From contig MGRJ01000031.1 of assembly GCA_001798135.1 (NCBI GenBank), positions 57,589-121,588 on the forward strand: 64,000 nucleotides of DNA. The letters run 5' to 3'. The notes below the pieces were generated by a model. That model worked only from the letters and a program-made list of their open reading frames with translations. It was not told the origin of the DNA and searched no databases. The DNA comes from Deltaproteobacteria bacterium RIFCSPHIGHO2_02_FULL_40_28. GTDB lineage: Bacteria; UBA10199; 2-12-FULL-40-28. The position numbers were made by a program, and so were the translations under genes. Positions 1 to 64,000 of the stretch are shown in pieces. Positions within the stretch are counted from its first letter, which is position 1, and each line of letters opens with the position of its first letter.

Positions 1-62
1 AGACGGGGGGCGGGAATAACAGTTTAACACCCCCTTGGAACACACGTTTAAAAAATAAAAGA

Positions 63-341
63 TTGAAAAATTTATATGAATTTTATATAATAATTTATAT
101 GAATTCTATTATTACTACCATTACTCTGCTTCCTGTTTTGGATAAAAAAATTCGGGAGCTTGCCAAAAAAAAAGGGCAAACCAAAACTAGCCTCATTCAA
201 GAAGCCATCTCCAATTACCTAGAACGTATTGAAATTTTGGAGATTGAAAAAAAACTACAAGCCAAGGGACGCCAACTAGGGCTTACCAGTGAGGAAGATG
301 TGGTTCACATGGTAAAACAATTTCGCAAAGAACGCTGTTGA
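63..341 (+). CDS. Ribbon-helix-helix (CopG-like) antitoxin; true start probably the internal Met (MNSIITT...)
   Basis: Small ORF whose motif ITLLPVLDKKIRELAKKKGQTKTSLIQEAISNYL is typical of RHH antitoxins. It lies directly upstream of a PIN-domain ORF. Confidence 0.5.
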   Translation: MKNLYEFYIIIYMNSIITTITLLPVLDKKIRELAKKKGQTKTSLIQEAISNYLERIEILEIEKKLQAKGRQLGLTSEEDVVHMVKQFRKERC

Positions 342-365
342 AAAATGTAGTTTTCCATCAATTCT

Positions 366-505
366 GTCATTCCTGCGTCATTTGTCATCCCGGCGGAGGC
401 CGGGATCCATTTGTCTGTCATCCCTGCGCAGGCAGGGATCCATCTTTGAATTTAAGACTGGATCCCCGCCTTCGCGGGGATGACAATGGGTGCAGGGATG
501 ATAGA
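366..505. repeat. Tandem array of 3-4 REP-like palindromic units (family A: GTCATCCC-GCG-AGGC-GGGATCCATC) in alternating orientation
   Basis: Direct reading gives gtcatcccggcggaggccgggatccat, gtcatccctgcgcaggcagggatccatc and ggatccccgccttcgcggggatgac. The same unit recurs at 4384-4410, 4634-4660, 28280-28307, 28351-28379, 34888-34913, 35012-35040, 35354-35402, 36279-36306 and 51401-51428. Confidence 0.75.
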
Positions 506-533
506 GGGGAGACATTTTTCGACAGTCACTTAA

Positions 534-941
534 ATGAAAATCGTTTTTGACACAAACATTTACATCTCAGGCCTGCTTTTCAAGGGAGGTATACCTTCGA
601 GACTCCTTGAAATGGCTAGTCAAAAATTATTTGAACTCTTTTTTTCTCCTGCCATTTTGGAAGAATTGCGCCATGTGTTTCTTGATAAATTTGAACTCAC
701 ATTGAATGAAACAGAAAAATTAGTAAGTTTCATCACTAACCAAGGCACCATCATCTATCCCGAACAAAAAATAACCCTCATCAAACGATGCCCACCAGAC
801 AACCGCATTTTAGAGTGTGCCCTTGCGGCCCAAGCCTTCTACCTTGTTACGGGTGATAAAAAAGATATGCTCCCCTTAAAACATCCCTTTTCTTTTAAAA
901 TTATTTCTCCTGCTCATTTTTATCCGATTGTTTTAAAATAA
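534..941 (+). CDS. PIN-domain toxin (VapC-like) of a type II TA pair
   Basis: N-terminal MKIVFDTNIYISGLLFKGGIPSRLL matches the PIN-family toxin signature (D in strand 1, GG-P motif). It pairs with the upstream RHH ORF. Confidence 0.65.
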   Translation: MKIVFDTNIYISGLLFKGGIPSRLLEMASQKLFELFFSPAILEELRHVFLDKFELTLNETEKLVSFITNQGTIIYPEQKITLIKRCPPDNRILECALAAQAFYLVTGDKKDMLPLKHPFSFKIISPAHFYPIVLK

Positions 942-967
942 TACTACCTAAAGGTAAGCTAATACAC

Positions 968-1273
968 TTAGCGCTGGTACTTGAGAACTTCAAGAGCCTT
1001 TAAAATATGGGTCTGATCATAGAGTTTTCCCGCAGCGTAGCGAAAAAGAACGCTTGAAATCAGGGTTTGATAGGGAATACCGCTTTCTTTGGCGTCGTGA
1101 CGCAATCGATTCAGAACGCTGGCTGCCAGGCGAATGTTGATTCTTTTTTCCTTAACCTGCCGTCTAGCCATTTTGGCATAGCGCCGGGTGGTTTGCTTGC
1201 CCAGACTTTGCCATTCTCCCTTTTCAAAACTTCCTAAAATTTTTGTTTCCGATTTTGTCATTTTATCCTTCAT
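968..1273 (-). CDS. brnA: BrnA-like antitoxin (CopG/RHH type)
   Basis: C-terminal motif INIRLAASVLNRLRHDAKESGIPYQTLISSVL matches the BrnA family (IPYQTLI). It overlaps the stop of the upstream toxin ORF by 4 nt. Confidence 0.65.
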   Translation of the reverse strand: MKDKMTKSETKILGSFEKGEWQSLGKQTTRRYAKMARRQVKEKRINIRLAASVLNRLRHDAKESGIPYQTLISSVLFRYAAGKLYDQTHILKALEVLKYQR

Positions 1274-1545
1274 TGGACCTCCTTATATCTTTTGCGATAT
1301 TTGCGGCTAGGAATAATGGTTTTTAGAAAAATTTCATTCTCCGATTCCTTGAACGGTACGACGTAAATATATTCCCCGCATTCAACAACAAAAATCTTTT
1401 GACCACGGTATCGCAATTTATTGGGGTGTTCCAATGTATCCAAAAGGCCACCGCCGGCCATGGCATCGAGGATTTCTTCAAAACCAATATTTCTTGCTCG
1501 TCTGAGTTGTTCATCTTTTTTGTCACTCCAACGGATAAGCTTCAC
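1270..1545 (-). CDS. BrnT-like (DUF497) toxin
   Basis: N-terminal IRWSDKKDEQLRRARNIGFEEI resembles the BrnT W-D-x-K...N...KHG-F-EA signature. It is translationally coupled to the brnA-like gene. This copy is more divergent than the other two in the window. Confidence 0.45.
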   Translation of the reverse strand: MKLIRWSDKKDEQLRRARNIGFEEILDAMAGGGLLDTLEHPNKLRYRGQKIFVVECGEYIYVVPFKESENEIFLKTIIPSRKYRKRYKEVQ

Positions 1546-1594
1546 TTTTAAAGTTTATGCTATTAGGCACACATTGTCAATATTGTATAAGGAT

Positions 1595-2722
1595 TTAAAC
1601 CTTAAGAAAATCACAAAACTTCTGGAAAGGGATAATTCGAGTGCGGAACTTTTTGATTTCGACATCCTTGCTTCCTAAGTGGACTTGATAAAATTGAGAG
1701 ATTGGAAGACGTTCACTAAAATAAGAAATATGAGGAGAGAGAGCTTTTTCTCCTGTCTTACATTCAACGGCAAATTCAATCTTGCGATTTTTGATCACAA
1801 GAAAATCAATTTCCCTTTGATACACATCTCGAAGAAATCTGAGTTCCATTTTATCACCCTGTGTATCTTCTAAAAAATGGCAGTACTTCAAAAGCTGTGA
1901 GGCCACAAGATTTTCAAATCTTTTCCCAAAATCTTCACATTGGGACCAATCCCATAGGTAAAGTTTTTTTTCTTTTTTTGCCGTTCTTAGTCTTGCAACA
2001 CCATAAGGTTGAATCCGAAAACAAAAGTACAAGTTTTCTAAAATGCTCACCCATCTTTCTGCTGTTTCAAAAGCCACTGCTAAATCTTCTTTTAAATTAT
2101 GAATGGATAAAGGAGATCCCACACGTTCGGGAAGGGCATCCATTAAAAGCTGAATCTGACTCACCTCGCGCACCTGTTCCAAACTGATTAAATCTTCTTG
2201 GATCACGCGCGAAAGTCTTTCTTTTTGCCAGCGTTTCCAATGCCGGTGACTAGCCTTAAGGAAAGGTTCGGGAAACCCGCCATATTCAAGCAGATGTTTG
2301 AGATCTCCCTTTGATAAATTTGATTTAAGTTCAAAAAAAGAAAAGGGATGCAAACGGTAGTAATGATATCGCCCCTGAAGAGAATCCCCCCCTCGCCTAT
2401 AGTAATCAAGCCTGGCTGAACCAGTTACTAAAAATTGCCGCTCTGTCTTATGGGTATCATAGAAACCTTTAATGAGATTACGCCACCCCTTGTATTTATG
2501 AATTTCATCCAAAACAAGAAGGCCTGTGCCCGATGGAAGTTCTCCTTGAACAATTGTTTTACGCACTTTGGGATTATCCCAATTCAGATAGGAGGGATGC
2601 TTTTCATTCCCTTTTAAAAGGTGAAAAGAAAGAGAGGTCTTTCCCACTTGCCGCGGGCCACCTAAAAAGATCATTTTTTCGGAAAGATCTTCTCTGATAA
2701 AAGACTCTAAATAACGTTTCAT
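1595..2722 (-). CDS. AAA-family ATPase with C-terminal DUF4143 (COG1373-type)
   Basis: Walker A IFLGGPRQVGKTS, about 375 aa. It is a paralog (about 50-55% identity by eye) of ORF 26301-27443. Confidence 0.7.
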   Translation of the reverse strand: MKRYLESFIREDLSEKMIFLGGPRQVGKTSLSFHLLKGNEKHPSYLNWDNPKVRKTIVQGELPSGTGLLVLDEIHKYKGWRNLIKGFYDTHKTERQFLVTGSARLDYYRRGGDSLQGRYHYYRLHPFSFFELKSNLSKGDLKHLLEYGGFPEPFLKASHRHWKRWQKERLSRVIQEDLISLEQVREVSQIQLLMDALPERVGSPLSIHNLKEDLAVAFETAERWVSILENLYFCFRIQPYGVARLRTAKKEKKLYLWDWSQCEDFGKRFENLVASQLLKYCHFLEDTQGDKMELRFLRDVYQREIDFLVIKNRKIEFAVECKTGEKALSPHISYFSERLPISQFYQVHLGSKDVEIKKFRTRIIPFQKFCDFLKV

Positions 2723-2819
2723 AATCCTCTATTAAAATAGACTTAAGTCTAAAAAAGTATGTACTTTTTTAGAGTATAGTCTAAAAAAGTATAGAACTCA
2801 AGGGGGTTTTTATAATTTT

Positions 2820-3590
2820 TTATAATCCAAAAAATTGATTGGCATTTTGAGTTGTAATTTGGGCCACATTTTCAAGGGAAGTGTTCCAAATTTGTGAAAT
2901 ACACCTCGCTACTTCTACCACAAAGGCGGGTTGATTTTTTTTGCCACGATAAGGAACAGGAGCTAAAAAAGGAGAGTCAGTTTCAATCAAGATGCGATCT
3001 TTGGGAACCCAAGTTAAAATATCTCGAAGATCTTGTGCATTTTTAAAAGTAATAATTCCACTAAACGAAATAAAACATCCTAAATCGAGATATTTTTTGG
3101 CCAACTCTTTTGTTCCTGTAAAACAATGAATCAATACGGGCACAGCGCGCTGTGCCCCTACTTTTAAATGATTGTAGGTTACCAAATCTGCATCGCGATC
3201 GTGAATAACCAAGGGTTTTTTAACTTCAAGCGCTAAATCAATAAAATCATCAAAAACTTTTTCTTGAATTTCACGAGGAGAATGAAGGTAATGAAAATCT
3301 AAACCCACCTCTCCCACAGCCACAACCTTGGGATGAAGAAACCATTTACGCATTTGCTCTAAAACTTCTGGAGTTACTAATTTTGCATCATGAGGATGAA
3401 TACCCACAGCAGCCCATACATGCGAAAATTTTTCAGCAATTTTTAAGGCTTCACTGTTACCTTCAACACCCTCCCCCGCACCAATAGTTACCATGCGGGT
3501 TACAGCTGCCTTTTGGGCAGACAAAATCATTTCGTCCAGGGTGTAATCCTGGCCAGAAAAACTTAAGTGGCAGTGACTGTCGAAAAACAT
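2820..3590 (-). CDS. tatD: TatD-family metal-dependent hydrolase/DNase
   Basis: MFFDSHCHLSF N-terminus and an HxH...E...H...D pattern, 256 aa. Confidence 0.8.
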   Translation of the reverse strand: MFFDSHCHLSFSGQDYTLDEMILSAQKAAVTRMVTIGAGEGVEGNSEALKIAEKFSHVWAAVGIHPHDAKLVTPEVLEQMRKWFLHPKVVAVGEVGLDFHYLHSPREIQEKVFDDFIDLALEVKKPLVIHDRDADLVTYNHLKVGAQRAVPVLIHCFTGTKELAKKYLDLGCFISFSGIITFKNAQDLRDILTWVPKDRILIETDSPFLAPVPYRGKKNQPAFVVEVARCISQIWNTSLENVAQITTQNANQFFGL

Positions 3591-3629
3591 AATTTTATAT
3601 TGCGTAGGGGCTTACTTCTAAACCTGCCC

Positions 3630-4625
3630 CTACATTTCCCCTTCATTAAACAATTCATCTACAAATCTCTCTGCATTAAAAGGAATTAAATCTTCCGTCT
3701 TCTCCCCTACTCCCATATATAAAAGCGGTAATTTGGTCTTGGCAACAAGGGATAAAATAATTCCACCTTTGGCGGTGCTATCATATTTTGTCAAAACCAA
3801 ACCCGAAATGGGGGCTGCTTGTGAAAAAAGTTCCACCTGTGAGAGCGCATTTTGGCCCGTGGTGGCATCTAAAACAAGAAAAATTCCATCGGCATTTCTT
3901 CCTAAAACCTTGGCAGCTATGCGCGTCATTTTTGAGAGTTCTTGCATCAAATTTGTTTTGGTTTGAAGCCTGCCAGCTGTATCAATTAACACAACATCAA
4001 CTTGGCTAGTAAGAGCTTGTGTTATTCCCTCGTATACCACACTCGCAGGATCGGCCCCCATTTTTGAAGAAACCAATTCTGCCCCAATGCGTTTGGCCCA
4101 AATTTCTAATTGCTCACCACTGGCAGCCCTAAAAGTATCCGCAGCAATACAACATACTTTCTTTCCTTTTTGAACGAACTGCGCCCCCAGCTTACCAATG
4201 GTGGTGGTTTTGCCAACGCCGTTCACACCAATAAAAAAATAAACGAGGGGAGATCCTTGAATATTCCCCTCTCCCCTTGGGGGAGAGGGTGCAGGGTGAG
4301 GGGTGTTTAAATTTTCACCCTCCCCCTTCACCCCCTCCCCTCCAGGGAGGGGGGATTTTATTTTTGTCATTCCCCCGTCATTGTCATCCCCGCGTAGGCG
4401 GGGATCCATCTTAACAATCTTCAAACAAGCCTTCTTTAACGCAGCATACGCACTTTCGGCATCCACAACATTTTTATCATGCGTTAATTCATTCAAAAGT
4501 TTCTTCGTCGCATCAACTCCAACATCTGCAACTAACAAAAGTTCTTCTAACTCGTCTTTGATTTCAGAAAATGTTTTTTTGGATCTAAAAAGAAAACTTT
4601 TGATGGGGGTGAGAAAATTGTTCAC
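3630..4625 (-). CDS. ftsY: Signal recognition particle receptor FtsY (NG domains), carrying an in-frame insertion of about 50 aa derived from repeats
   Basis: G-domain motifs FFIGVNGVGKTTTIGKLG, DTAGR and TKYD. An N-domain helical bundle sits at the N-terminus. The segment MDPRLRGDDNDGG...LPGGEGVKGEGENLNTPHPAPSPPRGEGN is encoded by repeat families A and B at 4266-4410. Confidence 0.85.
   Translation of the reverse strand: MNNFLTPIKSFLFRSKKTFSEIKDELEELLLVADVGVDATKKLLNELTHDKNVVDAESAYAALKKACLKIVKMDPRLRGDDNDGGMTKIKSPLPGGEGVKGEGENLNTPHPAPSPPRGEGNIQGSPLVYFFIGVNGVGKTTTIGKLGAQFVQKGKKVCCIAADTFRAASGEQLEIWAKRIGAELVSSKMGADPASVVYEGITQALTSQVDVVLIDTAGRLQTKTNLMQELSKMTRIAAKVLGRNADGIFLVLDATTGQNALSQVELFSQAAPISGLVLTKYDSTAKGGIILSLVAKTKLPLLYMGVGEKTEDLIPFNAERFVDELFNEGEM
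4266..4356. repeat. Family B composite GC-rich palindrome (ccctctccccttgggggagagggtg[c]agggtgaggggtg...ttttcaccctc...cccctcccctc[a]agggagggg)
   Basis: Near-identical copies lie at 5611-5732, 12561-12645 and 60610-60765. Shorter cores occur at 28300-28350 and three times inside the megasynthase (44723-44760, 44947-44985, 45331-45370). Confidence 0.8.
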
Positions 4626-4668
4626 TTATAAAGATGGATCCCCGCCTTCGCGGGGATGACATTTATGT

Positions 4669-5547
4669 TTAATAAATTACCTTGTTAAGCGGATACTCTA
4701 CAATACCCGAAGCACCCGCCTCTTTTAATTGCGGTACAATATCGCGAACAATTTTTTCATCTACAATTACTTCAACACTTTGCCAACCCGCATCACTTAA
4801 AGAACCAAGGGTTGGAGTTTGAAGAGCGGGCAAAACATTTAAAAGCTTTTTCAAATTTTTACTTTCTACATTCATTTTCAATCCCACTTTTTCTTCGGCA
4901 GTAATGGCTCCTTGCAAAAGCATCACAATGTTTTCAATTTTTTTACGTTTAAAAGAATCTTCCCACGATTGTTTATTGGCAATAAATAAAGTGTTGGATT
5001 CAAGCAAAGTATCAACCACGCGTAAATTATTGGCATGGAGAGAAGAACCTGTTTCGGTAAGTTCCACAATGGCATCTGCTAAAAGAGGTGGTTTTACTTC
5101 TGTGGCACCCCAAGAAAATTCCACCGTGGCGTTTACCCCATTTTGTTTTAAATATTTTTTGGTATACCCCACCAGCTCGGTTGCAATGCGTTTTCCTTCT
5201 AAATCTTTTACCTTTTGAATTTTCGAATCATTGGGTACAGCTAAAACCCAACGCACAGGCTTTAGGCCCGCCTTGGCATAACGAAGTTCTGCAACTTCTA
5301 CAACCTTGGCTCCCTGCTCTAAAACCCAATCGCGTCCCGTTAAACCAGCATCAAGCACACCATCTTCCACATAACGCGCCATTTCTTGCGCCCGAATGAG
5401 CATGGGTGAAATTTGGGGATCATCCACCATTGGAAAATAAGAACGTGATGATGCAGTAATTTGAAAACCCGCCTTTTTAAACATGCGATAGGTGGATTCT
5501 TCCAAACTTCCTTTAGGTAAACCTAATTTGAGAATGTCTTTGCTCAT
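4669..5547 (-). CDS. hisG: ATP phosphoribosyltransferase, long form (the ORF extends to 5604; the likely start is the Met at 5547, [14 protein letters not shown])
   Basis: [10 protein letters not shown]...[12 protein letters not shown] and a C-terminal regulatory domain, about 293 aa. Confidence 0.8.
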
Positions 5548-5610
5548 GGGCCAAGGTATGTAGCATCTGTGGGCGCTTGAATCAATGATTTTCAAAGGTA
5601 TCACTATTAT

Positions 5611-5732
5611 CCCCTCCCCCTTGAGGGGGGAGGGTTAGGGAGAGGGTGTATCCCCGCAGGTATTGAAGGATAATTCAAAATTTTCACCCTCCCCCTCTAT
5701 CCCCCTCCCCTCAAGGGAGGGGGGAATAAAAA
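5611..5732. repeat. Family B palindromic element, intergenic copy
   Basis: cccctcccccttgaggggggagggttagggagagggtg...ttttcaccctccccctctatccccctcccctcaagggaggggg. It is followed by a family C element at 5829-5854 (gggcaggtttagaacctgcccctac). Confidence 0.8.
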
Positions 5733-5868
5733 TTATCCTCACCCACTGTAACTGTAATAAAATTAAATTCATTTGCATTCTTTGTCTAGATCGCTAAAAT
5801 TGATCGCTCTGATAATTGTATAAACACAGGGCAGGTTTAGAACCTGCCCCTACGGATGGGGGTTTTTA

Positions 5869-6936
5869 ATGAAAAAATATTTGTTGGGCTTTATTTTACT
5901 TTCTACCATTGTTGCCTGTGCACCTTCCGGCAAACTCAATATGAGTGGTGGTAAAGAAATTGCTAGAGTTAATGATACTGTGCTTGGTCAAAGTTACTTG
6001 GATACCTTGGTTAGACTTAATCCCAAGGTTGAAGTTCAACTTAAAAATCCTGCTACAAAAAATAAAATTGTCGAAAATTTAATAGAACAAGAACTACTTT
6101 ATCAAGAAAGTGTAAAACGTGGCATTAATAAAGATCCACAGGTGCTTGAAAAATCGGCCCTCTATCGTCGCGTGATTATTGCCCAAGCCCTTTTAGAAAA
6201 CGAACTCGAAAAAAGAATTAAAGACGAATACGAAAAGAAAAAAGATACCGACTACATGAAAGTGGCCGTTTCACAAATTCAATTTGATTTTCAACCCGAA
6301 GCAATCATGCCAAAAAAACATCCTCAAGTACCTGCAAAAACAGAAGAAAAACCTGTGACAGAACAACAAAAACAAGCAGCTTTGGCAAAAGCCAATCTTG
6401 TTCTTGCCAAACTAAAAGCAGGCGAAGATTTTGTTAAATTAGCCACTGAAATATCAGACGATAAAATGTCTAAACGCAAAGGCGGAGATATCGGAAAAAT
6501 TAGCCGTGGAGATAAGCGCTTAGAAAGAATGGGTTTAGAATCACTTGCTGAAAAAGCCTTTGCTTTGAAAAAAGACGAAATTTCCGAACCCATCGAAAGT
6601 AAAAAAGGATATCACATCATTAAAGTAACCTCAGAAGCTGCACCCATTCCTTATGAGGAAGCCGAAAAATTACTTCGCTTTGAACTCCAAAAAATAGTGA
6701 AAGACGATTTAATAGCCAAACTAAAAGGCACTGCAGAAATTAAGTTTGCTGAAAAACCAAAAGAAGCACCTGTGAACATGCAAACACCACAAGATGTCCA
6801 TGTTCCCCCTCCTCATGGAGCTGTGCATGCTGGCCAGCCACCAGCCCCAACAGCGGCAGCGCCGGTACCAGCTCCTACCCCAACCGAAACTCCTGCATAC
6901 AAGGGAAATTACAATAAACTTGAGGATAAAAAATAA
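5869..6936 (+). CDS. Parvulin (PpiC)-type peptidyl-prolyl cis-trans isomerase lipoprotein, SurA/PrsA-like
   Basis: Signal peptide plus lipobox (LSTIVAC). PpiC domain KRKGGDIGKISRGD...GYHIIKV. C-terminal Pro/Ala-rich tail. Confidence 0.6.
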   Translation: MKKYLLGFILLSTIVACAPSGKLNMSGGKEIARVNDTVLGQSYLDTLVRLNPKVEVQLKNPATKNKIVENLIEQELLYQESVKRGINKDPQVLEKSALYRRVIIAQALLENELEKRIKDEYEKKKDTDYMKVAVSQIQFDFQPEAIMPKKHPQVPAKTEEKPVTEQQKQAALAKANLVLAKLKAGEDFVKLATEISDDKMSKRKGGDIGKISRGDKRLERMGLESLAEKAFALKKDEISEPIESKKGYHIIKVTSEAAPIPYEEAEKLLRFELQKIVKDDLIAKLKGTAEIKFAEKPKEAPVNMQTPQDVHVPPPHGAVHAGQPPAPTAAAPVPAPTPTETPAYKGNYNKLEDKK

Positions 6937-6951
6937 ACAACAAGGCTTTCT

Positions 6952-7248
6952 CTAAACCTCAATTAAAATCTCACCTTTTTCCTCCTTGATTTGATAAACT
7001 TTTATTTTTTCATCTCCCTCACTTCCCATACCTGTATGAAGATTAAATTTATGAGCATGGTAGGGACAGATAACAATATTCTGGTCACAAACCCCTTCAG
7101 CAAGGGAGCCTTGGCGATGAGGGCACTTATTTTGAACGGCAAAAAGACCGCCGTCTCGTGGCCGAAAAATGGCGATTTCTTTTCCTTCAACAATAAAGCA
7201 GATCCCTTGACCAAGGGGAATTTTATCAATTGAACCTAGATTAACCAT
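6952..7248 (-). CDS. nirD: Nitrite reductase small subunit NirD (Rieske-type)
   Basis: CPHRQGSLAEG...CPYHAHKF Rieske-like motif, 98 aa, immediately downstream of nirB. Confidence 0.75.
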   Translation of the reverse strand: MVNLGSIDKIPLGQGICFIVEGKEIAIFRPRDGGLFAVQNKCPHRQGSLAEGVCDQNIVICPYHAHKFNLHTGMGSEGDEKIKVYQIKEEKGEILIEV

Positions 7249-9751
7249 TATTTACCACCTCCTTTAAAACTTTCACTAACTCAGATCCTTTGAATTGTTG
7301 TGGATACACTGGCAACTCTGCTTCCTGTTTCCAGGGATCTCTATAGACATCAGAAGCCTTTTGAATGTCAGCATCCAACCTGTTACAAATACCAAGTTCA
7401 TCTTGAACAAGAATTGATTGAAGTCGATTGATACCAATTCGTTCCACAAATCCATAAGTACGCTCCATATATTTGGCATGTTCTCTATAGTACTGGATAA
7501 ACCGCCCCACATACTTTAAAACTTCCTCGTGAGTATCAACAATAACAAGTAAATCTCCTTTACGTACGCATCCTCCTGCAGCTCCTCCAATATAAATTTC
7601 CCATTTTCCTCCTTCAACCGTAACAATTCCTACATCTTTCACATAAGCTTCAGAACAATTACGAGGGCAACCCGCTACAGCCATTTTGATTTTGTGGGGA
7701 GACTCTATCCCCTGAAACCTTCTTTCAATTTCTTGGGCCAACCGAATAGAATCTCCTAATCCATAACGACAAAAATCAGTCCCAACACAACTTTTTACTG
7801 TACGAACTGCTTTAGTGTAGGCATGGCCACTAGGGATGCCTAGATCTTTCCAGATGTGGGGAAGGTTTTCTTTCTTAACTCCCAAAAGATCAATTCGTTG
7901 CCCCCCTGTAATTTTTACCATTGGTACATTGTATTTTTGAGCCACTGTTCCAATACGAATCAGTTCATCTGCTGTTGTTACTCCACCATAAATGCGAGGA
8001 ACTACTGAAAAAGTACCATCTCTTTGAATATTGGCATGAACACGATCGTTAATAAAACGGGCATCCCGTTCATCCTCATATTCTTGGTTCCAAATAGAAT
8101 GAAGAAGAGAAGCCAAACCAACTTTGCTGGGAGCATGTTCTGGACCATCACCCAATATTTTAAAAGTATCACTTACTGACTTAATCTTTTTTTCTTTAAT
8201 CACCGCAATCAGCTGAGATTTTTCTAAAGGAATATCCGGCACATAGTAGTGTTCACTTGGATCATAACCAACTTCACCCGCATAACCTTCAATCAGTTGA
8301 GCAATCAGCCCCTTACAGGATCCACATCCCAAACCTGCTTTATTACAAGCCCCCACCTTGGACACACTGCTACATCCCTGATTTAAAATAGCATCGTGAA
8401 TTTGCCCCTTAGAAACCCCATTGCAGTTACAAATTTGGGCACTATCGGGCATGTCCATCACATTGCTGAGTGAAGAAACATCTTTAGAACCAAATAAAAG
8501 TTCGGTTCTCTTAACCGGCAGGAAACCACCTTCTTTAAACAGACGCATCAGATAATCCCCCGCCTCAACAGCACCTAAAAGAATAGCCCCAACAAGTTGA
8601 TCATCACGAATAATTAATTTTTGGTAAATACCTCTTTTGGGTTCCCGGTAAACAATAACTTCATCTCTCTCATCTCGAGGATTTTTTTCTCCCAAACTTA
8701 CCAACTCAACCCCCATCACCTTCAGTTTTGTTCCTAGTTTGGAACCAGTATAGGTTGCCCGAGGATTGGTTTTTGTAATGACATCAGCTAAAACGCCAGC
8801 TTGTTCCCAAATAGGAGCAACCAAACCATAGAGTTGACCCCTATGTTCCACACATTCCCCTACGGCAAAAATGTTTGAGTCATTGGTCTGCATTTGATCA
8901 TTACAAAGAATACCTCGTTTTATATCTAAGCCAGAGTTTTCGGCAATATCGGTAAGAGGCCTAATACCAGCACTTACCACCACCATATCGGTTTCTAATG
9001 TTGACCCATCTTTAAAAACAAGGTTTGTAATTTTTCCTTCAGTAGTTTTAATTTCTTCTGTTACCATGCTACACAACACTTTAATTCCCATCGCCTCGAT
9101 AGTTGACTTTAAAAGTCTCCCACTTTCTTCATCCAACTGCGCCCCCATCAGCTGGGATGCTGCCTCAATTACTGTAACCTGGACATCGTGTGTCATCAGG
9201 CCCCTGGCCGCCTCCAAACCCAACAATCCACCACCAATCACAACTGCTTTATGGCAACTTTTGGCATAGGCTTCAATATGGGCACATTCATCCAGGGTAC
9301 GAAAAGCAAAAGTACCTGGCACTCCATAATTAGCAATCAGGGGAATAAAAGGGGCAGAACCTGTGGCAATAATGATTTTATCATACGGAACAGAAACAAG
9401 ATTTTCATCAGGAAGTCCTGTTGCCGCTCTGTCATAGGGAACTCTCCCTTTTTTTACAGGCATACCAAGCACCATCTTTTTTTGACGATCTATCTTAATT
9501 GCTTTCAATCCAGTATGAAGAGTAATGGCATTTTCTTGATACCACACAAGGGGATTCATGATGGTGTCCACGGCCTTTTGAGTACCATTAAGAACGTTGG
9601 ATAAAAAAATCCGGTTATAGTTGCCATAAGGCTCTGCCCCAAATAAAGTAATAGAAAAAAAATCTCGGTTTCTTTTAAGAATTTCTTCTATCACCCTGGC
9701 CCCTGCCATACCGTTACCAATAACAACTAATTTTTGTTTTTGATGAGTCAT
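7241..9751 (-). CDS. nirB: NAD(P)H-dependent nitrite reductase large subunit NirB
   Basis: 836 aa. N-terminal FAD/NAD Rossmann VVIGNGMAG. Central BFD-like 2Fe-2S Cys cluster (CNCNGVSKG...CGSCKG). C-terminal sirohaem/4Fe-4S domain (CVGTDFCRYG...AGCPRNC). Confidence 0.85.
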   Translation of the reverse strand: MTHQKQKLVVIGNGMAGARVIEEILKRNRDFFSITLFGAEPYGNYNRIFLSNVLNGTQKAVDTIMNPLVWYQENAITLHTGLKAIKIDRQKKMVLGMPVKKGRVPYDRAATGLPDENLVSVPYDKIIIATGSAPFIPLIANYGVPGTFAFRTLDECAHIEAYAKSCHKAVVIGGGLLGLEAARGLMTHDVQVTVIEAASQLMGAQLDEESGRLLKSTIEAMGIKVLCSMVTEEIKTTEGKITNLVFKDGSTLETDMVVVSAGIRPLTDIAENSGLDIKRGILCNDQMQTNDSNIFAVGECVEHRGQLYGLVAPIWEQAGVLADVITKTNPRATYTGSKLGTKLKVMGVELVSLGEKNPRDERDEVIVYREPKRGIYQKLIIRDDQLVGAILLGAVEAGDYLMRLFKEGGFLPVKRTELLFGSKDVSSLSNVMDMPDSAQICNCNGVSKGQIHDAILNQGCSSVSKVGACNKAGLGCGSCKGLIAQLIEGYAGEVGYDPSEHYYVPDIPLEKSQLIAVIKEKKIKSVSDTFKILGDGPEHAPSKVGLASLLHSIWNQEYEDERDARFINDRVHANIQRDGTFSVVPRIYGGVTTADELIRIGTVAQKYNVPMVKITGGQRIDLLGVKKENLPHIWKDLGIPSGHAYTKAVRTVKSCVGTDFCRYGLGDSIRLAQEIERRFQGIESPHKIKMAVAGCPRNCSEAYVKDVGIVTVEGGKWEIYIGGAAGGCVRKGDLLVIVDTHEEVLKYVGRFIQYYREHAKYMERTYGFVERIGINRLQSILVQDELGICNRLDADIQKASDVYRDPWKQEAELPVYPQQFKGSELVKVLKEVVNNG

Positions 9752-10005
9752 AAAATCACTCCTGCCCTTTCAATCCTTACTGCTGCTTGTTTATAATTGG
9801 GTTCACGTGAAATCGGATCAAATGCCGCTACAGTTAAAATGTTGGCACAGGCTTCAACGTAGTGGAACGGGATAAACAAATGCCCTGGTTTAAGTTCCCT
9901 GGCATCCTGGGGATTTATTTCTACCCACATGGCTGCCGGTAACACAAGGTCTGCTAACTCTGCAGCATGGGAACAGAAAGCAAAGATTATGCCACTATGT
10001 ATCAA
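9748..10005 (-). pseudogene. C-terminal remnant of a molybdopterin oxidoreductase (assimilatory nitrate reductase NasA-like, MopB C-terminal barrel)
   Basis: The 85-aa ORF looks like only the C-terminal molybdopterin-dinucleotide-binding domain (ADLVLPAAMWVE...NPQDA..LKPGHLF...FDPISREPNYKQAAVRIE). No upstream catalytic domain is present. It overlaps the nirB start. Confidence 0.45.
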
Positions 10006-10150
10006 AAAAAAATTATTTCAAATCAAGGGAGTAAACAAAATGTGGTTTATTAGAAATGAAAATTCATGCTCAAGATAGAGGCAATTGCTTAAAAAAAAGA
10101 CACATACAAATTCCATTGATTTGCCTTGCATCCCTGGTTATATCATTTTT

Positions 10151-11194
10151 ATGTCCAACAAGCCGCTCTCCTACGCCGACTCGGGTGTAAATATTGACGA
10201 AGGAAACGCCCTCGTTGATCAAATTGAAAACTTAGTAAAACCTACCCTAAGGCCTGAAGTGATGGCCGCAGTTGGAGGTTATGCCGGCCTCTTTGCTCTT
10301 GATACCAAAAAATACAAAAACCCTGTGCTTGTTTCTTGCACCGATGGAGTTGGTACCAAGTTAAAACTGGCTTTTGAAATGAATCGTTTTGATACCATTG
10401 GTCAGGATTTAGCAGCCATGTGTGTTAATGATCTTGTTTGTTGCGCGGCCGAGCCCCTCTTTTTTCTGGATTATTATGCCACCGGAAAACTGGATTCTAA
10501 AATTGCAGCCCCCTTTTTAAAAGGCTTAAGCAAGGCTTTGTCTGAAATCAATTGCACTTTAATTGGTGGTGAAACCGCCGAAATGCCAGGCTTCTACAAA
10601 CCAGGTGAATTTGATGTGGCGGGTTTTTCAGTAGGAGTGGTCGAAAAAAATAAAATCATTGATGGAAAAAATATTAAAGAGGAAGATTTACTGATTGGAA
10701 TTGCTAGCTCGGGTTTTCATAGCAACGGATATTCCTTGGTGAGAAAAATTGTTGAAACTTCCAAATTAAAACTTACTGAAGATGCTCTTCGATTAGGAAA
10801 ACCCTTGGGTGAAATTTTGTTGGAACCAACACGTATCTATGTAAAACCAATTTTAAAACTCCTTTCAACCTTAGAGCTAAAAGGGATTGCCCACATTACA
10901 GGTGGCGGGCTTATTGAAAATTTACCTCGAATCTTTGGAGAAAAATTTTCAGCAAAGCTCACTGTTTCTCAAATTAACCCTCCCCGTCTTTTTCGTGAAT
11001 TCCAAAAATTAGGAAAGGTTGCAGAACATGAGATGTGGCGGGTGTTTAACATGGGTATTGGAATGGCCATTGTCCTTGCACCCTCTGATGCTCCTAAAAC
11101 CTTAGAAATTTTGACGCAACAAGGTTATCCTTCCTGCGTTATAGGAAAAATGGTAGCCAGGAAAAAAATAAATGAAGAGGTAATTTTAATCTAA
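10151..11194 (+). CDS. purM: Phosphoribosylformylglycinamidine cyclo-ligase (AIR synthetase)
   Basis: SYADSGVNIDEGNALV...DGVGTKLK...; the ORF begins at 10085 but the conserved start is the Met at 10151. Confidence 0.85.
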   Translation: MSNKPLSYADSGVNIDEGNALVDQIENLVKPTLRPEVMAAVGGYAGLFALDTKKYKNPVLVSCTDGVGTKLKLAFEMNRFDTIGQDLAAMCVNDLVCCAAEPLFFLDYYATGKLDSKIAAPFLKGLSKALSEINCTLIGGETAEMPGFYKPGEFDVAGFSVGVVEKNKIIDGKNIKEEDLLIGIASSGFHSNGYSLVRKIVETSKLKLTEDALRLGKPLGEILLEPTRIYVKPILKLLSTLELKGIAHITGGGLIENLPRIFGEKFSAKLTVSQINPPRLFREFQKLGKVAEHEMWRVFNMGIGMAIVLAPSDAPKTLEILTQQGYPSCVIGKMVARKKINEEVILI

Positions 11195-11204
11195 GAACGT
11201 GTAG

Positions 11205-11335
11205 GGGCCCGCCTGAGGTGGGCCCTGGAATTGATGGTTGATTTGTGGGCGGGTTTGGAACCCGCCCCTACGTAGGGGCGGCCCCCTGTGGCCGCCCATG
11301 AAAAGGGCAACCACGGGGGGTTGCCCCTACAAAAA
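11205..11335. repeat. Cluster of four or more family C palindromes (GGGGC-N-GCCCCTAC type)
   Basis: gtaggggcccgcctgaggtgggccc..., gggcgggtttggaacccgcccctacgtaggggcggccccctgtggccgccc..., ggggggttgcccctac. Family C also occurs at 3604-3633, 5829-5854, 18668-18745, 34386-34408, 34925-34996, 35286-35316, 35697-35752, 51487-51538, 51921-51990 and 52493-52570. Confidence 0.75.
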
Positions 11336-11348
11336 ATACCCAATATTT

Positions 11349-11966
11349 ATGCACAATATTCTCCCCATCGGTGTTTTAGTTTCTGGCAGCGGTACAAACC
11401 TGCAATCATTGATTGATGCCTGCCAAAAAAAACAAATCCAGGCTGAAATTAAGGTGGTTATTTCTAACAAGCCAGATGTTTTAGCTCTTCAAAGAGCCAA
11501 GAATGCAAATATTCCAGCCTTTGTGGTTGAATACCCCACGCAAACAGATCGTAACCTTATTGAAAAAAATATAACGCAAATTTTAAAAAATCATGGTGTT
11601 ACTTTAGTTGTATTAGCTGGTTTTATGAAAGTACTTGGAAAAACTTTTTTAGAAAAATTTCCAGGACGCGTCATTAATATTCATCCCTCATTACTTCCCG
11701 TCTTCCCTGGTATGAATGCCCAAAAACAAGCCTTTGAAGCAGGCGTTAAAGAAAGTGGAGCTACTGTCCATTTTGTAGATGAGGGATGTGATACAGGCCC
11801 CATTATTTTACAAGAAAAAGTGCCAATTTTAAAAACAGATACCTTGGAAGATTTACGTCTGCGTATTTTAGAAAAAGAACATATCATTTTACCAAAAGCG
11901 GTTGACCTTTTAGCAAAAAACAAAGTAAAACTCATCAATCACAAGGTCCATTGGGAGGAATCATGA
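11349..11966 (+). CDS. purN: Phosphoribosylglycinamide formyltransferase
   Basis: MHNILPIGVLVSGSGTNLQSLIDA...NIHPSLLP; the annotated ORF start at 11238 is an artefactual extension through the repeat cluster. Confidence 0.8.
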   Translation: MHNILPIGVLVSGSGTNLQSLIDACQKKQIQAEIKVVISNKPDVLALQRAKNANIPAFVVEYPTQTDRNLIEKNITQILKNHGVTLVVLAGFMKVLGKTFLEKFPGRVINIHPSLLPVFPGMNAQKQAFEAGVKESGATVHFVDEGCDTGPIILQEKVPILKTDTLEDLRLRILEKEHIILPKAVDLLAKNKVKLINHKVHWEES

Positions 11967-12541
11967 AAAAAACCCTTATTATTTTCCTTACTCTTTTAAT
12001 TCTTATGCCTTGGTATGCCGAGGCCAGAAGCGCCAAAAATAAAACCGTTGGAGTTTATGGCATGGGCAATATTCAATTACTGGGAACCGAACCAGAGTAT
12101 GCTCCAGGGCCAGGAGGTGGAGCTTACTTTGATTACCGCTTTAACCATCGTTTTTCTTTAACTGTTGATGCGTGGGTTACTACCCATAATGGAGATGATA
12201 GCTCTAATGGTGACGATGATATTGTATTATTAGGCATTCCCACTGCTACTTTAAAGCTTTACTTTATCGATGACGAATCTTCTAAATGGGATCCCTATGC
12301 GGGTATTGGCTTGGGTGTTTTTGCCCTTACAGAGGGAAGTACTGCCAATGGAACCAATGGGGTAGGCCTAGGAGCCCAAATTGATGTGGGTTTTGATTAT
12401 CATTTCACTGATATTATTGCTCTTGGATTTTCAGGTATTTTCCGCTCTGCAGGAATTATTCATAACCTGGATGGGGGCAATAATAGCGCTACTGCCATTA
12501 TCCCCTTTTCCCTGGTGGCCCGTTTAGGGTTTCATTTTTAA
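11951..12541 (+). CDS. Outer-membrane beta-barrel protein (OmpW/OmpA-like small barrel)
   Basis: Signal peptide MKKTLIIFLTLLILMPWYAEA, alternating amphipathic strands, C-terminal aromatic ...ARLGFHF. Confidence 0.45.
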   Translation: MGGIMKKTLIIFLTLLILMPWYAEARSAKNKTVGVYGMGNIQLLGTEPEYAPGPGGGAYFDYRFNHRFSLTVDAWVTTHNGDDSSNGDDDIVLLGIPTATLKLYFIDDESSKWDPYAGIGLGVFALTEGSTANGTNGVGLGAQIDVGFDYHFTDIIALGFSGIFRSAGIIHNLDGGNNSATAIIPFSLVARLGFHF

Positions 12542-12723
12542 TAAAAAACGGGTCAATAATCCCCTCTCCCCTTGGGAGAGAGGGTGAGGGGTGATTTAAA
12601 ATTTTCACCCTCTCCCTAACCCTCCCCCCTCAAGGGGGAGGGGATAGACCCCCGCGCCACCCATTTTTTCTTTTTTCATCATTATCTCTTTACTGACCCT
12701 GAGCTTTTCATGTTAGGATATCT

Positions 12724-14232
12724 TTGATGCTTGAGCGTTATTGTGATACCTTGGTTATAGGAACCGAGCTTCCAGGCTTAATTACAGCTGCCTTTCTTGC
12801 CAGACGTGGCCTTTCTGTTCATCTTCTCGATTTAGATCCCTTTGCAGGCGCTTCCCATACTCCCGATCCCTTTTGTGTAGCGCATCTTCATTCAAAATTA
12901 CTGCGCTCTATTTTAGGAAGGCTTAACGTACCCGAACCCAACATCAATCTGCTCAAAGAAACCGATTCACCCCTTCAGGTTATTTTTCCTAAAAAACGCA
13001 TCGATATTTCCCCTAATCCCATTATTTTTTACGAAGAACTGGAAAGAGAATTTCCCAAACACATTGATCAGTTGAAAATTTTTTATGAAAACCTGGCACA
13101 TATTAAACATCAGGTAGATACCCAGCAACTTTATTCACACCTCTTACCTAAAACCTTCATGGCAAAAAGAAAGCTTAAGAAATTTCTCCAGGTTCATGAT
13201 CTCAATAAAAAAGCGACAGATCTGGGTTTTAAGGATACGCCTCCCGACTTATCAGCTTTTTTAAAAGCTCAACTTAAACTTTTAACTTATACCCACAACG
13301 AAGATCCCTTTGTGTTTCAGGTTGCAGAACTTTTAAATCCTAATGAAGGAGAAATTCTTTCAGTGCAAGCAGGACATCAACATTTAAAACAAATCTTTTT
13401 AGATCGCATTGCACACCATGATGGTGTGTTGCGCTCCAATGTTAAAATTGATCATCTGCTTTTTCGAAATGGGCTTTTCCATGGGGCTAAACTTGCTGGA
13501 AACGATGGAAATATTCTTTCACGCTACATTATTTGGAATACCCAACTTAAACCACTTCTTCCCTACCTGCCTAAACTCATGCGATTTTGGTGGCTTAAAA
13601 AAGCAATACGTGAAGTTAAACCCAAGGCGCATTGGTTTACCACCCAGTTTGAAATTGATTACACATTAATCCCACTTCCTATGAAAGAAAATATTCTTTA
13701 TGTACACAATCCCAATAGTGAACTTTCTGGAACTAATTTTCTTTATATTCAACTTTATAAAAGAGCTGCGCAAGAGAGCCAAAAAACAGTCATCTCGGTA
13801 AGCTATCTTCTTGCTCCTGGTTATTTGGATGAAAAACTAAAAATCTTCGAAGGTTTTCATGCTAAAATTAAAGAAATACTGGAATTTTTAATTCCCTTTT
13901 CTCAAAAAAGTTTGGAACTTGTTTTTCCTCTTCCCCATAAAGCATCAGAAGAAGAAACTCTTTTTCCTCTTCGTGAAGATGATTTTGAAGTTTTTAAACA
14001 AAATGCTGCTACCCATCCTGTTTATGAAGTAAAAACAAAAACTTTTGCAGATCTTTTCCCTATTTCTTACAAAACTCCCTCCCCTAACTTTTTCCTCACT
14101 TCTCCCGAAATTCTAGGCGGTTTGGGTTATGAAGGAAAATACATGATGGGTCTTAAAGTAACTGATCTTATTTGGTCGGAAGTTGAACGCGAGAAAAAAC
14201 GCGCCATGAAAGTAGAACAACGAATTGCGTAG
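12724..14232 (+). CDS. Putative FAD/NAD(P)-binding oxidoreductase (phytoene-desaturase/amine-oxidase-like fold) with a degenerate dinucleotide motif
   Basis: N-terminal DTLVIGTELPGLITAAFLARRGLSVHLLD resembles a Rossmann beta-alpha-beta, 502 aa, with no specific motif recognised. Confidence 0.35.
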   Translation: MMLERYCDTLVIGTELPGLITAAFLARRGLSVHLLDLDPFAGASHTPDPFCVAHLHSKLLRSILGRLNVPEPNINLLKETDSPLQVIFPKKRIDISPNPIIFYEELEREFPKHIDQLKIFYENLAHIKHQVDTQQLYSHLLPKTFMAKRKLKKFLQVHDLNKKATDLGFKDTPPDLSAFLKAQLKLLTYTHNEDPFVFQVAELLNPNEGEILSVQAGHQHLKQIFLDRIAHHDGVLRSNVKIDHLLFRNGLFHGAKLAGNDGNILSRYIIWNTQLKPLLPYLPKLMRFWWLKKAIREVKPKAHWFTTQFEIDYTLIPLPMKENILYVHNPNSELSGTNFLYIQLYKRAAQESQKTVISVSYLLAPGYLDEKLKIFEGFHAKIKEILEFLIPFSQKSLELVFPLPHKASEEETLFPLREDDFEVFKQNAATHPVYEVKTKTFADLFPISYKTPSPNFFLTSPEILGGLGYEGKYMMGLKVTDLIWSEVEREKKRAMKVEQRIA

Positions 14233-14237
14233 GAGGG

Positions 14238-14327
14238 CCAAGGGGGAGTGTTTCTTGAGGAGCGAGGACTGTCTGACGAGCCTTTGTGGCTGCGAGTTCC
14301 GCAGGGACGAAAGAAATACTCCCCCTT
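14238..14327. terminator. Long inverted repeat (14-bp perfect stem GGCCAAGGGGGAGT...ACTCCCCCTTGGCC) between convergent genes
   Basis: ggccaagggggagtg...(about 60 nt)...tactcccccttggcc read directly. It sits between the stops of 12724-14232 (+) and 14432-16765 (-). Confidence 0.4.
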
Positions 14328-14431
14328 GGCCATTCTCAGATTTTCTTTAACAAAAAAGCCGGAAATGTTTCCACCTCCGACTTCTTGTTTGTCCATCCTC
14401 GGGAAGAGAGGAAGTTAAGTAATCAAAAAAA

Positions 14432-16765
14432 TTAAAGCTCCGCACCAAAGTTGATATAAACTCGGCCCTTATCAATGTTTGGGTTAGTACGAGAATATCC
14501 TTTTGCACTTACAACGACATCATCAAGCCCATCCCCATTCATATCCTGGCCGCCGCTCACAGATTTGCCTGCATAATCTCTTTCTAATTCACCAACCATG
14601 GTGGCATTAGCATCTGAGAGATTAATACTCGAACCAGAAATTGAGCTTCCTAAGAAAATATAGATTTTGCCTGCTTCGATGGCATTATCATCGTTTAAAT
14701 AAGATCCAAAAATAAGATCATCCAAACCATCACCGTCTAAATCGCCCGCAGAAGAAATTCCATAACCTGCATTATCATCAGCAGATTCACCTACAAAGGT
14801 GGTTGTTGCAGACATCAAGCCTGAATAACTAGCACCTTCAATCAAGTAAATAGCACCCGCATTGGAGCCACCATTATCGTTTGATGGAGCACCAATTAAC
14901 ATATCGGCCATGCCATCTCCATTTACATCACCAGCAGCTGCTACTCTTAAACCGGCACTATCGCTGGCAGATTGTCCTACAAAGTAGGGACGGGTGGAAA
15001 GGGTTAATGAACCACTTAAACTTGAGGATCCATAAATTAAGTAAACCCGGCCTGCATTGCTTGCAGTAGTGTCGTTTCCGGGAGCACCCACTAAGAAATC
15101 ATCGTAACCATCGGCATCTACATCACCAACACCAGCTACAGATTTACCAAGGTAATCTTGTTGATCGGCTCCAACCATCGTGGCATCAGCAGAAGAAAGA
15201 GAAACCGAACCAGACATCGAGGCATCTCCATTACATGCGCTTCCCTTGCCTAAAAACAAGTAAGCTTTTCCGGCGCTGGAATCGCTTCCATTATCATAAC
15301 CATAAGAGGCAATAACAAAATCATCACAACCATCGGCATTAACGTCCCCCGCACCAGCAATAGAATCTTCTTCGCCTAAATAATCGCTTTTATTTTCACC
15401 TGTAAAGGTAGCTGAAGCAGAAGAGAGTACAAGTAAACCATCACCAGAACTCGCTTCTGCAGTGAGACTAGAACCATACACCAAGTAAACCCGGCCTGCG
15501 TCTGTATTGGAACCATCATCATAACCAGGAGCACCAACTAAAATATCATCCTTGCCATCACCGTTTACGTCACCCGCACCAGCAATAGTTGTTCCGGCCT
15601 GACCATAAACACTTCCGGAAGAATAAGATCCAGCTCCGGCCAATTCTACATTGGGGCCATTAGAATCATCACGATCAGCTGTTAAGGTGGCAGAAGGACT
15701 GGACGAACCAAAGTAAATATAAACCGCACCCGCACTGGTTCCGCGGTCATCGTTATAGGGAGCGCTTGCTGCCATATCGGCATAACCATCACCATTTACA
15801 TCCCCAATAAAGGCCACTTTAAATCCAAGGCTGTCGTACATGTTTTTACCAGTACCAACAGAGGTAGAATCACCTAAATCCATTCCTAAATCAGCAACTC
15901 CATCGCAATCGTTATCGGCTAGATCAAAAATTTCTGCTGCATCAGGATTTACAGCGGCATTGGTATCATCACAATCAGAACCACCATCAGCTACCGCGTC
16001 AAAGCCATCATCGTCATCATCAGTATCTTCATTATCACCCAAGCCATCCCCATCACTATCTGCAGATTCATCGGGATCGGTTGGGAAAGCATCTGAGTTA
16101 TCGCCTACACCATCTCCATCGGTATCTACAGTTTCATCAGGATCTTCAGGAAAGGCATCCGAATTATCACCAATTCCATCCCCATCGGTATCAGTTGTTT
16201 CGGTTGCATCATCGGGAAAGGCATCGGTATTATCGCCTACACCATCTCCATCGGTATCGGTTGTTTCGGTAGCATCATCGGGAAAGGCATCACACACATC
16301 GCCTGCGCCATCACTATCGGTATCGGTTTGAGCTTCATTGCCAAGATCAGCACAGTTATCGCAGGTATCACCCAGGCCATCGGCATCGGTATCGGTTTGA
16401 TCGGCATTTAAATCACTGACGCAATTATCGGAATTATCACCAACACCATCACCATCGGTATCATTGGTTTCGGCTGGATCTGTTGGAAATTCGTCTACAT
16501 CATCTGTAACACCATCTCCATCGGTATCTTGACTACCACTTCCACCTTCATCACCACCACCCGTATCACCACCGTTTTCATCTCCAGTGCCGTCTCCAGT
16601 ACCATCGTCACCGCTTCCATCATCAGCTGGTGGCACTTCATCAACAGAACCATCGGCGCTGCCATTATGTTCGTCTCGGGCTTGACTTGTACAGGCGTTA
16701 ACACCCAACACAAGAAAACCTAAAAACAACCAGGTAAAAATTTTAAAGCGAGTTTGGGACATCAT
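14432..16765 (-). CDS. Secreted protein with thrombospondin type-3 (calcium-binding D-x-D-x-D-G) repeats followed by FG-GAP/integrin-alpha-like repeats
   Basis: Signal peptide. About 12 DTDGDGVGDNSD/DAFPDD repeats. Then GDVNGDGxxD...G repeats (FG-GAP). 777 aa. Confidence 0.6.
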   Translation of the reverse strand: MMSQTRFKIFTWLFLGFLVLGVNACTSQARDEHNGSADGSVDEVPPADDGSGDDGTGDGTGDENGGDTGGGDEGGSGSQDTDGDGVTDDVDEFPTDPAETNDTDGDGVGDNSDNCVSDLNADQTDTDADGLGDTCDNCADLGNEAQTDTDSDGAGDVCDAFPDDATETTDTDGDGVGDNTDAFPDDATETTDTDGDGIGDNSDAFPEDPDETVDTDGDGVGDNSDAFPTDPDESADSDGDGLGDNEDTDDDDDGFDAVADGGSDCDDTNAAVNPDAAEIFDLADNDCDGVADLGMDLGDSTSVGTGKNMYDSLGFKVAFIGDVNGDGYADMAASAPYNDDRGTSAGAVYIYFGSSSPSATLTADRDDSNGPNVELAGAGSYSSGSVYGQAGTTIAGAGDVNGDGKDDILVGAPGYDDGSNTDAGRVYLVYGSSLTAEASSGDGLLVLSSASATFTGENKSDYLGEEDSIAGAGDVNADGCDDFVIASYGYDNGSDSSAGKAYLFLGKGSACNGDASMSGSVSLSSADATMVGADQQDYLGKSVAGVGDVDADGYDDFLVGAPGNDTTASNAGRVYLIYGSSSLSGSLTLSTRPYFVGQSASDSAGLRVAAAGDVNGDGMADMLIGAPSNDNGGSNAGAIYLIEGASYSGLMSATTTFVGESADDNAGYGISSAGDLDGDGLDDLIFGSYLNDDNAIEAGKIYIFLGSSISGSSINLSDANATMVGELERDYAGKSVSGGQDMNGDGLDDVVVSAKGYSRTNPNIDKGRVYINFGAEL

Positions 16766-16790
16766 AAATTCTCCTACCCCCTTACCCTTT

Positions 16791-18590
16791 TTAGTAACGG
16801 CCAGAATTCCTGCGATCAGTTAAGGCATAGTTCATCTCATCAGTTGCCAAGAGATCGTCATAGTGTTCGCCACCACGACCACTGATAGGTGATACATCGG
16901 TTCCTTCACCACCATTGTCATATTCTGTAGAGGCCGAACTATCTCCTGCATAAAGAAGAGGGCTACTAGCATCGGGAGTAAAGGCATCGGGTGTTGCTTC
17001 TAATGCACCATCATCGGCAATGCTCAAAGTTACTCCATCGTTTTGCCAAACAGGAGCCTCAGTGAAAAGATTACCCGTTGAAGATTCTGGAACTTGATCA
17101 TCTGTCATTCCAAAGGTGTAGAAGTTAGAAAAATCAATTGTGGCACGATTTTGTGGATCAGAATCCGACAAACCAGAAATGATATCTCCTTCAACCAACA
17201 TGTGGCTGATCTGCCAGTTATGAAGTGAAATCACTCCCTCATCAACACCATTATCTAAAGTAACAGCATTTGTAAAAGGGGTGATACTGTCGGCCGCTGT
17301 GATTTCTTCGCTTATAGGAAGTGAAGCTTCAAAATAATCTGTAATGCTGCGATTTTGAGCCAATTCTACATTGGAAGAATCGAAAGTATTACCTTCAACA
17401 GAAGTAACGCGCACAGGGGCTACACTTCCAGCAAAGTTATCTACAAATTCTGCAGAAACAAGGCTTGAAGTATCCAAGTAATCACTATCTAAATTATTAA
17501 GCAATTCAAGATCAAGAAGACCATACTCAGCATAGCTGGCATTGTTGGCTACCTTAATCCCCCAACCTTCGTAGTAGTGGGCGCTAATATCTAAAAGGCT
17601 GCCTGAGGTTACGTTGCCATCTATGTTAACAGAATGGAGCACCACAGCATTGGCACCATTTGCTGCAACAACACTGGGAGCAAAATCATAGGAATCTACA
17701 AGATTCACATTTTCCAACCAGAGAGTGGAACCTTCACCTGCAAAAGCTGCTTCACCACGAGAAAGTTCGATATAGCTGGGATCCTCTGGGTTTGTGCTTA
17801 CTACTTTAAGGCTGGCACCTGTTCCATGAACAGAAACAGCTCCACGTTCTTCATCATCAGAAAGATCTGCATGCCCTTCTGGTCTGGCAAAATCATGGAT
17901 GGAAACATCTTCTAAAGTGAGATCGTACTCCATGTCTCCAGGAACTAAAACATCCTCTAACACGTCATCATCGGTGCCATCACGACGCACCACAACGGCT
18001 GCATGATGCACATAGCCATCATCACCACTTGTACGACCATCAAAATTTAAACCTTGAACGGAAATTCTTTCGGAATTGTAAACATCTAAAACAACTCCAT
18101 CCTCAGTGCCACTTTCTAAAACAATGGAGGCACTTGAATAGGGAGCTAAAGTCACATCAGCTTTATCATCAACGCTGATATTGACATGATAACTACCAGT
18201 TGTGCCGATGGCATAAGTAGTTTCATCTTCAGTCTCTGTTGCAATGGGATCGGGTAAAAAGTAAACATGATCTCCACTGGTTAAAACGCCATTTAATTCG
18301 GAGGGGGAAACAACAGGACCAGTTAATTCATACAACCCGGCTGCTGCATCGGGATTATTGGTAACAAAAATATCTTGGGGGGTTGCATCATCATCTCCAG
18401 TACCACCAGTACCTGCGGTATCATCAGCAGAATCCTCTGCAAATTCACCACAACCTGAAATTGCTACAATCGCAGCACCCGCAGCAACATAACCAAGCCA
18501 TAGTAAAGGTAAAACCATATATCCTCCCCAACGAAAAAGCTTTTTAAAAAGCTTGTATTTCTTCTTGGTCGTCCAACGGTAGATAACCAA
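16791..18590 (-). CDS. Secreted/anchored hypothetical protein, possibly a beta-helix fold
   Basis: N-terminal TM/signal (LPLLWLGYVAAGAAIVAISGC), Asp/Thr/Gly-rich, 599 aa, lying upstream of the TSP3 protein on the same strand. Confidence 0.35.
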   Translation of the reverse strand: MVIYRWTTKKKYKLFKKLFRWGGYMVLPLLWLGYVAAGAAIVAISGCGEFAEDSADDTAGTGGTGDDDATPQDIFVTNNPDAAAGLYELTGPVVSPSELNGVLTSGDHVYFLPDPIATETEDETTYAIGTTGSYHVNISVDDKADVTLAPYSSASIVLESGTEDGVVLDVYNSERISVQGLNFDGRTSGDDGYVHHAAVVVRRDGTDDDVLEDVLVPGDMEYDLTLEDVSIHDFARPEGHADLSDDEERGAVSVHGTGASLKVVSTNPEDPSYIELSRGEAAFAGEGSTLWLENVNLVDSYDFAPSVVAANGANAVVLHSVNIDGNVTSGSLLDISAHYYEGWGIKVANNASYAEYGLLDLELLNNLDSDYLDTSSLVSAEFVDNFAGSVAPVRVTSVEGNTFDSSNVELAQNRSITDYFEASLPISEEITAADSITPFTNAVTLDNGVDEGVISLHNWQISHMLVEGDIISGLSDSDPQNRATIDFSNFYTFGMTDDQVPESSTGNLFTEAPVWQNDGVTLSIADDGALEATPDAFTPDASSPLLYAGDSSASTEYDNGGEGTDVSPISGRGGEHYDDLLATDEMNYALTDRRNSGRY

Positions 18591-18786
18591 GATTTTTTAT
18601 ATACTCAACGTTCAATGATAATTATCGGGTGAAAAAAAGAATGGTTGCTAAAATTTTGACACTGGCAATTTTTGAGGATAGGTAGGGGCAATTCTATGTA
18701 ATCGCCCCAATAATAAACAGGGCGAAAACATAGTTTCGCCCCTACGTAAATAACATAAATACTTAATATTATTCAATAATTTATGC

Positions 18787-19242
18787 TTATTGTTCTTCAG
18801 TTTTAATAAGGCCTGAGGTTGCTTCTGTTTTCCAATCTTCCCAGGTATCTGAAGCAACTTCTACCCCTGTACTGGCAATTTCACGGGCTTCTTGAATAAC
18901 ATCATCAGCCATGTCTGACAGTTCATCAAATAAGGGCTCGATGCCTTTTTCTTGAACGCGGCTAGCCGTTTCACCAATACCCACAACGGCTCCCTGGACT
19001 TGACTTTTCATTTCATGCAAGCCCTCTTTAATTTCGTTGGTTGCCACCTTAAGTTTGGATTTGATACTGGCTTTTCTGGCTTTGATTTTAGTTTTTACCT
19101 TGGAGACTCTAGCTTTGAGCTTGCCAGTCACTTTCTTTTTCCCCTTGGTTTTACGAGTTGATTTTTTAGCCTTTTTACGAACTATTTTCTTTTTAGCTGT
19201 TTTGCGAGCTGATTTTACTTTTTTCTTTTTCTTCTTAGCCAT
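18787..19242 (-). CDS. Histone H1-like lysine-rich DNA-binding protein
   Basis: About 75 N-terminal residues are K/A/R-rich (MAKKKKKKVKSARKTAKKKIVRKKAKK...). An acidic/helical C-terminal half follows. A terminator-like hairpin ggggcgaaactatgttttcgccc lies downstream at about 18700-18750. Confidence 0.5.
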   Translation of the reverse strand: MAKKKKKKVKSARKTAKKKIVRKKAKKSTRKTKGKKKVTGKLKARVSKVKTKIKARKASIKSKLKVATNEIKEGLHEMKSQVQGAVVGIGETASRVQEKGIEPLFDELSDMADDVIQEAREIASTGVEVASDTWEDWKTEATSGLIKTEEQ

Positions 19243-19303
19243 AATTCACCTCCCTGAGGGTTTAAGGGATTCTTCAAAATTTTAAGATTTAAGGCAAGAG
19301 AAA

Positions 19304-22191
<2,888 letters not shown>

Positions 22192-22216
22192 AATTTTTTA
22201 TACCCACCGCTTTTTG

Positions 22217-23347
22217 CTACATCAAAATTTCCATCATTTTGGCAACACCTTTACCTTTTTCGAACTTGTATCCTAGTTTCGTAAGGGCCATTTCGATGGC
22301 CGACCAAACAGTAATCATATCCATGGCATCATAGTAGCCCAAGTGTCCGATACGGAAAATTTTACCCTTGGCATCATCCTGCCCATTGGCAATAGTCATG
22401 TTGAAATCAATTCGCAAGGTTTTTACAATTTGCCCTGTATCTATTCCAGAGGGGCCATAAATGGCAGTAACGGCTGCTGAAGGAGATTCGGGTGCATACA
22501 GCTTAAGCCCAATGGCAACTGCTGCACTACGCACAGCTTGGGCCATTTTTTCATGACGTTTAAAAATGTTTTCTAAACCTTCTTTTTTAAGATTTTGCAA
22601 AACAAGACGAAGCCCTGCTACAAGTGAAATAGCCGGGGTGTAGGCTGTTGTATTGAGAAGAATATTTTTCTTTTCGCTTTTAAAGTTAAAATAAAATTTT
22701 GGGAGATCACTTTTTTCAACCATGCCCCAAGCCTTTTGACTAAGAGCCGCAAAAGCCAAGCCCGGAGGGAGTTGAAAAGCTTTTTGAGAACCCGAAACTA
22801 AAATATCAATACCCCAACTATCCATGGGCAGGTTAACCACACCCACAGCAGTAATGCCGTCGACTACCAGTGCCGTATTGGGATAGCCCTTCACGATATC
22901 AGCAATTTGTTTTACTGGATGAGCAACTCCTGTAGAAGTTTCTGAGGCCTGCATATAAACAGCACGATAATCTTGACTCTGCAATTTTTGAGCAACAAGA
23001 TCGGCATTAACAGCCTTGCCCCATTCTACTTTGATCACATCATGTTCAATTCCATGGGCTTTTAAAATTTTCCACCAACGCTCACCAAATTTTCCACCAT
23101 CAATTACAAGAGCGTGATCTTTTTTAGAAAGAAGATTGGTAACACTCCCTTCCATAGCTCCTGTACCACTGGCGGCCAGGATTAAAACTTCTTCCTTGGT
23201 TTGAAAAATCCATTTCAATCCTTCACGAACTTCTTCGATAATTTTTTCGGCAGCGGGGGTTCTGTGATGCAAGATGGGCTTGGCCATCTCGGTTAAAACA
23301 TCCTCAGGAACGGGAGTAGGACCGGGAGCATACAATCGGTATTTCAT
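22217..23347 (-). CDS. Class V aminotransferase (AGXT/SerC-like; probably a phosphoserine or serine-pyruvate aminotransferase)
   Basis: PLP-fold motifs (GPTPVP, SGSQKAF..PPGL). It lies downstream of serA. The ORF extends to 23422 through a copy of repeat D, and the conserved start is MKYRLYAPGPT at 23347. Confidence 0.7.
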   Translation of the reverse strand: MKYRLYAPGPTPVPEDVLTEMAKPILHHRTPAAEKIIEEVREGLKWIFQTKEEVLILAASGTGAMEGSVTNLLSKKDHALVIDGGKFGERWWKILKAHGIEHDVIKVEWGKAVNADLVAQKLQSQDYRAVYMQASETSTGVAHPVKQIADIVKGYPNTALVVDGITAVGVVNLPMDSWGIDILVSGSQKAFQLPPGLAFAALSQKAWGMVEKSDLPKFYFNFKSEKKNILLNTTAYTPAISLVAGLRLVLQNLKKEGLENIFKRHEKMAQAVRSAAVAIGLKLYAPESPSAAVTAIYGPSGIDTGQIVKTLRIDFNMTIANGQDDAKGKIFRIGHLGYYDAMDMITVWSAIEMALTKLGYKFEKGKGVAKMMEILM

Positions 23348-23450
23348 AGCGAATAAAACTCCTTCTGAGTCCGCCAAAGGCGGACGAAGAACCTCAATTT
23401 GATCAATTAGATCCTTCGTCACCCTTATCAGGGTTCCTCAGGATGACATT
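23345..23450. repeat. Family D repeat (about 90 nt): TCCGCCAAAGGCGGA-GAAGAA-CTCAAT...ATCCTTCGTC-CCCTT-TCAGGG-TCCTCAGGATGACATTT
   Basis: A second copy at about 34206-34296 is roughly 85% identical by direct comparison. It contains an internal palindrome (tccgccaaaggcgga). Confidence 0.7.
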
Positions 23451-23572
23451 TCAATTAAAAACAAATTGACTATACCAAGCAAAATGCCCGCTTTATCCAG
23501 ATTCTTCAAGGATAAAGCGGGATTGCCTTATGTAGCGGGGCCAGGATTTGAACCTGGGACCTTCGGGTTATG

Positions 23573-24233
23573 CATACCATCTACAGCTTTCGCTGCTCTC
23601 GCTTAAAAAGCGAGATTTGTGGTCTGGACTTTCTCTTCACCATACTTTTTTTCAAAAGCTTAGGTGCCTGCCATTAAGTCTCTACACCTTTCCCAACCAA
23701 TCATTGAGTTGGAACTTGGCTCGGGATTACCCTTCCAACGGCTTCCCCGAGTTTGACAGGAGTTCGTACAAAAGTTTCCTTCTGTACAGCCCATTGCGAA
23801 ATTAATTCCCAAGCATCCCGAAAAGAGGAAGAATTTGGTTTTCGTTGACGCTTGTCAGTTTCGACAAAGTGAATTTCACTGCCGTAACTGATAAACACTT
23901 TAACTGGCATTACATAAAAAACATTAAGTTCTTTAATGTAGGCCAGCGCAAAGTCAAAGTCGCACTCATTGTAAACCTCACGAACCATCTGACGACGATT
24001 CGTTTTGGTTCGGCGGTTATCAACAACATAATTGCCTGATCCCTCATGGAACCAAGCCGATTTGACTTGAACCTTTATAAGAGTTCCCTGGATATCAAAA
24101 ACCAGATCATAGGACATTCTATCCCCAACTGGTTTAAGAACACCCCAGCCTCTCTTTAAGGCCTCAAGCACGGCCGCCTGCTCAGCAATATCGCCTTTGA
24201 GCTTTGTGTTCATTCGTTAACTTCGCGGTATCG
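23573..24233 (-). mobile_element. Group I-like intron (about 661 nt) in the anticodon loop of tRNA-fMet, between U33 and C34
   Basis: The 5' exon ends in U. The intron ends in G (…ATGGTATG|CAT). P/Q/S-like elements lie 3' of the ORF (UUGGGAAAGGUG, AAUGGCAGGCACC, GAAGAGAAAGUCCAGACC). The position matches the known cyanobacterial tRNA-fMet intron site. Confidence 0.55.
23701..24213 (-). CDS. Intron-encoded PD-(D/E)XK-type homing endonuclease (I-Ssp6803I-like)
   Basis: 170-aa ORF lying entirely within the intron. Candidate nuclease motif ...YDLVFD...IKVQVKS (D...D-x-n-(E/Q)VK). The only homing endonuclease known from tRNA-fMet introns belongs to the PD-(D/E)XK class. Confidence 0.45.
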   Translation of the reverse strand: MNTKLKGDIAEQAAVLEALKRGWGVLKPVGDRMSYDLVFDIQGTLIKVQVKSAWFHEGSGNYVVDNRRTKTNRRQMVREVYNECDFDFALAYIKELNVFYVMPVKVFISYGSEIHFVETDKRQRKPNSSSFRDAWELISQWAVQKETFVRTPVKLGEAVGRVIPSQVPTQ

Positions 24234-24325
24234 AGCCCGACGAGCTACCTGGCTGCTCTACCCCGCAGTCGTGGGTGGTGTATAAGGTTTTGAACTCGGT
24301 GTGTCAAGAAGGGAGTCGGGGCTTT

Positions 24326-24583
24326 TTACAAGAGCCCTTTGGCAATGTATTGCTTCATCAAGGTTTGATAAGGAATATGGAGTTCGTTGGCTTGTTCTTT
24401 AAGCCTTAAAAGCAAGTAACTAGGCAAACGAATAGAAATAGCATGAGAAGTTGGTTTCAAGTTTGGAAAAGAAACCGAGCTAAAATCGGATGAACTAAAA
24501 TATTCTGTTAAATCAATTTGAGACCAATGCTTGAGTTCTTGTTTTTTACTTTTAAATTGGGGTAATTTAATTTTCTTCTTCAT
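24326..24583 (-). CDS. brnA: BrnA antitoxin
   Basis: ISIRLPSYLLLRLKEQANELHIPYQTLMKQYI. Confidence 0.7.
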   Translation of the reverse strand: MKKKIKLPQFKSKKQELKHWSQIDLTEYFSSSDFSSVSFPNLKPTSHAISIRLPSYLLLRLKEQANELHIPYQTLMKQYIAKGLL

Positions 24584-24863
24584 AAAGACAAACCTCCTTT
24601 TTATTCAAATCACGTGCTGAAATCACACGTATTTTTGGGCCACTGATCGTAAAAACAATGAAAAGCCTTCTTTCCTTTTTTGTTTTACCAAGAAGCAAAC
24701 ATCGCTCTTCTTGGCCAGAATGGATGACATCATTTAAAATCTTTTTTTTGTGATCAAAAAAAACTTCCTCACATTCCTCATTGGTTACCTTATGCTTCAG
24801 GGTATTTTTTTCTTTATTCCCTTGATCCCATTCAAAAATGAGTGGTTCTTTAAGAACAATCAT
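24567..24863 (-). CDS. brnT: BrnT toxin (DUF497 ribonuclease)
   Basis: FEWDQGNKEKNTLKH...IRVISARDLNKKE closely matches the BrnT consensus; it overlaps brnA. Confidence 0.75.
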   Translation of the reverse strand: MIVLKEPLIFEWDQGNKEKNTLKHKVTNEECEEVFFDHKKKILNDVIHSGQEERCLLLGKTKKERRLFIVFTISGPKIRVISARDLNKKEVCLYEEEN

Positions 24864-24913
24864 GTATATACTGTATTATACATATTTTTTAAGAATGGTC
24901 AATATTAATAATT

Positions 24914-25204
24914 CTAGTTTTCTTTTTTAACCAAATAAAAAGTTTCACGATAGATATTCATTCGGGGACCAATAGCAATAATATCAAGAGTTTTATTACC
25001 CGATACCCGGTAGATAATTCTGAATTTTCCAACACGAAAACTCCATAAGCCTTCCAATTCTTCCTTCAACGCCTTACCAATTGTGGGGTTTTCAAGAATC
25101 ATTTCCAATGCAGCTCTTATTTTTCTTTTAATATCAGGATGGAGTTTTTGGATTAAATTCCTTACTGCATGAGGAAGATTGAGTTTGTATTTGTTTAAAA
25201 CCAC
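24914..25204 (-). CDS. RelE/ParE-family type II toxin
   Basis: 96 aa, ...LWSFRVGKFRIIYRV..NKTLDIIAIGPR, typical of RelE/ParE. Confidence 0.65.
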   Translation of the reverse strand: MVLNKYKLNLPHAVRNLIQKLHPDIKRKIRAALEMILENPTIGKALKEELEGLWSFRVGKFRIIYRVSGNKTLDIIAIGPRMNIYRETFYLVKKEN

Positions 25205-25211
25205 TGAGGGA

Positions 25212-25475
25212 TTATTTTAAGAAAATTTCATCAAGAGTATACAGTTTTGATTTTTTCTTTTTAAGAGCTGCCAAACCCGCCTTGATTTCCTTCATCATGG
25301 AGACATCTGAACGAATTTCCAGGGTTTCTTGCCAACTTTCGTATTCATCTGGATTAACAAGAACTGCAGCTGGCCTTCCATTTTTTGTGATAACAACAAC
25401 ATTATCGGTTTTTTTAACTGAATCAACTAAACCACTTAATTTCATTTTGGCTTCCGATAAAGATAATGTTTTCAT
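25212..25475 (-). CDS. Phd/YefM-family antitoxin
   Basis: MKTLSLSEAKMKLSGLVDSV...VVITKNGRPAAVLV, upstream of the RelE-like gene. Confidence 0.65.
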   Translation of the reverse strand: MKTLSLSEAKMKLSGLVDSVKKTDNVVVITKNGRPAAVLVNPDEYESWQETLEIRSDVSMMKEIKAGLAALKKKKSKLYTLDEIFLK

Positions 25476-25559
25476 AAAAAGACCTTAATTATGGTTGACT
25501 AGAATTATAGTCTACCTTTTCAACTGTGTCAATCTATGAAAGGAATCGGAATAATTAAG

Positions 25560-26210
25560 TTAGTGATTGTAGAAATACTCCCACAGAACAAGAATTTTTT
25601 TGACGCCACGCGTTATGGCCTTAGAGGAATAAGTAGCTCCTGTGACATTGGTGATATCTCCGTCAAGTTTTAAGGGATCGTAGGTGGACTTTTTCTCAAA
25701 CTGTTTCAGAAAGGGTTTTTCTTTAACTTCACTCCCATAAGATTCGCGATAGGCTAAAATTTCAACCATCAACACTTCCCCCTTGGGATTTAAAGTCACT
25801 AAGTACGTAATGGGTTCGGTTTTACCAAGCTCGTTATCAACCAAGGCATAACCTATAATTTTTTTACCCTGCTTAATAACCTGAAAGGGCCAATCTAGTT
25901 TTAAAATTTTAATGCCTGCTTCTTTTGCTAGCCTTGCCTTGTCTTCGGGTTTGATGGATTTTTTTTCTGGGATTATTTCACCAACAGGAAATACCTGGCG
26001 AATGGCTTCGAGAGGTTTGAGGTAGATTTCTTCGGCATGCAAATTGAAAGATGAAAAAAAGAGGACCAAAACGATCAAAATAAAGCCCGAAGGAGATTTC
26101 TTTCGGGCTCTGCGGAACTTGCAGCCCCAAAGGCTCGTCAAACAGTCCTCAATCCCTCCAGAAACCTCCTTCGGGCTTTTACATGTTTGTCTCATTTTTT
26201 TCATCATCAA
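25560..26210 (-). CDS. FMN-binding domain protein (membrane-anchored)
   Basis: C-terminal GDITNVTGATYSSKAITRGV is the FMN_bind covalent-flavin motif. A hydrophobic N-terminal anchor is present. The true start is probably downstream of the annotated Met. Confidence 0.5.
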   Translation of the reverse strand: MMMKKMRQTCKSPKEVSGGIEDCLTSLWGCKFRRARKKSPSGFILIVLVLFFSSFNLHAEEIYLKPLEAIRQVFPVGEIIPEKKSIKPEDKARLAKEAGIKILKLDWPFQVIKQGKKIIGYALVDNELGKTEPITYLVTLNPKGEVLMVEILAYRESYGSEVKEKPFLKQFEKKSTYDPLKLDGDITNVTGATYSSKAITRGVKKILVLWEYFYNH

Positions 26211-26300
26211 CTTTTATGCTGGGATAGGGACTTATTCAATAAAAAACGAATATTAGTATTTTCCTCTTGAATATATTTTACTCATGAGTAAAATATACAT

Positions 26301-27443
26301 ATGGGTAAAATAATCAGATATCTTTCTAAGCCGGTTACCAGGGATTTACGCAAAAAAATGGTTTTCATTTCAGGGCCCAGGCAAGTGGGTAAAACCACAT
26401 TTGCCCTTTCCTTTCTTAAGGGGACACAAGCCGGGCATCTGGCTTATCTTAGTTGGGATAATGTCCATGATCGGGACAAAATTAAAACAGCTGAACTTCC
26501 TAGCAAACAACCTGTTGTTATTTTTGATGAGGTTCATAAATTTGCCCGCTGGCGTAGCCTTGTTAAGGGACTTTATGATAAATACCATAACTCAACTCGA
26601 TTTATTGTTACTGGCTCGGCCAGACTTGATTACTTTAGTAAAGGGGGTGATTCCCTTTTTGGACGATATTATCATTATCGACTCCACCCCTTTTCCCTTG
26701 CAGAAATTTCAAAAAATCCAACTCTTGATCATGCCTTTCATTTACTCCAGTTTGGAGGCTTCCCTGAGCCCTATCTTTCTGCTTCTGAAATTACTCTCAA
26801 AAGGTGGCAAAAGGAGAGAAAACAAAAAATCATCTATGATGACTTGCGAGATCTTACGTTGGTTAAAGAAACCTCTCTTCTCGATCTTTTGGTTGATGCC
26901 TTGCCTGCAAGAATTGGATCGCCATTATCGATCAAAAATTTAGCTGAAGATCTTCAAGTAAATCATAAAACCATGGAGCGATGGCTATCGATTTTAGAGC
27001 GTCTTTATATCAGTTTTCGTATTGCCCCTTTTGGATCTCCAAAAATCAGGGCTGTTAAAAAAGAACAAAAGCTTTATCTTTGGGACTGGTCAGCTTGTGA
27101 AAATGAAGGAGCACGGTTTGAAAATATGGTTGCCTGCCAGCTTCTAAAATATTGCCATTTTCAAGAAGATGTTTTTGGTGATTCCATGGAACTGCGCTAT
27201 TTACGAGATACCGATAAACGAGAAGTTGATTTTGTTGTTCTAAAAAATAAAAAAGCAGTTTTTGCTGTTGAATGCCGATTAAGCGATACAAACCTTAGCC
27301 CTCATATCCACTATTTTTCTGCCCGAACAGATATTCCAAAATTTTATCAGGTTCATTTGAAAGAAAAAGATTTTGGAAATGAAACTACAATTGGACGCAG
27401 CCTTCCTTTAACTCATTTTGTCAAAGAACTAGGATTACCATAG
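26301..27443 (+). CDS. AAA-family ATPase with DUF4143 (paralog of 1595-2722)
   Basis: Walker A VFISGPRQVGKTT and conserved blocks (GSARLDY, YRLHPFS, QFGGFPEPYL, ERLYISFRIAPFGS) shared with the other copy. Confidence 0.7.
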   Translation: MGKIIRYLSKPVTRDLRKKMVFISGPRQVGKTTFALSFLKGTQAGHLAYLSWDNVHDRDKIKTAELPSKQPVVIFDEVHKFARWRSLVKGLYDKYHNSTRFIVTGSARLDYFSKGGDSLFGRYYHYRLHPFSLAEISKNPTLDHAFHLLQFGGFPEPYLSASEITLKRWQKERKQKIIYDDLRDLTLVKETSLLDLLVDALPARIGSPLSIKNLAEDLQVNHKTMERWLSILERLYISFRIAPFGSPKIRAVKKEQKLYLWDWSACENEGARFENMVACQLLKYCHFQEDVFGDSMELRYLRDTDKREVDFVVLKNKKAVFAVECRLSDTNLSPHIHYFSARTDIPKFYQVHLKEKDFGNETTIGRSLPLTHFVKELGLP

Positions 27444-27464
27444 ACCCACCCGCTTAGGTAAGAA

Positions 27465-28250
27465 CTAAAAGTAAACTCCAGCGAGTAATCTCACTTCAAT
27501 AGCTTCATGTTCAACCAGATTTCTTCCACCATTTTTGATATCAACAATTTGTGGAAGTACCGTTAAAGTACCCCAACCTTTTCCTTTTTCGTAATGAAGA
27601 TTAGGCCCAATAAAAAGCACAGAATGTTCATAATCTTCATACTCTACAAATTCGCTATGAACACGACCTTCAATTCCAACAGACCAGTTGGGACTAAGCT
27701 TGTAAGCCAAACCCAGGGTTTGTTCCAATGCAAGTTCGGTAATCGTACCGCTTGTTTCAAACTCCCATTCGTGTTCAGCAATGAGGTTTAAAGCCAAAAT
27801 CCATTTATCTCCAAAATTATGTTGGAGAATAATTTTTTCTTCAGCTTCAAATTCTTCACCCTGATAACCAAGTTCCCCATAAAGAAGAAGCCCAATGGGA
27901 TGTAAATTAGGGCTAGAAACCATGTACTTCCATTCGGAAGAAAGTCCCCTAAACTTAAAACTCTGAGCACCCGCGTTACGGGTTTCCCGAAAGTTAAGGT
28001 AAACGGCCGTTGTAAGCCTATCAGTAAGACCGGTTTCAATTTCCTCACGAAGGTCAAAGGCATAAAAATTACCCCCGGCTCGATGTCCTCTAAAGGTTAG
28101 CCACTGTTCAAATTCCCATTTTCCTTTTTCTAAAACTCCATCGGCCTCGTAGCTATAACCAAAATGCCTGGAATCGGCTAAAACCGTTTGTGGTAAAACA
28201 ACCAAGGCCAATAAGACAATCCATATAAACTTCATTATTTTAATCCTCAT
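27465..28250 (-). CDS. Outer-membrane beta-barrel protein (MetA-pathway/transporter-like)
   Basis: Signal peptide MKFIWIVLLALVVLPQTVLA, C-terminal ...LLAGVYF, amphipathic beta-strand pattern. Confidence 0.4.
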   Translation of the reverse strand: MRIKIMKFIWIVLLALVVLPQTVLADSRHFGYSYEADGVLEKGKWEFEQWLTFRGHRAGGNFYAFDLREEIETGLTDRLTTAVYLNFRETRNAGAQSFKFRGLSSEWKYMVSSPNLHPIGLLLYGELGYQGEEFEAEEKIILQHNFGDKWILALNLIAEHEWEFETSGTITELALEQTLGLAYKLSPNWSVGIEGRVHSEFVEYEDYEHSVLFIGPNLHYEKGKGWGTLTVLPQIVDIKNGGRNLVEHEAIEVRLLAGVYF

Positions 28251-28279
28251 TTCTAGTTAAATTATTATCCATCTACTCC

Positions 28280-28379
28280 GTCATCCCTGCGAAAGCAGGG
28301 ATCCATCTTAACTCCCCCTCCCCCCTCTTAACATTAAGAGGGGGTGTAGGATGGTTTCCCGCCTACGCGGGAATGACAT
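28280..28379. repeat. Composite of REP-A, a family B core and an inverted REP-A
   Basis: gtcatccctgcgaaagcagggatccatc ... ccccctcccccctcttaacattaagagggggtg ... tttcccgcctacgcgggaatgacat. Confidence 0.7.
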
Positions 28380-28576
28380 AAAATTATTGAAATTGAAAAT
28401 CATTTTCAAAATCATTTATGAAGTACGTTTTAGGGGATGGGGTAAAAATAGTCAAGGATAAATTAACCCCCGGGAAAAATAAAAAGGGCCGCCATTTCTG
28501 GCGACCCTTTACTCTACCACCCCAATGGTAGAGAGTTCGGCTTACTACCCTCCGAGCCGACTTAGTTTTGGAAAAC

Positions 28577-29749
28577 TTATGCCTCGGGTTCTACTGTCCC
28601 TTCTCCTACAATCTCATCATAATTCCACGCTAAATAACCCACGGAACCAATTAAAAAAACAGCCCCTACAATATCACCAAAGGGCAAAACTGGACTATCA
28701 GCCATGGCCATTCCACCTGATACAAGAGCTCTTCCTGCTAACCATCTCAGTGCCACTGCTGTACCAGTTACAGCTACTATTGGTACTGCATTGTCTGCAA
28801 CTACTTCGGACGTTGTTGTTAAAACTTGTCTGGCTGTTTCGACGGCCGTTGTAATTGGCACAACAAGATTAACTGGTTCAAACTTAACTACATTGGGAGC
28901 GGATGGGCCACCACTAGGACCATTACCCACACGATTACCACCAGGCGCAACTGGAGGAGCACCAGGAGGAGGTCTTGGTCCACCACGAAATAAATGTTTT
29001 ATTCTTTCTGAAATGGCTGGATAAATATCAACAAAAACTGCTGCAGCAGCAAAGATTGCAAGAGTTGCTAATGCATACTCTTTTGCTGTATCACTAAACA
29101 CTTTGGATTCAACCACCCCTAAAGCCTCATCAATTTTTTCGATATCTCCCTTGGGAATGGCATTCACTCTTCCTTTTAAATTAACATCATCACTTCCTTC
29201 ATTTCCAAAATCTTTATGAATGCGTTTAATTTCATCAATGATGGCACGAAATTCTTCTACATCTTCGGGTTTGGTAAAATCAAAGGGGGTTTGAAGATCC
29301 ATCACGCCTGTAGGATTTACTGTTACTCCATTTTCGAGAGGGAGACTCCACTGATTATCATAGGCATAACGTTCCCCTGGTTCTACACTCACAGCAGCCC
29401 TTGCTACTCTTTCACTCATGGGCCAAACTTGATTGGGGCGAACAGATGTTGCAGCGGGATCTTGTTCAGAACTTGTTAAATCTGTAAAAATAGAACGACG
29501 AATCACAGCAGGACCGGTTTCACTTAAACGACAAGCCTGATCTGTGGGTTGAATATATCCACCTATTCTTAATTGACCGTCGGAAGGCGCATTAACGTTA
29601 AAAACTTCGGGTAAAAATTCGGGATTAATGTCTGTTCTAGAAGCAAGGCCTCGTTCAGTTAAAAAATAAAGAGTGTCGTCTTTTCCCCAGGTTTTATCGA
29701 GAGATTCGGGTGTGATTCCGATAGTTGCACAAAGTGATAATTCAGCCAT
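28577..29749 (-). CDS. Hypothetical protein with a Pro/Gly-rich linker and two C-terminal transmembrane helices
   Basis: 390 aa. GPRPPPGAPPVAPGGNRVGNGPSGGPS linker. Hydrophobic C-terminal segments. GC-richer than surrounding housekeeping DNA, on the same strand as the 1228-aa gene. Confidence 0.4.
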   Translation of the reverse strand: MAELSLCATIGITPESLDKTWGKDDTLYFLTERGLASRTDINPEFLPEVFNVNAPSDGQLRIGGYIQPTDQACRLSETGPAVIRRSIFTDLTSSEQDPAATSVRPNQVWPMSERVARAAVSVEPGERYAYDNQWSLPLENGVTVNPTGVMDLQTPFDFTKPEDVEEFRAIIDEIKRIHKDFGNEGSDDVNLKGRVNAIPKGDIEKIDEALGVVESKVFSDTAKEYALATLAIFAAAAVFVDIYPAISERIKHLFRGGPRPPPGAPPVAPGGNRVGNGPSGGPSAPNVVKFEPVNLVVPITTAVETARQVLTTTSEVVADNAVPIVAVTGTAVALRWLAGRALVSGGMAMADSPVLPFGDIVGAVFLIGSVGYLAWNYDEIVGEGTVEPEA

Positions 29750-29848
29750 TGTTACCTTCCTCGGGTTTTTTTCTGTACTTTCGCCCCTCTTAGGAAGTTA
29801 TCGGCAGAAAAAAAGAAAAGTTGTGGGAAAATAAAAAGAGATGAACTT

Positions 29849-30124
29849 TTAACGATCTAAAAACCGACCCAGAGCCAGCTTAATTAAGGCCTGATAGGGC
29901 ACATCTTGTTGGCTCGCCTTGGCTTTAATTTGATTTAAAAGCCTTGTTGGCAAACGAATAGAAACCACTTGAGTAGGAGGAATTGGGGGAAGCATAAAAC
30001 CAAGATCATCTAGTTTCTTTTTTTGAGAAAGGTTGATCCATGCCGTTGTATCATGGCTGTCATAATCGGTAATTTCTTTTTTTCTAGCTCTTTTCATAAA
30101 CTCTTCTTTCTTTTTTTGACGCAT
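29849..30124 (-). CDS. brnA: BrnA antitoxin
   Basis: VVSIRLPTRLLNQIKAKASQQDVPYQALIKLAL. Confidence 0.7.
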   Translation of the reverse strand: MRQKKKEEFMKRARKKEITDYDSHDTTAWINLSQKKKLDDLGFMLPPIPPTQVVSIRLPTRLLNQIKAKASQQDVPYQALIKLALGRFLDR

Positions 30125-30368
30125 TGCGTGCTGTAATCACTCTTATTTTTCCAGAACGTACCGTAAAACCAACCATCAAAATCCTTCCTTCCATACTCTT
30201 AGCGTACATAATAAACCTTTTTTCGGAAGGAGTAGAATGCATTTGATCATCAAAAATCATTAAATGGGAATCATAAAAACAACTTTCTGCCTCCAAAATT
30301 GAAACCCCATGCTTGGCTTCATTTTTTTGGATATTCCACTGATCCCAATCAAACTTAATTATACGCAT
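30084..30368 (-). CDS. brnT: BrnT toxin
   Basis: IKFDWDQWNIQKNEAKHGVS..EAESCF...IRVITARNASKKERRVYE. Confidence 0.75.
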   Translation of the reverse strand: MRIIKFDWDQWNIQKNEAKHGVSILEAESCFYDSHLMIFDDQMHSTPSEKRFIMYAKSMEGRILMVGFTVRSGKIRVITARNASKKERRVYEKS

Positions 30369-30454
30369 AGATTAAAAAAATACAAGGCCTTTCTTGTAAT
30401 GTCAAGCACTACAAAGTTAGGAGGCAGAAAAAAATAAAAGTTGTGGGAAAATAT

Positions 30455-33400
30455 TTAAAGACGAGCATGACGTGCTGCATCACGCATGGCTTCAGATCCA
30501 CTGCGGCGACGTCTGGCTTCTTCTTCAACACGGCGGGCATGCTCTGCAGTCACTGTAGCTCTTTCAATTACAGCTACCCGTGAGGCTCTAACCCCTCTTT
30601 CGAAACCATCAACTAAACGCGCATAATCGGCAGGTTGAACAGTAACAGCTTCTTCGGCTTGGGCTTGGCCGCAAATCATATCAAATAAAGCTTGTTCGGA
30701 AGTTAAGTTGTAACTAGACATGCGGGCTTCTACTTCTCTGGCAACACCTTCATCCATTCTTTCGAGGAGCTGTGCAATACTACTTGTGGCTCTTCCTTCA
30801 CTTAAATCATCACGGAAATAATTGGCTAATACTGGATCTACAGTATTTAAGGCTTGATACACTTCAGCAGTACGCACCGTATCAAATATCATGGCCTCCA
30901 TCGGAGTGGGTACAAAAGTTGAGACTGGAGCTGGAGGAGGAACTGCTGTTGCTGCAGGCACACTTGAACGCAAACCACCGCCCAATGTTTTCCCTAAACC
31001 AGAACCTAAAGTAGACCTTCCCCCTAAGGTAGGGGCGGAGCGAACCACGCCCGCTGGGCGTGGGGCCTCTGGGGCAGCCATGCCAGAGGCAGGCGCAGCT
31101 GGTCTACCCGCTGCATCGGCTGCTGGAGGCCTGGGAAGCTCACGTCCCATGCGATCGTAAGTTTGACGAACCACTTCGGCTTGAGTGATTACTTGATCCC
31201 ATCTTCCTTCTTCTACAGGCATGCCTAGGGCATTGGCAGAAGTTGAACCCACGCTTCTCGCTCTTTGAACAAGAGCTTGAAGACTTCCACGAATACGACG
31301 CAAGCGCGCTACACGCTCGGCTCTAGTTTCTCCGGGCTGAAGATCGTAGGCCCTGTAATTTCTGCGTAAATCTTCCTCAATAAATCCTTCATTGTGAAGC
31401 ACAGTATGGTGGGCTTCAATTTCACCAATCAAGTCGTAGGCAATGGCATCACTTTGTAAATTATTTAAAATAGTGCGGGCAATACCGTCAGTTACAACAA
31501 CCGTAATCCTTCCATCTGCAGCCTCTGTATACCAATCACGAGGGAGTTCTTGCATCTCATAGAGATAATGAATGTAAGACACAACAGATTTAGCTACTGT
31601 AGTTACACGATCAATGGGTGAACCAGGTAAGGCACTTGAAGAACGCACAATACCTTCCAATACAGCATTGGAGGGAGAGACAACAGTTAGGTTTCTAATA
31701 GCACTTGTTGGCACCCAGCTAGGAGCACCCAAATTACTCACAGGAGCTGGTGGGTTTCCTAACCAACGTGGACGGGCTCTCCAAATAGTGCGACCTGCAG
31801 TATAAAATGTAGTACCCGTATCTATCGTCCACCTATAAGTTCCCACTGTCCAATCGATGGGATGGCGTAAGGGATATAAAGTTCCACTCCTTACATTCCA
31901 ATCTACTTTTCGTACCCACCATGGCCTTGCATCAGGAAAAACAGGTTGCACTCTGGCAGTTCTAACAGCTGAATCGCTGGTCCCATCAATGGCCCGTCTA
32001 GCTGCATTAATCAATTGCGGCATGCCTAAGCGCCCTAAACGGATGGGCTCTAAACGACGAGAAAGCTGACCCGCATCGGCTTCGTCAGTAGCAATTTTAT
32101 TGTAATCGGCATTGGTCATGGTGCAAGAACCTGTTACACGACCATCACCAATATAGGGTTTTAATTGATCCACCACCTTGCGCTGGGGAGATTTATCTCT
32201 CATGCTACTTACAGAGGCTGCATCTCCAATTTCTTCAAAGTTAACTCGAACAATATTGCTTCTCGTCCGTTCGGCTTCCAGCAAGTCAACCAAACGCATA
32301 GCTCTCTCTTCGGGCTCACCCACGTATTTGGCATCACGAATCAAAGTGGCAATTTGAACGCTGATGTAACTATTGTAAGCCAAAGATTCGGGGCATAAAC
32401 TCCAAATGTATCCTCTGGCTTCTACCTGGGTCTGGGTTAATCTTTGGTTTAGCCCCAAGCTTCCTTGCTCTCGCAAATCGCGCTCTAATTCCATGATACG
32501 ACGCCTAAGCCACATGTGACGTGCAATTTCTTTTACCATGACTGTTTTACCCGAACCACCCTCACCAACAAAAGCAGCAAAGGATTTACCATCGGTACGT
32601 TCCCAAATCATGAAGGTTTGGCGCACTTCATTTTCGCGCCCTTCCAACGGAATCCGTGTTTCTACATCCTTAAAGGGATCTTCACCCCATTGTTTCACAA
32701 AATCATCCAAAGACATTTTTGCCAGTTGAGCCCTTCTGGCCTTTTTAACAGCCTCTTCTTTGGCCGCCTCAAGTCCCGCGCCAATGGCTGTTCTTAAAAT
32801 CATTGTTAACACAATAGCACCCACAACATGTGAAAGGGATAGGGCCCCAATAAGCTGCATTACCTCGCTCGCTCCCATGGATAAACCATGCGCCTGTAAT
32901 TCAGTTGGAGTTAATGAATCCACCCCTTGTTCTTCAGCATATTTTTGAAACTTAAAATAAAGTTCTCGCCTACGGCTAGGATCCATATCGTTTAAAACTT
33001 CATAGGCGGCTGCTAGCATAGGGTCTGCATTAGCGGGCAAAGCTTGTGGTGGATCACTACGAAGCATAAAAATTGCATCTCTAATTCCCTTCAACATGGC
33101 AGGTAAAGTGTTGGGATCAATTTTAAAACGCAGCGTTTTAGCCCCTGTTGTATCCATCTCTTGCACACAACCATCATAGGCCATAGGGTTAATATTGTAG
33201 ATGGCAAAAAGATCATTTACCTCATTAATTTCATGAGGATTAAAAGCAAAATCAAGGGTGTAGTAACCCTTTGCAGAATCAGCTAGGGAGCTACAAGCAT
33301 CTTCAATTTTAGGGATGGCTAAAATAGTGGCATTAAAAGGAACGGCTTCCTCTACAGGCTGTCCATTAGCACCCATGACAGATGTTTTAATATCAATAAA

Positions 33401-34141
33401 TCTTCTCTTAAAATCCTCTAATTGATAAGATCCATAAGCCCCTGTTTGAGAGGTAATAAAAGCTTTTACTGCAGCTTCTTCTGCAGGCGTTCCGGGAATA
33501 TGCTGACCAGCTGGTACTGTATACAAACCTAAATTATCAAGAGTAACCGCCTGAGCCGTTATATTTCCTGTAGCATCATTAATAAGTAAAATTGAAAGTT
33601 TGTAGGTTTCGGCCATTCGAGGAATATTAACACTCGCAAAAATTTGGCCGGCAGCCCCTTCGGCATCAGCCTTGCTAAAATAAAAAGAATCTTGGATAGT
33701 ATCTAAATTTCCATCTCTATCAGCATAATAAACCTGATGGGTTTGAATGGCGTCAGGATTGGAAGGATCTTTTAAAAAACCATTCCTATCAAGCATTCCT
33801 ACCCCACTTAAAAAAGCTCTTTGGCCAGGAGATAAAATCTGGGCAACCGCTTTATTTTGTCTTGATAGCTGCCTGACGGCAGCTAATCGGGTTTGAGGAA
33901 TAAAAACTTGATTTTCGTAATTGGAAGGATTGTTATCGGCATCAATCACAACACCCGGGATTATTTTTTCGTTCTCTAATTGCTCACTCATAAAACGAGT
34001 GGCATGATCGTTTAAAAGATCAACTTTAAATTCTTGGAAAGCAGTAGGAGTGATGGTAAAATCTGTTCCTTCTGTTAAACCATCCAAAAGGCCACAGTTA
34101 CGAAAACGTGCAAGATCGCCATGAATTATGGAAGTTACCAT
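30455..34141 (-). CDS. Large (1228 aa) P-loop NTPase-domain protein of unknown function with Pro/Ala-rich low-complexity regions
   Basis: Walker A FVGEGGSGKTVMV near the middle. About 480 N-terminal residues are unrecognised. A hydrophobic stretch (LIGALSLSHVVGAIVLTMILRTAIGAGL) is present. Local GC is noticeably higher than the flanks. Confidence 0.45.
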   Translation of the reverse strand: MVTSIIHGDLARFRNCGLLDGLTEGTDFTITPTAFQEFKVDLLNDHATRFMSEQLENEKIIPGVVIDADNNPSNYENQVFIPQTRLAAVRQLSRQNKAVAQILSPGQRAFLSGVGMLDRNGFLKDPSNPDAIQTHQVYYADRDGNLDTIQDSFYFSKADAEGAAGQIFASVNIPRMAETYKLSILLINDATGNITAQAVTLDNLGLYTVPAGQHIPGTPAEEAAVKAFITSQTGAYGSYQLEDFKRRFIDIKTSVMGANGQPVEEAVPFNATILAIPKIEDACSSLADSAKGYYTLDFAFNPHEINEVNDLFAIYNINPMAYDGCVQEMDTTGAKTLRFKIDPNTLPAMLKGIRDAIFMLRSDPPQALPANADPMLAAAYEVLNDMDPSRRRELYFKFQKYAEEQGVDSLTPTELQAHGLSMGASEVMQLIGALSLSHVVGAIVLTMILRTAIGAGLEAAKEEAVKKARRAQLAKMSLDDFVKQWGEDPFKDVETRIPLEGRENEVRQTFMIWERTDGKSFAAFVGEGGSGKTVMVKEIARHMWLRRRIMELERDLREQGSLGLNQRLTQTQVEARGYIWSLCPESLAYNSYISVQIATLIRDAKYVGEPEERAMRLVDLLEAERTRSNIVRVNFEEIGDAASVSSMRDKSPQRKVVDQLKPYIGDGRVTGSCTMTNADYNKIATDEADAGQLSRRLEPIRLGRLGMPQLINAARRAIDGTSDSAVRTARVQPVFPDARPWWVRKVDWNVRSGTLYPLRHPIDWTVGTYRWTIDTGTTFYTAGRTIWRARPRWLGNPPAPVSNLGAPSWVPTSAIRNLTVVSPSNAVLEGIVRSSSALPGSPIDRVTTVAKSVVSYIHYLYEMQELPRDWYTEAADGRITVVVTDGIARTILNNLQSDAIAYDLIGEIEAHHTVLHNEGFIEEDLRRNYRAYDLQPGETRAERVARLRRIRGSLQALVQRARSVGSTSANALGMPVEEGRWDQVITQAEVVRQTYDRMGRELPRPPAADAAGRPAAPASGMAAPEAPRPAGVVRSAPTLGGRSTLGSGLGKTLGGGLRSSVPAATAVPPPAPVSTFVPTPMEAMIFDTVRTAEVYQALNTVDPVLANYFRDDLSEGRATSSIAQLLERMDEGVAREVEARMSSYNLTSEQALFDMICGQAQAEEAVTVQPADYARLVDGFERGVRASRVAVIERATVTAEHARRVEEEARRRRSGSEAMRDAARHARL

Positions 34142-34408
34142 CCCAAAACCCTCTCATGCCCCCTAAAAAATTCTCTAAAAAATTTAAAAGTTCTGTCATT
34201 CTGAATCCGCCAAAGGCGGATGAAGAATCTCAATGCAATCAATGAGATCCTTCGTCGCCCTTTTCAGGGCTCCTCAGGATGACATTTTAAAAAATTACGC
34301 CTAAAAAACTTCTGCATTGAAGTTATCGGCAGAAAAAAAGGAAAGTTGTGGGAATTAAAAAAACATGATGCGGTGTGTTAAATGTGTGGGGGCGGGGTCA
34401 TCCCGCCC

Positions 34409-35275
34409 CTACATTATTAATTTCATTAAACTTAACACCTGCAAATCAACCTCGTATTTTCCTTGATGATGCAAAGCCAAACCCAAAAGATGATCTTGGC
34501 TTGGACGTAAAATTTGAAATTGAAATTCATCTGATTTGTAAGGAGGGGTTTTGGGGGATTTTTCCCAAATTTCTGGATTTAAGCGAACAGTAATATCACC
34601 ATTTGGTTTCAACGAAAAAACAGCATGAGCAAAAGTATAAAGCACAGGAATACCTGAAGCTTTGGTAAGAGATTCTTTGAGAACAGCGTACTGATAAAAA
34701 CGAAACATGCGATCTTCCCCTTTGCGGGATTCTACATCTTTTACTTCCTCCTCGGGCCCACCCACCATGGCCAAGCGACCCTCATCAACACGGGGTTCTT
34801 TGAGATATTCTACGTCAATGCCATGGGACACATCACCTAGGGAACAAACAACCATTTTTTTGGTGTGACTCAGGCTAACAATAGAAGATGGATCCCCGCC
34901 TTCGCGGGAATGACGAATATGTTTTTCATCCCCATCCGTAGGGGCAAACCCATGTGTTTGCCCGTTTAATGGGGTGACACATGGGTCACCCCCTACATTT
35001 AAGAGAGAAGTGTCATCCCCGCGAAGGCGGGGATCCATCTTCATTCTTGGACGCTTTCCTTCTTCCATTTCCAAATCCGGTGAAATTTTGACGCGCGCTA
35101 GGGCATGAGAGGCAAGGTATTGAGCACGAAATCCAGGATGAGTTGCTTCGTCAAAACGTTTTTGTTCAGAGGGAATTAAAGCTTCGTACAAAAACTTTTT
35201 TTCTTTTTCAGAAAAATGGTCAATGGATTCAGGAATGGGAAGCGACCAGATGGTAATTTTTTTGGTTTCATTCAT
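34409..35275 (-). CDS. Sfp/AcpT-type 4'-phosphopantetheinyl transferase with an in-frame repeat-derived insertion
   Basis: PPTase motifs HGIDVEY (G-x-D) and VLKESLTKASG (W/F-x-x-KE-S/A-x-x-K). The segment MKMDPRLRGDDTSLLNVGGDPCVTPLNGQTHGFAPTDGDEKHIRHSREGGDPSS is encoded by REP-A and family C elements at 34888-35040. Confidence 0.7.
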   Translation of the reverse strand: MNETKKITIWSLPIPESIDHFSEKEKKFLYEALIPSEQKRFDEATHPGFRAQYLASHALARVKISPDLEMEEGKRPRMKMDPRLRGDDTSLLNVGGDPCVTPLNGQTHGFAPTDGDEKHIRHSREGGDPSSIVSLSHTKKMVVCSLGDVSHGIDVEYLKEPRVDEGRLAMVGGPEEEVKDVESRKGEDRMFRFYQYAVLKESLTKASGIPVLYTFAHAVFSLKPNGDITVRLNPEIWEKSPKTPPYKSDEFQFQILRPSQDHLLGLALHHQGKYEVDLQVLSLMKLIM

Positions 35276-35407
35276 GTTGAATATTTTTTTGGACGGGTTT
35301 GGAACCCGCCCCTACACCAACAACATCTGCTAAGCCGACTAATTGTCCTGCAGATGGATCCCCGCCGGAGTTTACCCTCACGAAGGTGGGGGCGGGGATG
35401 ACAAAAA

Positions 35408-38400
35408 TTATCCCGCGGCCTTTAAGGCTGCTGCAACCACTGGAGATGCACTTCCTCGTCTCATGGCACCTGCTCGTGTTGCCATTGCTTCCATACGAGC
35501 ACTAGGACCGGCATGTTCTATCACACCTACATCTTCTAGCACTTGATCGACAGCACTTGCAGGGTCTTCGGCATCCAAGGCCATAGCTAATTGCTGCCAA
35601 TGAATATTTTCTAAACCAAGCCCTTCCATTTCATCACGGCCATAACCATGTTCTTCCAAACGAGCAAGAAGGGTTGCGCGATCCATCTCTCCAGTAGGGG
35701 CGTGATTTATCACGCCCTGTTCAGAGGGCGCAATAAATTGCGCCCCTACATGAGAGACACCTTGAACCAAGCCACTACGCAAACCAGCAACATCTGCTAA
35801 GCTAACAAGTTCTCCAGTTGCTCTAGCCGCTACTTCTCCAGGTGCAGATGGAGAACCTGGATCGCCACGTCGCTCTTCGGGCTCCTCGCGATGACCAGGG
35901 CTCGGGCCATCTCCACCATCAGGGCCACTATCTCTTCCGGGCTCTGGAGGAGGTGGAGCTTCGCGTCCATGGATTAAACGTTCAAACGTACTCTCTAATT
36001 CTTCACCCACACGTACTGTCCCCACATTTTGTGAAGCCAAGAAAATACCACCTTGCCTTCGCGTAGCATCATTAGCAGACTGGGCATTGGCAAAGGCATT
36101 AGTGACAGCTGTTCTCATCAAAGGCTTTGCAATGGCCTCTGTTAAAGTTTTATCTTTAATTTTCTCACGATAGAATTTTAATTGAGTGTCTAATTTTAAA
36201 GCTCCTGGAGTATCCATTAAACGAAGTTTGCGGCCTTCGGCATCTTCAATCACACGAACAGCTACGGAACTACCTAAAGATGGATCCCCGCCTTCGCGGG
36301 GATGACTGAGGGTAAGGGGATCACTCAGAATAGTTTTTCCACCATACTGACTTTCTTTTGAATAAAGAATGGCATCATCCAAGGCTACACCGCTAGCGCC
36401 CCAATGAAATGCGCCTTTTACATCTTCGTGGGTGGTATAGGCACCCGAAGCAATGACTGGAATTTTTGCATCATACAAAGCTTCACGAGCTTTTCGAACA
36501 ATCAGTTCGGGATCGGCATTCATGTCGCGATTTTGTTCAACGGCTTGAAGAATTTTATTAAAATTATGCCCCAAAGCTTTTTTAACAAAAGCAAAGGTGG
36601 CTCTAATTTCTGGATCCTCGGGATGGGCACGCAAGTTTTCGATAGCTCGCGCCAATACGTTTTGAGCTGCCTTCATTTGAGGAACATAACGAGCCGTTAA
36701 AACACCAATGGCCTGTCCGTCTTCACCAAAGAAGGTAACTTTCATGCGCATATCACTCGTTAAGCCATCCCACTCTGGAACCTCAGCCACTAAGGTAATT
36801 GCTTCATTGGCTTCCGGTGCACGCAAAGGAGTGTACAAATTATCTGCAGTGAATCCCCAAATTTTAAAAGCCATCATGCCTGTCCAGCCTGTTAATTCAT
36901 CAGCAGCCAGCATCATGGAATGATAACGGCTTTGACCTTCAATGGGTGTTACCCTTCCCCAAAGAGCTTTTTTTCCATCATCATAATTAAATCTAAAATG
37001 TAAGCCCGTGCCATGCTCATGCCCGGCTGCTACACAATTAGGTAAACATCCAAATTGAGCATTACTTGCAAGTTCGGCTGGATTAATTGTGCTGGCTTTA
37101 TCTTTGCTTTTAACTTTGGAAGCATCTTGGAAAGTAGCATTGGAAAGAGTTTTTTCTTCACGAGTGGCAGGCTTACCTCCTTCGGCTGGCTTATCAACAA
37201 GCTCCATCATTCTCATTTCAATGCGACCATCTGGTTTTTTCTCTACATAAATTCGAACATTGGCATTGGAAGGCGCATTCGCAATATAGCCCACGTTTCG
37301 ATGCAATTTATTAATATCAACTCTTTCGCCACCCTTCACCATGGCTTCTAAAACAGATTCAAAAATGGAATCAAGCATGCCTCCATGGGTGATACCCGTG
37401 TATCCCGCATAAGTTTCTGGAAGTTTAAAATCGACTTCGGATTTATTGGAGTAAAGTCTAAAAGAAGGAAAATCCGTTGTTTTGAATTGTAAATTAATGG
37501 GGCGAAGGGGCACAGTAGGCATCACATCCCACCTAGGATCTCTTAAGTCAGATAAATCACCAAATTTATTTTCTCCGGCCTGGTTTATATTTCCAGAAGA
37601 AATACTTCTCTCAACCACCACAGCATCAAACTTAGCCTTGGTAGTTTTTTGATTAGGTTTACCTTCGTGTTCAACCACCTTCATTTCAGTGAGTTTAATA
37701 ACCTCGGCTGCTGTATCCACCGTTTGAAAAACAGCAATGCCTACTTTATTTAAAGCAATGACTTGTTCTGTCTTAGGCAATCCCCCTCTAAACATCACGC
37801 CGCGCACTTGCTTTTCTGCAACCACTTTAAGTTGGGCTTCAAAGTTAGAGGCAGAAACATCTAAACTCACCACAAGAGGCGCTGTATTACCTACAGCGGC
37901 ATACACAGCATCAATTCTGGCCTCTAGGGTATCAGGGACCCCATTAACACCATTACCACCTTCAGTTGCTGCTTTTCTTGCAGCTCTTTCTCGTAAAACT
38001 TTTTCTGCTGCTGTTTCAGTGGCTTTTAAATTTCCTGCATCCAGGGTTCCAATGCCACCGGCATCAATAACAGCAATGGCCAAACTAGGTGTATTGACCT
38101 CTGGTGAAAAGCCACGTTGAAGCACAGGATAAGAAACACCCTTAAAGGCCTCGGGCATGGGCAACTGGGCTATCCCCTCTGCGTCATGTTTAATGCCTCT
38201 CTCTAAGGTTCTTTTTTCTTTGATGTCACCAATATGCTCAAAAGTATATTTGAGATAATCACCAGGTAAAATATCCGTCAGTAAAAGGGCCGTGTCTTCA
38301 CGAGACATTTTGCCTTCAAACTCCCTGATATCTTTACCGTTGGCCACCCAGGCTGCTTTTTCAGCTCCTAGTCTTGCTTCTAAACGAGCTTGAACTTCTT

Positions 38401-41400
38401 GAATTCTTCTGGCCACCTCGGGATAAACAGACACTTCGTGCTTATCTACAAAAACATAAATATTTTGATCATAGAGACCCCTTTCAAACTCACCTTTTAG
38501 AGCTCCCAAGAGAGCACGCACAGAAAGTTCATTCATAGATACAAATTTTGTTACCGCAGGATCAACTCCTGGTAAGACAAGAGCTCCACTTTGAATATCT
38601 TCAAAAATGCGTTTTTCAATCAAGCCCGCCAAGGTTCCACCAGGAATTGCATGTAATGCAAAAGATAAAAAAGCAGGAAAACTTAAAACACGACGTAAAC
38701 CTGTTTTAGGATCAGAAAGCCTGGGGCTTGCCAATTCTTTTTTGGTGGTCATCTTGGCGCGACCCAGAGAACCCTTGGTTTCCCAGGTAGCCCCGCCGTA
38801 CACTCCACCCAACATTCCATCCGATTCAGAACCACGCCAATCAAACCAAAAAGTTTCTGAAGCTCCAAAATGTTTGCCCCTGGCTCCTTTTAACCAACCT
38901 TGTTCATTGAATAAATCAAGCAAACGGGGATGGCTTCTGCCCATGGGAATAATGGTTGCTATTTCTTCTTCTTTTTCAGAGGCAAAATTAGGAATTTTTT
39001 TCATTTCTAATTCGCCATAGGAATTCATGCTAGGAACAGAAAGTTCGGGCTGGTAATGCGCCCTAGCAGGCAAGCCAAAGGCTACAGAGTCAAAGAAGTT
39101 TACCCCCGGGAGTAGATTTTGTTTAATCAAAGCATCAACAGTTAAACCTTTAATGTTATCCCATTGAAGCTCGGTGTCAAATTCTGTATTAACAGCGGCA
39201 AGCCAGCCCCTAGGGTCTGTAAATCCCAGTTCTTCTAACTTGGTTGTACCTTTCACCAGCACAGGGCGATTTAAAATACGAGAAGCTTTTCTAGTTAACC
39301 ATCCACGAATTTCAGCAACGGTAGGCTCAAAAGCTTTTCCAACAGCTTCAACCACTTCTTTGGGAAGAGGAGTTGGAGTACCGGTTGCTGCCGGGTGGCC
39401 CACATCAAAGGGTACGGCATTTACATTAAGCAATTGTAAGTTAACTCCATGAGTCTCCGCCAAGGCCTTCAAAACAGCAGGATTAAAGGCAGAAGCTTTT
39501 TCAACAAGTTCTTCGGGTTTAGCGGGATCAACGGGATTTGGATCACGATGCACACCCACTACTTCTTTAACCGCTCCTGATTTAATCAGCGCGATTAAGG
39601 TGCGCATACCCATGCCATCAGACATGCCGTAAAACACCATGGGACGACGATGCCAGTTTTTTTGACGAGCCAGGTGGCCCATTTCGTTTACTTCTCTTTG
39701 TCCAATGGAGTCATAAATTTCTTTTACACGGGCTTGGGCCTCGGCATATTTAATGGCATTGTGCTGAGAGCGAATAATTTCTGCATTGGCGCGTTTGTTA
39801 GTGGCGCTAGCTTGATCTGCTGTAACTTCCAAGCGTTTTACCTTCTTGTTTTCGAAATCAACCGTATACACTCTGGGGTTTACAAAATTATTCTGGGCTA
39901 AATCGGTATCCACTTCCAGCTCTACACCCTCATTTAAGGGGAATTGGTAAACCCAACTTTCGATATTGTTCCAATCCAGTTTTCTGCCTTCCAAAACAAG
40001 TGCACGAGCAATGGCATGGGAACGCAAGGTTACTTCATATTGATCACGATAGAGAGAAACGGGGGTTTCTTGATAAGTAGCCCGATTAAAAAACATTTTA
40101 CGCAAGCCCTGACGTTCGGCTCTTTTTTGAACTCTTTCTTTCGCTACTCCCTCAATGAGTTTAGCCACATAATCCACTGCAGATTCTTCGGTCTCAAAAC
40201 CCAGTTTTCCCATCACTTCAATGATGGCTGTATTTTTAGCATTAAAACCAGCAGCCTCACGAAGCACCACCCATGTTACATCGTCATCGTAGAGATCCCT
40301 TAAATTCTCGGCATGCTTATGGTGGTAAACAGTCACATTTTCTCCACCCTGTGCATGAATATTATCCAAACCAGGATCACCCGGAATACCCAAGAAACGC
40401 ATCACAAGTGGAGATAAAGCTGAATCGGAACCGGAAGAACCACCCAAGAGATGTCCCATATGGGCCTTGGTTTTAACAATGTGGGCAAACTGGGTGGGAT
40501 CTAAAATGGAAGAAAGGAAAAGACGTATGGATTCTTCCTCGTATAAATCTCCCATGGGCGTAGAAGTCTTGTGCGCCATTACAACCAGGCGTACATTTTC
40601 TTTAAGCTTACGGGTATTATCCACAAGAAAATCCACCAAATTTTTTCCCGTACGACCTTCTCCAACAGCTTTATTCCATTCTTCTTCAGTCAGTTTGGGG
40701 CCAAAACGTTCGACTAACTTATTGTAGAGAGCTTTTTGTTCGGTAAGTTTTAAACCCCACGTACTGATGGCTGTATCGGCATTAAATTCTGCTTTTGCAC
40801 GCCCTGCAGCACGCTTCCCCCTTTGAACTGCAACCATTAATTCTTGTACAATACCCGTCATTTCCTCTGGGGTATGCAACACTTCAGTTAATTTTTCTTT
40901 GGCTTGATCCCAGGCATCAAAAAGAGCCGAGCGTTGACCAATACCGTAACCTTCTCTGGCTCCCTTGTAGGCTTGTTTATCTCCATCGGTGCGGCTTTCT
41001 GCCCCTGCAATCATGGAGTAAACAGGATCTCCTGTTTTGATGGCATTAGAAAGTGGGGTAATCCCCTGACCACCACCACCCGCACCCAACACAAAACCAA
41101 AGCGTTCCATATCATCGGGACGGGAAGCCATTTTAATGGCAATATCGCGACCACGACGAACAGAATCTCTTATTGTGGCTCCAATGGCATCAAAACCAAA
41201 AATGGCGTTGAAGGTAATGGCGTAATCAACTCCACCGGCAATCCAAATTTTTGCAAAAACTTCATCCCAGTTAACATCCATTCCACTTTCTTCTCTGCGT
41301 GTTGCAGCCCAATACTCACTAAACAAATGTTTCACAGCCATCACAATGTTCATGTTTCCTGTAGAACAAGCAGCTACAACGGCTAGCGCCATCCCTTCAG

Positions 41401-44400
41401 CACCTAATTGTTCGGTAGCTACCTGACCTGTTGTTGAATCGGGAAGAAGAGCTGCCATTAAGTAGTTGGCCACGCTATCTTCTATTTGCATGGGTTTTAA
41501 GGTCATTTCATTGAAAGGCTCTAAGTCACCCAAGCCTGTACCAATGCCGACAAAAACATTTTTAGGACCAAAAACTTCATCCAACTCTTTAGGAGAGCGC
41601 CCTGCAGCCGACATCAAAATTTGGGATGTAAACATCTTGGCCATAAAGGAAGCTTTGGCCCCAGTACGAAGCTCGCTAGCGGGCACACCCATGCCTTCCC
41701 AGTCAAAACTGGTTTGACCCGGAAGATCGCCCGCAATGGTTTTAGGCAATTGAATTGTAAATTTCATGAAGTAGGTTTGGCCACCCTTGGCTAAAGCATA
41801 CAGAGAGCCATCAGGACGCCTATGAATAGCCAAACCAGCATTTTCTAGTTTTGTACGAGTAGCTGCAGGTAAATTAATTCCCTTAGCAGTATTTTCAATT
41901 TCGATTTCCTTGTCATTATCTCCAAAAGCAACTTGGCGAAGCACTTCAAATTCTTTGAAGCGACCAACTTCCTGAATACCACTATTGGCCAAAAGATGCG
42001 CTTCAACAGCATTTTGCCATGTTTTAAATTTTTCCAAAACAGCATCATCTAAACCAATGGAAGCGGCTAGTTTTTTATAATCTCCCCACTGGGAAACATC
42101 CACACCCATGGCCTTGGCCAAATTGTAAAAATCATAATTACCAAGCCAGCTATAACCCTCGTGCCCTTTAAATAAACCAGCCGCCAACATATTACGATAG
42201 TTGGCTAGGGCATCTGTTCCCAAGGGACCAACCATGCCATACCCACGCACCACAGGAGTTTCATCTTCAAAAAGGATATCGGTTTTAGGCTTGTAAGCAT
42301 AGCGACTGCTTGTTTCTCCCTTAATGGCAATGTTGATGTTATTGAGATCAACAATGGTTCCATCTAAGGGAATAAGGCTGGGATCTACTGCTGCTTTCTT
42401 TTCTTCTGCTTTTCTAGCTTTAGCTTCGGTATGTTTTATATCTTCTGTTTCTTTAACGCGCGCTTCTATCTCACCAAATTTTCCTGTTCTTAAGGCAGAC
42501 GTAAAACCATAGGTATCATCATATTCCCAAAGACCTTGAACCCGCTTGCGGGTATCTCCCTCTGGGGGTCTCAATTTACGTTTCCCAAATTTAGCAGCCA
42601 GCGCCCCCGATAAACCAACTGTTGACAGCTCATCACCTGTAAGGGTTTTAATTTTAATTCCTTCTGCTAGTGATTCAGTTTCTAGAGGTTGCGAATAATA
42701 ATCTTTGCCCGACATTAAAGTTTCTGATCTGCCATCTGATTTTCCCCAACCCGTTGTTCTAGCTACTTCCACTAAAATGGGCTTTTCTTCTTCGTCTCTA
42801 ATCCCATTGGCATAGGCCTCTGCTGCGGTTTGACCTGGAGGCAGAGCATTTTTAGTTAAGTGATAACTTTTGGAACCTGGTAGGGCCGCAGGATTTAATT
42901 CTCCCTCAAGCTCACCCAAGTTTGCTGCATTATTGGGAGTGTAGAGATTAACAAAAACAACTTTCTCCCCTGTTTTGTATTTTTGATGGAGTTTAGCCAG
43001 ACTAATGGCCATCCAACGCGTAGAAAGAGCCATCACCAAAAGAGAATCGAGTGGAGTACCACGATCGGCTAGAGAGCCATAGTCTTCACGTCCAGCTCCA
43101 TTGATGTAGAGAGTAGGGAGATGAGGCATTTGAGGTTCTACTTCTAATTCACCCTTTCTGTATTTTTCTTTATCTTCCTTGTATTGTTTTAAGTCTGCAA
43201 CATACTTCATTTCGATGTAATAAAGCAGGGCATCTTCATCAAAGCGGTTTCCGGGTTGCATATTGGGCACCACATCCATACTGGCTCCATCCGCTGCCTC
43301 GCTGTAAATATCGTAGTAAAGATCGCTGGCTACTCTGCCTTTGCGCTCGGCACTTCGGCCAGCATAATCTGTCATCATCACGTTACCACCCAATTGCATC
43401 CACTTGGAGGCATAGCCGGCTGTGATGGTTGAAGCTTGATGAATTAAGGCCACATGCCCACGCAAATCGTAACCATCCTCAAGTAAAAACTGGAGATCTT
43501 TCCCTGTTTTTTTATCGGCCATGGTGGGATCGGCTAATCTTTTCGCAGCTTCGATAGTGCCATCAGTATCTGGAACAAATTGTGATTTTTTAGCACCTCC
43601 ATAGGTGGGAACATGATTACCCGAAACGATATCGATCACCTTCCCGGTATAAATAATTCCCTCATCCAAACGATGTGCAGCTAATGTGTAGAGATGTTCC
43701 AAGGTATCAATACGTCCTTGGCGACGGGCCTTTTCTGCTGTATCCGCAGTTGCATCCCGTTTTTTGGTTTCGGCATTGATGAAACCACGCAACCAACCCA
43801 AGCGAATACTATCGATTCCATTTGCAATTTGACGCATTTCTCTTTCTTCTTGGTCCAAAAGACTTGCACGTAATGCGTCAGAAGCATCTTCGGGCATACG
43901 GGTTTCAAAAGCAGCGCTTCGCACATAACCCACAAAACGCATGAGGCGGGCTATGCCTCCATTTTGGGTTACATGATTAAAACCATACACACCCATGCCA
44001 GCACGCACGGAAGTTAAAACACCTGTCACATCTTCGGCCGTCATATCCCCGCGTAAAATTTTACGAGGATCAATGGTTTCTGTTCCCCCCTCGGTACCTC
44101 GGTAGTAAATACTATCGGCATAATGGGGTTGCATGAGGCTATCCATAAAGAAGTCGGAGGTGGAAACACGAACAGCCCCTAAACGACGTTCTGCTTCGGC
44201 TAAACGAGAAGCTTGTTCTGAATCATAAGTTGTGGGTGCGCCTTTAGCATCAAGACCCACACGGGTATCTGTGGCTTCTACTCCTCTAGCTGAAGGGGTT
44301 GCTAAAACAGCAACAGCTGCACCTCGAGCCCCTGTTGCACCTGGCGAAGCTGGTGGTGGAGAATCTCCAGCAGCCGCAGGGGCGCTGCTCGCTGCGCCCA

Positions 44401-47400
44401 CAGAAGCCAATGCTGTTTGAATGGCTTGTTGAATAAGCTTGTCTTCGTTAGAGAGAGTTGTAGTTGTTGCAACCGCTGCTGCTCCAAGCTTCACTCCTTT
44501 TTTATCTAAAAGTTTTGCAAAATCGTTAACGCTTTTTACTTTTTCCAGGTCTCCATCCGAAATGGTAATAGAATACTTGGCTTGATAGGCACTTCTAACT
44601 TCATTGATTTTATTTGTATCAAAACCAAGATCATCCGCAAAACGAGTACTGGCTTCAATAGTTTCTGATACGCTCACTAAGCTTAATTGCTTCATGGTGA
44701 GGCCAATATCATCTACTAAAGACCCTCCCCCTGCACCCCCTCCCTGAGGGAGGGGGGAAGTTTGTGCACTTCCGGTTTGAGCAGTAATTGCTGCTAATCT
44801 AGCCTCTAAACCCGACCTGGCCGAAGCTCCTAAACCTTGAAGTTGTGTTGCTAGTTGTGTTGCTAAAGCATCTAAATGAGTCCCGGCATCAATGGCTGCT
44901 CGATTAGCGGCTACAAAGGTAGAAAGGGTGGAATCAACAGATGAGACCCCTCCCCCTGCACCCTCTCCCTGAGGGAGGGGGGAAGTATTGGTCATAACAG
45001 AATTGGTAAGGGCTTGGGTAATGGCTTTTTGTTCTACCTCTTCAGCAGGAGGAAGGGTAGCAGTAGCAGCAGAAGCTACAGCAACAGTTGCAGCAAGTTT
45101 GACTCCCTTTTTTTCTAAAAGAGCAGCAAACTGATTAACTGTGGATATTTTTTCAATCTCAGAATCGGCAATGGCAATGCCATGTCTACTTTGATAGGCA
45201 TTTCTTAACTCGTTTATTTTGTTGGTATCATAACCCAAATCATCTTTAAAACGCGTACCCCCTTCTACAGCTTCTGACGCACCAATCTGACCTAATTGTT
45301 TCATGGTTACAATAACATCATCTACTAAAGACCCTCCCCCTGCACCCCCTCCCTGAGGGAGGGGGGAAGTTTGTGCATTTCCAGCTTTACCAAGCAATTC
45401 ACTTTGACGCGCTTTTAACGCATCTGCTGCACCCGCACCTAATGCAACTAATTGTCCAGATAATTGAGTAGCCAACGCATCTAAATTTTGACGCGCTTCA
45501 ATAGCAGGTTTATTGGCCCCCACAAAGGCATCAACAATGGCTTTTACTTCAGCAGGAGTTACTTGCTTGAGAGCAGAGGTACTCGAAGGTGCTACTGTAG
45601 CAATAGCTTGAGGCTGGGCTGCCACTTCATCTGCTGCTCCTCTTCGAAGATCTTCTAATGTTTCTACCTTGATTTCACCAACCGTAATATCGGGGCGGTT
45701 GACTTCAACAACGGCTGTTTCGGCACTGGCAGTTAATGCCCCAATTTCCTTGGTATTAAAAGCCTTTAAAGAGTTGGCATAAATAATTTCAATGCGTTCA
45801 TCAGGTTTAATAATTCCTTTTGCTTTCAAATATTTTACTTCTTCTTCAATAAAGGGTTTTAAGGTGCCCGCTGATTGATGATGAGAAGGCCCAATTTCAA
45901 TAAAGCGTCTTACCCCTTCTTCTAACATTTTTCGAACATTAGCCCGCCAACGCACACTACGAGCCAATTGGCCGGCCATAATTTCACCCAAAAGTTGTTT
46001 TCTTCTCTCGTTAGTTGGAGGAGAAAAATCATCCTCGGCAATCCCTTTTTCTCTTCCTATTTCACGTAAAGATTTTCCTTCAACATCCAAGTAAACATCC
46101 ACAGCTTGATCTAATTTAGCAGGATCAAAAGGAATACCATGCTGACGCATGTAAACCAAGAAATCCGCCGAAGCCATTTCCATCAAGGAGGTATGAAAAG
46201 CATTGGCAATGGGACGAATATTGAGTGTGTATCCAAATTGATCAAACAATCCCCACACACTTTCGGCTAAACGATAATACTGGGGATTTGTTGTGGGATT
46301 TTTATCAAACAAAGCCTTGTGTCCACCAATCATCCACTGTTTAGGAGAGTTATCATTGGAAAATTCAACAACAAAGGGTGGCTCAATCTCCATCTCTACA
46401 CATTGCCCCCTCACATACTCTTGCATTGCTGTCATTTGCGCTTCACTTAAAGGCTCAACCTCATCTCCCTTGGGAAACACAGCAACAAGAGCTTGCGGTC
46501 TTTCTGTATCAATGTATCGCACCTGGGAAGAACCACGCTCGTAAACAGCTTTCATGGCATCATCAGGACTTAACATTCCAGAAGCAACTAGGGTAATCCA
46601 CATGCCCAAACTATGACCTGCATAAGCGGCATCACGAGGAATCAAACCCTTTGCCTGTAGCTCTTCAAACAAAATCAAAGAGTAGGCCATGATCATGGGT
46701 TGAACTTTGGAGGTATCATCTTCAGTTTTATCAGTCTTCCCCGCTTTGCTGTTCATGGATTTAACCAGATCAACAATGGGCTCTTTTCCATCAGGAGATA
46801 ATCCAATGGAATTCACTGCAGCTTTCAACGCCTCTCTTTTGTCTGCATCAATGTAGATTCCTAAAGAATCAATGGCATCTAAAAGGGGTTGATGTCTTTG
46901 GGCTGCATCGGCCTCTAAAAGGGCTTTATACAAAACAGGCATAACCCTGGCCTGACCAGCAATTTTAGCTTCTGCCCTGGTTGGCGCTGTATACTTGTAA
47001 TGTTTTAATTCCCGTACAAGGGCGGCTTGAATCTTTCTGGCCGAAGCTGAAATTTTGGGCATGTACTCTTGAAACTGAGCCAGCCTGGCTCTTCTTGCCG
47101 GATCAGAAATGAGATGATTGCCCATATCCAGGTATTGAGAGCCCTGGCCTGTAAAAACAACGGCTGTTTTAACTCCCTTGCCTACCAAATCGTAACTCAT
47201 CACAGCTGTGCCTTGTGCATTTTTTACTACCACATGGTAGGAATCTACACCTTCGGCGGTTGCTGTACGGGTTACCTCTGGAAAAAGTTTATCCCCCATC
47301 CCCACAAAGCCCGTGTATTTAAGGTTGGCTACTCCTAGGGCATCACGCATGAGTCCCGCTCTTTGCATTTCGTTTAAAACAAATTCGTTCACATGAGCAA

Positions 47401-50400
47401 AGGTAGCCATGCCCTGCATGATGCGCCCTTGCGCAATTCCACCCGCAACAGCTGCTAAATCAGAAACATGGATGGGATTTAAATCGACAACATATTTTTC
47501 AGCTAAATCTACTGGAATGGTTAACGAACCTTTAAACACCAAACGACTTTGAGGAAGATAGGCCAAACGTTCTGAAAGATACTTGGAAGCCACCACTCCC
47601 AATTTTTTGTACTCGGCCTTTAATAAATCTCCCAAACGTTTTTGTTCAGCTTCTACTTTAGCTTTGGCATCAGCATCACCTTCTTCTGCTTTTTTAATTA
47701 ATTTTGCTAAAGTCTCAATAGCTGTAGCATGCTTACCCATAAAGGCAGCATAGGCAGCTTGTGCCTTGGCTCCATCAAAATAAGGAATGCGTTTGGGGCT
47801 TGGCCTTTCTTTTAAGTCTTCATTCCATTCATCAATGTCAGTTTTTAAATCTTTTTGATACCCTTCAATAGCTAGGCGTTCAATAGTTTGAGCCGGGCTT
47901 GCCACATTGTTATAAACTGTTCTTCCTTCTAAAAGATTAATGGCGGCATCGGGAGCTTTAAATATAACGCGCTCTGGCCCTGTACGCATGCGGGATACCA
48001 AGGAAGAATCGATCACACGTACTAATTCTTCAGTTGCACCTTTTATACGATACACTTCAGCACGCACCACTATACGCCGACCTGCCAAGCGGCCATCATT
48101 AAAATCTTCGGCTTTTAAAAGACGAGAACGAGTTACAAGAGTATCCCCCACACGAATAGGGGCTACAAAATTAAAAGTTTTCCCCTCGTCAATTACACGA
48201 GTTGGATCCATATCGAATTCTTCCATAAACATGGCGCCATCCAAGGATTGCCACATGTCGTGCGAAAGATAATGCGGATGCACTTCAAAATTTCTGGCAT
48301 GGGCATCAAGATACTTGGCTTCTGTAGACCCAATGGAGGCTGCATAATCTGTTGCCTGACGGGGCGTTAAAGGAGATGACCGCCTCTCAAAAACTGCCCC
48401 TCCTGCACCTGCTTGTTCTTTAGAAACGCTAGCCCACTCGGTTGGAATATCCCAAATTTGTCTGTAAAAAACTCTAGCTTCCTTTCGAAATTGATCCATG
48501 TTTTCTTGTTCCCAAGTAGCACCCACTTTTTTGTAATTGCGGTTTAATTCATAGTGCGTGGTGAGATCGGATGGACTAGGATAATAATACTGAACCATGT
48601 GAATTCCACCGTCTCCCCTATTAGTAACAGCAAAAGAAAGCCGACCATTTTCGTAAAAATTAATGGTTTTTACTTTTCCATTTTCAAATTGAAATTCAAT
48701 TTCATGACGCGTTTTATCTTTTTCGGGAACATTCCGAATAAAACCAAGATAGGGATTATTTTCTGGTTTTCCCTCTACCGTTATTTTTTTAGCTTTTAAA
48801 AAATCGGTGAGAACACTGTCGGGATCAATACCTAAAATACCGTTTTTATATTTTTCAAATACACTGGGATTAGTTCCATCAGATTTTTCATCCATGCGCT
48901 TGGTTGGAACAACACGAACATTTAAATAATCATCACTTCCATCTACTGTTTTAACTTGTACTTGTACTCCATCAATGGCTTTTAGTTTTCCTACAGCAGA
49001 ATCATCTGTATCTTTTTTTGTTTTAGGTATTGTTTGCAAATGAGCTTTAAGGGGATCGTTGCTTGTAGTACGAAGCCAACTTTTCATTCCATCGGCATCT
49101 TCATCAACCACTCCTAAAATATCCATGCGCTTATTAGAAAACACAGCAGGAAGGGCAGTTTTAGCATGATGGGAAGAAGGTCCTACAGTTACAGCTGAAG
49201 TAGCACCGTGGCTTGCCGCCCAACGGTATTGATGGGGCATATTGACTGGCCAATGCCATTGCTGACGACGCAAGTTTAAAGCAATATCACTCTCTGGGGT
49301 AATGGGAGTGATATTATAATTATGAATTACAGTTGAAAGATAGGGAGCTCGCAAAGGAAGGGGTGTTCCTGGTTCATAATGATTGGCTGTGGCTAGAAGC
49401 CTTTCGTGCTCTGCGGGAGCATCTGCATAAACCCTGGGATTATGGGGAGGCATGGTAAGGCCCGTTTGAGTGAGAGGATCACGCACATTGTTATTCCACG
49501 AAAAAGAAGTAACAATGGGTTTTAAGCGGGTAACTGTTGCATCATCATAACCTGTCCAATCAAAATCACGCTTAAAAATAATCATCTTGGCCAATTCTGC
49601 CAAGGCTTTTCCATGACCAATCATCAAAATAAAATGAGAACGAGTCCCATCTTTGGTTTCATCTGTATTTACATTGTTCACAGCTACATAATCATCTGTT
49701 CCTGCATAACGAGTATTAATGGCTTCAACGAGTTGCCCCAACTCACTCTCACCTGGATTAAACCAATCATAGGGGATACCCGAAACCGTCATGGTAACCA
49801 AATTATATCTTTGAAAATAAGTGTCGATGTCTTGAGGTTTGGGTGGAATTTTTTTACCTTCACCGTCCATTTTAACTAAGGGATCAAATTCTGTGGCTCC
49901 CTCTGCATTGGCATTAAAGGGTCCTTCAAAAACAGCCCCTTCCGTAACAGACCATTCGATAAAATTTTGATACGCCTGCACCGTATGGTATCCACGGAAA
50001 TCCCCATCGTTTCTAGGAATCAAGGGGCGCTCATACCCTTCTACATCAAAGGAACCACCTGCAAAGTAAGCTGCAGGCAAGCCTCCCGATTGACCTAAGA
50101 GGGCCACAAATTGACCAAAATCATACCCATGAAGTTCCATCACCCTTACCCGAAGGGCCTGAACTAAGTTAATCATGGGAAAGGCATGGCTTACACGACT
50201 GATTTCAATGTAGTTGGCATAGATTTTTTGATCGGCATCGGCCATACGACGCAATTTTTCGATATCAATGCCATGGCGTATGAAAATATCGCGCAATTCA
50301 CCATAAAGTTTTTGAGCTTCAGGATAATTTTCGATTAAAAAGTTGAGTTCATTGATGTAACCTGCCCCCTGACCTGCAAACACAGCAAAGGGCTTATCGC

Positions 50401-51139
50401 GACCATCTCGAATATCTAAGGCTCTTTGAGCCATGGGCTCTAAGCCCTGTTTTCTAATTTCATCACGAAGCCTGGTATAAACTTCCCAATCGGTTGCATT
50501 GATGGAGGCTTTTTTAAGTGCATCATCTTTTGTAGGATCAGGATCAGCCTTACCATTCATTCCAAATTCATAATCGGCACGTGCTAAAAGTTCCCAAAGG
50601 AAAAGTGTTCTTTGTCCTTCAGTTATTTCTAAAAGCTCAGCATCATGATCTAAAACTACTTCTGCTAATCCTAAAGTTTTTCCTAAATTTTTAAAACGTC
50701 CCGAAAAATAAGTGGCATAATCTCCTTCTCCTTCGGCCTGAGCTAAAATGCTATGAGCAACAGCTTCAAATTGATCACTTACATAAACCACATCCCCACC
50801 TACAGAAATTCCTTTGAAATGAAATTCGCTGGGATAAATGGGATTACCATCTTGATCAAGCCCAATAGAGCCTGTAAAGCGCTGTAAACCACGTTCGGAA
50901 ACTGGGCCCACAAACATTTCAAGCCGGCTACGCAAGGCCTCCATTTGAGATCCCTCAACAAGACCCGATCGTTCTAACTTGCTCAACATGTTACGACGCA
51001 GTAGAGAAGTTTTAGCTGCTGAAACCTCAACTAAAACTTGCCCTACTTCAGAATCTTTTAAAGGTGTTGTTCGATCACCTGATATGATCTGTGAGTAAAT
51101 AGAGGCACCGATTGCATTCGCCATACTTTCTCCGTTCAT
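35408..51139 (-). CDS. Giant (5243 aa) type I fatty-acid-synthase-like megasynthase. N to C: AT-like domain, unknown region, malonyl/acyl transferase, two ACP-like domains, reductase-like region, fungal-type ketoacyl synthase, unknown/DH-like region, NMO-type TIM-barrel enoyl-reductase-like domain
   Basis: Single uninterrupted 15.7-kb ORF. Motifs: VFAGQGAGY (AT-like, about aa 250); VVFTGQGSQ + AYAGHSLG (MPT, about aa 1400-1510); two ACP-like units FKDDLGYDTNKINEL / FADDLGFDTNKINEV (about aa 1940-2200); KS Cys VVAACSTG plus SRPDD..GFVLGAGGG and KAHMGHLLGGSSG (about aa 3050-3500); PVIASGAYTTHEDVKGAFHWGASGVALDDAIL (ER-like, about aa 4700-4940). Likely start at the Met at 51124, preceded by GGAGAA. 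Confidence 0.8.
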   Translation of the reverse strand: MNGESMANAIGASIYSQIISGDRTTPLKDSEVGQVLVEVSAAKTSLLRRNMLSKLERSGLVEGSQMEALRSRLEMFVGPVSERGLQRFTGSIGLDQDGNPIYPSEFHFKGISVGGDVVYVSDQFEAVAHSILAQAEGEGDYATYFSGRFKNLGKTLGLAEVVLDHDAELLEITEGQRTLFLWELLARADYEFGMNGKADPDPTKDDALKKASINATDWEVYTRLRDEIRKQGLEPMAQRALDIRDGRDKPFAVFAGQGAGYINELNFLIENYPEAQKLYGELRDIFIRHGIDIEKLRRMADADQKIYANYIEISRVSHAFPMINLVQALRVRVMELHGYDFGQFVALLGQSGGLPAAYFAGGSFDVEGYERPLIPRNDGDFRGYHTVQAYQNFIEWSVTEGAVFEGPFNANAEGATEFDPLVKMDGEGKKIPPKPQDIDTYFQRYNLVTMTVSGIPYDWFNPGESELGQLVEAINTRYAGTDDYVAVNNVNTDETKDGTRSHFILMIGHGKALAELAKMIIFKRDFDWTGYDDATVTRLKPIVTSFSWNNNVRDPLTQTGLTMPPHNPRVYADAPAEHERLLATANHYEPGTPLPLRAPYLSTVIHNYNITPITPESDIALNLRRQQWHWPVNMPHQYRWAASHGATSAVTVGPSSHHAKTALPAVFSNKRMDILGVVDEDADGMKSWLRTTSNDPLKAHLQTIPKTKKDTDDSAVGKLKAIDGVQVQVKTVDGSDDYLNVRVVPTKRMDEKSDGTNPSVFEKYKNGILGIDPDSVLTDFLKAKKITVEGKPENNPYLGFIRNVPEKDKTRHEIEFQFENGKVKTINFYENGRLSFAVTNRGDGGIHMVQYYYPSPSDLTTHYELNRNYKKVGATWEQENMDQFRKEARVFYRQIWDIPTEWASVSKEQAGAGGAVFERRSSPLTPRQATDYAASIGSTEAKYLDAHARNFEVHPHYLSHDMWQSLDGAMFMEEFDMDPTRVIDEGKTFNFVAPIRVGDTLVTRSRLLKAEDFNDGRLAGRRIVVRAEVYRIKGATEELVRVIDSSLVSRMRTGPERVIFKAPDAAINLLEGRTVYNNVASPAQTIERLAIEGYQKDLKTDIDEWNEDLKERPSPKRIPYFDGAKAQAAYAAFMGKHATAIETLAKLIKKAEEGDADAKAKVEAEQKRLGDLLKAEYKKLGVVASKYLSERLAYLPQSRLVFKGSLTIPVDLAEKYVVDLNPIHVSDLAAVAGGIAQGRIMQGMATFAHVNEFVLNEMQRAGLMRDALGVANLKYTGFVGMGDKLFPEVTRTATAEGVDSYHVVVKNAQGTAVMSYDLVGKGVKTAVVFTGQGSQYLDMGNHLISDPARRARLAQFQEYMPKISASARKIQAALVRELKHYKYTAPTRAEAKIAGQARVMPVLYKALLEADAAQRHQPLLDAIDSLGIYIDADKREALKAAVNSIGLSPDGKEPIVDLVKSMNSKAGKTDKTEDDTSKVQPMIMAYSLILFEELQAKGLIPRDAAYAGHSLGMWITLVASGMLSPDDAMKAVYERGSSQVRYIDTERPQALVAVFPKGDEVEPLSEAQMTAMQEYVRGQCVEMEIEPPFVVEFSNDNSPKQWMIGGHKALFDKNPTTNPQYYRLAESVWGLFDQFGYTLNIRPIANAFHTSLMEMASADFLVYMRQHGIPFDPAKLDQAVDVYLDVEGKSLREIGREKGIAEDDFSPPTNERRKQLLGEIMAGQLARSVRWRANVRKMLEEGVRRFIEIGPSHHQSAGTLKPFIEEEVKYLKAKGIIKPDERIEIIYANSLKAFNTKEIGALTASAETAVVEVNRPDITVGEIKVETLEDLRRGAADEVAAQPQAIATVAPSSTSALKQVTPAEVKAIVDAFVGANKPAIEARQNLDALATQLSGQLVALGAGAADALKARQSELLGKAGNAQTSPLPQGGGAGGGSLVDDVIVTMKQLGQIGASEAVEGGTRFKDDLGYDTNKINELRNAYQSRHGIAIADSEIEKISTVNQFAALLEKKGVKLAATVAVASAATATLPPAEEVEQKAITQALTNSVMTNTSPLPQGEGAGGGVSSVDSTLSTFVAANRAAIDAGTHLDALATQLATQLQGLGASARSGLEARLAAITAQTGSAQTSPLPQGGGAGGGSLVDDIGLTMKQLSLVSVSETIEASTRFADDLGFDTNKINEVRSAYQAKYSITISDGDLEKVKSVNDFAKLLDKKGVKLGAAAVATTTTLSNEDKLIQQAIQTALASVGAASSAPAAAGDSPPPASPGATGARGAAVAVLATPSARGVEATDTRVGLDAKGAPTTYDSEQASRLAEAERRLGAVRVSTSDFFMDSLMQPHYADSIYYRGTEGGTETIDPRKILRGDMTAEDVTGVLTSVRAGMGVYGFNHVTQNGGIARLMRFVGYVRSAAFETRMPEDASDALRASLLDQEEREMRQIANGIDSIRLGWLRGFINAETKKRDATADTAEKARRQGRIDTLEHLYTLAAHRLDEGIIYTGKVIDIVSGNHVPTYGGAKKSQFVPDTDGTIEAAKRLADPTMADKKTGKDLQFLLEDGYDLRGHVALIHQASTITAGYASKWMQLGGNVMMTDYAGRSAERKGRVASDLYYDIYSEAADGASMDVVPNMQPGNRFDEDALLYYIEMKYVADLKQYKEDKEKYRKGELEVEPQMPHLPTLYINGAGREDYGSLADRGTPLDSLLVMALSTRWMAISLAKLHQKYKTGEKVVFVNLYTPNNAANLGELEGELNPAALPGSKSYHLTKNALPPGQTAAEAYANGIRDEEEKPILVEVARTTGWGKSDGRSETLMSGKDYYSQPLETESLAEGIKIKTLTGDELSTVGLSGALAAKFGKRKLRPPEGDTRKRVQGLWEYDDTYGFTSALRTGKFGEIEARVKETEDIKHTEAKARKAEEKKAAVDPSLIPLDGTIVDLNNINIAIKGETSSRYAYKPKTDILFEDETPVVRGYGMVGPLGTDALANYRNMLAAGLFKGHEGYSWLGNYDFYNLAKAMGVDVSQWGDYKKLAASIGLDDAVLEKFKTWQNAVEAHLLANSGIQEVGRFKEFEVLRQVAFGDNDKEIEIENTAKGINLPAATRTKLENAGLAIHRRPDGSLYALAKGGQTYFMKFTIQLPKTIAGDLPGQTSFDWEGMGVPASELRTGAKASFMAKMFTSQILMSAAGRSPKELDEVFGPKNVFVGIGTGLGDLEPFNEMTLKPMQIEDSVANYLMAALLPDSTTGQVATEQLGAEGMALAVVAACSTGNMNIVMAVKHLFSEYWAATRREESGMDVNWDEVFAKIWIAGGVDYAITFNAIFGFDAIGATIRDSVRRGRDIAIKMASRPDDMERFGFVLGAGGGGQGITPLSNAIKTGDPVYSMIAGAESRTDGDKQAYKGAREGYGIGQRSALFDAWDQAKEKLTEVLHTPEEMTGIVQELMVAVQRGKRAAGRAKAEFNADTAISTWGLKLTEQKALYNKLVERFGPKLTEEEWNKAVGEGRTGKNLVDFLVDNTRKLKENVRLVVMAHKTSTPMGDLYEEESIRLFLSSILDPTQFAHIVKTKAHMGHLLGGSSGSDSALSPLVMRFLGIPGDPGLDNIHAQGGENVTVYHHKHAENLRDLYDDDVTWVVLREAAGFNAKNTAIIEVMGKLGFETEESAVDYVAKLIEGVAKERVQKRAERQGLRKMFFNRATYQETPVSLYRDQYEVTLRSHAIARALVLEGRKLDWNNIESWVYQFPLNEGVELEVDTDLAQNNFVNPRVYTVDFENKKVKRLEVTADQASATNKRANAEIIRSQHNAIKYAEAQARVKEIYDSIGQREVNEMGHLARQKNWHRRPMVFYGMSDGMGMRTLIALIKSGAVKEVVGVHRDPNPVDPAKPEELVEKASAFNPAVLKALAETHGVNLQLLNVNAVPFDVGHPAATGTPTPLPKEVVEAVGKAFEPTVAEIRGWLTRKASRILNRPVLVKGTTKLEELGFTDPRGWLAAVNTEFDTELQWDNIKGLTVDALIKQNLLPGVNFFDSVAFGLPARAHYQPELSVPSMNSYGELEMKKIPNFASEKEEEIATIIPMGRSHPRLLDLFNEQGWLKGARGKHFGASETFWFDWRGSESDGMLGGVYGGATWETKGSLGRAKMTTKKELASPRLSDPKTGLRRVLSFPAFLSFALHAIPGGTLAGLIEKRIFEDIQSGALVLPGVDPAVTKFVSMNELSVRALLGALKGEFERGLYDQNIYVFVDKHEVSVYPEVARRIQEVQARLEARLGAEKAAWVANGKDIREFEGKMSREDTALLLTDILPGDYLKYTFEHIGDIKEKRTLERGIKHDAEGIAQLPMPEAFKGVSYPVLQRGFSPEVNTPSLAIAVIDAGGIGTLDAGNLKATETAAEKVLRERAARKAATEGGNGVNGVPDTLEARIDAVYAAVGNTAPLVVSLDVSASNFEAQLKVVAEKQVRGVMFRGGLPKTEQVIALNKVGIAVFQTVDTAAEVIKLTEMKVVEHEGKPNQKTTKAKFDAVVVERSISSGNINQAGENKFGDLSDLRDPRWDVMPTVPLRPINLQFKTTDFPSFRLYSNKSEVDFKLPETYAGYTGITHGGMLDSIFESVLEAMVKGGERVDINKLHRNVGYIANAPSNANVRIYVEKKPDGRIEMRMMELVDKPAEGGKPATREEKTLSNATFQDASKVKSKDKASTINPAELASNAQFGCLPNCVAAGHEHGTGLHFRFNYDDGKKALWGRVTPIEGQSRYHSMMLAADELTGWTGMMAFKIWGFTADNLYTPLRAPEANEAITLVAEVPEWDGLTSDMRMKVTFFGEDGQAIGVLTARYVPQMKAAQNVLARAIENLRAHPEDPEIRATFAFVKKALGHNFNKILQAVEQNRDMNADPELIVRKAREALYDAKIPVIASGAYTTHEDVKGAFHWGASGVALDDAILYSKESQYGGKTILSDPLTLSHPREGGDPSLGSSVAVRVIEDAEGRKLRLMDTPGALKLDTQLKFYREKIKDKTLTEAIAKPLMRTAVTNAFANAQSANDATRRQGGIFLASQNVGTVRVGEELESTFERLIHGREAPPPPEPGRDSGPDGGDGPSPGHREEPEERRGDPGSPSAPGEVAARATGELVSLADVAGLRSGLVQGVSHVGAQFIAPSEQGVINHAPTGEMDRATLLARLEEHGYGRDEMEGLGLENIHWQQLAMALDAEDPASAVDQVLEDVGVIEHAGPSARMEAMATRAGAMRRGSASPVVAAALKAAG
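36310..37100 (-). other. Enoyl-reductase-like FMN TIM-barrel (nitronate monooxygenase fold) domain (approximate bounds)
   Basis: ...IPVIASGAYTTHEDVKGAFHWGASGVALDDAIL resembles the NMO/FAS-ER G-rich FMN-binding segment. Confidence 0.5.
40640..41990 (-). other. Ketoacyl-synthase domain, fungal/CMN FAS-I type (approximate bounds)
   Basis: Active-site Cys codon at about 41362 in AACSTG. Downstream His/Lys-His motifs. Confidence 0.6.
44500..45372 (-). other. Tandem ACP-like domains with Thr at the canonical phosphopantetheine Ser position, separated by and flanked with three in-frame family B repeat cores
   Basis: Codons gat-acc (about 45221-45235) and gat-aca (about 44601-44609) encode D-T in the DLGxD(S/T) motif. 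The flanking helices align with E. coli ACP ([25 protein letters not shown] against SRHGIAIADSEIEKISTVNQFAALL). Confidence 0.6.
46000..46970 (-). other. Malonyl/acyl transferase (MPT-like) domain of the megasynthase (approximate bounds)
   Basis: GQGSQ and GHSLG (Ser codon at about 46610) read from the translation. Confidence 0.6.
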
Positions 51140-51427
51140 GGACCCAATTTAAAGCAATACCCCCTCGCTGCTTCACAGCAAGGCCTTCCAGACAAAACTC
51201 GAAAGATGAATAGTGATTCCTCTGCCCCAGGTGGACGGGAATGATGATTACTGACTTAAGACCCCAACACTCTAAAAACTGAATGGACGTTCAGCGTCCT
51301 TAGCGTAGCTGAAAATTCATTTCAAGAAAAAAATCAAATCTTTATCTGCCTCTTACAACCAAAGGTTGCTTCCTTTTTTTCCGTCATCCCTGCCTCTTTT
51401 GTCATCCCTGCGAAGGCAGGGATCCAT

Positions 51428-54400
51428 CTATATCTTCGCCTTAACCCAAGTCATTTCACCACGGCGTCGGGCTAATTGATACACATTAGCACCCCTTGCC
51501 CCATTTGTAGGGGCAGGTTCTAAACCTGCCCGGGCGGGTTCAAGCTCTTCTGCAATCACTGCTAAAGCTTCCATATTTTCGGCTTGGACAGCTGCTCTTA
51601 AAGCAAGTTCCATCTCTGCTGGGATAATATCCATTTCTGCGAATTCAGCTCCTAAATCAGCATCTACAGCAGCTATTACCTCTGCCAAGGGGGTTTGATC
51701 CATCTCAGTAGGAATGGCTAAATCGTGGAAACCAAGGGTGTCTAAAAGCTCGCGAGCGGTTTGAACAACCCACTCAGTATAAATCCCTCGGGTTGCCGCT
51801 CGGGATGCCCTTTCCTCAGGAGTTTCCAAGAATACTAATCTGGGAGCTAAACTAAGAGCGTTCGCTCCACTTACAGCGGATAAACCACCTAAAACTTCTC
51901 CACCTATTGCCAATCCTAATGGAGAATCCGTAGGGGCAGGTTCTAAACCTGCCCCCGAATCATGGACGGGTTGGGAACCCGCCCCTACACGATCTGTGGG
52001 TTCAACCCCTCGGCTCCCCCCTTGCTCTCTGGTAGGGACTTGCCCTTCTGCTGGCAGGCCACCACCAGAACCAGGAGAAGGTCTCTCTGGAGGTGTTACT
52101 CCATTGGCAAGCCCCGCCTTGACATAAATAGGTCCACGCTGGGATTTAGCTACTTCACCAAATCCACTACTTCCATTACGATACAGAACCGTATTACCTT
52201 CAAAAATTTCTGGCGTCTTTTCATAAGCAACTACAATGTGGGTTACTTGGGGAAATGCTGCTCTCACCCTCTCAAAAATATTCTGTTGAGTAAAAAATGG
52301 AATTCCGATGGGTTTGTTAATTCCCTTACTTTGACTCGGGGTTTTTACTTGTGAAAAACGAATAATTTTTCCGTCATCATGAACGCTAATACGAACATGT
52401 CTGGTTGAAGAAAAAACATAGGCACCGTTAACCTGTTCTTTTTCAACCCAACCTAACGCTTGTGCTACTGTTACAGGGGTTACAAGAGTAACTGGGGCGA
52501 CGCGTGGGTCGCCCCCTACATCAGGAGCAAGGGTAGTTACGGTAGGGGCAAACCCCTGTGTTTGCCCTTCTGTTGGTGGATCTCCTGGAGGAGGATCACC
52601 TGCTGGAGCACTCGAAGCAGGGCCGCCAGAAGGTGGGGTTCTCACCAAGGCCAATAAACCTTCTGCTAAACTTTCAGCTCCCATAACTGCTGATAAACGC
52701 CCACGCATTGGTTTTGGCAACATTTCTAAAAGCCCACGAGCACGTTCCATCAAAGTTACTGCTTGTCCAAACTTGGCCTCGTTAATTTTTTCTGCTAAGA
52801 AAGCTGTATTTTTTTGAATCCAATTTTCTACAAAGGCATTATCGGCCCATAATTCATCGTTGGTTCGACCTGGATTGCCACGCGTCGCCATGTCTTCATT
52901 AAACCAACCACGAATTTTTTCTCTCGCTTCTACAGGAGTGAGATTAAATTCTCCCGTATCTCCATCACGCCCAGAGGCCTGCAGAAGAGCTTTTCTTAAT
53001 TGATCAAAGGCCACACTTCTGGCCAACCATTGATGTCCTTCAGATCTAAAATCTTTCCAATCTACAATGCGGTTGATCACTCCTTTTGTAAGCATGCGTT
53101 CGGGCACATCATGGGCATCAGCAAATTGAGTGGCAATAGATCGATAAACAGGAAGAAGTATTTTTTCCCTGGCGGCAATTTGTTCTTTAAATCCTGTAGT
53201 TTGTCCACTATCAGCAGGCACCCTGGCAAGTTGAGATTCTAGCTCAATGATGGCATCATCACATTCTCTCATCTTGGCTTTTAAAAACTCATCATCTTTT
53301 CCCCAAATTTTAAGTCTGGCAGTAGCTCCTGCTTCCAAAACATTTCCACGAGAAGTAGATTCTGCCCAAAAGGTTGCTTGATCTTGATGATTAATGGTTG
53401 GATCAACCACCACCCAGGCTCCACCCCGCAGCTCTCCAAAGGGAGGCAGCATAATCATTACAGGAGCATCGTACTGACGCAATTCATCCACAATAAAAGA
53501 ACCATACTTCAAAATATGGTCGAACATGTTATCGACACCGCCCGAAAATCCTCTCCAGTTGGGAAGCACCACTAAAGGTAAACCTTCGCGCCTGGCATCC
53601 CCCATAAATTCAGCTGTTTTCCAAGCCGAATCAGACCACCACACCTTGCCTGCTTGATCCACACGCCTTTCAGAAGAAGCTCTCATGGCTGCATCAGCAG
53701 GAATAACTTTTTGTGTCGACCGTAATTCGGGTGTCAGCACAGCAACAGGAATACCTCCCCATCGAGCCCGACCCGTCACCACACTTTTAGCCCATTCCCC
53801 CATGTCTTCCTTAAAAGATCCCTCATCTAAAAAGCCCGGGGCATACTCTCCTTCAAAAGCAATGGTACCCTCTTTGGCAACAGGAGTTGGACCACCACGA
53901 ATTAAAAAGCGGGGATCATAAACCATTGCGGGGTCAAGAGGTTTCCAAAGGTTGGTGCGGTTTACTGGATCTGTGTTCTTTACAATGAGAAGTTCGCCGC
54001 CTTTTACTTTTGGAATAAAAGAAATCCAATCCAAAAAGGTTTTCATTCCAGCAATATCATCTTCTACCACAGTGCGAGTATTTCCATTGGCCGCATGAAT
54101 ATTCACTCCACCAAATTCCTGGTTATCGGTGTAATACTCATCTCCCATCAACTCATTCATCATGTCTTTACCAGTAAGCATCATGGCCGTGCCCCGTTTT
54201 TGAATGACACGACGATTTAAACGGCTAATATACGCCCCAATACCCACGTTTAGCCCCATTACGTAAGTGAAGGTAAGGCCTTCATCATAGGCCTTAGAGG
54301 CTTCTCCCGCAATGGTTCCAGAGCCTCTTAGATTTTCAACTCCAATACCATCGGGGCCATCTTTAATACCGGTAATTTTCCAACGAGTTTCACCTTCTAC

Positions 54401-57400
54401 AGTAATTTGTTCTGCTAAAATTTCTTCTGCAAATTTTGGATATTGTTCTTCAGTAAGATAAACATACCCTCCCTGAGCGGGATTGCTAGAATCATTCAAA
54501 GCATATTTTTTTGCTTTCTTTAATTCTTCAAAAACTCCAATGCGGGCTCCTGAATTAGCAGCAACATAAAGGAAAGGAAGTCCTGATTTTCTGGCATACT
54601 CGGAAGCCTTTTGATATACTTCATCTTCGGCCTCAGAAAAAGAACCATAATCGATATTAAAATCGTTGGTGGCAATAATGATGTCACGCCCCTCAGGAAA
54701 TTCAGGAGTACAAAGCGTTACCTTAAAGGCCACCATGCCTACAGTGTTTTGTCCTGCAGGTCGGCTTGTAGAAACCAAATTGCCATGTCTATCAACCACC
54801 ATTTCGACAGCAGAGACTACAGTAGAAGGATCGGCTGTTTCTATGAGTTTGGGAATATCATAAGCATAGGTTTGTCCCCTGCTTTGAGCAAACAAACGGC
54901 GTTTATCAATTTTATCCAAGGGAGTGTAGGGAGTATCCCGATCTTTTCCACCCAGATCATGGGCACCAAAAGTTAGAGCCCTGTAAGTAATTTGACCAGT
55001 GGTCCCATTGGTTACTTCCTCATAGCCATGAACTTCTAATTTATGCCCCGAAGGATTACTGGCTACAAAAAGATATGGCTTGGGCGCAGGATTACCATCT
55101 TTTAATAAAAGTTTTACCTCTACCATCCCCACCCGCAATTCTTTTAAACGTCCCAGATTGCGTTCGTAGATGGTTTGAATAACATGGGCTACATTGGTGG
55201 TTTCTAAATCGATGGGGTCTGATACATTCAAAAAAACTTGGTTAAAAGTTGTTTTGTCATAGGGAGAGCCTTTTCTTAAAGTCATCTCCATGGCATCCAA
55301 ACTTTCTGAAAAAGCCTCTTCAACTCGAGGAATAAAAATTACTTGTTCCGCCCCAATCCCATTGCGCCGGACCTTAGCTCCCCGAACAACATGTCTCACA
55401 AAAAAGCGGGAATCACGGTCTTTATCTTTGATGGGTTTTTGATCAACAGCGCGACCCCAAATGGGATCTCCTTCTCCACTCCTTATATTCACCACCTTCT
55501 CACGACCATAGTAGAGATGAATTTGGTGGTTAGGCACGGGCAGGGCCTGCACATCAAACCAACTCATCCGATTGGGAGTTAAAGTATAGGCCAGGGCTGG
55601 CTCCATGTGACGTACGATAACATCTTCCTTCCAACTCAAATCTTTGCGGAAAGTATAAAAAGCAGGATAGACCCCTGGTTTATTAATAATAAAACTCATC
55701 CGATTGATATTATAAGATTCAAATTTATTTTTCTGAGCATCAACTATCTTTTGCAAAGCAGCAAGAATAGCCTTTTCATCTCCTTGAGGAGCCTCTTTTA
55801 AAACCAAGTTGAGGGTTCTCTCTGTTCCTGAAGGAACCCCTACAAAACTTTCCAAAACCATATTCCAGTTTCTCTCAAGCTGTTCTTGATTTTGAAAAAC
55901 CATCATGGATCCAGAGCGAGCATCTCTACCTCTCACAGCACGTGCAGAACGATAATTCCATACCACCGCTTGGGTTTCACCACCCCCCACTAGAGGATAT
56001 CCATGGGTTTCAATTCTTGAAAATTCATGACCCCGATAAGCTCTTTTTACATAAACTTGCAAAGCAGTATCAATAACAGCCGGATCGGTATCAAACAAAT
56101 GGGGAACAACCAGCTGAAATAAAGATCGATGTTCTCCAACAAGAGCTGCTATGAGTCCATCTCGAAGTTCAGGGCGAGATCTATTGATTTCTAAAATACG
56201 GCTTCTCACTTGTCTAATTCCTTCCTCTATACCCACCTGACGATTTCTTAAAATGGCTTGGGCTGCCTTGTGAGCCAAGGGATCAAAGGCTTTGCCTCGA
56301 AGTGATTTAACCCCTACCAAACTCCCTGTTAAATCGCCTACCAGCCCTTTTTGAGACACTTGCTCCATTAAAGCTGCAATAAAAATATTTCTTTTTAAAA
56401 CAGGCTTGTCTTTTTTACTCTTGGCCTCGGCATCCTCCCACATGTAAATTTCATTGTGAGCTTGGGAATAAGCATGCACATCAATAGTTTTTTCTCGTTT
56501 TAATTCAACGGTGGCGCGATAATAAGTTTTCCCTTGGAAAGCTTGTTCTACTTTTGTAAATTCAGCAAATAAACCTCTAATCACTCGATTTCGGTTTCCA
56601 GCAATGCCCTCTTTGTAATTTTCAGCTAATTCTTGGAAAGGTTTTGCTGCCATTTTAAAAGCTTCTTGTTTGGCCTTTAAAATTTCAGCTTGTTTTTCCT
56701 CACGCTCAGCTTCTTTTAAGTCTCCCCTTTCAATTAAGGATTGCACTTCTCTAGCAGAGTCCCTTGCCAATTGATCTCCTGCTTCATATCGTGCAATTAT
56801 TTGAAGAATGTCTGCAGAAGGGAAAGCTGGTGGAGGAGAAGCAGCTAAACCAGCAGCATAGGCATCTACCAAGCTTCTTAATTGTTCACGAACAGTTCTG
56901 GGAAGGCTGCCCTGATAAACTGAATAAAAATAATTAAATTGCTCGATGGGAAGCCTTGGATTTTCAAGGGCAGTAAAAAGTTGGTTTATAACCAAACTTG
57001 CAAGATTTTCCATACCACTGTCTGGTCCAAAACCTCCAAGGATTTGCCTGGCCTGATTATAAGCCCATTCGTACTGGCTTCTTAAACTCTCTCCCACTTT
57101 TAAGGGGGATGCCATTGCACGCAATTGATCAGCAAAAAGCACCGCCTTTTTCACTTTATCGGGTTCCTTTAAATCTATGTTGGCTAAAAGGTCTCCGGCT
57201 ACAACTCCTGTGTTGGGAGCTATGGTGTACGAAAGTATTCCATCTTCCAAGGCCACCATTTGACTTACTGCTTTCATGGCCTCATATTCAATAATGGGCA
57301 TTCCTTTTTTAACTTCCGATCCATTAGGAACCAAGTAACGAATAAATTTTCCGGGAGCTTCTGCTAAAATTTTGGAAGGATCATATTCGTTGGGGAAAAA

Positions 57401-59803
57401 TACTGTTTTCCAACCCACATCCAGTTGCAATCCACTGGGAAGCGCACGACCAGAAACCAATTGGTATTTTCCATCAACACCAATCATATAATCTCTGCCC
57501 GCCTCCGGTCCTACTTGCAACACATGGGCTTCTACTGCTCTTCCATTGAGATTCAAAGAATAGCGACCATCACCTAAGTAATTTACCTTAAAGCTATACT
57601 TGGTATCTTCTGTCTCCCTATTAATCACATCAACAGCAAAGCTGGTATCTAAAAGCCTGGCAAAGGGGACATGGCCCCTGTTAGATTCGGCCTGATATTC
57701 CTTTTGTCGGCCCAATAAAGTTTCGTGAGCTTTAAAGGCTGCAGCTAAAACAATGCTCAAATCTTTTTCGGGCTGGTTTACCAAACCACCACTCTCTACC
57801 AATTCATCTAGTTTGGTAGTCGTAGCTTCTGTTGATGAATTTTTTCGAAAAGTATCAGACTCTAAGTATTGCAAAATGGCTGCTGCAGGAGTTCTAAATT
57901 GGGGAACTCGAAGCATTTGAAGAGCCACGGCCATTTTATTAATGGCGTCATCTCTATTTTCACCATGGGCAAAAATATGCATGAATTGCGAATCGGCAAA
58001 TTCGTGAATTCCTCCTGGAGCTGCAAAAGAAGTATAGCCCCAAACACCGGGCATATTTCTAAAAGTGATCTCATGGGCACTTCCAGGAGAGGCCCTCCAA
58101 CCACGGTCGGGATCTCGTGCAGTAATACGAACAGCAATCACATGCCCACGCGGTGGAAGAGGTTCTTTGGTATCAAAATCAATGAGGGTATGTCCCCAGG
58201 GATCTTCTCCATACAGTCTTCGAATATCAGGAATACGATGAAGACTGGCCCCCATCTCAACATGCAATTGCGCCACAGGAAGATTTACTCCTGTAATCAT
58301 TTCACTTACAGGATGCTCTACTTGTAAACGAGGATTTACTTCTAAAAAGAAAGCTTCGTTGTCTACGGTGCTATATAAATTTTCAATGGTGCCTGCATTT
58401 TGGTAGCCCACCATTTTCATGGCAGCCACAGCAGATCGACGCATTTTTAAACGTTCATCTTCATGCAATCCAATAGGTGGACCTTCTTCAATTACTTTTT
58501 GAAAGTCTTTTTGAGTAGAACAATCTCGTTCGTACAAAACAATGGCCTGCCCATGCTTATCGGCCAAGCCTTGCAGCTCGATGTGCCGGGCATTGGGAAT
58601 AAAAGCCATGATTAACACAGGGCCCGCTACTTCGGCTTGAGTTTGCGTAAAAAGTTTTCGGATTTCCTCGTCGAGTGTTGCTGGATCTTCAATTAATTTT
58701 TCAAGCTTACGAATTCCCTTTCCTCCTCCTCCAAACACAGCTTTAAACATAAAGGGAACTTGAATATTTTTTTCACGAATAACGCGCACGGCATCATCAG
58801 CAGTAGTAACCGTTGAGAGGGCATAAATTTCAGGGGGAATATTGGTTACATCCTCAATGCGACCTTCTAAACCAAATCCACTCCAAGGAGCAATACGCAT
58901 GCCGGCCTTGCCGCCAACCAATAAGGCAGAAGCCTTGTCTCCAAAGGCATTCATGGCGCATGCTCGGGGACCAATAAAGCCAATTCCAAGTTCATCTAAA
59001 CGCGTAGGTAATGCTGGATTTTCAGAAGCAAAGCCCCAACCAGGCCACACAGCATCAACTCCATGGGTATGGGCTAAATCTACAATCAAATCGACATTAG
59101 AAAAATTATTAGCGGGACCTCCATCGGGTACTAAAGCAATTTCACAGCCCAGGGTTGCTGCTAAACGAATAAACTCGGCATTGGCTTTTAAATCCTGGGC
59201 TGTCACCATGATGACAAACTTGATTTCATCAGGGTGCCCAAAGGTTTCGTAAGACCATTGCCAGATAGAACGAATAAACTTGGCAGCAGCCATGCCTGAG
59301 TTTGCAATTAAAATTTTGCTTATGGGTTTTTCTGCACCAATAAAACTTGAATATTCATCAATGGAATTAAAACGACGGGAAGGGCTAATACTAACCACTC
59401 TTGGAATCGGAAACAAATTTGCAGGTACTACAAATATCCCTTCTTGGCTAAGTGCAGCTTGAGGCATAGACCACTTGGGAAATGCTAGATCCAAGGAAGA
59501 TAAATCACTGGGAATGGCAAGAGGAAAAACAACAACATCAGTATCAACAACAGTAATGCCATGTAAGTAAGCCTCTAAGGCTTGTTTCGCTGCTGCTCTT
59601 GGACCTTCTTCACCAGAAGTTCCGGCAAGAATAGTACCTAATTTTCTGATAATATCGGCAGGGGCAACCCAGTCTGTTGGATTACCTAATCCAAGGCTCT
59701 CACTTGCAGGGGCAAGAGCCACTTCAAGAGAGATTACTTCTCCTGAAACTTCTCCTGCAATGATTCTTCTCCAAGTTGCACTATCCGCCATAACATCCCT
59801 CAA
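51428..59803 (-). CDS. Single-chain multidomain acetyl-CoA carboxylase, eukaryote-type: biotin carboxylase, BCCP, central domain, carboxyltransferase, with extra N- and C-terminal extensions
   Basis: BC motifs (KILIANSGMAAAKFIRS, EVNPRLQVEHPVSE). Biotinyl-lysine motif IEYEAMKAV (Lys codon at about 57272). CT beta/alpha motifs (DIIIATNDFNIDYGSFSEAEDE; GG..VVVDP). 2791 aa. SD GAGGGA precedes the ATG at 59803. Confidence 0.85.
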   Translation of the reverse strand: MRDVMADSATWRRIIAGEVSGEVISLEVALAPASESLGLGNPTDWVAPADIIRKLGTILAGTSGEEGPRAAAKQALEAYLHGITVVDTDVVVFPLAIPSDLSSLDLAFPKWSMPQAALSQEGIFVVPANLFPIPRVVSISPSRRFNSIDEYSSFIGAEKPISKILIANSGMAAAKFIRSIWQWSYETFGHPDEIKFVIMVTAQDLKANAEFIRLAATLGCEIALVPDGGPANNFSNVDLIVDLAHTHGVDAVWPGWGFASENPALPTRLDELGIGFIGPRACAMNAFGDKASALLVGGKAGMRIAPWSGFGLEGRIEDVTNIPPEIYALSTVTTADDAVRVIREKNIQVPFMFKAVFGGGGKGIRKLEKLIEDPATLDEEIRKLFTQTQAEVAGPVLIMAFIPNARHIELQGLADKHGQAIVLYERDCSTQKDFQKVIEEGPPIGLHEDERLKMRRSAVAAMKMVGYQNAGTIENLYSTVDNEAFFLEVNPRLQVEHPVSEMITGVNLPVAQLHVEMGASLHRIPDIRRLYGEDPWGHTLIDFDTKEPLPPRGHVIAVRITARDPDRGWRASPGSAHEITFRNMPGVWGYTSFAAPGGIHEFADSQFMHIFAHGENRDDAINKMAVALQMLRVPQFRTPAAAILQYLESDTFRKNSSTEATTTKLDELVESGGLVNQPEKDLSIVLAAAFKAHETLLGRQKEYQAESNRGHVPFARLLDTSFAVDVINRETEDTKYSFKVNYLGDGRYSLNLNGRAVEAHVLQVGPEAGRDYMIGVDGKYQLVSGRALPSGLQLDVGWKTVFFPNEYDPSKILAEAPGKFIRYLVPNGSEVKKGMPIIEYEAMKAVSQMVALEDGILSYTIAPNTGVVAGDLLANIDLKEPDKVKKAVLFADQLRAMASPLKVGESLRSQYEWAYNQARQILGGFGPDSGMENLASLVINQLFTALENPRLPIEQFNYFYSVYQGSLPRTVREQLRSLVDAYAAGLAASPPPAFPSADILQIIARYEAGDQLARDSAREVQSLIERGDLKEAEREEKQAEILKAKQEAFKMAAKPFQELAENYKEGIAGNRNRVIRGLFAEFTKVEQAFQGKTYYRATVELKREKTIDVHAYSQAHNEIYMWEDAEAKSKKDKPVLKRNIFIAALMEQVSQKGLVGDLTGSLVGVKSLRGKAFDPLAHKAAQAILRNRQVGIEEGIRQVRSRILEINRSRPELRDGLIAALVGEHRSLFQLVVPHLFDTDPAVIDTALQVYVKRAYRGHEFSRIETHGYPLVGGGETQAVVWNYRSARAVRGRDARSGSMMVFQNQEQLERNWNMVLESFVGVPSGTERTLNLVLKEAPQGDEKAILAALQKIVDAQKNKFESYNINRMSFIINKPGVYPAFYTFRKDLSWKEDVIVRHMEPALAYTLTPNRMSWFDVQALPVPNHQIHLYYGREKVVNIRSGEGDPIWGRAVDQKPIKDKDRDSRFFVRHVVRGAKVRRNGIGAEQVIFIPRVEEAFSESLDAMEMTLRKGSPYDKTTFNQVFLNVSDPIDLETTNVAHVIQTIYERNLGRLKELRVGMVEVKLLLKDGNPAPKPYLFVASNPSGHKLEVHGYEEVTNGTTGQITYRALTFGAHDLGGKDRDTPYTPLDKIDKRRLFAQSRGQTYAYDIPKLIETADPSTVVSAVEMVVDRHGNLVSTSRPAGQNTVGMVAFKVTLCTPEFPEGRDIIIATNDFNIDYGSFSEAEDEVYQKASEYARKSGLPFLYVAANSGARIGVFEELKKAKKYALNDSSNPAQGGYVYLTEEQYPKFAEEILAEQITVEGETRWKITGIKDGPDGIGVENLRGSGTIAGEASKAYDEGLTFTYVMGLNVGIGAYISRLNRRVIQKRGTAMMLTGKDMMNELMGDEYYTDNQEFGGVNIHAANGNTRTVVEDDIAGMKTFLDWISFIPKVKGGELLIVKNTDPVNRTNLWKPLDPAMVYDPRFLIRGGPTPVAKEGTIAFEGEYAPGFLDEGSFKEDMGEWAKSVVTGRARWGGIPVAVLTPELRSTQKVIPADAAMRASSERRVDQAGKVWWSDSAWKTAEFMGDARREGLPLVVLPNWRGFSGGVDNMFDHILKYGSFIVDELRQYDAPVMIMLPPFGELRGGAWVVVDPTINHQDQATFWAESTSRGNVLEAGATARLKIWGKDDEFLKAKMRECDDAIIELESQLARVPADSGQTTGFKEQIAAREKILLPVYRSIATQFADAHDVPERMLTKGVINRIVDWKDFRSEGHQWLARSVAFDQLRKALLQASGRDGDTGEFNLTPVEAREKIRGWFNEDMATRGNPGRTNDELWADNAFVENWIQKNTAFLAEKINEAKFGQAVTLMERARGLLEMLPKPMRGRLSAVMGAESLAEGLLALVRTPPSGGPASSAPAGDPPPGDPPTEGQTQGFAPTVTTLAPDVGGDPRVAPVTLVTPVTVAQALGWVEKEQVNGAYVFSSTRHVRISVHDDGKIIRFSQVKTPSQSKGINKPIGIPFFTQQNIFERVRAAFPQVTHIVVAYEKTPEIFEGNTVLYRNGSSGFGEVAKSQRGPIYVKAGLANGVTPPERPSPGSGGGLPAEGQVPTREQGGSRGVEPTDRVGAGSQPVHDSGAGLEPAPTDSPLGLAIGGEVLGGLSAVSGANALSLAPRLVFLETPEERASRAATRGIYTEWVVQTARELLDTLGFHDLAIPTEMDQTPLAEVIAAVDADLGAEFAEMDIIPAEMELALRAAVQAENMEALAVIAEELEPARAGLEPAPTNGARGANVYQLARRRGEMTWVKAKI

Positions 59804-59949
59804 ACAAAAAAAAGGGAGGTTACAACCTCCCCTTTGATCTTAAGGCCGTTAACAAAAATAATACTTTCTTGTCAACAAAATCCTCCATAATCGTTGATTT
59901 TTTTGACGTTTTATTCTTCTGAAGGCATTCTTGACTTTAGACCGAGGGC

Positions 59950-60216
59950 TTGCTATCTGGCTCCATGGCCATTGAAATCTCGGTTTTAACCCATTTGATT
60001 GAAAAAGCCCTTCCAGGAGCCAAAATTATGGTAAAAGATCTTGTAGGAGATGGAGATCATCTTCAAGCCACGGTTATTGCTACTCAATTTGAGGGCAAAA
60101 CTCTTTTAGAGCAGCATAAAATGGTCCTAAATCCCTTAAAGGAAAACTTGAAGGAACGTTTGCATGCTTTGAGTGTAAAAACATATACTCTCGATCAATG
60201 GAACAAAAATAAATAA
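59950..60216 (+). CDS. bolA: BolA-family protein
   Basis: 88 aa, ...VKDLVGDGDHLQATVIATQFEGKTLLEQHKMV...LHALSVKTYT, next to grxD. Confidence 0.65.
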   Translation: MLSGSMAIEISVLTHLIEKALPGAKIMVKDLVGDGDHLQATVIATQFEGKTLLEQHKMVLNPLKENLKERLHALSVKTYTLDQWNKNK

Positions 60217-60225
60217 GGAGGAAAC

Positions 60226-60546
60226 ATGAGTGATGTTCAATCCACTATTCAAAAAATAATTAAAGAAAATCCTGTTGTTGTTTTTATGAAGGGAACTCCC
60301 GAGTCTCCCCAATGTGGTTTTTCAGCCCAAACCATTCATTGTTTCCAAGCTGTTGGAGCCCCTGTAAAAGGAGTTAATGTTTTGGCAGATCCTGCCATCA
60401 GACAAGGCATTAAAGATTTAACCCAGTGGCCAACCATTCCCCAAATTTTCATCAAAGGTGAATTTATTGGTGGCTGCGATATCGTTACCGAAATGTATGA
60501 ACGCGGGGAATTAAAAACAAAAGTAGGAGAGGCATTGGCGAAGTAA
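60226..60546 (+). CDS. grxD: Monothiol glutaredoxin (Grx4/GrxD, CGFS type)
   Basis: VVVFMKGTPESPQCGFS ... WPTIPQIFIKGEFIGGCD. Confidence 0.85.
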   Translation: MSDVQSTIQKIIKENPVVVFMKGTPESPQCGFSAQTIHCFQAVGAPVKGVNVLADPAIRQGIKDLTQWPTIPQIFIKGEFIGGCDIVTEMYERGELKTKVGEALAK

Positions 60547-60609
60547 TAAAGCGGGGCACAGGTTCAATGTCATCCTGAACCCTTCACCTGTCATCCTGAC
60601 AATTAAAAT

Positions 60610-60765
60610 TCCCCTCTCCCCTTGGGGGAGAGGGTGCAGGGTGAGGGGTAATTCAAAATTTTCACCCTCTCCCTAACCCTCCCCCCTCTTAACATTAAGA
60701 GGGGGTAACGGTTTTCCTTTTCTTACCCCCTCTTAGAATAAGAGGGGGGAGGGGGAGTTATCCCC
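60610..60765. repeat. Family B composite palindrome plus cttaacattaagaggggg sub-repeat
   Basis: cccctctccccttgggggagagggtgcagggtgaggggta...ttttcaccctctccctaaccctcccccctcttaacattaagagggggtaacgg...ccccctcttagaataagaggggggagggggag. Confidence 0.8.
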
Positions 60766-61339
60766 GTATTTCTTTTTCAAGACTCCCACAAAACGTTTCA
60801 AAAAGTTTAGCTTCGAGTGTAAGGCAAGGTTCTAAACTTTTTATTTTTCCTTCAGATAAAATTTTCTTAACTTTTGCTTCAATGGTAATACGGTGATTAG
60901 TTTCTTCGTTGATAATCCCCTCTAATTCTTCTCGCACAAGGGTTTCCTTGGTAATTTTTTGATACAAGGGGTACAGGGCCATAGCTCGCCTCTCAATCAA
61001 ACAAGTTACAAAAGCATAATTGGTGAAAGTGTTATTACATCCTAAATGCTCTTCAATAAGCTGGCATACCGAATGATCGAGCATTTGAAAATAACTTACA
61101 GCTTCATCAGCACACAGATACCCTGGGTTTTCTCCACCTAAAGCCTCACTCATTTTTTTCAAAACATAGGCATGGCGGGTTTCATCATGAAAATGTTCCA
61201 TGATAGCCAAACTTGGATGATCCTGACAAACAGTTTTACTAATTTTACGCGCCCCAATGTGTTCTAAAAGTGAAAGTGTATTAAGCCATCTGGCTTCCAA
61301 AGCTCGATGGCTTGTGATTTTTGCTAGAAGGGTTTGCAT
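60758..61339 (-). CDS. Ferritin-like di-iron carboxylate protein (MiaE-like?)
   Basis: Two ExxH motifs (EHFHDETRHA; EETNHRI) spaced as in di-iron four-helix bundles; 193 aa. Confidence 0.3.
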   Translation of the reverse strand: MQTLLAKITSHRALEARWLNTLSLLEHIGARKISKTVCQDHPSLAIMEHFHDETRHAYVLKKMSEALGGENPGYLCADEAVSYFQMLDHSVCQLIEEHLGCNNTFTNYAFVTCLIERRAMALYPLYQKITKETLVREELEGIINEETNHRITIEAKVKKILSEGKIKSLEPCLTLEAKLFETFCGSLEKEIRG

Positions 61340-61373
61340 CGAAGGATGCTTTAAACTCTTTAGTTTGTAAATG

Positions 61374-61628
61374 TCAAGACAGGGAATTAACGAAACGAGT
61401 TACCAAGGAAACACGACGAGCAGCTGTGTTTTTATGCAAAACATGCTTGGCAGCTGCTTTGTGATAAACACTCATCATTTCTGGAAGTAACTTTAAGGCT
61501 TCTGCCTTAGTAGAAATGGCTTTAAGCTTCTTGTGTAAAACCTTAATACCCGATTTCACAGTGTTATTACGAGCACGTCTCTTGCGAGATTGACGATGTC
61601 TTTTTAATGCGGATGCATGTTCGGCCAT
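61374..61628 (-). CDS. rpsT: 30S ribosomal protein S20
   Basis: MAEHASALKRHRQSRKRRARN..., a conserved S20 N-terminus; the ORF extends to 61661 but the conserved start is at 61628. Confidence 0.8.
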   Translation of the reverse strand: MAEHASALKRHRQSRKRRARNNTVKSGIKVLHKKLKAISTKAEALKLLPEMMSVYHKAAAKHVLHKNTAARRVSLVTRFVNSLS

Positions 61629-61930
61629 AAGGGGGTGTTCGTAACGCATTTCAGAAAACATGTCAAGACGTGTGTGGCGGGTCCTGCTATTTAAGTCGGG
61701 TTACTCGGCTGAAAAAAGCTGGGATATTTTCTGCAAAAGCCGCAGTCTTTCAAGACATCGAGTCTTGAAAGCTGCTTGCTCTCGCCGATTTGTTTTATTT
61801 CTCCGCAAGGACAAATCGGCTCCGAGACACTTTTGACAGAAAATACCCCAGCTTTTTTCACATCATTGATTTTTCACCTCTACACGTCTCCACTTGTTGC
61901 TTCATGGATATCCGTGTTAAAATGTGAGGT

Positions 61931-62953
61931 ATGAATTTTAGAGTAGGTGGACATTTGCTGGGCTTACATCGGGTACAAAAACCAAGTGGTTTTTTGCCAC
62001 AGGCTGCGAAGTGCCTTGATGCCTCCCTTCCCCCTTACGAAAACGAAATTACCGTTAAAGTAAGTATGCTTCAAATTGATTCTGCAAGTTTTAAAAACCT
62101 GCAAAATAAAGGCACAAGTATAGCCACACAAATTTGTGACATCGTTTCCAAGAGTGGAAAAATGCACAATCCCGAAACAAATTCGGGCGGAGTTTTTTTA
62201 GGAAATGTAAGTTACGTGGGATCTAAACATTCCCTTCATCAAAAAATTCATGAGGGAGATTCTGTAATTTCTCTTGTTTCTTTAAGCCTCACTCCCCTTC
62301 ACATCGAAAAAGTGATCGAAGTTGATTTTGATCGTGAACGAGTTTTGATTGATGGGCATGCCATTATTTTTGAAAGTGGAATGATCTCGCTGATTCCCAA
62401 AAATTTTAAAGAAGGCGTAGCCCTTGCAGCCCTTGATATTTGCGGAGCACCCGCTCAAACAAAACGTCTGGTTAAAAAAGGAGATACACTTCTTGTTTTG
62501 GGTTTAGGAAAAGCAGGTAAAACCATTGCCCTTCAAGGAGAATTAAATGGTGCACATGTTTTAGGAATTGATCCTGATCCAGAAGCTGTTTTGTGGTGCC
62601 AAAAAAATTTAAAAGGTACGTTTGAAAAGTTAGACGCCACCAATCCTGTTTCCGTTTTGGAATGGGTGGAATCTAAAAACAGGCGAAGCCTGTTGCCAGA
62701 CATAGTTATCTCCGCAGTTAATGCTCCTGGTTGTGAGATAAGTGCTATTCTTCCGGTTAAACAAGGGGGGCAGGTTCTTTTTTTTGGAATGAATACTTCT
62801 TTTGGGCGTGCTGTGCTAGGCGCTGAAGGGATTGGGAAAGATGTAACCCTGTTGATGGGAAATGGTTATGTACCCGGGCATGCAGATTTGATGTTTAATT
62901 TATTGCAGGACCACAAAGTTTTACGAGAATGGTTTGAAGAAAAATTTGGATAA
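61931..62953 (+). CDS. kdd: Putative L-erythro-3,5-diaminohexanoate dehydrogenase (Kdd-like)
   Basis: YENEITVKVSMLQIDSASF and Rossmann LVLGLGKAGKTIA. It lies immediately upstream of kamA, as in lysine-fermentation and beta-lysine clusters. Confidence 0.4.
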   Translation: MNFRVGGHLLGLHRVQKPSGFLPQAAKCLDASLPPYENEITVKVSMLQIDSASFKNLQNKGTSIATQICDIVSKSGKMHNPETNSGGVFLGNVSYVGSKHSLHQKIHEGDSVISLVSLSLTPLHIEKVIEVDFDRERVLIDGHAIIFESGMISLIPKNFKEGVALAALDICGAPAQTKRLVKKGDTLLVLGLGKAGKTIALQGELNGAHVLGIDPDPEAVLWCQKNLKGTFEKLDATNPVSVLEWVESKNRRSLLPDIVISAVNAPGCEISAILPVKQGGQVLFFGMNTSFGRAVLGAEGIGKDVTLLMGNGYVPGHADLMFNLLQDHKVLREWFEEKFG

Positions 62954-62993
62954 CCATGTATTGTCATTGCGATGACGTTTATGGAGAAATATC

Positions 62994-64000
62994 ATGGATC
63001 AAGTACAAAATATTCAAACAAGCGTTCTAAAAAATCAGGAAAACCTGTACTGGCAACGTTTTAAACGCTGGGCCAAGGTGACAGAAAAAGAATGGAACGA
63101 TTGGCATTGGCAGTATCAAAACTTGATTACCACTCCCGAAGAATTTATCGAACTTTTTCCAGAATTTGAAAATGAGGTAGCTGATATTCGTTCTACTTTG
63201 GGAAAATATAAATTTACTTCAACACCCTACTACATGGCCCTCATTGACAAAAATAATCCCGAATGTCCCATTAAGCTTCAAGCTGTACCCAGCAAACTTG
63301 AAATGCACATTACACCAGGAGTGGATCAACGTGATCCTTTAAATGAAGATAAAGATATGCCTGTACCTGGCCTGGTGCATCGTTATCCCGATCGTGTGCT
63401 TTTTTTAATCACTGAAATTTGTTCTCTCTATTGTCGCTTTTGTACGCGAAGACGTGTTATTTTAGAAAAACAAAGCCATATCGACAGACAAATTGATATG
63501 GGAATTGATTATATTAGAACTCATCCTGAAATTAGGGATGTGATTATTTCAGGGGGCGATGCCCTGGTTGTGGGTGAAAAATTATTAGAATCGGTTATTT
63601 CTCGTTTAAGAGCTATCCCGCATGTCATTACTATTCGTTTAGGTTCACGCATTCCTGTAGTTTGCCCCATGCGTATTACCCCTTCACTTGTTTCCATGCT
63701 TAAAAAATATCAACCCATCTTTTTTATGACGCACTTTAATCATCCAGCCGAGATTACCCCTGAGGCAAAAAAGGCTTGTGCCCTTTTGGTTGATAATGGT
63801 ATTCCTATTATGAACCAAACGGTTTTATTGAGGAAAATCAATAGTTGTCCCGATATTATGAAAGCTTTAAATTATGAATTAATCGGGATGAGGGTAAAAC
63901 CGTATTATCTTTATCAATGTGATTTGTCCGAAGGAATTGGACACTTCCGAACCCCACTTTCAGTGGGGCTAGAAATTATGAAGGCTCTTCGGGGCCACAT
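62994..64000 (+). CDS. kamA: L-lysine 2,3-aminomutase (radical SAM), 3'-truncated by the window end
   Basis: Radical-SAM CSLYCRFCTRR motif and KamA-specific blocks (HRYPDRVLFL, GGDAL). SD GGAG lies 8 nt upstream. Confidence 0.8.
   Translation, partial: MDQVQNIQTSVLKNQENLYWQRFKRWAKVTEKEWNDWHWQYQNLITTPEEFIELFPEFENEVADIRSTLGKYKFTSTPYYMALIDKNNPECPIKLQAVPSKLEMHITPGVDQRDPLNEDKDMPVPGLVHRYPDRVLFLITEICSLYCRFCTRRRVILEKQSHIDRQIDMGIDYIRTHPEIRDVIISGGDALVVGEKLLESVISRLRAIPHVITIRLGSRIPVVCPMRITPSLVSMLKKYQPIFFMTHFNHPAEITPEAKKACALLVDNGIPIMNQTVLLRKINSCPDIMKALNYELIGMRVKPYYLYQCDLSEGIGHFRTPLSVGLEIMKALRGH

What the first reader, a model, noticed from the sequence alone, without database searches (positions are those of the whole stretch)
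34409..59803. Operon encoding a eukaryote-like lipid synthesis system: single-chain ACC, then a 5243-aa FAS-I-like megasynthase, then an Sfp-type PPTase
Three consecutive minus-strand genes with short gaps encode (i) a 2791-aa acetyl-CoA carboxylase whose BC-BCCP-central-CT domains are fused as in eukaryotic ACC1, (ii) a 15.7-kb ORF with fungal/CMN-type FAS domains (GQGSQ/GHSLG transferase, ACPs, fungal-type KS, NMO-fold ER-like barrel), and (iii) the PPTase needed to activate the ACPs. Bacteria normally use dissociated ACC subunits and type II FAS. A self-contained type I module of this kind in a low-GC, repeat-laden genome is not a standard arrangement. Several of its features (size, domain order, ACP chemistry) have no described counterpart that I recognise.
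Basis: partly seen in the sequence, partly recalled or inferred. Interest (0 to 1): 0.9.

Follow-up and report, generated by a model that had tools for sequence, protein, structure and literature searches.

The report
Rare bacterial type-I fatty-acid synthase cluster
An uncultured groundwater bacterium carries, side by side, a eukaryote-style one-piece acetyl-CoA carboxylase, a 5,243-residue all-in-one fatty-acid synthase and its activating enzyme. The synthase is related to the mycobacterial and fungal enzymes but is wired in a different domain order, belongs to a family almost absent from public data, and has threonine where every known carrier domain has serine.

Summary
Three consecutive minus-strand ORFs encode:
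- a single-chain ACC (BC-BT-BCCP-central-CT; 1217 bits to human ACC1);
- a 5243-aa megasynthase;
- an Sfp-type PPTase.

The window comes from a Rifle aquifer MAG, 'Deltaproteobacteria bacterium RIFCSPLOWO2_12_FULL_40_28'. Identical sequence in independent assemblies argues against a chimera.

The megasynthase is a deep relative of CMN/fungal type I FAS. Family profiles hit the mycobacterial FAS-I KS (E=6e-23), the fungal FAS KR (1e-5) and the mycobacterial N-terminal AT. Pfam finds FAS1-type DH, MPT and an NMO-fold ER.

The domain order is new: AT-DH-MPT-ACP-ACP-KR-KS-Rossmann domain (possibly FabV/TER-like, weak)-ER barrel. The barrel is split by a ~360-aa insert that may be a hot-dog thioesterase (weak). 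The ER sits at the C-terminus, not between AT and DH.

Only about five to eight relatives turned up among 1.8 billion representative proteins, and one among 185,579 species genomes. Three relative loci carry an adjacent PPTase or a carboxyltransferase-containing gene.

Both ACPs have Thr at the phosphopantetheine site, where relatives have Ser. The two copies are old duplicates under purifying selection.

Single-chain ACC with a central domain is already known in actinobacteria. Co-transcription is not shown.

Verdict: a real new variant of microbial type I FAS, and interesting.

The parts
51428..59803 (-). Single-chain acetyl-CoA carboxylase gene (2791 aa from TTG 59803; more likely 2787 aa from ATG 59791)
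   Evidence: ORF. Pfam shows BC-BT-BCCP-ACC_central-CT. PDB phmmer gives human ACC1 1217 bits and yeast ACC 1148 bits. The RBS is read from the sequence.
57833..59323 (-). ACC biotin carboxylase domain (aa 161-657)
   Evidence: Pfam PF00289/PF02786/PF02785. The Gly-rich loop GGGGKG (~aa 358) and the EVNPRLQVEH motif at aa 488 are read directly from the sequence.
57176..57358 (-). ACC BCCP domain (aa 816-876), candidate biotinyl-Lys844 in E-A-M-K-A
   Evidence: Pfam Biotin_lipoyl; motif read from the sequence.
54974..57172 (-). ACC central (non-catalytic) domain (aa 878-1610)
   Evidence: Pfam ACC_central E=7e-97. No close relative was found in the word-indexed database.
53045..54703 (-). ACC carboxyltransferase domain (aa 1701-2253)
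   Evidence: Pfam Carboxyl_trans E=2e-106. PDB CT domains of ACC1/ACC2 match at E~1e-169.
51431..52768 (-). ACC C-terminal extension (~445 aa) with no counterpart in eukaryotic ACC; partly encoded by in-frame REP-like elements
   Evidence: The PDB match ends at about aa 2331. Repeat copies sit at 51499-51531, 51959-51988 and 52542-52576.
51140..51427 (-). ACC-FAS intergenic region (288 nt) with a REP hairpin and a small terminator-like stem-loop (51299-51285)
35408..51139 (-). Type I FAS-like megasynthase gene (5243 aa; likely start at Met6, 51124, giving 5238 aa)
49040..50422 (-). N-terminal acyltransferase (aa ~240-700; GQG 256, nucleophile Ser351 in GQSGG, His566)
   Evidence: Family profile A5 against PDB hits FabD enzymes (E=6e-7) and the N-terminal AT of mycobacterial FAS-I (4v8v residues 47-173).
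47210..48427 (-). Dehydratase, FAS1-type multi-hot-dog (aa ~905-1310; hydratase-2 motif D1219-x4-H1224)
   Evidence: Pfam FAS1_DH_region, MFE-2_hydrat-2_N and MaoC_dehydratas. The motif is read from the sequence.
45770..47176 (-). Malonyl/palmitoyl-type transferase (aa ~1322-1790; GQGSQ 1331, Ser1510 in GHSLG, Arg1535, His1649)
   Evidence: Pfam Acyl_transf_1 and NCBIfam fabD. PDB hits include the fungal FAS beta MPT region.
45104..45334 (-). ACP1 (aa ~1936-2012) with Thr1972 (codon ACC, 45224-45226) at the phosphopantetheine position
   Evidence: NCBIfam acyl_carrier.
44495..44725 (-). ACP2 (aa ~2139-2215) with Thr2175 (codon ACA, 44615-44617) at the phosphopantetheine position
   Evidence: Alignment to solved ACPs puts the Thr in the column of the modified Ser. 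Also.
42440..44242 (-). Ketoreductase of the fungal-FAS type (aa ~2300-2900; Rossmann start ~2561, invariant Tyr2759/Lys2763)
   Evidence: Family profile A3 hits the KR of fungal FAS alpha subunits (4v58_A 645-732, E=1.1e-5).
40040..41782 (-). Ketosynthase (aa ~3120-3700; Cys3258, His3523, His3563)
   Evidence: Pfam and NCBIfam fabF. Family profile A2 is best matched by the mycobacterial FAS-I KS (4v8v 2606-2984, E=6e-23).
38240..39667 (-). Post-KS Rossmann-like domain (aa ~3825-4300; 'VFYGMSDGMGMRT'), candidate FabV/TER-like enoyl reductase; contains a window-specific ~55-aa insert
   Evidence: Conserved in all family members. No Pfam hit. The top PDB profile hits are trans-2-enoyl-CoA reductases, but only at E=0.3. 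The AF2 model is poor and the fold search uninformative.
37580..38152 (-). NMO/FabK-fold (FMN TIM-barrel) enoyl reductase, N-terminal part (aa ~4330-4520)
   Evidence: Pfam NMO E=1.5e-14, profile positions 7-169.
36590..37462 (-). ~300-360-aa insert in the ER barrel (aa ~4560-4850): two putative hot-dog-like modules (THGG 4584; C-x3-C...GLHF 4697), candidate thioesterase
   Evidence: The insert is homologous to the C-terminal domain of P0004, P0007 and L013, and is absent from P0001. It has no PDB hit. One relative matches Pfam 4HBT_3C at E=0.023. hhalign against E. coli PaaI was negative.
36005..36517 (-). NMO-fold ER, C-terminal part (aa ~4875-5045), with an in-frame REP element at 36277-36316
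   Evidence: Pfam NMO, profile positions 185-232; repeat.
44723..45370 (-). Three in-frame REP-like elements (44723-44761, 44948-44986, 45332-45370) encoding TSPLPQG(G/E)GAGGG in the ACP linkers
   Evidence: Repeat family D3; translation.
34409..35275 (-). Sfp-type (group II) 4'-phosphopantetheinyl transferase, 288 aa (SLSHT, GIDVE 152, LKESLTK 199); aa 78-133 are a REP-derived insertion
   Evidence: Pfam ACPS. NCBIfam gives weak hits to AusB, HetI and AcpT. It aligns with the FAS-linked PPTases of L010 and L011, which lack the insert.

Best explanation
This is a self-contained malonyl-CoA-to-acyl-chain module built around a previously undescribed branch of the microbial (CMN/fungal) type I fatty-acid synthases.

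**Shown by sequence**
- The ACC has every domain of the eukaryote/actinobacterial homodimeric ACC, with intact BC motifs and a biotinyl-Lys candidate. It would make malonyl-CoA.
- The megasynthase carries one copy of each activity needed for an iterative, fully reducing cycle.
  - N-terminal AT (Ser351/His566): starter loading.
  - MPT (Ser1510/Arg1535/His1649): malonyl loading.
  - Two tandem ACPs.
  - KS with a Cys-His-His triad.
  - Fungal-type KR (Tyr2759/Lys2763).
  - FAS1-type hydratase-2 DH (Asp1219/His1224).
  - An FMN-type TIM-barrel ER.
- The domain order is AT-DH-MPT-ACP2-KR-KS-X-ER. This is the CMN core with the ER moved from between AT and DH to the C-terminus, and with a family-specific Rossmann domain X after the KS.

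**Inferred**
- X is a FabV/TER-like second enoyl reductase, possibly the ancestral one. It is the only ER candidate in relatives that lack the barrel.
- The hot-dog insert in the barrel releases the product as a thioesterase. The alternative is MPT-mediated transfer to CoA, as in the CMN and fungal enzymes.
- The neighbouring Sfp-type PPTase converts the ACPs to the holo form. Here that would have to happen on Thr1972 and Thr2175.
- The three genes are expressed together from the promoter region shared with the divergent bolA-grxD pair.
For: **Domain and motif content.**

**Lineage assignment by family profiles against PDB**
- KS is best matched by mycobacterial FAS-I (E=6e-23), ahead of FabF and fungal FAS.
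- KR matches the fungal FAS alpha KR (E=1e-5).
- The N-terminal AT also matches the N-terminal AT of mycobacterial FAS-I.
- MPT matches the fungal FAS beta MPT.
- Pfam finds FAS1_DH_region.

**ACC.** 1217 bits to human ACC1 across BC, CD and CT.

**A real family under selection**
- The window protein is colinear over ~4300 residues with P0001 (36% identity over the matched stretches of the DH-MPT-ACP query), and P0004 and P0007 align along the shared domains.
- ACP1 and ACP2 are old duplicates: dS~1.2, dN/dS 0.24-0.31.

**Conserved gene neighbourhood**
- A PPTase abuts the synthase in L010/L012 and in L011.
- A large CT-containing gene precedes it in L009 and lies on the L011 contig.
- Three malic-enzyme genes (a possible NADPH supply) lie just downstream in L009.

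**Native to the genome**
- The same REP families sit inside these genes and elsewhere in the window.
- The flanks are bacterial housekeeping genes.

**Assembly.** Identical sequence appears in independent assemblies.
Against: - Both ACPs have Thr where every relative and every solved ACP has the modified Ser. From memory, not checked here: E. coli AcpS does not modify an S36T ACP.
- The KR Gly-rich loop is degenerate in the window protein (HQASTITAG, against GAGAIG in P0004).
- The AT has Gln, not His, before the nucleophile Ser, although this is typical of the family.
- REP-derived peptides are inserted in the ER barrel, the PPTase and the ACC tail.
- The FabV-like and thioesterase assignments are weak: E=0.3, E=0.023 in one member, and negative hhalign and fold searches.
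- A terminator-like hairpin lies between ACC and FAS, and the promoter/terminator scans were no better than shuffles.
- The carboxylases next to the relatives' synthases are not orthologues of this ACC.
- No product, expression or activity data exist, and the rest of the genome (type II fab genes) could not be inspected.
Confidence: 0.68

Rival explanations
1. Same chemistry, different role. The megasynthase is a specialised ('secondary') lipid or reduced-polyketide synthase, making for example an unusual long-chain, hydroxylated or storage lipid. A type II FAS elsewhere in the genome makes the membrane fatty acids.
For: - The family is extremely patchy: about five to eight members in 1.8e9 representative proteins, and one in 185,579 species genomes. 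That distribution is typical of accessory biosynthetic genes.
- The C-terminal tailoring and release region varies between members (ER barrel present or absent, hot-dog present or absent).
- Tandem ACPs occur, as in PUFA synthases.
- The neighbourhood is rich in toxin-antitoxin genes and repeats.
Against: - There is a complete reducing loop with a single iterative KS, and no methyltransferase, CLF or additional modules.
- A dedicated ACC sits directly upstream, and malic enzymes lie next to the relative's synthase, suggesting bulk flux.
- The closest structural relatives are primary FAS-I enzymes.
- The genome is small (2.16 Mb).
Confidence: 0.27
2. The cluster is a decaying or inactive relic. 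The Ser-to-Thr change killed the carrier function, REP elements have invaded the coding sequence, and the ORFs merely have not yet acquired stop codons.
For: - Thr occupies both ACP sites.
- REP insertions lie in the PPTase, the ER and the ACC tail.
- The KR Gly-rich loop is degenerate.
Against: - Some 24 kb of uninterrupted reading frame remains.
- All other catalytic residues are intact.
- The two ACP copies diverged to dS~1.2 with dN/dS 0.24-0.31 while both kept Thr, encoded by different codons.
- Every REP insertion is in frame and falls in a linker or loop. In the PPTase it lies exactly between conserved motifs.
- The sequence is essentially invariant across samples.
Confidence: 0.06
3. 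Artefact: eukaryotic contamination, a very recent transfer from a eukaryote, or an assembly chimera joined at the repeats.
For: - The ACC scores best against animal and fungal ACCs among solved structures.
- Many short repeats could in principle mislead assemblers.
Against: - Genes on both sides are bacterial (ftsY, hisG, purM/N, purA, serA, bolA, grxD).
- The same REP families occur inside and outside the cluster.
- GC content is close to that of the flanks.
- No close eukaryotic relative of the ACC central domain shares enough 5-mers to be retrieved.
- The synthase is closer to mycobacterial than to fungal FAS.
- Identical contigs come from different assemblers and samples.
- Relatives sit in other bacterial contigs.
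Confidence: 0.02

Closest known systems
CMN-type bacterial FAS-I (Mycobacterium, Corynebacterium, Nocardia; e.g. M. smegmatis 4v8v, M. tuberculosis 6gjc) and its fas-acpS gene pair
   Same: - It is a single polypeptide with an N-terminal AT and a colinear DH-MPT-ACP-KR-KS core.
- It has an FMN/TIM-barrel (NMO-fold) ER.
- The KS and N-terminal AT of this family match it among solved structures, the KS best of all.
- The PPTase is a separate gene next to the synthase. The fas-acpS arrangement is quoted from memory.
   Different: - The ER lies at the C-terminus and not between AT and DH.
- An extra ~480-aa Rossmann domain follows the KS, and a ~360-aa insert interrupts the ER.
- There are two ACPs in place of one, with Thr for Ser.
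- The protein is 5243 aa against ~3100 aa.
- The PPTase is Sfp-type, not AcpS-type.
- Sequence similarity is only E~1e-11 to 1e-13 in single-sequence searches.
- The host is not an actinobacterium.
Fungal FAS (alpha6beta6; AT-ER-DH-MPT / ACP-KR-KS-PPT)
   Same: - The same set of domain folds is present.
- The KR profile hits the fungal alpha-subunit KR and the MPT hits the fungal beta MPT.
- Pfam finds FAS1_DH_region.
- The ACP helix II has the fungal-like 'x-N-E' pattern (direct reading).
   Different: - The ER position differs.
- There is no integrated PPT domain.
- No scaffolding or dimerisation modules are recognisable.
- It is encoded by a single gene.
Eukaryotic ACC1 and the actinobacterial homodimeric multidomain ACC (SACE_4237 of Saccharopolyspora erythraea; PMC6491548)
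   Same: All of BC-BT-BCCP-central-CT lies on one chain, with end-to-end homology. A bacterial precedent that includes a central region already exists.
   Different: - It is 2791 aa, against ~200 kDa for the actinobacterial and ~2200-2400 aa for the eukaryotic enzymes.
- It has a ~150-aa N-terminal and a ~445-aa C-terminal extension, the latter partly REP-derived.
- The biotin motif is AMKA and not VMKM.
- It is found in a 'deltaproteobacterial' MAG and lies directly upstream of a type I FAS.
- Its position relative to the actinobacterial clade was not tested.
PUFA synthases (PfaA-D) and trans-AT PKS AT-ER proteins
   Same: Both have tandem ACPs, an NMO/FabK-fold ER (PfaD-like) and a dedicated Sfp-type PPTase (PfaE-like).
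   Different: - There is no KS-CLF pair and no FabA-type DH.
- The order is not KS-MAT-ACPn-KR.
- The DH is of the MaoC/hydratase-2 FAS1 type.
FabV / trans-2-enoyl-CoA reductase (TER), as a possible identity of the post-KS domain
   Same: - The N-terminal 'G-x-S-x-G-x-G' nucleotide-binding stretch and a 'M-G...W...G-x-L...Y...G-x-A-K' stretch align colinearly with T. denticola TER, which is the top PDB hit.
- P0001 has an exact Y-x8-K spacing (motif definition from PMC9260719).
   Different: - The match is not significant (E=0.3).
- No Pfam Eno-Rase family is hit.
- The Y-K spacing is altered in the window protein.
- The domain is fused inside a megasynthase.

Membership tests
Microbial (fungal/CMN) type I FAS | Colinear DH-MPT-ACP-KR-KS core on one chain | tested here: met
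   Pfam and NCBIfam give the order DH 914-1307, MPT 1328 onward, ACPs 1936-2215, KS 3139-3581. The KR lies between ACP and KS by profile match to the fungal KR.
Microbial (fungal/CMN) type I FAS | N-terminal acetyl/acyl transferase | tested here: met
   Profile A5 hits FabD-fold enzymes and the N-terminal AT of mycobacterial FAS-I. Ser351 and His566 are conserved.
Microbial (fungal/CMN) type I FAS | FMN-dependent TIM-barrel ER located between AT and DH | tested here: not met
   The NMO fold is present, but at aa 4332-5040, C-terminal to the KS and split by an insert. Only ~200 aa with no ER lie between AT and DH.
Microbial (fungal/CMN) type I FAS | FAS1-type DH (PF13452 plus MaoC hot-dog with hydratase-2 Asp/His) | tested here: met
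   PF13452 E=7e-7 and PF01575 E=3e-11. The motif D1219-L-N-P-I-H1224 is read from the sequence.
Microbial (fungal/CMN) type I FAS | KS closest to FAS-I KS and not to FabF or PKS | tested here: met
   Family profile A2 scores mycobacterial FAS-I KS at E=6e-23, above FabF (9e-20) and fungal alpha (1e-14). The margin over FabF is small, and no tree was built.
Microbial (fungal/CMN) type I FAS | ACP with a serine phosphopantetheine site | tested here: not met
   Thr1972 and Thr2175 occupy the Ser column. Relatives have Ser.
Microbial (fungal/CMN) type I FAS | PPTase integrated at the C-terminus (fungal) or AcpS-type gene downstream (CMN) | tested here: not met
   No PPT domain lies in the megasynthase. 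A separate Sfp-type gene lies 132 nt downstream.
Microbial (fungal/CMN) type I FAS | Barrel-shaped D3 hexameric assembly with reaction chambers | not testable with these tools
   Testing this needs cryo-EM or confident multimer modelling. The single-domain AF2 models were already poor.
Eukaryote-type / actinobacterial homodimeric single-chain ACC | BC-BT-BCCP-central domain-CT on one polypeptide, with end-to-end homology | tested here: met
   Seven Pfam families in order. Human ACC1 scores 1217 bits and yeast ACC 1148 bits, with matches in BC, CD and CT.
Eukaryote-type / actinobacterial homodimeric single-chain ACC | Catalytic BC motifs and a biotinylatable Lys | tested here: met
   GGGGKG, EVNPRLQVEH (aa 488) and E-A-M-K844-A are read from the sequence. 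CT residues were not checked individually (Pfam E=2e-106).
Eukaryote-type / actinobacterial homodimeric single-chain ACC | Acetyl-CoA carboxylase activity, homodimer | not testable with these tools
   This needs a biochemical assay.
Sfp-type (group II) PPTase | A monomer of ~230 aa or more with motifs (S/T)xSH(S/T), G(I/V)D(I/V)E and (W/L)xxKE(A/S)xxK | tested here: met
   SLSHT, GIDVE (152) and LKESLTK (199) are present. Pfam ACPS gives E=7e-6, just above its cut-off. NCBIfam hits to AusB, HetI and AcpT are weak.
Animal FAS / iterative type I PKS | Order KS-AT-DH-(ER, MDR fold)-KR-ACP | tested here: not met
   The order is different, the ER is NMO-fold, and the DH is MaoC-type.
PUFA synthase (Pfa) | KS-MAT-ACPn-KR, plus KS-CLF and FabA-type DH domains | tested here: not met
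   There is a single KS, no CLF and no FabA-type DH.
FabV/TER enoyl reductase (post-KS domain only) | Match to the Eno-Rase Pfam families or solved FabV/TER, and a Y-x8-K motif | tested here: inconclusive
   No Pfam hit. The top PDB hits are TER, but at E=0.3. The Y-x8-K spacing is exact only in P0001. The fold search on a pLDDT-52 model was uninformative.

The most novel reading that the evidence does not exclude
The two carrier domains are activated on threonine. The co-encoded Sfp-type PPTase would transfer 4'-phosphopantetheine to Thr1972 and Thr2175, giving the first natural O-phosphopantetheinyl-threonine carrier protein.

The whole module would then be a working, deeply branching sister of the CMN/fungal FAS. 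It would preserve an alternative, possibly older, solution for where the enoyl reductase sits: a C-terminal SDR-type ER, later joined by an FMN barrel.
Probability: 0.35. Interest if true: 0.88.

Novelty: new variant of a known kind. Interest (0 to 1): 0.78.

Why it matters
Type I FAS of the fungal kind is textbook-restricted to fungi and the mycolic-acid actinobacteria (review PMC9260719). How its 8-domain order and giant barrel arose is an open question. This locus bears on that question and on carrier-protein chemistry in four ways.

1. **A third lineage outside Actinobacteria.** It keeps the AT...DH-MPT-ACP-KR-KS backbone but places the reductase differently. Its members differ among themselves: Rossmann domain only, Rossmann plus barrel, or barrel with a hot-dog insert. 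These look like snapshots of domain gain and displacement that can be used to test models of FAS-I evolution.

2. **A compact three-gene lipogenic cassette.** It pairs a eukaryote-style ACC with a type I FAS in a 2.2-Mb bacterial genome, which is of interest for engineering.

3. **Ser-to-Thr at the carrier sites.** The change has been maintained under purifying selection in both ACPs. The question 'can phosphopantetheine be carried on threonine?' becomes directly testable with a defined ACP and PPTase pair.

4. **In-frame REP insertions.** REP elements inserted in frame into enzymes this large give a natural map of permissive loops.

Tried and rejected
**Searches that failed or found almost nothing**
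- The word-indexed search with aa 2401-3713 found nothing.
- The search with the KS core found only fragments.
- The search with the ACC central domain found only a near-identical fragment (97% identity over the aligned 14% of the query).
- The single-sequence scan of species genomes found nothing.

**Structure predictions that did not help**
- AF2 of aa 3700-4899 without an alignment gave pLDDT 34 and was unusable.
- AF2 of the post-KS domain with a 4-sequence alignment gave pLDDT 52. Foldseek against PDB then returned only generic Rossmann-like folds at E>0.03. The FabV/TER idea therefore rests on a non-significant profile hit.

**Hot-dog/thioesterase idea for the ER insert**
- No PDB hit.
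- One relative matches Pfam 4HBT_3C at E=0.023.
- hhalign against E. coli PaaI gave probability <1%.
- I keep this only as a weak inference.

**Other ideas tested**
- A shared C-terminal targeting or docking domain in ACC, FAS and the downstream proteins: BLAST shows only low-complexity matches, so I rejected it.
- Orthology between this ACC and the CT-containing giants next to the relatives' synthases: rejected.
- Promoter and terminator scans were indistinguishable from shuffles.
- Rfam found nothing between 34 and 62 kb.
- dN/dS between strains was impossible because the population is essentially clonal.

**Literature**
- Searches for a described bacterial non-CMN FAS-I of this architecture, or for Thr-linked phosphopantetheine, found nothing in the held library.
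- Bukhari et al. 2014 (Structure 22:1775), the most relevant paper, is not held. Overlap with 'ancestral variants' mentioned there cannot be excluded.


Full report
**1. What is in the sequence**

The three minus-strand ORFs are exactly as reported:
- 51428-59803, 2791 aa
- 35408-51139, 5243 aa
- 34409-35275, 288 aa

The window is bacterial. Its other genes include ftsY, hisG, a PPIase, nirB, purM, purN, purA, serA, an aminotransferase, toxin-antitoxin pairs, and a divergent bolA-grxD pair just upstream of the ACC.

An exact protein look-up places the window on contig MGSL01000028.1 of GCA_001799145.1. The supplement of Anantharaman et al. 2016 names MGSL as 'Deltaproteobacteria bacterium RIFCSPLOWO2_12_FULL_40_28', with 2.16 Mb, 39.3% GC and 33 scaffolds.

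The same megasynthase and PPTase are recorded, as 'hypothetical protein', in four NCBI MAGs and in JGI and ENA contigs. A MEGAHIT contig is identical to the window over the 9868 nt compared. Other copies differ by 0-4 residues. An assembly chimera is therefore very unlikely.

**2. The carboxylase**

Pfam finds seven families in order: Biotin_carb_N, CPSase_L_D2, Biotin_carb_C, ACCA_BT, Biotin_lipoyl, ACC_central (E=7e-97) and Carboxyl_trans (E=2e-106).

Against solved structures the best matches are human ACC1 (1217 bits) and yeast ACC (1148 bits), with separate strong matches to the BC and CT domains.

Three motifs can be read directly: the BC Gly-rich loop, the EVNPRLQVEH motif, and a BCCP Lys (E-A-M-K844-A).

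Homology ends near residue 2331. The remaining ~445 residues are an extension that contains several REP-derived segments.

A single-chain ACC with a central region is not new for bacteria. SACE_4237 of Saccharopolyspora erythraea was characterised and proposed as the prototype of 'actinobacterial homodimeric ACCs' (PMC6491548). What is new here is the host lineage, the size, and the position next to a type I FAS.

The central domain retrieved no close relative from the word-indexed database, which argues against a recent transfer from a sequenced eukaryote.

**3. The megasynthase**

*Single-sequence searches* give the following:
- FAS1_DH_region and MaoC, with the hydratase-2 motif D1219...H1224.
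- An acyltransferase with GQGSQ, GHSLG, Arg1535 and His1649.
- Two ACPs.
- A KS with Cys3258, His3523 and His3563.
- An NMO-fold barrel in two pieces, 4332-4516 and 4881-5040.

Four stretches had no Pfam hit.

*Relatives.* An exhaustive HMMER search of 1.84 billion representative proteins with aa 900-2099 found only four proteins below 1e-30:
- P0001, 4533 aa, 36% identity
- P0002, a 1998-aa fragment
- P0003
- P0004, 3958 aa

It also found a few weaker relatives (P0005-P0007). Canonical CMN/fungal-type proteins appeared only at 1e-11 to 1e-13.

The full-length alignment of the window protein, P0001, P0004 and P0007 is colinear.

*Profiles built from the family annotate the silent stretches.*
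- The N-terminal 240-700 is a FabD-fold acyltransferase that also matches the N-terminal AT of mycobacterial FAS-I.
- Residues 2300-2900 match the KR of fungal FAS alpha subunits (E=1e-5), with invariant Tyr2759 and Lys2763.
- The KS profile is best matched by the mycobacterial FAS-I KS (E=6e-23), ahead of FabF and fungal KS.

*Resulting order.* AT - DH - MPT - ACP - ACP - KR - KS - X - ER(barrel, with insert) - tail.

This is the CMN backbone with three differences:
- The ER is not between AT and DH.
- A family-specific Rossmann domain X (aa ~3825-4300) follows the KS.
- There is no integrated PPT.

*Domain X.* It is conserved in all members. Its top PDB hits are trans-2-enoyl-CoA reductases (FabV/TER family), aligned colinearly over the nucleotide-binding 'G-x-S-x-G-x-G' stretch and the Tyr...Lys stretch. 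The E-value is only 0.3. Pfam and fold searches did not help.

I therefore treat 'FabV/TER-like enoyl reductase' as an inference. It is made more attractive by the fact that P0004, P0007 and L013 have no other ER candidate.

*The insert in the barrel (aa ~4560-4850).* It is homologous to the C-terminal domain of P0004, P0007 and L013, and it is missing from P0001. It has PaaI-like 'HGG' and 'C..C....GL.F' patterns (my reading). Support beyond that is a single weak Pfam 4HBT_3C hit in one relative, with negative PDB and hhalign tests. 'Releasing thioesterase' is a low-confidence proposal.

**4. The carrier domains**

Both ACPs read D-L-G-(Y/F)-D-T-N-K-I-N-E. Aligned without gaps to solved ACPs, the Thr falls in the column of the phosphopantetheinylated Ser.

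All relatives have Ser at this position:
- P0002: LGIDSNNIGEV
- P0001: GIDSGEAG
- P0004: GIDSNS
- P0007 and L013: GI(S/G)SKK

The two window ACP units are only 55% identical. Their dS is ~1.2 and dN/dS is 0.24-0.31, and their Thr codons differ (ACC and ACA). Thr has thus been kept in two copies over a long period of purifying selection.

This argues that the Thr-bearing ACPs are functional or at least constrained. Whether Thr is modified is unknown.

From memory (not checked here), E. coli AcpS does not modify S36T ACP, so a Thr acceptor would be new chemistry.

**5. The PPTase and the neighbourhood**

The 288-aa protein has the Sfp-type motifs and aligns with the PPTases that abut the synthase in L010/L012 and L011. 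Its residues 78-133 are a REP-derived insertion that is absent from those orthologues.

Context in the relatives:
- In L009 and L011 a large gene with a carboxyltransferase domain lies near the synthase, directly upstream in L009. These genes are not orthologues of the window's ACC.
- L009 also has three malic-enzyme genes beside the synthase.

The association 'carboxylase + megasynthase + PPTase' is therefore recurrent. This fits a malonyl-CoA-fed acyl synthase.

The cluster is bounded upstream by the divergent bolA-grxD pair. Downstream, the next gene is preceded by a 44-nt motif that is repeated upstream of three other genes.

Co-transcription is plausible but unproven. The 288-nt ACC-FAS gap contains a REP hairpin and a small terminator-like stem-loop, and the consensus scans carry no information.

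**6. Rarity**

- A pattern scan with the KS alignment found one locus in 185,579 species-representative genomes: an uncultured Pseudomonadota MAG, which is the P0004 locus.
- The same scan found one further locus in the JGI metagenome collection, L013.
- Word-indexed searches returned only fragments.

**7. Interpretation**

The best-supported reading is a functional, iterative, fully reducing type I fatty-acyl synthase from a third lineage of the microbial FAS-I class. It is fed by a dedicated single-chain ACC and primed by a dedicated Sfp-type PPTase.

The main uncertainty about function is role: housekeeping versus specialised lipid. The rest of the genome could not be examined.

The main uncertainties about mechanism are three:
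- which reductase domain works;
- how the chain is released;
- how a Thr-ACP is activated.

The relic, contamination and chimera readings are disfavoured. The evidence against them is 24 kb of intact frame, intact catalytic residues, purifying selection on the ACP duplicates, REP families shared with the rest of the genome, and identical independent assemblies.

**8. Novelty**

I found no description of this architecture in the held literature. The key evolutionary paper (Bukhari et al. 2014) is not held, and later papers allude to 'ancestral variants' of the family. Partial prior knowledge of some relatives therefore cannot be excluded.

I rate the finding as a new variant of a known kind (microbial type I FAS), with one feature, Thr at the carrier site, that could be categorically new if it is modified.

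Noticed in passing
window 4260-4412 (ftsY), 36277-36316, 44723-45370 (FAS), 34885-35041 (PPTase), 51499-52576 (ACC tail); also intergenic copies at 381-494, 5605-5727, 12555-12646, 28277-28387 and 60605-60750: Several families of short palindromic REP/MITE-like elements are scattered through the window. Many lie in frame inside coding sequences and add peptides such as SPLPQGGGAGGG, HPREGGDPS and GQT(H/Q)GFAPT to loops and linkers. In the PPTase the insertion is absent from the orthologues. This resembles Rickettsia palindromic elements.
   Followed up: partly
window 18618-18661, 29794-29837, 30414-30457, 34319-34362: A 44-nt motif (GAAGTTATCGGCAGAAAAAAAGAAAAGTTGTGGGAA...) recurs in four places. 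Three copies lie upstream of minus-strand genes of unknown function (599 aa, 390 aa, 1228 aa), and the 30414 copy lies at the 3' end of the 1228-aa gene. It may be a shared promoter or operator. It suggests that the 1228-aa gene downstream of the PPTase has its own regulation.
   Followed up: no
window 60758-61339 (-): A 193-aa ORF about 1 kb upstream of the ACC, on the same strand, has two ExxH motifs (DETRH, EETNH) like di-iron carboxylate oxygenases or desaturases. It has no Pfam hit even at E=5.
   Followed up: partly
window 59804-59950: The ACC 5' region contains a promoter-like TTGACA, followed by an 11-bp G+C-rich hairpin with a U-run (59835-59810) immediately before the start codon. 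This could be a leader attenuator, or just another REP-like hairpin. No Rfam family matches.
   Followed up: partly
window ~39100-39310 (FAS aa ~3945-4010): A ~55-residue insertion specific to the window protein lies in the post-KS Rossmann domain. It reads like a degenerate carrier-protein helix pair (LEELGFTDPRGWLAAVNTEFDTEL) with Asp at the Ser position. It is absent from P0001, P0004 and P0007.
   Followed up: no
L009 3-4226 and L011 1-2637: The relatives' synthases are accompanied by very large proteins with highly divergent, apparently duplicated carboxyltransferase domains. These are not orthologous to the window's ACC and have no other Pfam hits. They may be a second, undescribed kind of carboxylase or decarboxylase linked to this FAS family.
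   Followed up: partly
L009 19636-28186: Three malic-enzyme genes cluster immediately downstream of the P0001 synthase. This suggests a dedicated NADPH supply, as in oleaginous eukaryotes.
   Followed up: no
window 1595-2722 (-) and 26301-27443 (+): There are two paralogous AAA_14/DUF4143 ATPase genes in the window. A third copy lies next to the synthase-containing locus L009. Several toxin-antitoxin pairs (BrnT/BrnA, ParE/Phd) lie between 24 and 30.4 kb.
   Followed up: no
window 14432-18590 (-): Two large secreted proteins (777 aa and 599 aa) are rich in Asp/Gly. The 777-aa protein has internal 66-nt tandem repeats that read as thrombospondin-type-3/FG-GAP-like Ca-binding repeats. There are no Pfam hits for the 599-aa protein.
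   Followed up: no

What the first reader, a model, noticed from the sequence alone, without database searches (positions are those of the whole stretch)
35408..51139. Megasynthase has a permuted, expanded domain order relative to known type I FAS
The order read from motifs is AT-like, then about 1100 aa unknown, then MPT, ACP, ACP, about 900 aa reductase-like/unknown, KS, about 1200 aa unknown/hotdog-like, and a C-terminal ER-like TIM barrel. CMN bacterial FAS-I runs AT-ER-DH-MPT-ACP-KR-KS-PPT in about 3100 aa. Fungal FAS splits the same set over two chains. Here the ER sits at the C-terminus, about 2 kb of extra sequence is present, and the PPTase is a separate gene. This suggests either a distinct FAS architecture or an iterative PKS-like lipid synthase.
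Basis: inference. Interest (0 to 1): 0.8.

Follow-up and report, generated by a model that had tools for sequence, protein, structure and literature searches.

The report
Bacterial type I FAS, new architecture
A 5,243-residue gene in an uncultured groundwater bacterium encodes a fungal/mycobacterial-style fatty acid synthase that lacks the usual internal enoyl reductase and instead carries a FabV-type reductase, a FabK-type barrel and a thioesterase pair after the ketosynthase, a layout I found in no characterised synthase.

Summary
Window 35408..51139 (-) is one uninterrupted 5,243-aa ORF.

The core runs AT, meander/DH, MPT, ACP x2, KR, KS. It is homologous to and collinear with canonical mycobacterial/fungal (CMN-type) FAS I, except that the ~500-aa FMN enoyl reductase between AT and DH is absent.

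After the KS comes a ~1,540-aa extension absent from CMN FAS:
- A FabK-type TIM barrel (E=1.8e-24 to S. pneumoniae FabK), split by an inserted pair of PaaI/THEM-like thioesterase hotdogs.
- A low-complexity tail.

So the barrel is not the FAS-I reductase moved; it is a separately recruited FabK-type domain. It is missing in two of the three full-length relatives.

Only about six relatives scored below 1e-30 among 1.84 billion protein cluster representatives. All are from metagenomes, and those carrying a name have only generic or single-domain names. The gene sits between a eukaryote-type single-chain ACC and an Sfp-like PPTase.

Oddities:
- Both ACPs carry Thr at the phosphopantetheine site.
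- The FabK-like domain lacks the putative catalytic His.

Verdict: a real, apparently undescribed architectural variant of microbial type I FAS. Function is inferred, not shown.

The parts
35408..51139 (-). Whole megasynthase ORF, 5,243 aa (GenBank OGQ06633.1, annotated 'hypothetical protein')
   Evidence: Collinear relatives are P0003, P0006 and P0008.
50450..51139 (-). N-terminal extension, aa 1-230. Conserved in the family, no recognisable fold, absent from CMN FAS.
   Evidence: No Pfam or NCBIfam match. Invariant WE.LAR.D block at aa 182-189. The CMN AT starts aligning at mega aa 242.
49040..50449 (-). Acyl (acetyl) transferase domain, aa ~231-700, nucleophile elbow GQSGG (Ser351)
   Evidence: Profile A4 hits FabD, LovB AT and MAS AT at E=2e-4 to 4e-2, and the CMN FAS N-terminal AT at E=0.18. 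The family HMM aligns aa 242-361 and 545-699 with CMN FAS 11-142 and 255-408.
47180..48964 (-). FAS meander plus FAS1-type dehydratase (double hotdog), aa ~726-1320, hydratase-2 motif DLNPIH at aa 1219. Carries a lineage-specific ~100-aa insertion at aa 1100-1200.
   Evidence: PF13452 at aa 914-1013 and PF01575 at aa 1210-1307. Contiguous alignment of aa 745-1769 with CMN FAS 956-1858, E about 1e-30. Insertion seen.
45755..47167 (-). Malonyl/palmitoyl transferase-type AT (MPT), aa ~1325-1795, GHSLG at aa 1508. Carries an insertion at aa ~1350-1450.
   Evidence: PF00698 E=7e-14; TIGR00128 fabD E=7e-20. Insertion seen.
45095..45337 (-). ACP 1, aa ~1935-2015. The attachment position is Thr1972 (DLGYDT).
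   Evidence: NCBIfam ACP models. Motif seen.
44486..44728 (-). ACP 2, aa ~2138-2218. The attachment position is Thr2175 (DLGFDT).
   Evidence: NCBIfam ACP E=6e-13. The unit is 58% identical to ACP 1. Motif seen.
42440..44272 (-). Helical region plus fungal-type ketoreductase, aa ~2290-2900. Ser2756/Tyr2759/Lys2763 are invariant. The Gly-rich dinucleotide motif is degenerate (IHQASTITAG).
   Evidence: Profile A3 hits the fungal FAS alpha KR (2uv8_A 670-782) at E=6e-8. HMM aa 2537-2720 aligns with CMN FAS 2126-2306.
41723..42442 (-). Pre-KS linker domain, as in fungal FAS alpha, aa ~2900-3139
   Evidence: The second stretch of profile A3 aligns with 2uv8_A 1017-1190.
40160..41722 (-). Ketosynthase, aa ~3140-3660. 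Cys3258, AHKTSTP at aa 3522, HMGH at aa 3560. About 100-aa insertion at aa 3400-3510.
   Evidence: PF00109 and PF02801; fabF E=3e-22. FabF and CMN FAS chains in PDB. HMM E about 1e-36 to the CMN FAS KS.
39653..40159 (-). Post-KS helical linker, aa ~3661-3829. CMN FAS ends at about mega aa 3700.
   Evidence: Helices at the start of the model.
38180..39652 (-). FabV/TER-class enoyl reductase domain, aa ~3830-4320. GMSDGMG at aa 3838, Tyr4114, Lys4129. Unique helical insertion at aa ~3935-4005.
37505..38152 (-). FabK-type TIM barrel, N-terminal part, aa ~4330-4545. Asn4517 sits where FabK has His144.
   Evidence: PF03060 E=1.5e-14. Profile A7 vs SpFabK 2z6i E=1.8e-24. His position.
36545..37462 (-). 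Pair of PaaI/THEM-like hotdog domains (putative thioesterase) inserted in the barrel, aa ~4560-4865. HGG..D..FE motif at aa 4584.
   Evidence: Absent in P0001 and P0003; C-terminal in P0006 and P0008. Profile A5 hits THEM2 4ord at E=0.023. Foldseek hits THEM4, PA1618, SP_1851 and the double-hotdog thioesterase 3cjy at E about 1e-4, on a low-confidence model.
35966..36532 (-). FabK-type TIM barrel, C-terminal part, aa ~4870-5058. ASGAY sits where FabK and the relatives have AGGG.
35411..35965 (-). Ala/Gly/Glu/Pro-rich tail, aa 5059-5243
   Evidence: Composition. Comparable low-complexity tails in the relatives.
51428..59803 (-). Upstream gene: single-chain eukaryote-type acetyl-CoA carboxylase, 2,791 aa, with central domain
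   Evidence: BC, BT, BCCP, ACC_central (E=7e-97) and CT domains. 36% identical to a fungal ACC, E=9e-185. Carboxyltransferase giants also lie next to P0003 and P0008.
34409..35275 (-). Downstream gene: Sfp/HetI/AcpT-like 4'-phosphopantetheinyl transferase, 288 aa
   Evidence: PF01648 E=7e-6. Weak NCBIfam PPTase hits. Homologous PPTases lie next to P0006 and P0008.
30455..34141 (-). Downstream gene: 1,228-aa protein with a ClpA/ClpB-like AAA+ module, possibly a companion gene
   Evidence: TIGR02639 E=1.5e-7 at aa 473-700. Weak ClpB hits in PDB. A homologue lies beside the P0008 locus, 28% identity, E=2e-28.

Best explanation
This is an iterative, fully reducing type I fatty acid synthase of the fungal/CMN ('microbial FAS I') lineage, built on a domain plan I did not find described anywhere.

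**Domain plan.** N-terminal extension, AT, meander/DH, MPT, ACP, ACP, KR, KS, FabV-type ER, then a FabK-type barrel with an inserted thioesterase hotdog pair, then a tail.

**Proposed cycle (inferred from domain homology).**
1. The neighbouring single-chain ACC makes malonyl-CoA.
2. The neighbouring Sfp-like PPTase arms the two ACPs.
3. AT loads the acetyl starter and MPT loads malonyl.
4. KS (Cys3258) condenses.
5. KR (Ser2756/Tyr2759/Lys2763) reduces.
6. The hydratase-2-type DH (DLNPIH) dehydrates.
7. The enoyl intermediate is reduced by the C-terminal FabV/TER-class domain. This is the only enoyl reductase shared by all family members.
8. The finished chain is cut from ACP by the PaaI/THEM-like hotdog pair, probably as free acid. 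Relatives without that pair presumably off-load through MPT, as CMN FAS does.

**The FabK-type barrel** is a later acquisition of one sub-clade. In this protein it is probably impaired: the His144 equivalent is Asn, AGGG has become ASGA, and the hotdog pair is inserted just after this His-loop position (about 40 residues downstream).

**Shown versus inferred.** Shown: the domain identities, their order, the empty canonical ER slot, the family and the gene neighbourhood. Inferred: all activities, cofactor use, the product and the assembly state.
For: - The ORF is intact and the domains are mapped.
- The core is collinear with canonical CMN-type FAS I, and the ER slot is empty (Pfam of CMN-type references).
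- KR and the pre-KS linker match fungal FAS alpha at E=6e-8.
- The FabV/TER domain has four lines of support:
  - Profile E=4e-8, with FabV's IYWNGSIGAAK aligned to the family's VYGGALLGDAK.
  - Foldseek top 18 hits are all FabV/TER.
  - Stand-alone relatives hit FabV models.
- The FabV-like domain is present in all four full-length members, whereas the barrel is in only two and the hotdog pair in three.
- The barrel is of FabK type, E=1.8e-24.
- The hotdog pair gives thioesterase-like matches.
- The ACC / FAS / PPTase neighbourhood recurs.
- Catalytic motifs are present for AT, DH, MPT, KR, KS and FabV.
Against: - Both ACPs have Thr, not Ser, at the canonical phosphopantetheine position. All relatives have Ser there. 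If Thr cannot be modified, the enzyme is dead.
- The KR's Gly-rich motif is degenerate here (IHQASTITAG, against VAGAGAIGE in P0006).
- The FabV Tyr-Lys spacing is 14 residues here, and also in P0008, instead of 8.
- The thioesterase assignment rests on weak scores (E=0.023) and a model with pLDDT 59.9.
- There is no biochemical or expression evidence, and the product is unknown.
- I could not check whether the genome also has type II fab genes.
Confidence: 0.7

Rival explanations
1. Simple permutation: this is a CMN-type FAS I in which the family's own FMN TIM-barrel enoyl reductase has been relocated from between AT and DH to the C-terminus. That barrel is the working ER.
For: - A PF03060 barrel does sit near the C-terminus and the canonical slot is empty.
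- The barrel profile weakly touches the ER N-terminal part of CMN-type FAS sequences, E=3e-4 to 0.8 in a 14-sequence set.
Against: - The barrel is far closer to stand-alone FabK (E=1.8e-24, full length) than to any FAS-I chain. None appears in the best 60 PDB matches.
- P0003's barrel hits TIGR03151 FabK at E=7e-26.
- The barrel is absent in P0006 and P0008, which still keep the FabV-type domain.
- Here it lacks the His144 equivalent and the AGGG loop, and a 320-aa insert splits it.
Confidence: 0.08
2. A specialised lipid or polyketide-like synthase, for example for a secondary, storage or envelope lipid, working alongside a normal type II FAS rather than as the cell's housekeeping FAS.
For: - Tandem ACPs: 2 here, 3 in P0003.
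- A dedicated Sfp-type PPTase and a hotdog thioesterase.
- Two reductase classes.
- Extreme rarity and patchy taxonomy: MAGs labelled Deltaproteobacteria and Saprospiraceae.
- Toxin-antitoxin-rich surroundings in L008.
Against: - A single module with a complete KR-DH-ER set predicts saturated chains.
- The gene lies next to an ACC, and in L003 next to malic enzymes, which fits bulk lipogenesis.
- There are no PKS-type KR or DH signatures.
- All core domains are most similar to FAS I or to FabF/FabD.
Confidence: 0.17
3. A decaying or catalytically dead relic: the Thr-for-Ser ACPs, degenerate KR and FabK motifs and many insertions mean the protein no longer makes fatty acids.
For: - Thr at both ACP sites, where the relatives have Ser.
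- Degenerate KR Gly motif.
- FabK His replaced by Asn.
- Lineage-specific insertions.
Against: - A 15.7-kb ORF with no stop is hard to keep without selection.
- The same protein (at least 90% identical, 5,238-5,243 aa) recurs on several independent contigs and assemblies.
- The nucleophiles or catalytic residues of AT, MPT, KS, DH, KR and FabV are all retained.
- Both duplicated ACPs carry the same Thr. That looks like a fixed trait rather than random decay.
Confidence: 0.05

Closest known systems
CMN-type bacterial FAS I (Mycobacterium, Corynebacterium, Nocardia; e.g. PDB 6gjc, 4v8l)
   Same: - Single chain.
- AT, meander/DH (hydratase-2 hotdog), MPT, ACP, KR and KS are homologous and in the same order.
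- The PPTase is encoded by a separate adjacent gene.
   Different: - No FMN ER or Fas1-AflB-like helical region between AT and DH.
- A 230-aa N-terminal extension.
- Two type-II-like ACPs. No Fas_alpha_ACP match was found, whereas the CMN references have one.
- A 1,540-aa post-KS extension carrying the FabV-type ER, the FabK-type barrel and the thioesterase pair.
- Sequence similarity is very low (KS E about 1e-7 by phmmer).
Fungal FAS (alpha6beta6; e.g. 2uv8)
   Same: KR and the pre-KS linker match the alpha subunit (E=6e-8). The DH and MPT types are the same.
   Different: One chain rather than two. No fused PPT. ER of a different class and position. No hits to the scaffolding-domain families.
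FabV / trans-2-enoyl-CoA reductase (TER), stand-alone SDR-superfamily enoyl reductases (3zu3, 8rcz, 4euf, 4ggo)
   Different: - Here it is a domain inside a megasynthase.
- 12-18% identity.
- Tyr-Lys spacing is 14 instead of 8 in this protein.
- It carries a ~70-aa helical insertion.
- It does not reach the Pfam or NCBIfam cut-offs on its own.
FabK (FMN enoyl-ACP reductase II; 2z6i, 5gvh, 7l00)
   Same: TIM barrel aligned over almost the full length, E=1.8e-24.
   Different: Fused. Split by a 320-aa hotdog insert. Asn replaces the His144 equivalent, and ASGAY replaces AAGGI.
PUFA synthases (Pfa) and other iterative type I PKS/FAS
   Same: Tandem ACPs and an NMO-superfamily ER (PfaD hits at E about 2e-3).
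   Different: - Domain order differs. I could not find KS-CLF, FabA-type or PKS-type DH domains.
- PKS motifs are absent.
- The core is FAS-I-like.
PaaI / THEM2 / THEM4 hotdog thioesterases
   Same: HGG motif and an acidic residue ten positions on. Fold-level matches.
   Different: A fused pseudo-dimer inserted in a TIM barrel. The scores are weak.

Membership tests
Microbial (fungal/CMN) type I FAS | Core domains AT, DH, MPT, ACP, KR and KS are homologous to FAS I and in that order | tested here: met
   The family HMM aligns collinearly with 13 canonical ~3,000-aa FAS I sequences. KR and linker hit fungal alpha. CMN FAS chains hit the KS.
Microbial (fungal/CMN) type I FAS | FMN-dependent TIM-barrel ER (with Fas1-AflB-like helical region) located between AT and DH | tested here: not met
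   Mega aa 699 to 726 spans the position of CMN residues ~410-950. No PF08354 hit.
Microbial (fungal/CMN) type I FAS | Hydratase-2 (MaoC-type) dehydratase with FAS1_DH_region | tested here: met
   PF13452 E=7e-7 and PF01575 E=3e-11. DLNPIH at aa 1219.
Microbial (fungal/CMN) type I FAS | Enlarged FAS-type ACP (Fas_alpha_ACP) carrying a Ser-linked phosphopantetheine | tested here: not met
   Only type-II-like ACP models match. There is no PF18325 hit. The attachment residue is Thr in both copies.
Microbial (fungal/CMN) type I FAS | Barrel-shaped D3 hexameric (or alpha6beta6) assembly | not testable with these tools
   This needs cryo-EM or SEC-MALS of the expressed protein.
FabV/TER enoyl reductases (the domain at aa 3830-4320) | FabV fold: an SDR core plus the FabV-specific extensions | tested here: met
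FabV/TER enoyl reductases (the domain at aa 3830-4320) | Catalytic Tyr-(X)8-Lys (own knowledge of FabV, Tyr235/Lys244 in Y. pestis) | tested here: inconclusive
   Tyr and Lys are near-invariant in the family and aligned with FabV's. P0003 has exact x8 spacing, while this protein and P0008 have x14.
FabV/TER enoyl reductases (the domain at aa 3830-4320) | Reaches curated family thresholds (PF12241/PF12242/PF07055; NCBIfam FabV) | tested here: not met
   The domain itself gives no hit. Only stand-alone relatives hit, and below or near the cut-off.
FabK / NMO TIM-barrel reductases (aa 4330-4545 plus 4870-5058) | PF03060 barrel above the gathering score | tested here: met
   54.6 bits against a cut-off of 28. 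FabK 2z6i E=1.8e-24 with the family profile.
FabK / NMO TIM-barrel reductases (aa 4330-4545 plus 4870-5058) | Conserved putative catalytic His (SpFabK His144; PMC9260719) | tested here: not met
   This protein has Asn4517 (SSGN). P0001 and P0003 keep GPGH.
Animal-type FAS / type I PKS | KS-AT-DH-ER(MDR)-KR-ACP order with PKS-type DH (HxxxGxxxxP) and KR (TGGxGxxG) | tested here: not met
   The order differs and no MDR ER is present. The motifs are absent or occur only by chance in a linker.
PaaI/THEM hotdog thioesterases (aa 4560-4865) | Hotdog fold with an HGG loop and a catalytic acid | tested here: inconclusive
   THEM2 E=0.023 with HGG aligned. An invariant Glu sits ten residues after the His. 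I place it at THEM2's catalytic Asp by eye, from memory. Foldseek thioesterase hits come from a model with pLDDT 59.9.

The most novel reading that the evidence does not exclude
These genes define a functional third lineage of microbial type I fatty acid synthases, alongside fungal and CMN FAS, found in uncultured Gram-negative bacteria.

On this reading:
- It uses a FabV-class reductase as an in-cis domain. I know of no megasynthase with one.
- It releases product through a built-in hotdog thioesterase.
- It works as a three-gene 'eukaryote-style' lipogenic module with a single-chain ACC that carries the central domain, described as unique to eukaryotes.
- In this species the ACPs would be armed on threonine by the dedicated PPTase.

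The module would then bear on how fused ACC and FAS I multienzymes arose, or moved between bacteria and eukaryotes.
Probability: 0.3. Interest if true: 0.85.

Novelty: new variant of a known kind. Interest (0 to 1): 0.65.

Why it matters
Microbial type I FAS is usually described as two closely related forms, fungal and CMN, with one fixed domain order and one ER type. That picture underlies the models of how the 2-MDa barrels evolved.

A deeply diverged bacterial lineage that keeps the AT-DH-MPT-ACP-KR-KS core but solves enoyl reduction with a different enzyme class, placed after the KS, has three consequences:
- It shows the ER is a swappable module in this scaffold.
- It gives an outgroup for reconstructing FAS I evolution.
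- It offers new parts for engineering: a fused FabV-type ER and an in-cis thioesterase.

The adjacent eukaryote-type ACC in a bacterial chromosome is unexpected in its own right. The Thr-for-Ser ACPs pose a clear, testable biochemical question.

Tried and rejected
**Searches that failed or found nothing**
- Two scans of the GTDB species genomes and one metagenome-contig scan, using back-translated peptide patterns, found no relative.
- Pfam at E<=5 on nine unassigned segments found nothing usable. NCBIfam found nothing for the FabV-like segment or the hotdog segment alone.
- Single-sequence phmmer against PDB found nothing for aa 1-1330. For aa 3700-4340 it gave only a marginal SDR hit. Family profiles were needed.
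- The afdb50 fold library was unavailable.
- Promoter and terminator scans of the intergenic gaps were uninformative, apart from a GC-rich hairpin at the PPTase stop.

**Low-confidence result**
- The AF2 model of aa 4320-5060 was poor (pLDDT 59.9). Its fold matches are used only as partial support.

**Literature**
- Seven full-text searches found no paper describing this architecture or this MAG.
- Bukhari et al. 2014 and Fischer et al. 2015, both on FAS I evolution, are not held in the library. I therefore cannot exclude that an 'ancestral variant' listed there overlaps this family.

**Ideas rejected**
- The SDR-like domain after the KS is not the KR. The fungal-type KR lies before the KS, and the post-KS domain is specifically FabV-like.
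- The helical insertion at aa 3935-4005 is not a third ACP. The motif does not align and the model confidence there is 52-75.
- The DH is not a PKS-type DH.
Full report
**What is there.** Window 35408..51139 on the minus strand is a single ORF of 5,243 codons with no internal stop. The window is bacterial chromosome. It carries FtsY, HisG, PurM/N, PurA, SerA, TatD and outer-membrane beta-barrel genes. An exact-sequence look-up places it on contig MGSL01000028.1 of GCA_001799145.1, 'Deltaproteobacteria bacterium RIFCSPLOWO2_12_FULL_40_28', a Rifle groundwater MAG. The protein is deposited there as 'hypothetical protein' (OGQ06633.1). It recurs at 90% identity or more on several independent assemblies.

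**Domains recognisable from single-sequence searches.**
- FAS1_DH_region, aa 914-1013.
- MaoC dehydratase, aa 1210-1307.
- Acyl_transf_1/FabD (MPT), from aa 1328.
- Two ACPs, aa ~1955-2011 and 2157-2214.
- A FabF-like KS, aa ~3140-3600, with Cys3258 and both His motifs.
- An NMO/FabK TIM barrel in two pieces, aa ~4332-4516 and ~4874-4930.

About 3,000 residues gave no Pfam hit even at E<=5.

**The family.** An exhaustive HMMER search of 1.84 billion cluster representatives, using aa 3141-4330 as query, found only six proteins below 1e-30.
- Three are full length: P0003 (4,533 aa, 51% identity), P0006 (3,958 aa, 33%) and P0008 (4,395 aa, 31%).
- The rest are fragments. P0001 and P0002 are from other MAGs labelled 'Deltaproteobacteria' (P0002 came from the separate N-terminal search). 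P0004 is from a MAG labelled Saprospiraceae. P0005 is a 99%-identical fragment.

All four full-length proteins are collinear. Profiles built from them resolved the unassigned segments.

**The core is FAS I.**
- A profile of aa 2290-3140 hits the KR of fungal FAS alpha (2uv8_A 670-782, E=6e-8). It continues collinearly into the pre-KS linker (1017-1190). Ser2756, Tyr2759 and Lys2763 are invariant.
- A profile of aa 1-925 gives weak but consistent acyltransferase hits, E=2e-4 and above, including the N-terminal AT of M. smegmatis FAS. The nucleophile elbow is GQSGG.
- A family HMM was run against canonical ~3,000-aa FAS I sequences recovered. Pfam confirms two of these (P0078, P0092) as SAT/AT, Fas1-AflB-like helical (the ER region), MaoC, MPT, Fas_alpha_ACP, FAS_I_H, KR and KS, with a weak, sub-threshold meander match in P0078 only. 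The HMM aligns as follows:

| Mega aa | CMN-type FAS I residues |
|---|---|
| 242-361 | 11-142 |
| 545-699 | 255-408 |
| 745-1769 | 956-1858 |
| 2537-2720 | 2126-2306 |
| 2960-3688 | 2580-3170 |

The ~500 residues of the canonical ER (about 410-950) face only 27 residues here. So the core is AT, meander/DH, MPT, ACP, KR, KS with the ER slot empty. CMN FAS ends at about mega aa 3700.

**The post-KS extension, part 1: a FabV-class reductase.** By eye, aa 3830-4320 resembled FabV (VFYGMSDGMGMRT..., GSLGRAK). The tests:
- A set of stand-alone 400-650-aa proteins (P0009-P0020) matches this region. Some of them hit PF12241 and the NCBIfam FabV models weakly.
- A 15-sequence profile (A2) hits Y. pestis FabV 3zu3 at E=4e-8 over residues 50-311, plus Xanthomonas, Burkholderia and Vibrio FabV and the TERs of Treponema and Clostridium. 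FabV's IYWNGSIGAAK aligns to the family's VYGGALLGDAK.
- An AlphaFold model from that alignment has pLDDT 79.6 and pTM 0.83. Its 18 best Foldseek matches in the PDB are all FabV/TER (E=9e-10 to 4e-7), three orders of magnitude ahead of generic SDRs.

This domain is present in all four full-length members. In this protein and in P0008 the Tyr-Lys spacing is 14 rather than 8. This protein alone has a ~70-aa helical insertion at aa ~3935-4005.

**The post-KS extension, part 2: a FabK-type barrel and a hotdog pair.**
- With the insert spliced out, the barrel profile (this protein plus P0001 and P0003) matches S. pneumoniae FabK at E=1.8e-24 over residues 6-302.
- It also matches other FabKs. NMOs score 1e-14 to 1e-19 and PfaD scores 2e-3. 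No fungal or CMN FAS chain appears among the 60 best matches.
- P0003's barrel hits TIGR03151 (FabK) at E=7e-26.
- The barrel is missing from P0006 and P0008.
- It is therefore a FabK-type acquisition of one sub-clade, not the FAS-I ER relocated.
- SpFabK His144 is the putative proton donor (PMC9260719). It aligns with GPGH in P0001 and P0003, but with Asn4517 (SSGN) here. AAGGI/AGGGF is ASGAY here.
- About 40 residues after that loop, a ~320-aa insert (aa ~4545-4870, hotdog core ~4560-4865) splits the barrel. The insert is absent from P0001 and P0003. It forms the C-terminal domain pair of P0006 and P0008.
- The insert's profile hits THEM2 (E=0.023) and SP_1851, with the HGG loop aligned.
- A low-confidence model (pLDDT 59.9) gives partial Foldseek matches to THEM4, PA1618, SP_1851, the double-hotdog thioesterase 3cjy and FatA, and separately to NMO/FabK.
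- I read the insert as a chain-releasing thioesterase, with moderate confidence.
- The last 185 residues are an Ala/Gly/Glu/Pro-rich tail.

**Where the extra length comes from.** Compared with a ~3,100-aa CMN FAS:

| Change | Approx. residues |
|---|---|
| N-terminal extension | +230 |
| Insertions in DH, MPT and KS | +100 each |
| Second ACP unit | +200 |
| Canonical ER missing | -500 |
| Post-KS extension | +1,540 |

**Neighbourhood.** All four genes are co-directional on the minus strand, with gaps of 288, 132 and 267 bp.
- **ACC (51428..59803), 2,791 aa.** It has BC, BT, BCCP, a full-length ACC_central domain (E=7e-97) and CT. It is 36% identical to a fungal ACC (E=9e-185). [quoted passage not shown]
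- **FAS**, the ORF described here.
- **PPTase (34409..35275).** It is Sfp/HetI/AcpT-like and homologous to the PPTases next to P0006 and P0008.
- **A 1,228-aa protein.** It carries a ClpA/B-like AAA+ module and has a homologue at the P0008 locus.

Large carboxyltransferase genes also flank P0003 and P0008. Three malic-enzyme genes follow P0003. A separate PPTase gene is also the state in mycobacteria (PMC6152951), so it is not a distinguishing feature.

**Unexplained features.**
- Both ACPs read DLG(Y/F)D-T at the position that aligns with Ser36 of E. coli ACP (my alignment by eye, consistent with the NCBIfam coordinates). P0003 has GIDS three times, P0006 has GIDS and P0008 has GISS.
- The KR's dinucleotide-binding Gly motif is degenerate here.
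- These features argue either for an adapted PPTase and cofactor site, or for loss of function. The intact 15.7-kb ORF, its recurrence across assemblies, and the retention of every other nucleophile or catalytic residue favour a live enzyme.

**Mechanism proposed (inferred).** This is an iterative FAS cycle:
1. ACC supplies malonyl-CoA.
2. The PPTase arms the ACPs.
3. AT and MPT load.
4. KS condenses, KR reduces and the hydratase-2 DH dehydrates.
5. The FabV-type domain reduces the enoyl intermediate.
6. The hotdog pair hydrolyses the product.

The FabK-like barrel is probably auxiliary or degenerate in this protein, but may be active in P0003.

**Rivals.**
- Plain permutation of the CMN ER: contradicted.
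- A specialised lipid synthase: not excluded.
- A dead relic: unlikely.

**Novelty.** Seven full-text searches found no description of this architecture, of a FabV-type domain inside a megasynthase, or of this MAG. The two most relevant evolution papers are not held in the library, so prior mention cannot be fully excluded. I file it as a new variant of a known kind. It works like, and descends from, microbial type I FAS, but it fails two defining features of that family: the ER type and position, and the FAS-type Ser-ACP.

Noticed in passing
window 51428..59803 (-): A single-chain, eukaryote-type acetyl-CoA carboxylase of 2,791 aa sits in a bacterial chromosome. It has a full-length ACC_central domain (E=7e-97) and is 36% identical to a fungal ACC. 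The literature describes the central domain as unique to eukaryotic ACCs. Similar giant carboxyltransferase genes flank the relatives P0003 (L003:3-4226) and P0008 (L008:1-2637).
   Followed up: partly
window 45095..45337 and 44486..44728 (-); aa Thr1972 and Thr2175: Both ACP domains carry Thr instead of Ser at the canonical 4'-phosphopantetheine attachment position (DLGYDT, DLGFDT). All relatives have Ser there. A strain variant (P0162) has the same Thr.
   Followed up: partly
window 30455..34141 (-): A 1,228-aa ORF with no Pfam match carries a ClpA/ClpB-like AAA+ nucleotide-binding module at aa ~473-708. A homologue (28% identity, E=2e-28) lies next to the P0008 megasynthase locus (L008:22678-25746). 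It may be a conserved companion, for example for assembly or quality control.
   Followed up: partly
proteins P0009-P0020 (from; not in the window): A set of stand-alone 400-650-aa bacterial proteins forms a divergent FabV-like family: GxSDGMG start, Y-x8-K, PAFLSxAL..IPGG. They mostly fall below the Pfam and NCBIfam FabV cut-offs. Many carry an extra C-terminal domain of unknown function.
   Followed up: partly
L003:19636-21747 and 26079-28186: Three malic-enzyme genes lie just downstream of the relative P0003. They could supply NADPH for lipogenesis, as in oleaginous eukaryotes.
   Followed up: no
window 1595..2722 (-) and 26301..27443 (+); also L003:24869-26026: Two paralogous AAA_14/DUF4143 ATPase genes are in the window, and another lies near P0003. 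Their function is unknown.
   Followed up: no
window 34384..34414: A 14-bp GC-rich hairpin (9 G-C pairs) overlaps the stop codon of the PPTase gene. It may be a terminator separating the PPTase from the 1,228-aa gene.
   Followed up: no
window 39125..39337 (-); aa ~3935-4005: A ~70-aa helical insertion inside the FabV-like domain occurs only in this species. Relative P0001 has a different ~90-aa insertion a little further on. The sequence looks superficially ACP-like (EELGFTDP), but the motif does not align with ACP and the model confidence there is low.
   Followed up: partly
L008:3952-6193 and 20370-21925: The P0008 megasynthase locus is embedded among several toxin-antitoxin genes (PIN, MazE/PemK, PhdYeFM, DUF433) and has two PPTase genes.
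   Followed up: no

What the first reader, a model, noticed from the sequence alone, without database searches (positions are those of the whole stretch)
44500..45372. Both ACP-like domains carry Thr instead of the phosphopantetheinylated Ser (DLGYDT / DLGFDT)
The helix-II motif that is DSL in essentially all carrier proteins reads D-T-N here in both tandem copies (codons gat-acc and gat-aca, checked on the nucleotide sequence). The surrounding helices align well with canonical ACP. Either phosphopantetheine is attached to Thr, which is highly unusual, or these are non-canonical carrier or scaffold domains. A dedicated Sfp-type PPTase is encoded directly downstream.
Basis: seen in the sequence. 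Interest (0 to 1): 0.65.

Follow-up and report, generated by a model that had tools for sequence, protein, structure and literature searches.

The report
Carrier domains with threonine attachment site
Both acyl-carrier domains of a very rare 5,243-residue bacterial fatty-acid-synthase-like enzyme have threonine where carrier proteins normally have the serine that holds the phosphopantetheine arm, and the threonine looks old and conserved rather than an error, which hints at an enzyme that can load the arm onto threonine.

Summary
The region lies on the minus strand inside one 5,243-aa ORF (35408..51139). This ORF is a distant relative of fungal and mycobacterial type I fatty acid synthase, flanked upstream by a 2,791-aa single-chain acetyl-CoA carboxylase and downstream by an Sfp-type PPTase.

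- **The two sites.** ACP1 reads DLGYD-T1972 (acc, 45224-45226). ACP2 reads DLGFD-T2175 (aca, 44615-44617). Every alignment puts both Thr in the phosphopantetheinyl-Ser column.
- **Homologues.** An exhaustive search of 1.84 billion proteins found only three relatives. All seven of their ACP copies have Ser there, so Thr is derived.
- **Not an error.** Two independent assemblies are identical over this stretch. The two codons differ. ACC and ACA encode invariant Thr elsewhere in the window.
- **Old and constrained.** The two ACP copies are 60% identical in protein, with dS about 1.3-1.65 and dN/dS about 0.2. The catalytic motifs checked in the synthase and the PPTase motifs are intact.

My best reading (about 0.5) is that Thr is the real attachment site, loaded by the adjacent PPTase. 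E. coli ACP S36T cannot be modified, so this would be unusual. Rival readings are apo or scaffold domains served by a separate carrier, or a decaying locus. Only mass spectrometry can decide.

The parts
35408..51139 (-). 5,243-aa type-I-FAS-like megasynthase. Mapped domains: FAS1-type and MaoC dehydratase (aa 914-1307), malonyl/acyl transferase (aa 1328-1615, GHSLG at 1508), ACP1, ACP2, KR-like region (about aa 2440-3060), KS (aa 3139-3581, Cys3258), and an NMO/FabK-type enoyl reductase (aa 4332-4516). Several stretches are unassigned.
   Evidence: ORF and translation. Pfam and NCBIfam hits. KS and KR profiles hit fungal and mycobacterial FAS I in the PDB. Catalytic motifs are conserved with the homologues.
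45092..45331 (-). ACP1 domain (aa 1937-2016)
   Evidence: AlphaFold model and Foldseek hits.
45224..45226 (-). ACP1 Thr1972 codon (acc) in the position of the phosphopantetheinyl Ser
44483..44722 (-). ACP2 domain (aa 2140-2219)
44615..44617 (-). ACP2 Thr2175 codon (aca) in the position of the phosphopantetheinyl Ser
34409..35275 (-). Sfp-type 4'-phosphopantetheinyl transferase (288 aa) directly downstream. It carries an in-frame insertion of about 55 aa (nt 34885-35041) made of REP-like elements.
   Evidence: Pfam ACPS 26.5 bits. Motif alignment with Sfp and with the PPTase downstream of homologue P0004. REP copies mapped.
51428..59803 (-). 2,791-aa single-chain biotin carboxylase / BCCP / carboxyltransferase (acetyl-CoA carboxylase-like) directly upstream, the presumed malonyl-CoA supplier.
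   Evidence: NCBIfam hits. EAMKA biotinyl-Lys motif at aa 842-845.
44723..44761 (.). In-frame 39-nt palindromic REP-like element encoding SPLPQGGGAGGG just N-terminal of ACP2. Sister copies lie at 44948-44986 and 45332-45370.
   Evidence: The copies flanking the two ACPs are 100% identical in nucleotides, whereas the ACP cores are 66% identical.

Best explanation
The two domains are working acyl carrier domains of an active FAS-I-like megasynthase, in which the attachment residue has changed from Ser to Thr. The co-transcribed Sfp-type PPTase (34409..35275) transfers 4'-phosphopantetheine from CoA onto the Thr hydroxyl at the N-terminus of helix II. The chemistry would be the usual Mg2+/Glu-assisted attack on the beta-phosphate of CoA. 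The holo tandem ACPs then shuttle acetyl, malonyl and acyl intermediates between the transferase, KS, KR, DH and ER domains, with malonyl-CoA supplied by the upstream giant carboxylase.

Shown: Thr occupies the Ser position in both copies, the state is derived, it is old and under constraint, and the PPTase and synthase motifs are intact. Inferred: that Thr is actually modified, and that this PPTase does it.
For: 1. **Position.** Thr occupies exactly the Ser column in every alignment, and the model places it at the start of helix II.
2. **Age and constraint.** The two ACP copies are anciently diverged (60% aa, 66-68% nt, dS about 1.3-1.65) and under purifying selection (dN/dS about 0.19-0.22). 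Both keep Thr, with different synonymous codons.
3. **Conserved helix-II face.** The face D-(S/T)-N-x-I-x-E-x-R-x-A-x-Q is invariant between the window and its Ser-bearing relative P0002.
4. **No ACP-specific acceleration.** The excess of window-specific changes in the ACP regions (ratio 1.5-1.9) is the same as in the DH, MPT and KR regions (1.4-2.0).
5. **Intact synthase.** The 15.7-kb ORF is open, and the MPT GHSLG, the KS Cys/His/His, the ER GGIG motif (shared with P0003) and the GQSGG motif are conserved.
6. **No other carrier nearby.** These are the only carrier-like domains in the 64-kb window.
7. **Retained PPTase.** A PPTase with all Sfp catalytic motifs stays open through three in-frame REP insertions. 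The synthase-PPTase arrangement recurs at homologue P0004.
8. **Standard decoding.** ACC and ACA encode invariant Thr in Pur[10 protein letters not shown] and in KS CSTG.
Against: - No natural phosphopantetheinyl-Thr turned up in five full-text searches.
- E. coli ACP(S36T) is reported as unable to receive 4'-phosphopantetheine and as non-functional (PMC3340395).
- The PPTase carries a REP-derived insertion of about 55 aa that could impair it. Its Pfam score is barely above the cut-off, and its structure could not be modelled (pLDDT 30).
- In ACP-only alignments the window copies look somewhat more derived than P0002's copies (for example 19 versus 6 unique changes). The full-length quartet analysis suggests P0003 is not a true outgroup.
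- Nothing here measures the modification.
Confidence: 0.5

Rival explanations
1. The Thr domains remain apo and act as structural or docking domains. The megasynthase works with a separate carrier, such as the cell's own AcpP encoded elsewhere, or with CoA-bound substrates. The adjacent PPTase would then serve other carrier proteins in the genome.
For: Ser-to-Thr abolishes modification in the best-studied system (PMC3340395). The domains are only moderately ACP-like by HMM. The rest of the genome, and therefore any FAS II or acpP genes, could not be inspected because the collection scans were exhausted.
Against: The partner-recognition face of helix II is conserved with the Ser-bearing homologue, and dN/dS is about 0.2 on both copies. 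All three relatives use in-cis Ser ACPs in the same position. The PPTase is kept in the operon position, as at P0004. In fungal and mycobacterial FAS I the ACP works from inside the assembly (established knowledge), which makes a free carrier awkward. That last point is untested for this family.
Confidence: 0.25
2. The locus is losing function. Loss of the attachment Ser and REP insertions into the PPTase and the synthase would be early steps of decay, and the intact ORFs simply reflect too little time.
For: Several REP-like elements sit inside the PPTase and FAS coding sequences. The family is extremely rare and patchy, with three relatives among 1.84 billion representatives, which fits dispensability.
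Against: Both Thr pre-date a divergence of dS of at least 1.3 between the ACP copies, yet 5,243 codons of synthase, 2,791 of carboxylase and 288 of PPTase remain open. All catalytic motifs checked are conserved. Every intragenic REP copy is in frame and free of stop codons. Two independent recent Ser-to-Thr changes, rather than any other substitution, would be unlikely under neutrality.
Confidence: 0.15
3. The Thr result from a sequencing, assembly or decoding artefact, and the real residue is Ser.
For: All homologues have Ser. The data come from metagenome-assembled genomes.
Against: The two sites use different codons (acc and aca). The 9,868 nt are identical in an NCBI and an ENA assembly, and the adjacent PPTase with the same gene neighbourhood recurs on 15 contigs. 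There is no homopolymer context. ACC and ACA encode invariant Thr in PurA and in KS.
Confidence: 0.02

Closest known systems
Canonical acyl carrier proteins (PF00550; E. coli AcpP Ser36 in DSL)
   Same: A helical domain of about 80 aa. The DLGxD motif precedes the attachment residue at the N-terminus of helix II. It aligns with solved ACPs at E about 1e-4.
   Different: Thr replaces the invariant Ser, and the next residue is Asn rather than Leu. Helix II is not acidic (TNKINELRNAYQ). In E. coli the S36T mutant is not modified and is non-functional (PMC3340395).
Fungal and Corynebacterium-Mycobacterium-Nocardia type I fatty acid synthase (for example PDB 6gjc, 4v8l, 7bc4, 6jsh)
   Same: The KS and KR regions hit these enzymes by profile search. 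It has a FAS1-type DH plus a MaoC hotdog, an FMN/NMO-type enoyl reductase, a FabD-like transferase, and an ACP placed between the transferase and the KR. A PPTase is associated with the synthase.
   Different: It is much larger (5,243 aa) and has tandem ACPs. The enoyl reductase is near the C-terminus rather than after the N-terminal transferase. There are extra unassigned domains. Sequence identity is too low for phmmer hits on most regions. The ACP attachment residue is Thr.
The three homologous megasynthases P0002 (MAG GCA_030647375.1), P0003 (JGI 3300045502) and P0004 (uncultured Pseudomonadota MAG)
   Same: They are collinear over the whole length at 32-46% identity. They have 1-3 tandem ACPs of the same subtype (GIDSN or GIDSG). 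P0004 has a PPTase directly downstream. P0003 has a large gene directly upstream, cut by the contig end, which was not identified.
   Different: All seven of their ACP copies have Ser (codons AGT/AGC or TCG/TCC). Only the window protein has Thr.
Tandem ACP arrays of PUFA synthases and some polyketide synthases
   Same: Repeated carrier domains are separated by low-complexity Ala/Gly/Pro linkers. The presumed purpose is higher throughput (established knowledge).
   Different: Those arrays have canonical LGIDS Ser sites. Here the copies are much more diverged from one another (60% identity) and carry Thr.
Sfp-type PPTases (PF01648; B. subtilis Sfp, HetI, AusB)
   Same: NCBIfam gives weak hits to AusB and HetI.
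   Different: It is very divergent, with no PDB hit by phmmer at E of 10 or below. It has a REP-derived insertion of about 55 aa in the N-terminal half. Its presumed acceptor residue is Thr.

Membership tests
Carrier protein superfamily (PP-binding, PF00550) | Four-helix bundle of about 80 aa recognisable by the family HMM | tested here: met
   PF00550 scores 26.9 bits against a cut-off of 20.8 on the didomain. NCBIfam ACP models reach E=4.7e-13 but fall below their trusted cut-offs. PDB ACP hits are at about 7e-5. The AlphaFold model (pLDDT 63) has an ACP-like helix pattern, and its top Foldseek hits are all ACPs.
Carrier protein superfamily (PP-binding, PF00550) | Conserved Ser at the N-terminus of helix II ((D/H)S(L/I) motif) as the phosphopantetheine attachment site | tested here: not met
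   Both copies have Thr (T1972 and T2175) in that column. Homologues have Ser in 7 of 7 copies.
Carrier protein superfamily (PP-binding, PF00550) | Covalent 4'-phosphopantetheine on the domain (holo form) | not testable with these tools
   This needs mass spectrometry or a labelled-CoA assay.
Microbial (fungal/CMN) type I fatty acid synthase | KS, KR, FAS1-type DH, MPT-type transferase, FMN-dependent ER and ACP on one or two giant polypeptides, with sequence relationship to known members | tested here: met
   Pfam FAS1_DH_region, MaoC, Acyl_transf_1, ketoacyl-synt and NMO hits. The KS profile hits mycobacterial FAS at 1.6e-18 and fungal FAS alpha over about 540 residues. The KR profile hits fungal FAS alpha at 4.7e-5.
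Microbial (fungal/CMN) type I fatty acid synthase | Canonical domain order AT-ER-DH-MPT-ACP-KR-KS(-PPT) | tested here: not met
   The NMO-type ER lies at aa 4332-4516, after the KS. The ACP is duplicated. There are additional unassigned domains of about 700 aa and a C-terminal hotdog-like region. The PPTase is a separate gene.
Microbial (fungal/CMN) type I fatty acid synthase | Barrel-shaped oligomer with the ACP enclosed in reaction chambers; fatty acyl-CoA product | not testable with these tools
   There is no structural or biochemical data, and the protein is too large and too poorly sampled for modelling here.
Sfp-type 4'-phosphopantetheinyl transferase (PF01648) | Family HMM match and the three signature motifs with the Mg2+/catalytic Asp/Glu and Lys | tested here: met
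   ACPS scores 26.5 bits against a cut-off of 25. VSLSHT, GIDVE and LKESLTK align with the Sfp motifs.
Sfp-type 4'-phosphopantetheinyl transferase (PF01648) | Pseudo-dimeric alpha/beta fold of about 230 aa | tested here: inconclusive
   The single-sequence AlphaFold model failed (pLDDT 30). phmmer found no PDB hit. The protein is 288 aa because of a REP-derived insert of about 55 aa.
Sfp-type 4'-phosphopantetheinyl transferase (PF01648) | Transfers phosphopantetheine from CoA to a carrier-protein Ser | not testable with these tools
   Activity and Ser/Thr preference need an enzyme assay.

The most novel reading that the evidence does not exclude
This operon encodes the first natural carrier protein and transferase pair in which 4'-phosphopantetheine is attached to threonine. 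The divergent Sfp-type PPTase would have co-evolved to accept the Thr at the helix-II N-terminus. The pair might then be orthogonal to the cell's Ser-specific AcpS and to AcpH-type phosphodiesterases.
Probability: 0.4. Interest if true: 0.8.

Novelty: new variant of a known kind. Interest (0 to 1): 0.6.

Why it matters
The Ser attachment site is treated as invariant in fatty acid, polyketide and non-ribosomal peptide carrier proteins. It is the fixed residue of the PROSITE phosphopantetheine pattern (from memory). The conservative S36T change is used in the laboratory as a dead, unmodifiable ACP.

A natural, long-maintained Thr in both carriers of an otherwise intact synthase, next to its own PPTase, yields a directly testable hypothesis: phosphopantetheinyl transfer to Thr exists in nature. 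If that is true, three things follow.
- The chemistry known for PPTases would widen.
- A Thr-specific PPTase and tag pair orthogonal to Sfp/AcpS labelling could be developed.
- Annotation pipelines that discard Ser-less carrier domains as inactive would need a warning.

If it is false, the case shows a megasynthase that keeps carrier-like domains for another purpose. The host enzyme family is itself almost unknown. Only four lineages were detected, and they are bacterial relatives of fungal-type FAS I with a different domain order.

Tried and rejected
- **Word-indexed protein searches** with a 2,333-aa piece, a KR-region alignment and an ACP alignment returned only a fungal FAS and two ordinary ACPs. 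The index evidently misses this family, so the family census rests on the exhaustive HMMER run.
- **Collection scans.** Genome-collection scans found nothing with the single KS sequence, and one locus from the same organism as P0004 with the alignment. Two metagenome scans found nothing: a KR alignment, and a degenerate DNA pattern for DDLG[IYF]D[ST]N[NK]I[GN]E. No second Thr-bearing lineage could therefore be found or excluded.
- **Literature.** Five searches for natural Thr-linked phosphopantetheine or Ser-to-Thr carriers found no precedent. A further search for described bacterial relatives of this synthase found none.
- **PPTase structure.** The prediction failed, and phmmer found no solved relative.
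- **Third carrier-like segment.** A window-specific insert (aa about 3940-4010, LEELGFTDPRGW) looked like ACP helix II by eye, but has no HMM or PDB support. I rejected it as a carrier.
- **Alternative attachment Ser.** I looked by eye. The only Ser shared by both copies lie in helix I and its loop, not at the start of a helix II. I rejected this.
- **Non-standard decoding** is rejected.
- **Relative-rate test.** It first suggested faster ACP evolution. The same asymmetry holds across all domains, and P0003 is not a true outgroup. I therefore do not treat it as ACP-specific relaxation.
Full report
**What is at the coordinates**

The finding lies on the minus strand inside a single 15.7-kb ORF, 35408..51139, of 5,243 aa. 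Pfam and NCBIfam place the following on it:
- a FAS1-type dehydratase region plus a MaoC hotdog (aa 914-1307);
- a FabD-like acyl/malonyl transferase (aa 1328-1615, GHSLG at 1508);
- two carrier-like domains;
- a ketosynthase (aa 3139-3581, Cys3258 in AACSTG);
- an FMN-dependent NMO/FabK-type enoyl reductase (aa 4332-4516).

Profiles of the KS and of the region after the ACPs hit mycobacterial and fungal type I FAS in the PDB. The KS gives 1.6e-18, with about 540 aligned residues to fungal FAS alpha. The KR gives 4.7e-5. The protein is therefore a distant relative of the microbial type I FAS, with a different domain order and extra unassigned parts.

Directly upstream is a 2,791-aa single-chain biotin carboxylase/BCCP/carboxyltransferase, with a biotin motif EAMKA. 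Directly downstream is a 288-aa ORF that matches the PPTase family (ACPS 26.5 bits against a cut-off of 25).

Exact-sequence look-ups identify the window as Rifle aquifer MAGs named 'Deltaproteobacteria bacterium RIFCSPLOWO2_12_FULL_40_28' and siblings.

**The observation**

ACP1 (aa 1937-2016) reads ...TRFKDDLGYD-T1972-NKINELRNAYQ. ACP2 (aa 2140-2219) reads ...TRFADDLGFD-T2175-NKINEVRSAYQ.

The Thr aligns with the Ser of DLGADS in four ways:
- phmmer alignments to solved ACPs;
- a small HMM of canonical ACPs run over all six-frame ORFs of the window;
- a MAFFT alignment with E. coli, B. subtilis and P. falciparum ACP;
- the family's own ACP alignment.

The HMM scan also shows that these are the only carrier-like domains in the 64 kb. 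An AlphaFold model of ACP1 is only moderately confident (pLDDT 63). It has the expected helices and puts the Thr as the first residue of helix II, and its top Foldseek hits are all ACPs.

**It is not an artefact**

- The 9,868 nt upstream of the PPTase, including both Thr codons, are identical in NCBI assembly GCA_001799145.1 and in an independent ENA assembly. The adjacent PPTase with the same gene neighbourhood recurs on 15 contigs.
- The two codons differ at the third position.
- There is no homopolymer context.
- ACC and ACA encode universally conserved Thr in PurA (GTTGRGIGP) and in the KS CSTG motif of the same gene, so decoding is standard.

**Homologues**

An exhaustive HMMER search of 1.84 billion cluster representatives, using aa 1901-3100, found only three relatives:
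- P0002, a 1,998-aa fragment from MAG GCA_030647375.1;
- P0003, 4,533 aa, from a JGI metagenome;
- P0004, 3,958 aa, from an uncultured Pseudomonadota MAG.

They are collinear with the window protein over its whole length at 32-46% identity. Their seven ACP copies read DDLGIDSNNIGEVRSA (two copies), VGIDSGEAGNA (three copies; DVGIDS in two) and DIGIDSNSFAEKA (one copy). All have Ser. Thr is thus a derived state of the window lineage.

Informative quartet sites favour P0004 as the outgroup, with the window protein branching before P0002 and P0003.

P0004 also has an Sfp-type PPTase immediately downstream (ACPS E=6e-13), so the synthase-PPTase arrangement recurs at one homologue. The contig carrying P0003 has no PPTase among the genes held in the locus.

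**Is the Thr maintained?**

The two ACP copies of the window are old paralogues. They share 60% of residues and 68% of bases, with dS about 1.3 and dN about 0.28, giving dN/dS about 0.22. If the first 13 codons are excluded, because they fall in a more similar 100-nt repeat, dS is about 1.65 and dN/dS about 0.19. Both copies nevertheless keep Thr, with a synonymous difference.

The positions D-x-N-x-I-x-E-x-R-x-A-x-Q along helix II, the face that partner enzymes normally read, are invariant between the window copies and the Ser-bearing P0002 copies.

A relative-rate test on the ACPs alone suggested more change on the window branch, for example 19 versus 6. The same asymmetry (ratio 1.4-2.0) is seen in the DH, MPT and KR regions when P0003 is the reference, and it disappears with P0004. 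So there is no ACP-specific relaxation.

The MPT GHSLG, KS Cys/His/His, GQSGG, ER GGIG and other motifs are conserved with the homologues.

**The PPTase**

The two synthase-linked PPTases are only 22% identical.

The window enzyme has an in-frame insertion of about 55 aa (MDPRLRGDD...REGGDPSS). This insertion is made of three copies of REP-like palindromic elements that are otherwise intergenic in the window. The ORF stays open through them. Its structure could not be modelled (pLDDT 30), and no solved relative is detectable by sequence.

**What is known**

In E. coli the S36T variant of ACP is described as unable to be modified by 4'-phosphopantetheine and as non-functional. It is used as a negative control (PMC3340395; also used in PMC13343975). 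Five full-text searches found no report of natural Thr-linked phosphopantetheine or of a natural Ser-to-Thr carrier. The library does not hold most subscription-journal papers, so absence is not proof.

**Interpretation**

The most economical reading is that these are working carriers whose attachment residue is Thr, loaded by the adjacent PPTase. The argument has four steps:
1. A 5,243-codon synthase with intact catalytic motifs, a 2,791-codon carboxylase and a PPTase have all stayed open for longer than the ACP1/ACP2 divergence.
2. The ACPs are under purifying selection.
3. Their recognition face is conserved.
4. No other acceptor is encoded nearby.

I put this reading at about 0.5, because the key step, transfer to Thr, is inferred and runs against the E. 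coli precedent.

The main rival (about 0.25) is that the domains stay apo and the enzyme uses a carrier encoded elsewhere. This cannot be tested without the rest of the genome. A decaying locus (about 0.15) fits the REP insertions and the rarity of the family, but fits poorly with the long open frames and the age of the Thr state. An artefact is essentially excluded (about 0.02).

**Comparison and novelty**

As a fold and by position in the synthase these are ACP domains. They fail the one residue-level feature that defines the family's attachment site, so I describe them as ACP-like carriers with a variant site rather than as canonical members.

The host protein works like a microbial type I FAS, but it does not have that family's domain order.

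I rate the finding as a new variant of a known kind, with interest 0.6. A carrier-protein specialist would be surprised, and the question can be tested directly with one co-expression and mass-spectrometry experiment. It remains a single-lineage, sequence-only case.

**Limits**

- The word-indexed protein search did not retrieve this family at all.
- The genome and metagenome scans found no further loci. I could not establish whether other Thr-bearing lineages exist, or whether the MAG has a type II FAS with its own ACP.
- dS values near saturation on 67-80 codons are rough.

Noticed in passing
window 44723-44761, 44948-44986, 45332-45370 (in FAS); 34885-34914, 34938-34972, 35012-35041 (in PPTase); 36277-36306 (in FAS). 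Intergenic copies at e.g. 381-494, 4260-4412, 4631-4670, 5605-5727, 12555-12646, 28277-28387, 51398-51430, 60605-60706: At least three families of short GC-rich palindromic (REP-like) elements are scattered through the window. Several copies sit inside coding sequences, always in frame and free of stop codons. They encode SPLPQGGGAGGG linkers in front of the ACPs and an insert of about 55 aa (MDPRLRGDD...REGGDPSS) in the PPTase. This resembles Rickettsia palindromic elements. The copies before ACP1 and ACP2 are 100% identical in nucleotides, while the flanking ACP cores are 66% identical, so the insertions (or their homogenisation) are recent.
   Followed up: partly
window 35408-51139 (-); relatives L001:4585-18186, L002:10001-21877, L003: The megasynthase family is extraordinarily rare. 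An exhaustive search of 1.84 billion protein representatives gave three relatives. It is a bacterial relative of fungal/CMN type I FAS with a different domain order (ER after KS, tandem ACPs, C-terminal hotdog-like region in the window protein and P0004). About 700 aa carrying a conserved FYGMSDGMG Rossmann-like motif remain unassigned. The one literature search made for it found no description of this family.
   Followed up: partly
L001 (P0003), L002/L004 (P0004) and L003 (P0002) ACP codons, against window 44615-44617 and 45224-45226: The attachment Ser is encoded by AGT/AGC in P0003 and P0004, but by TCG/TCC in P0002. The family has therefore switched Ser codon class at this site, which needs a Thr or Cys intermediate or a double substitution. 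The window's ACC/ACA is exactly the one-step Thr intermediate. This suggests that a Thr state can be tolerated in this family.
   Followed up: partly
window 51428-59803 (-): A 2,791-aa single-polypeptide acetyl-CoA-carboxylase-like protein (biotin carboxylase, BCCP with EAMKA, carboxyltransferase) lies upstream of the synthase. It is longer than eukaryotic ACCs, and its C-terminus is low-complexity.
   Followed up: no
window about 39110-39320 (-), FAS aa about 3940-4010: A window-specific insert of about 70 aa is absent from P0003 and P0004. It contains LEELGFTDPRGWLAAVNTEFDTEL, which resembles ACP helix II by eye, again without a Ser. Neither Pfam nor PDB searches support a carrier fold.
   Followed up: partly
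window 30455-34141 (-): A 1,228-aa ORF directly downstream of the PPTase has only weak P-loop NTPase (AAA / NB-ARC-like) matches. It is conserved in position in all assemblies of this population. Its function is unknown.
   Followed up: no
window 1595-2722 (-) and 26301-27443 (+); genes between about 24400 and 30400, seen in L005 at 14917-15427 and 19801-20867: There are two AAA_14/DUF4143 ATPase genes and several toxin-antitoxin pairs (BrnT/CopG-like, Phd/ParE) near the FAS operon. A DUF4143 ATPase gene also lies near the P0003 locus.
   Followed up: no
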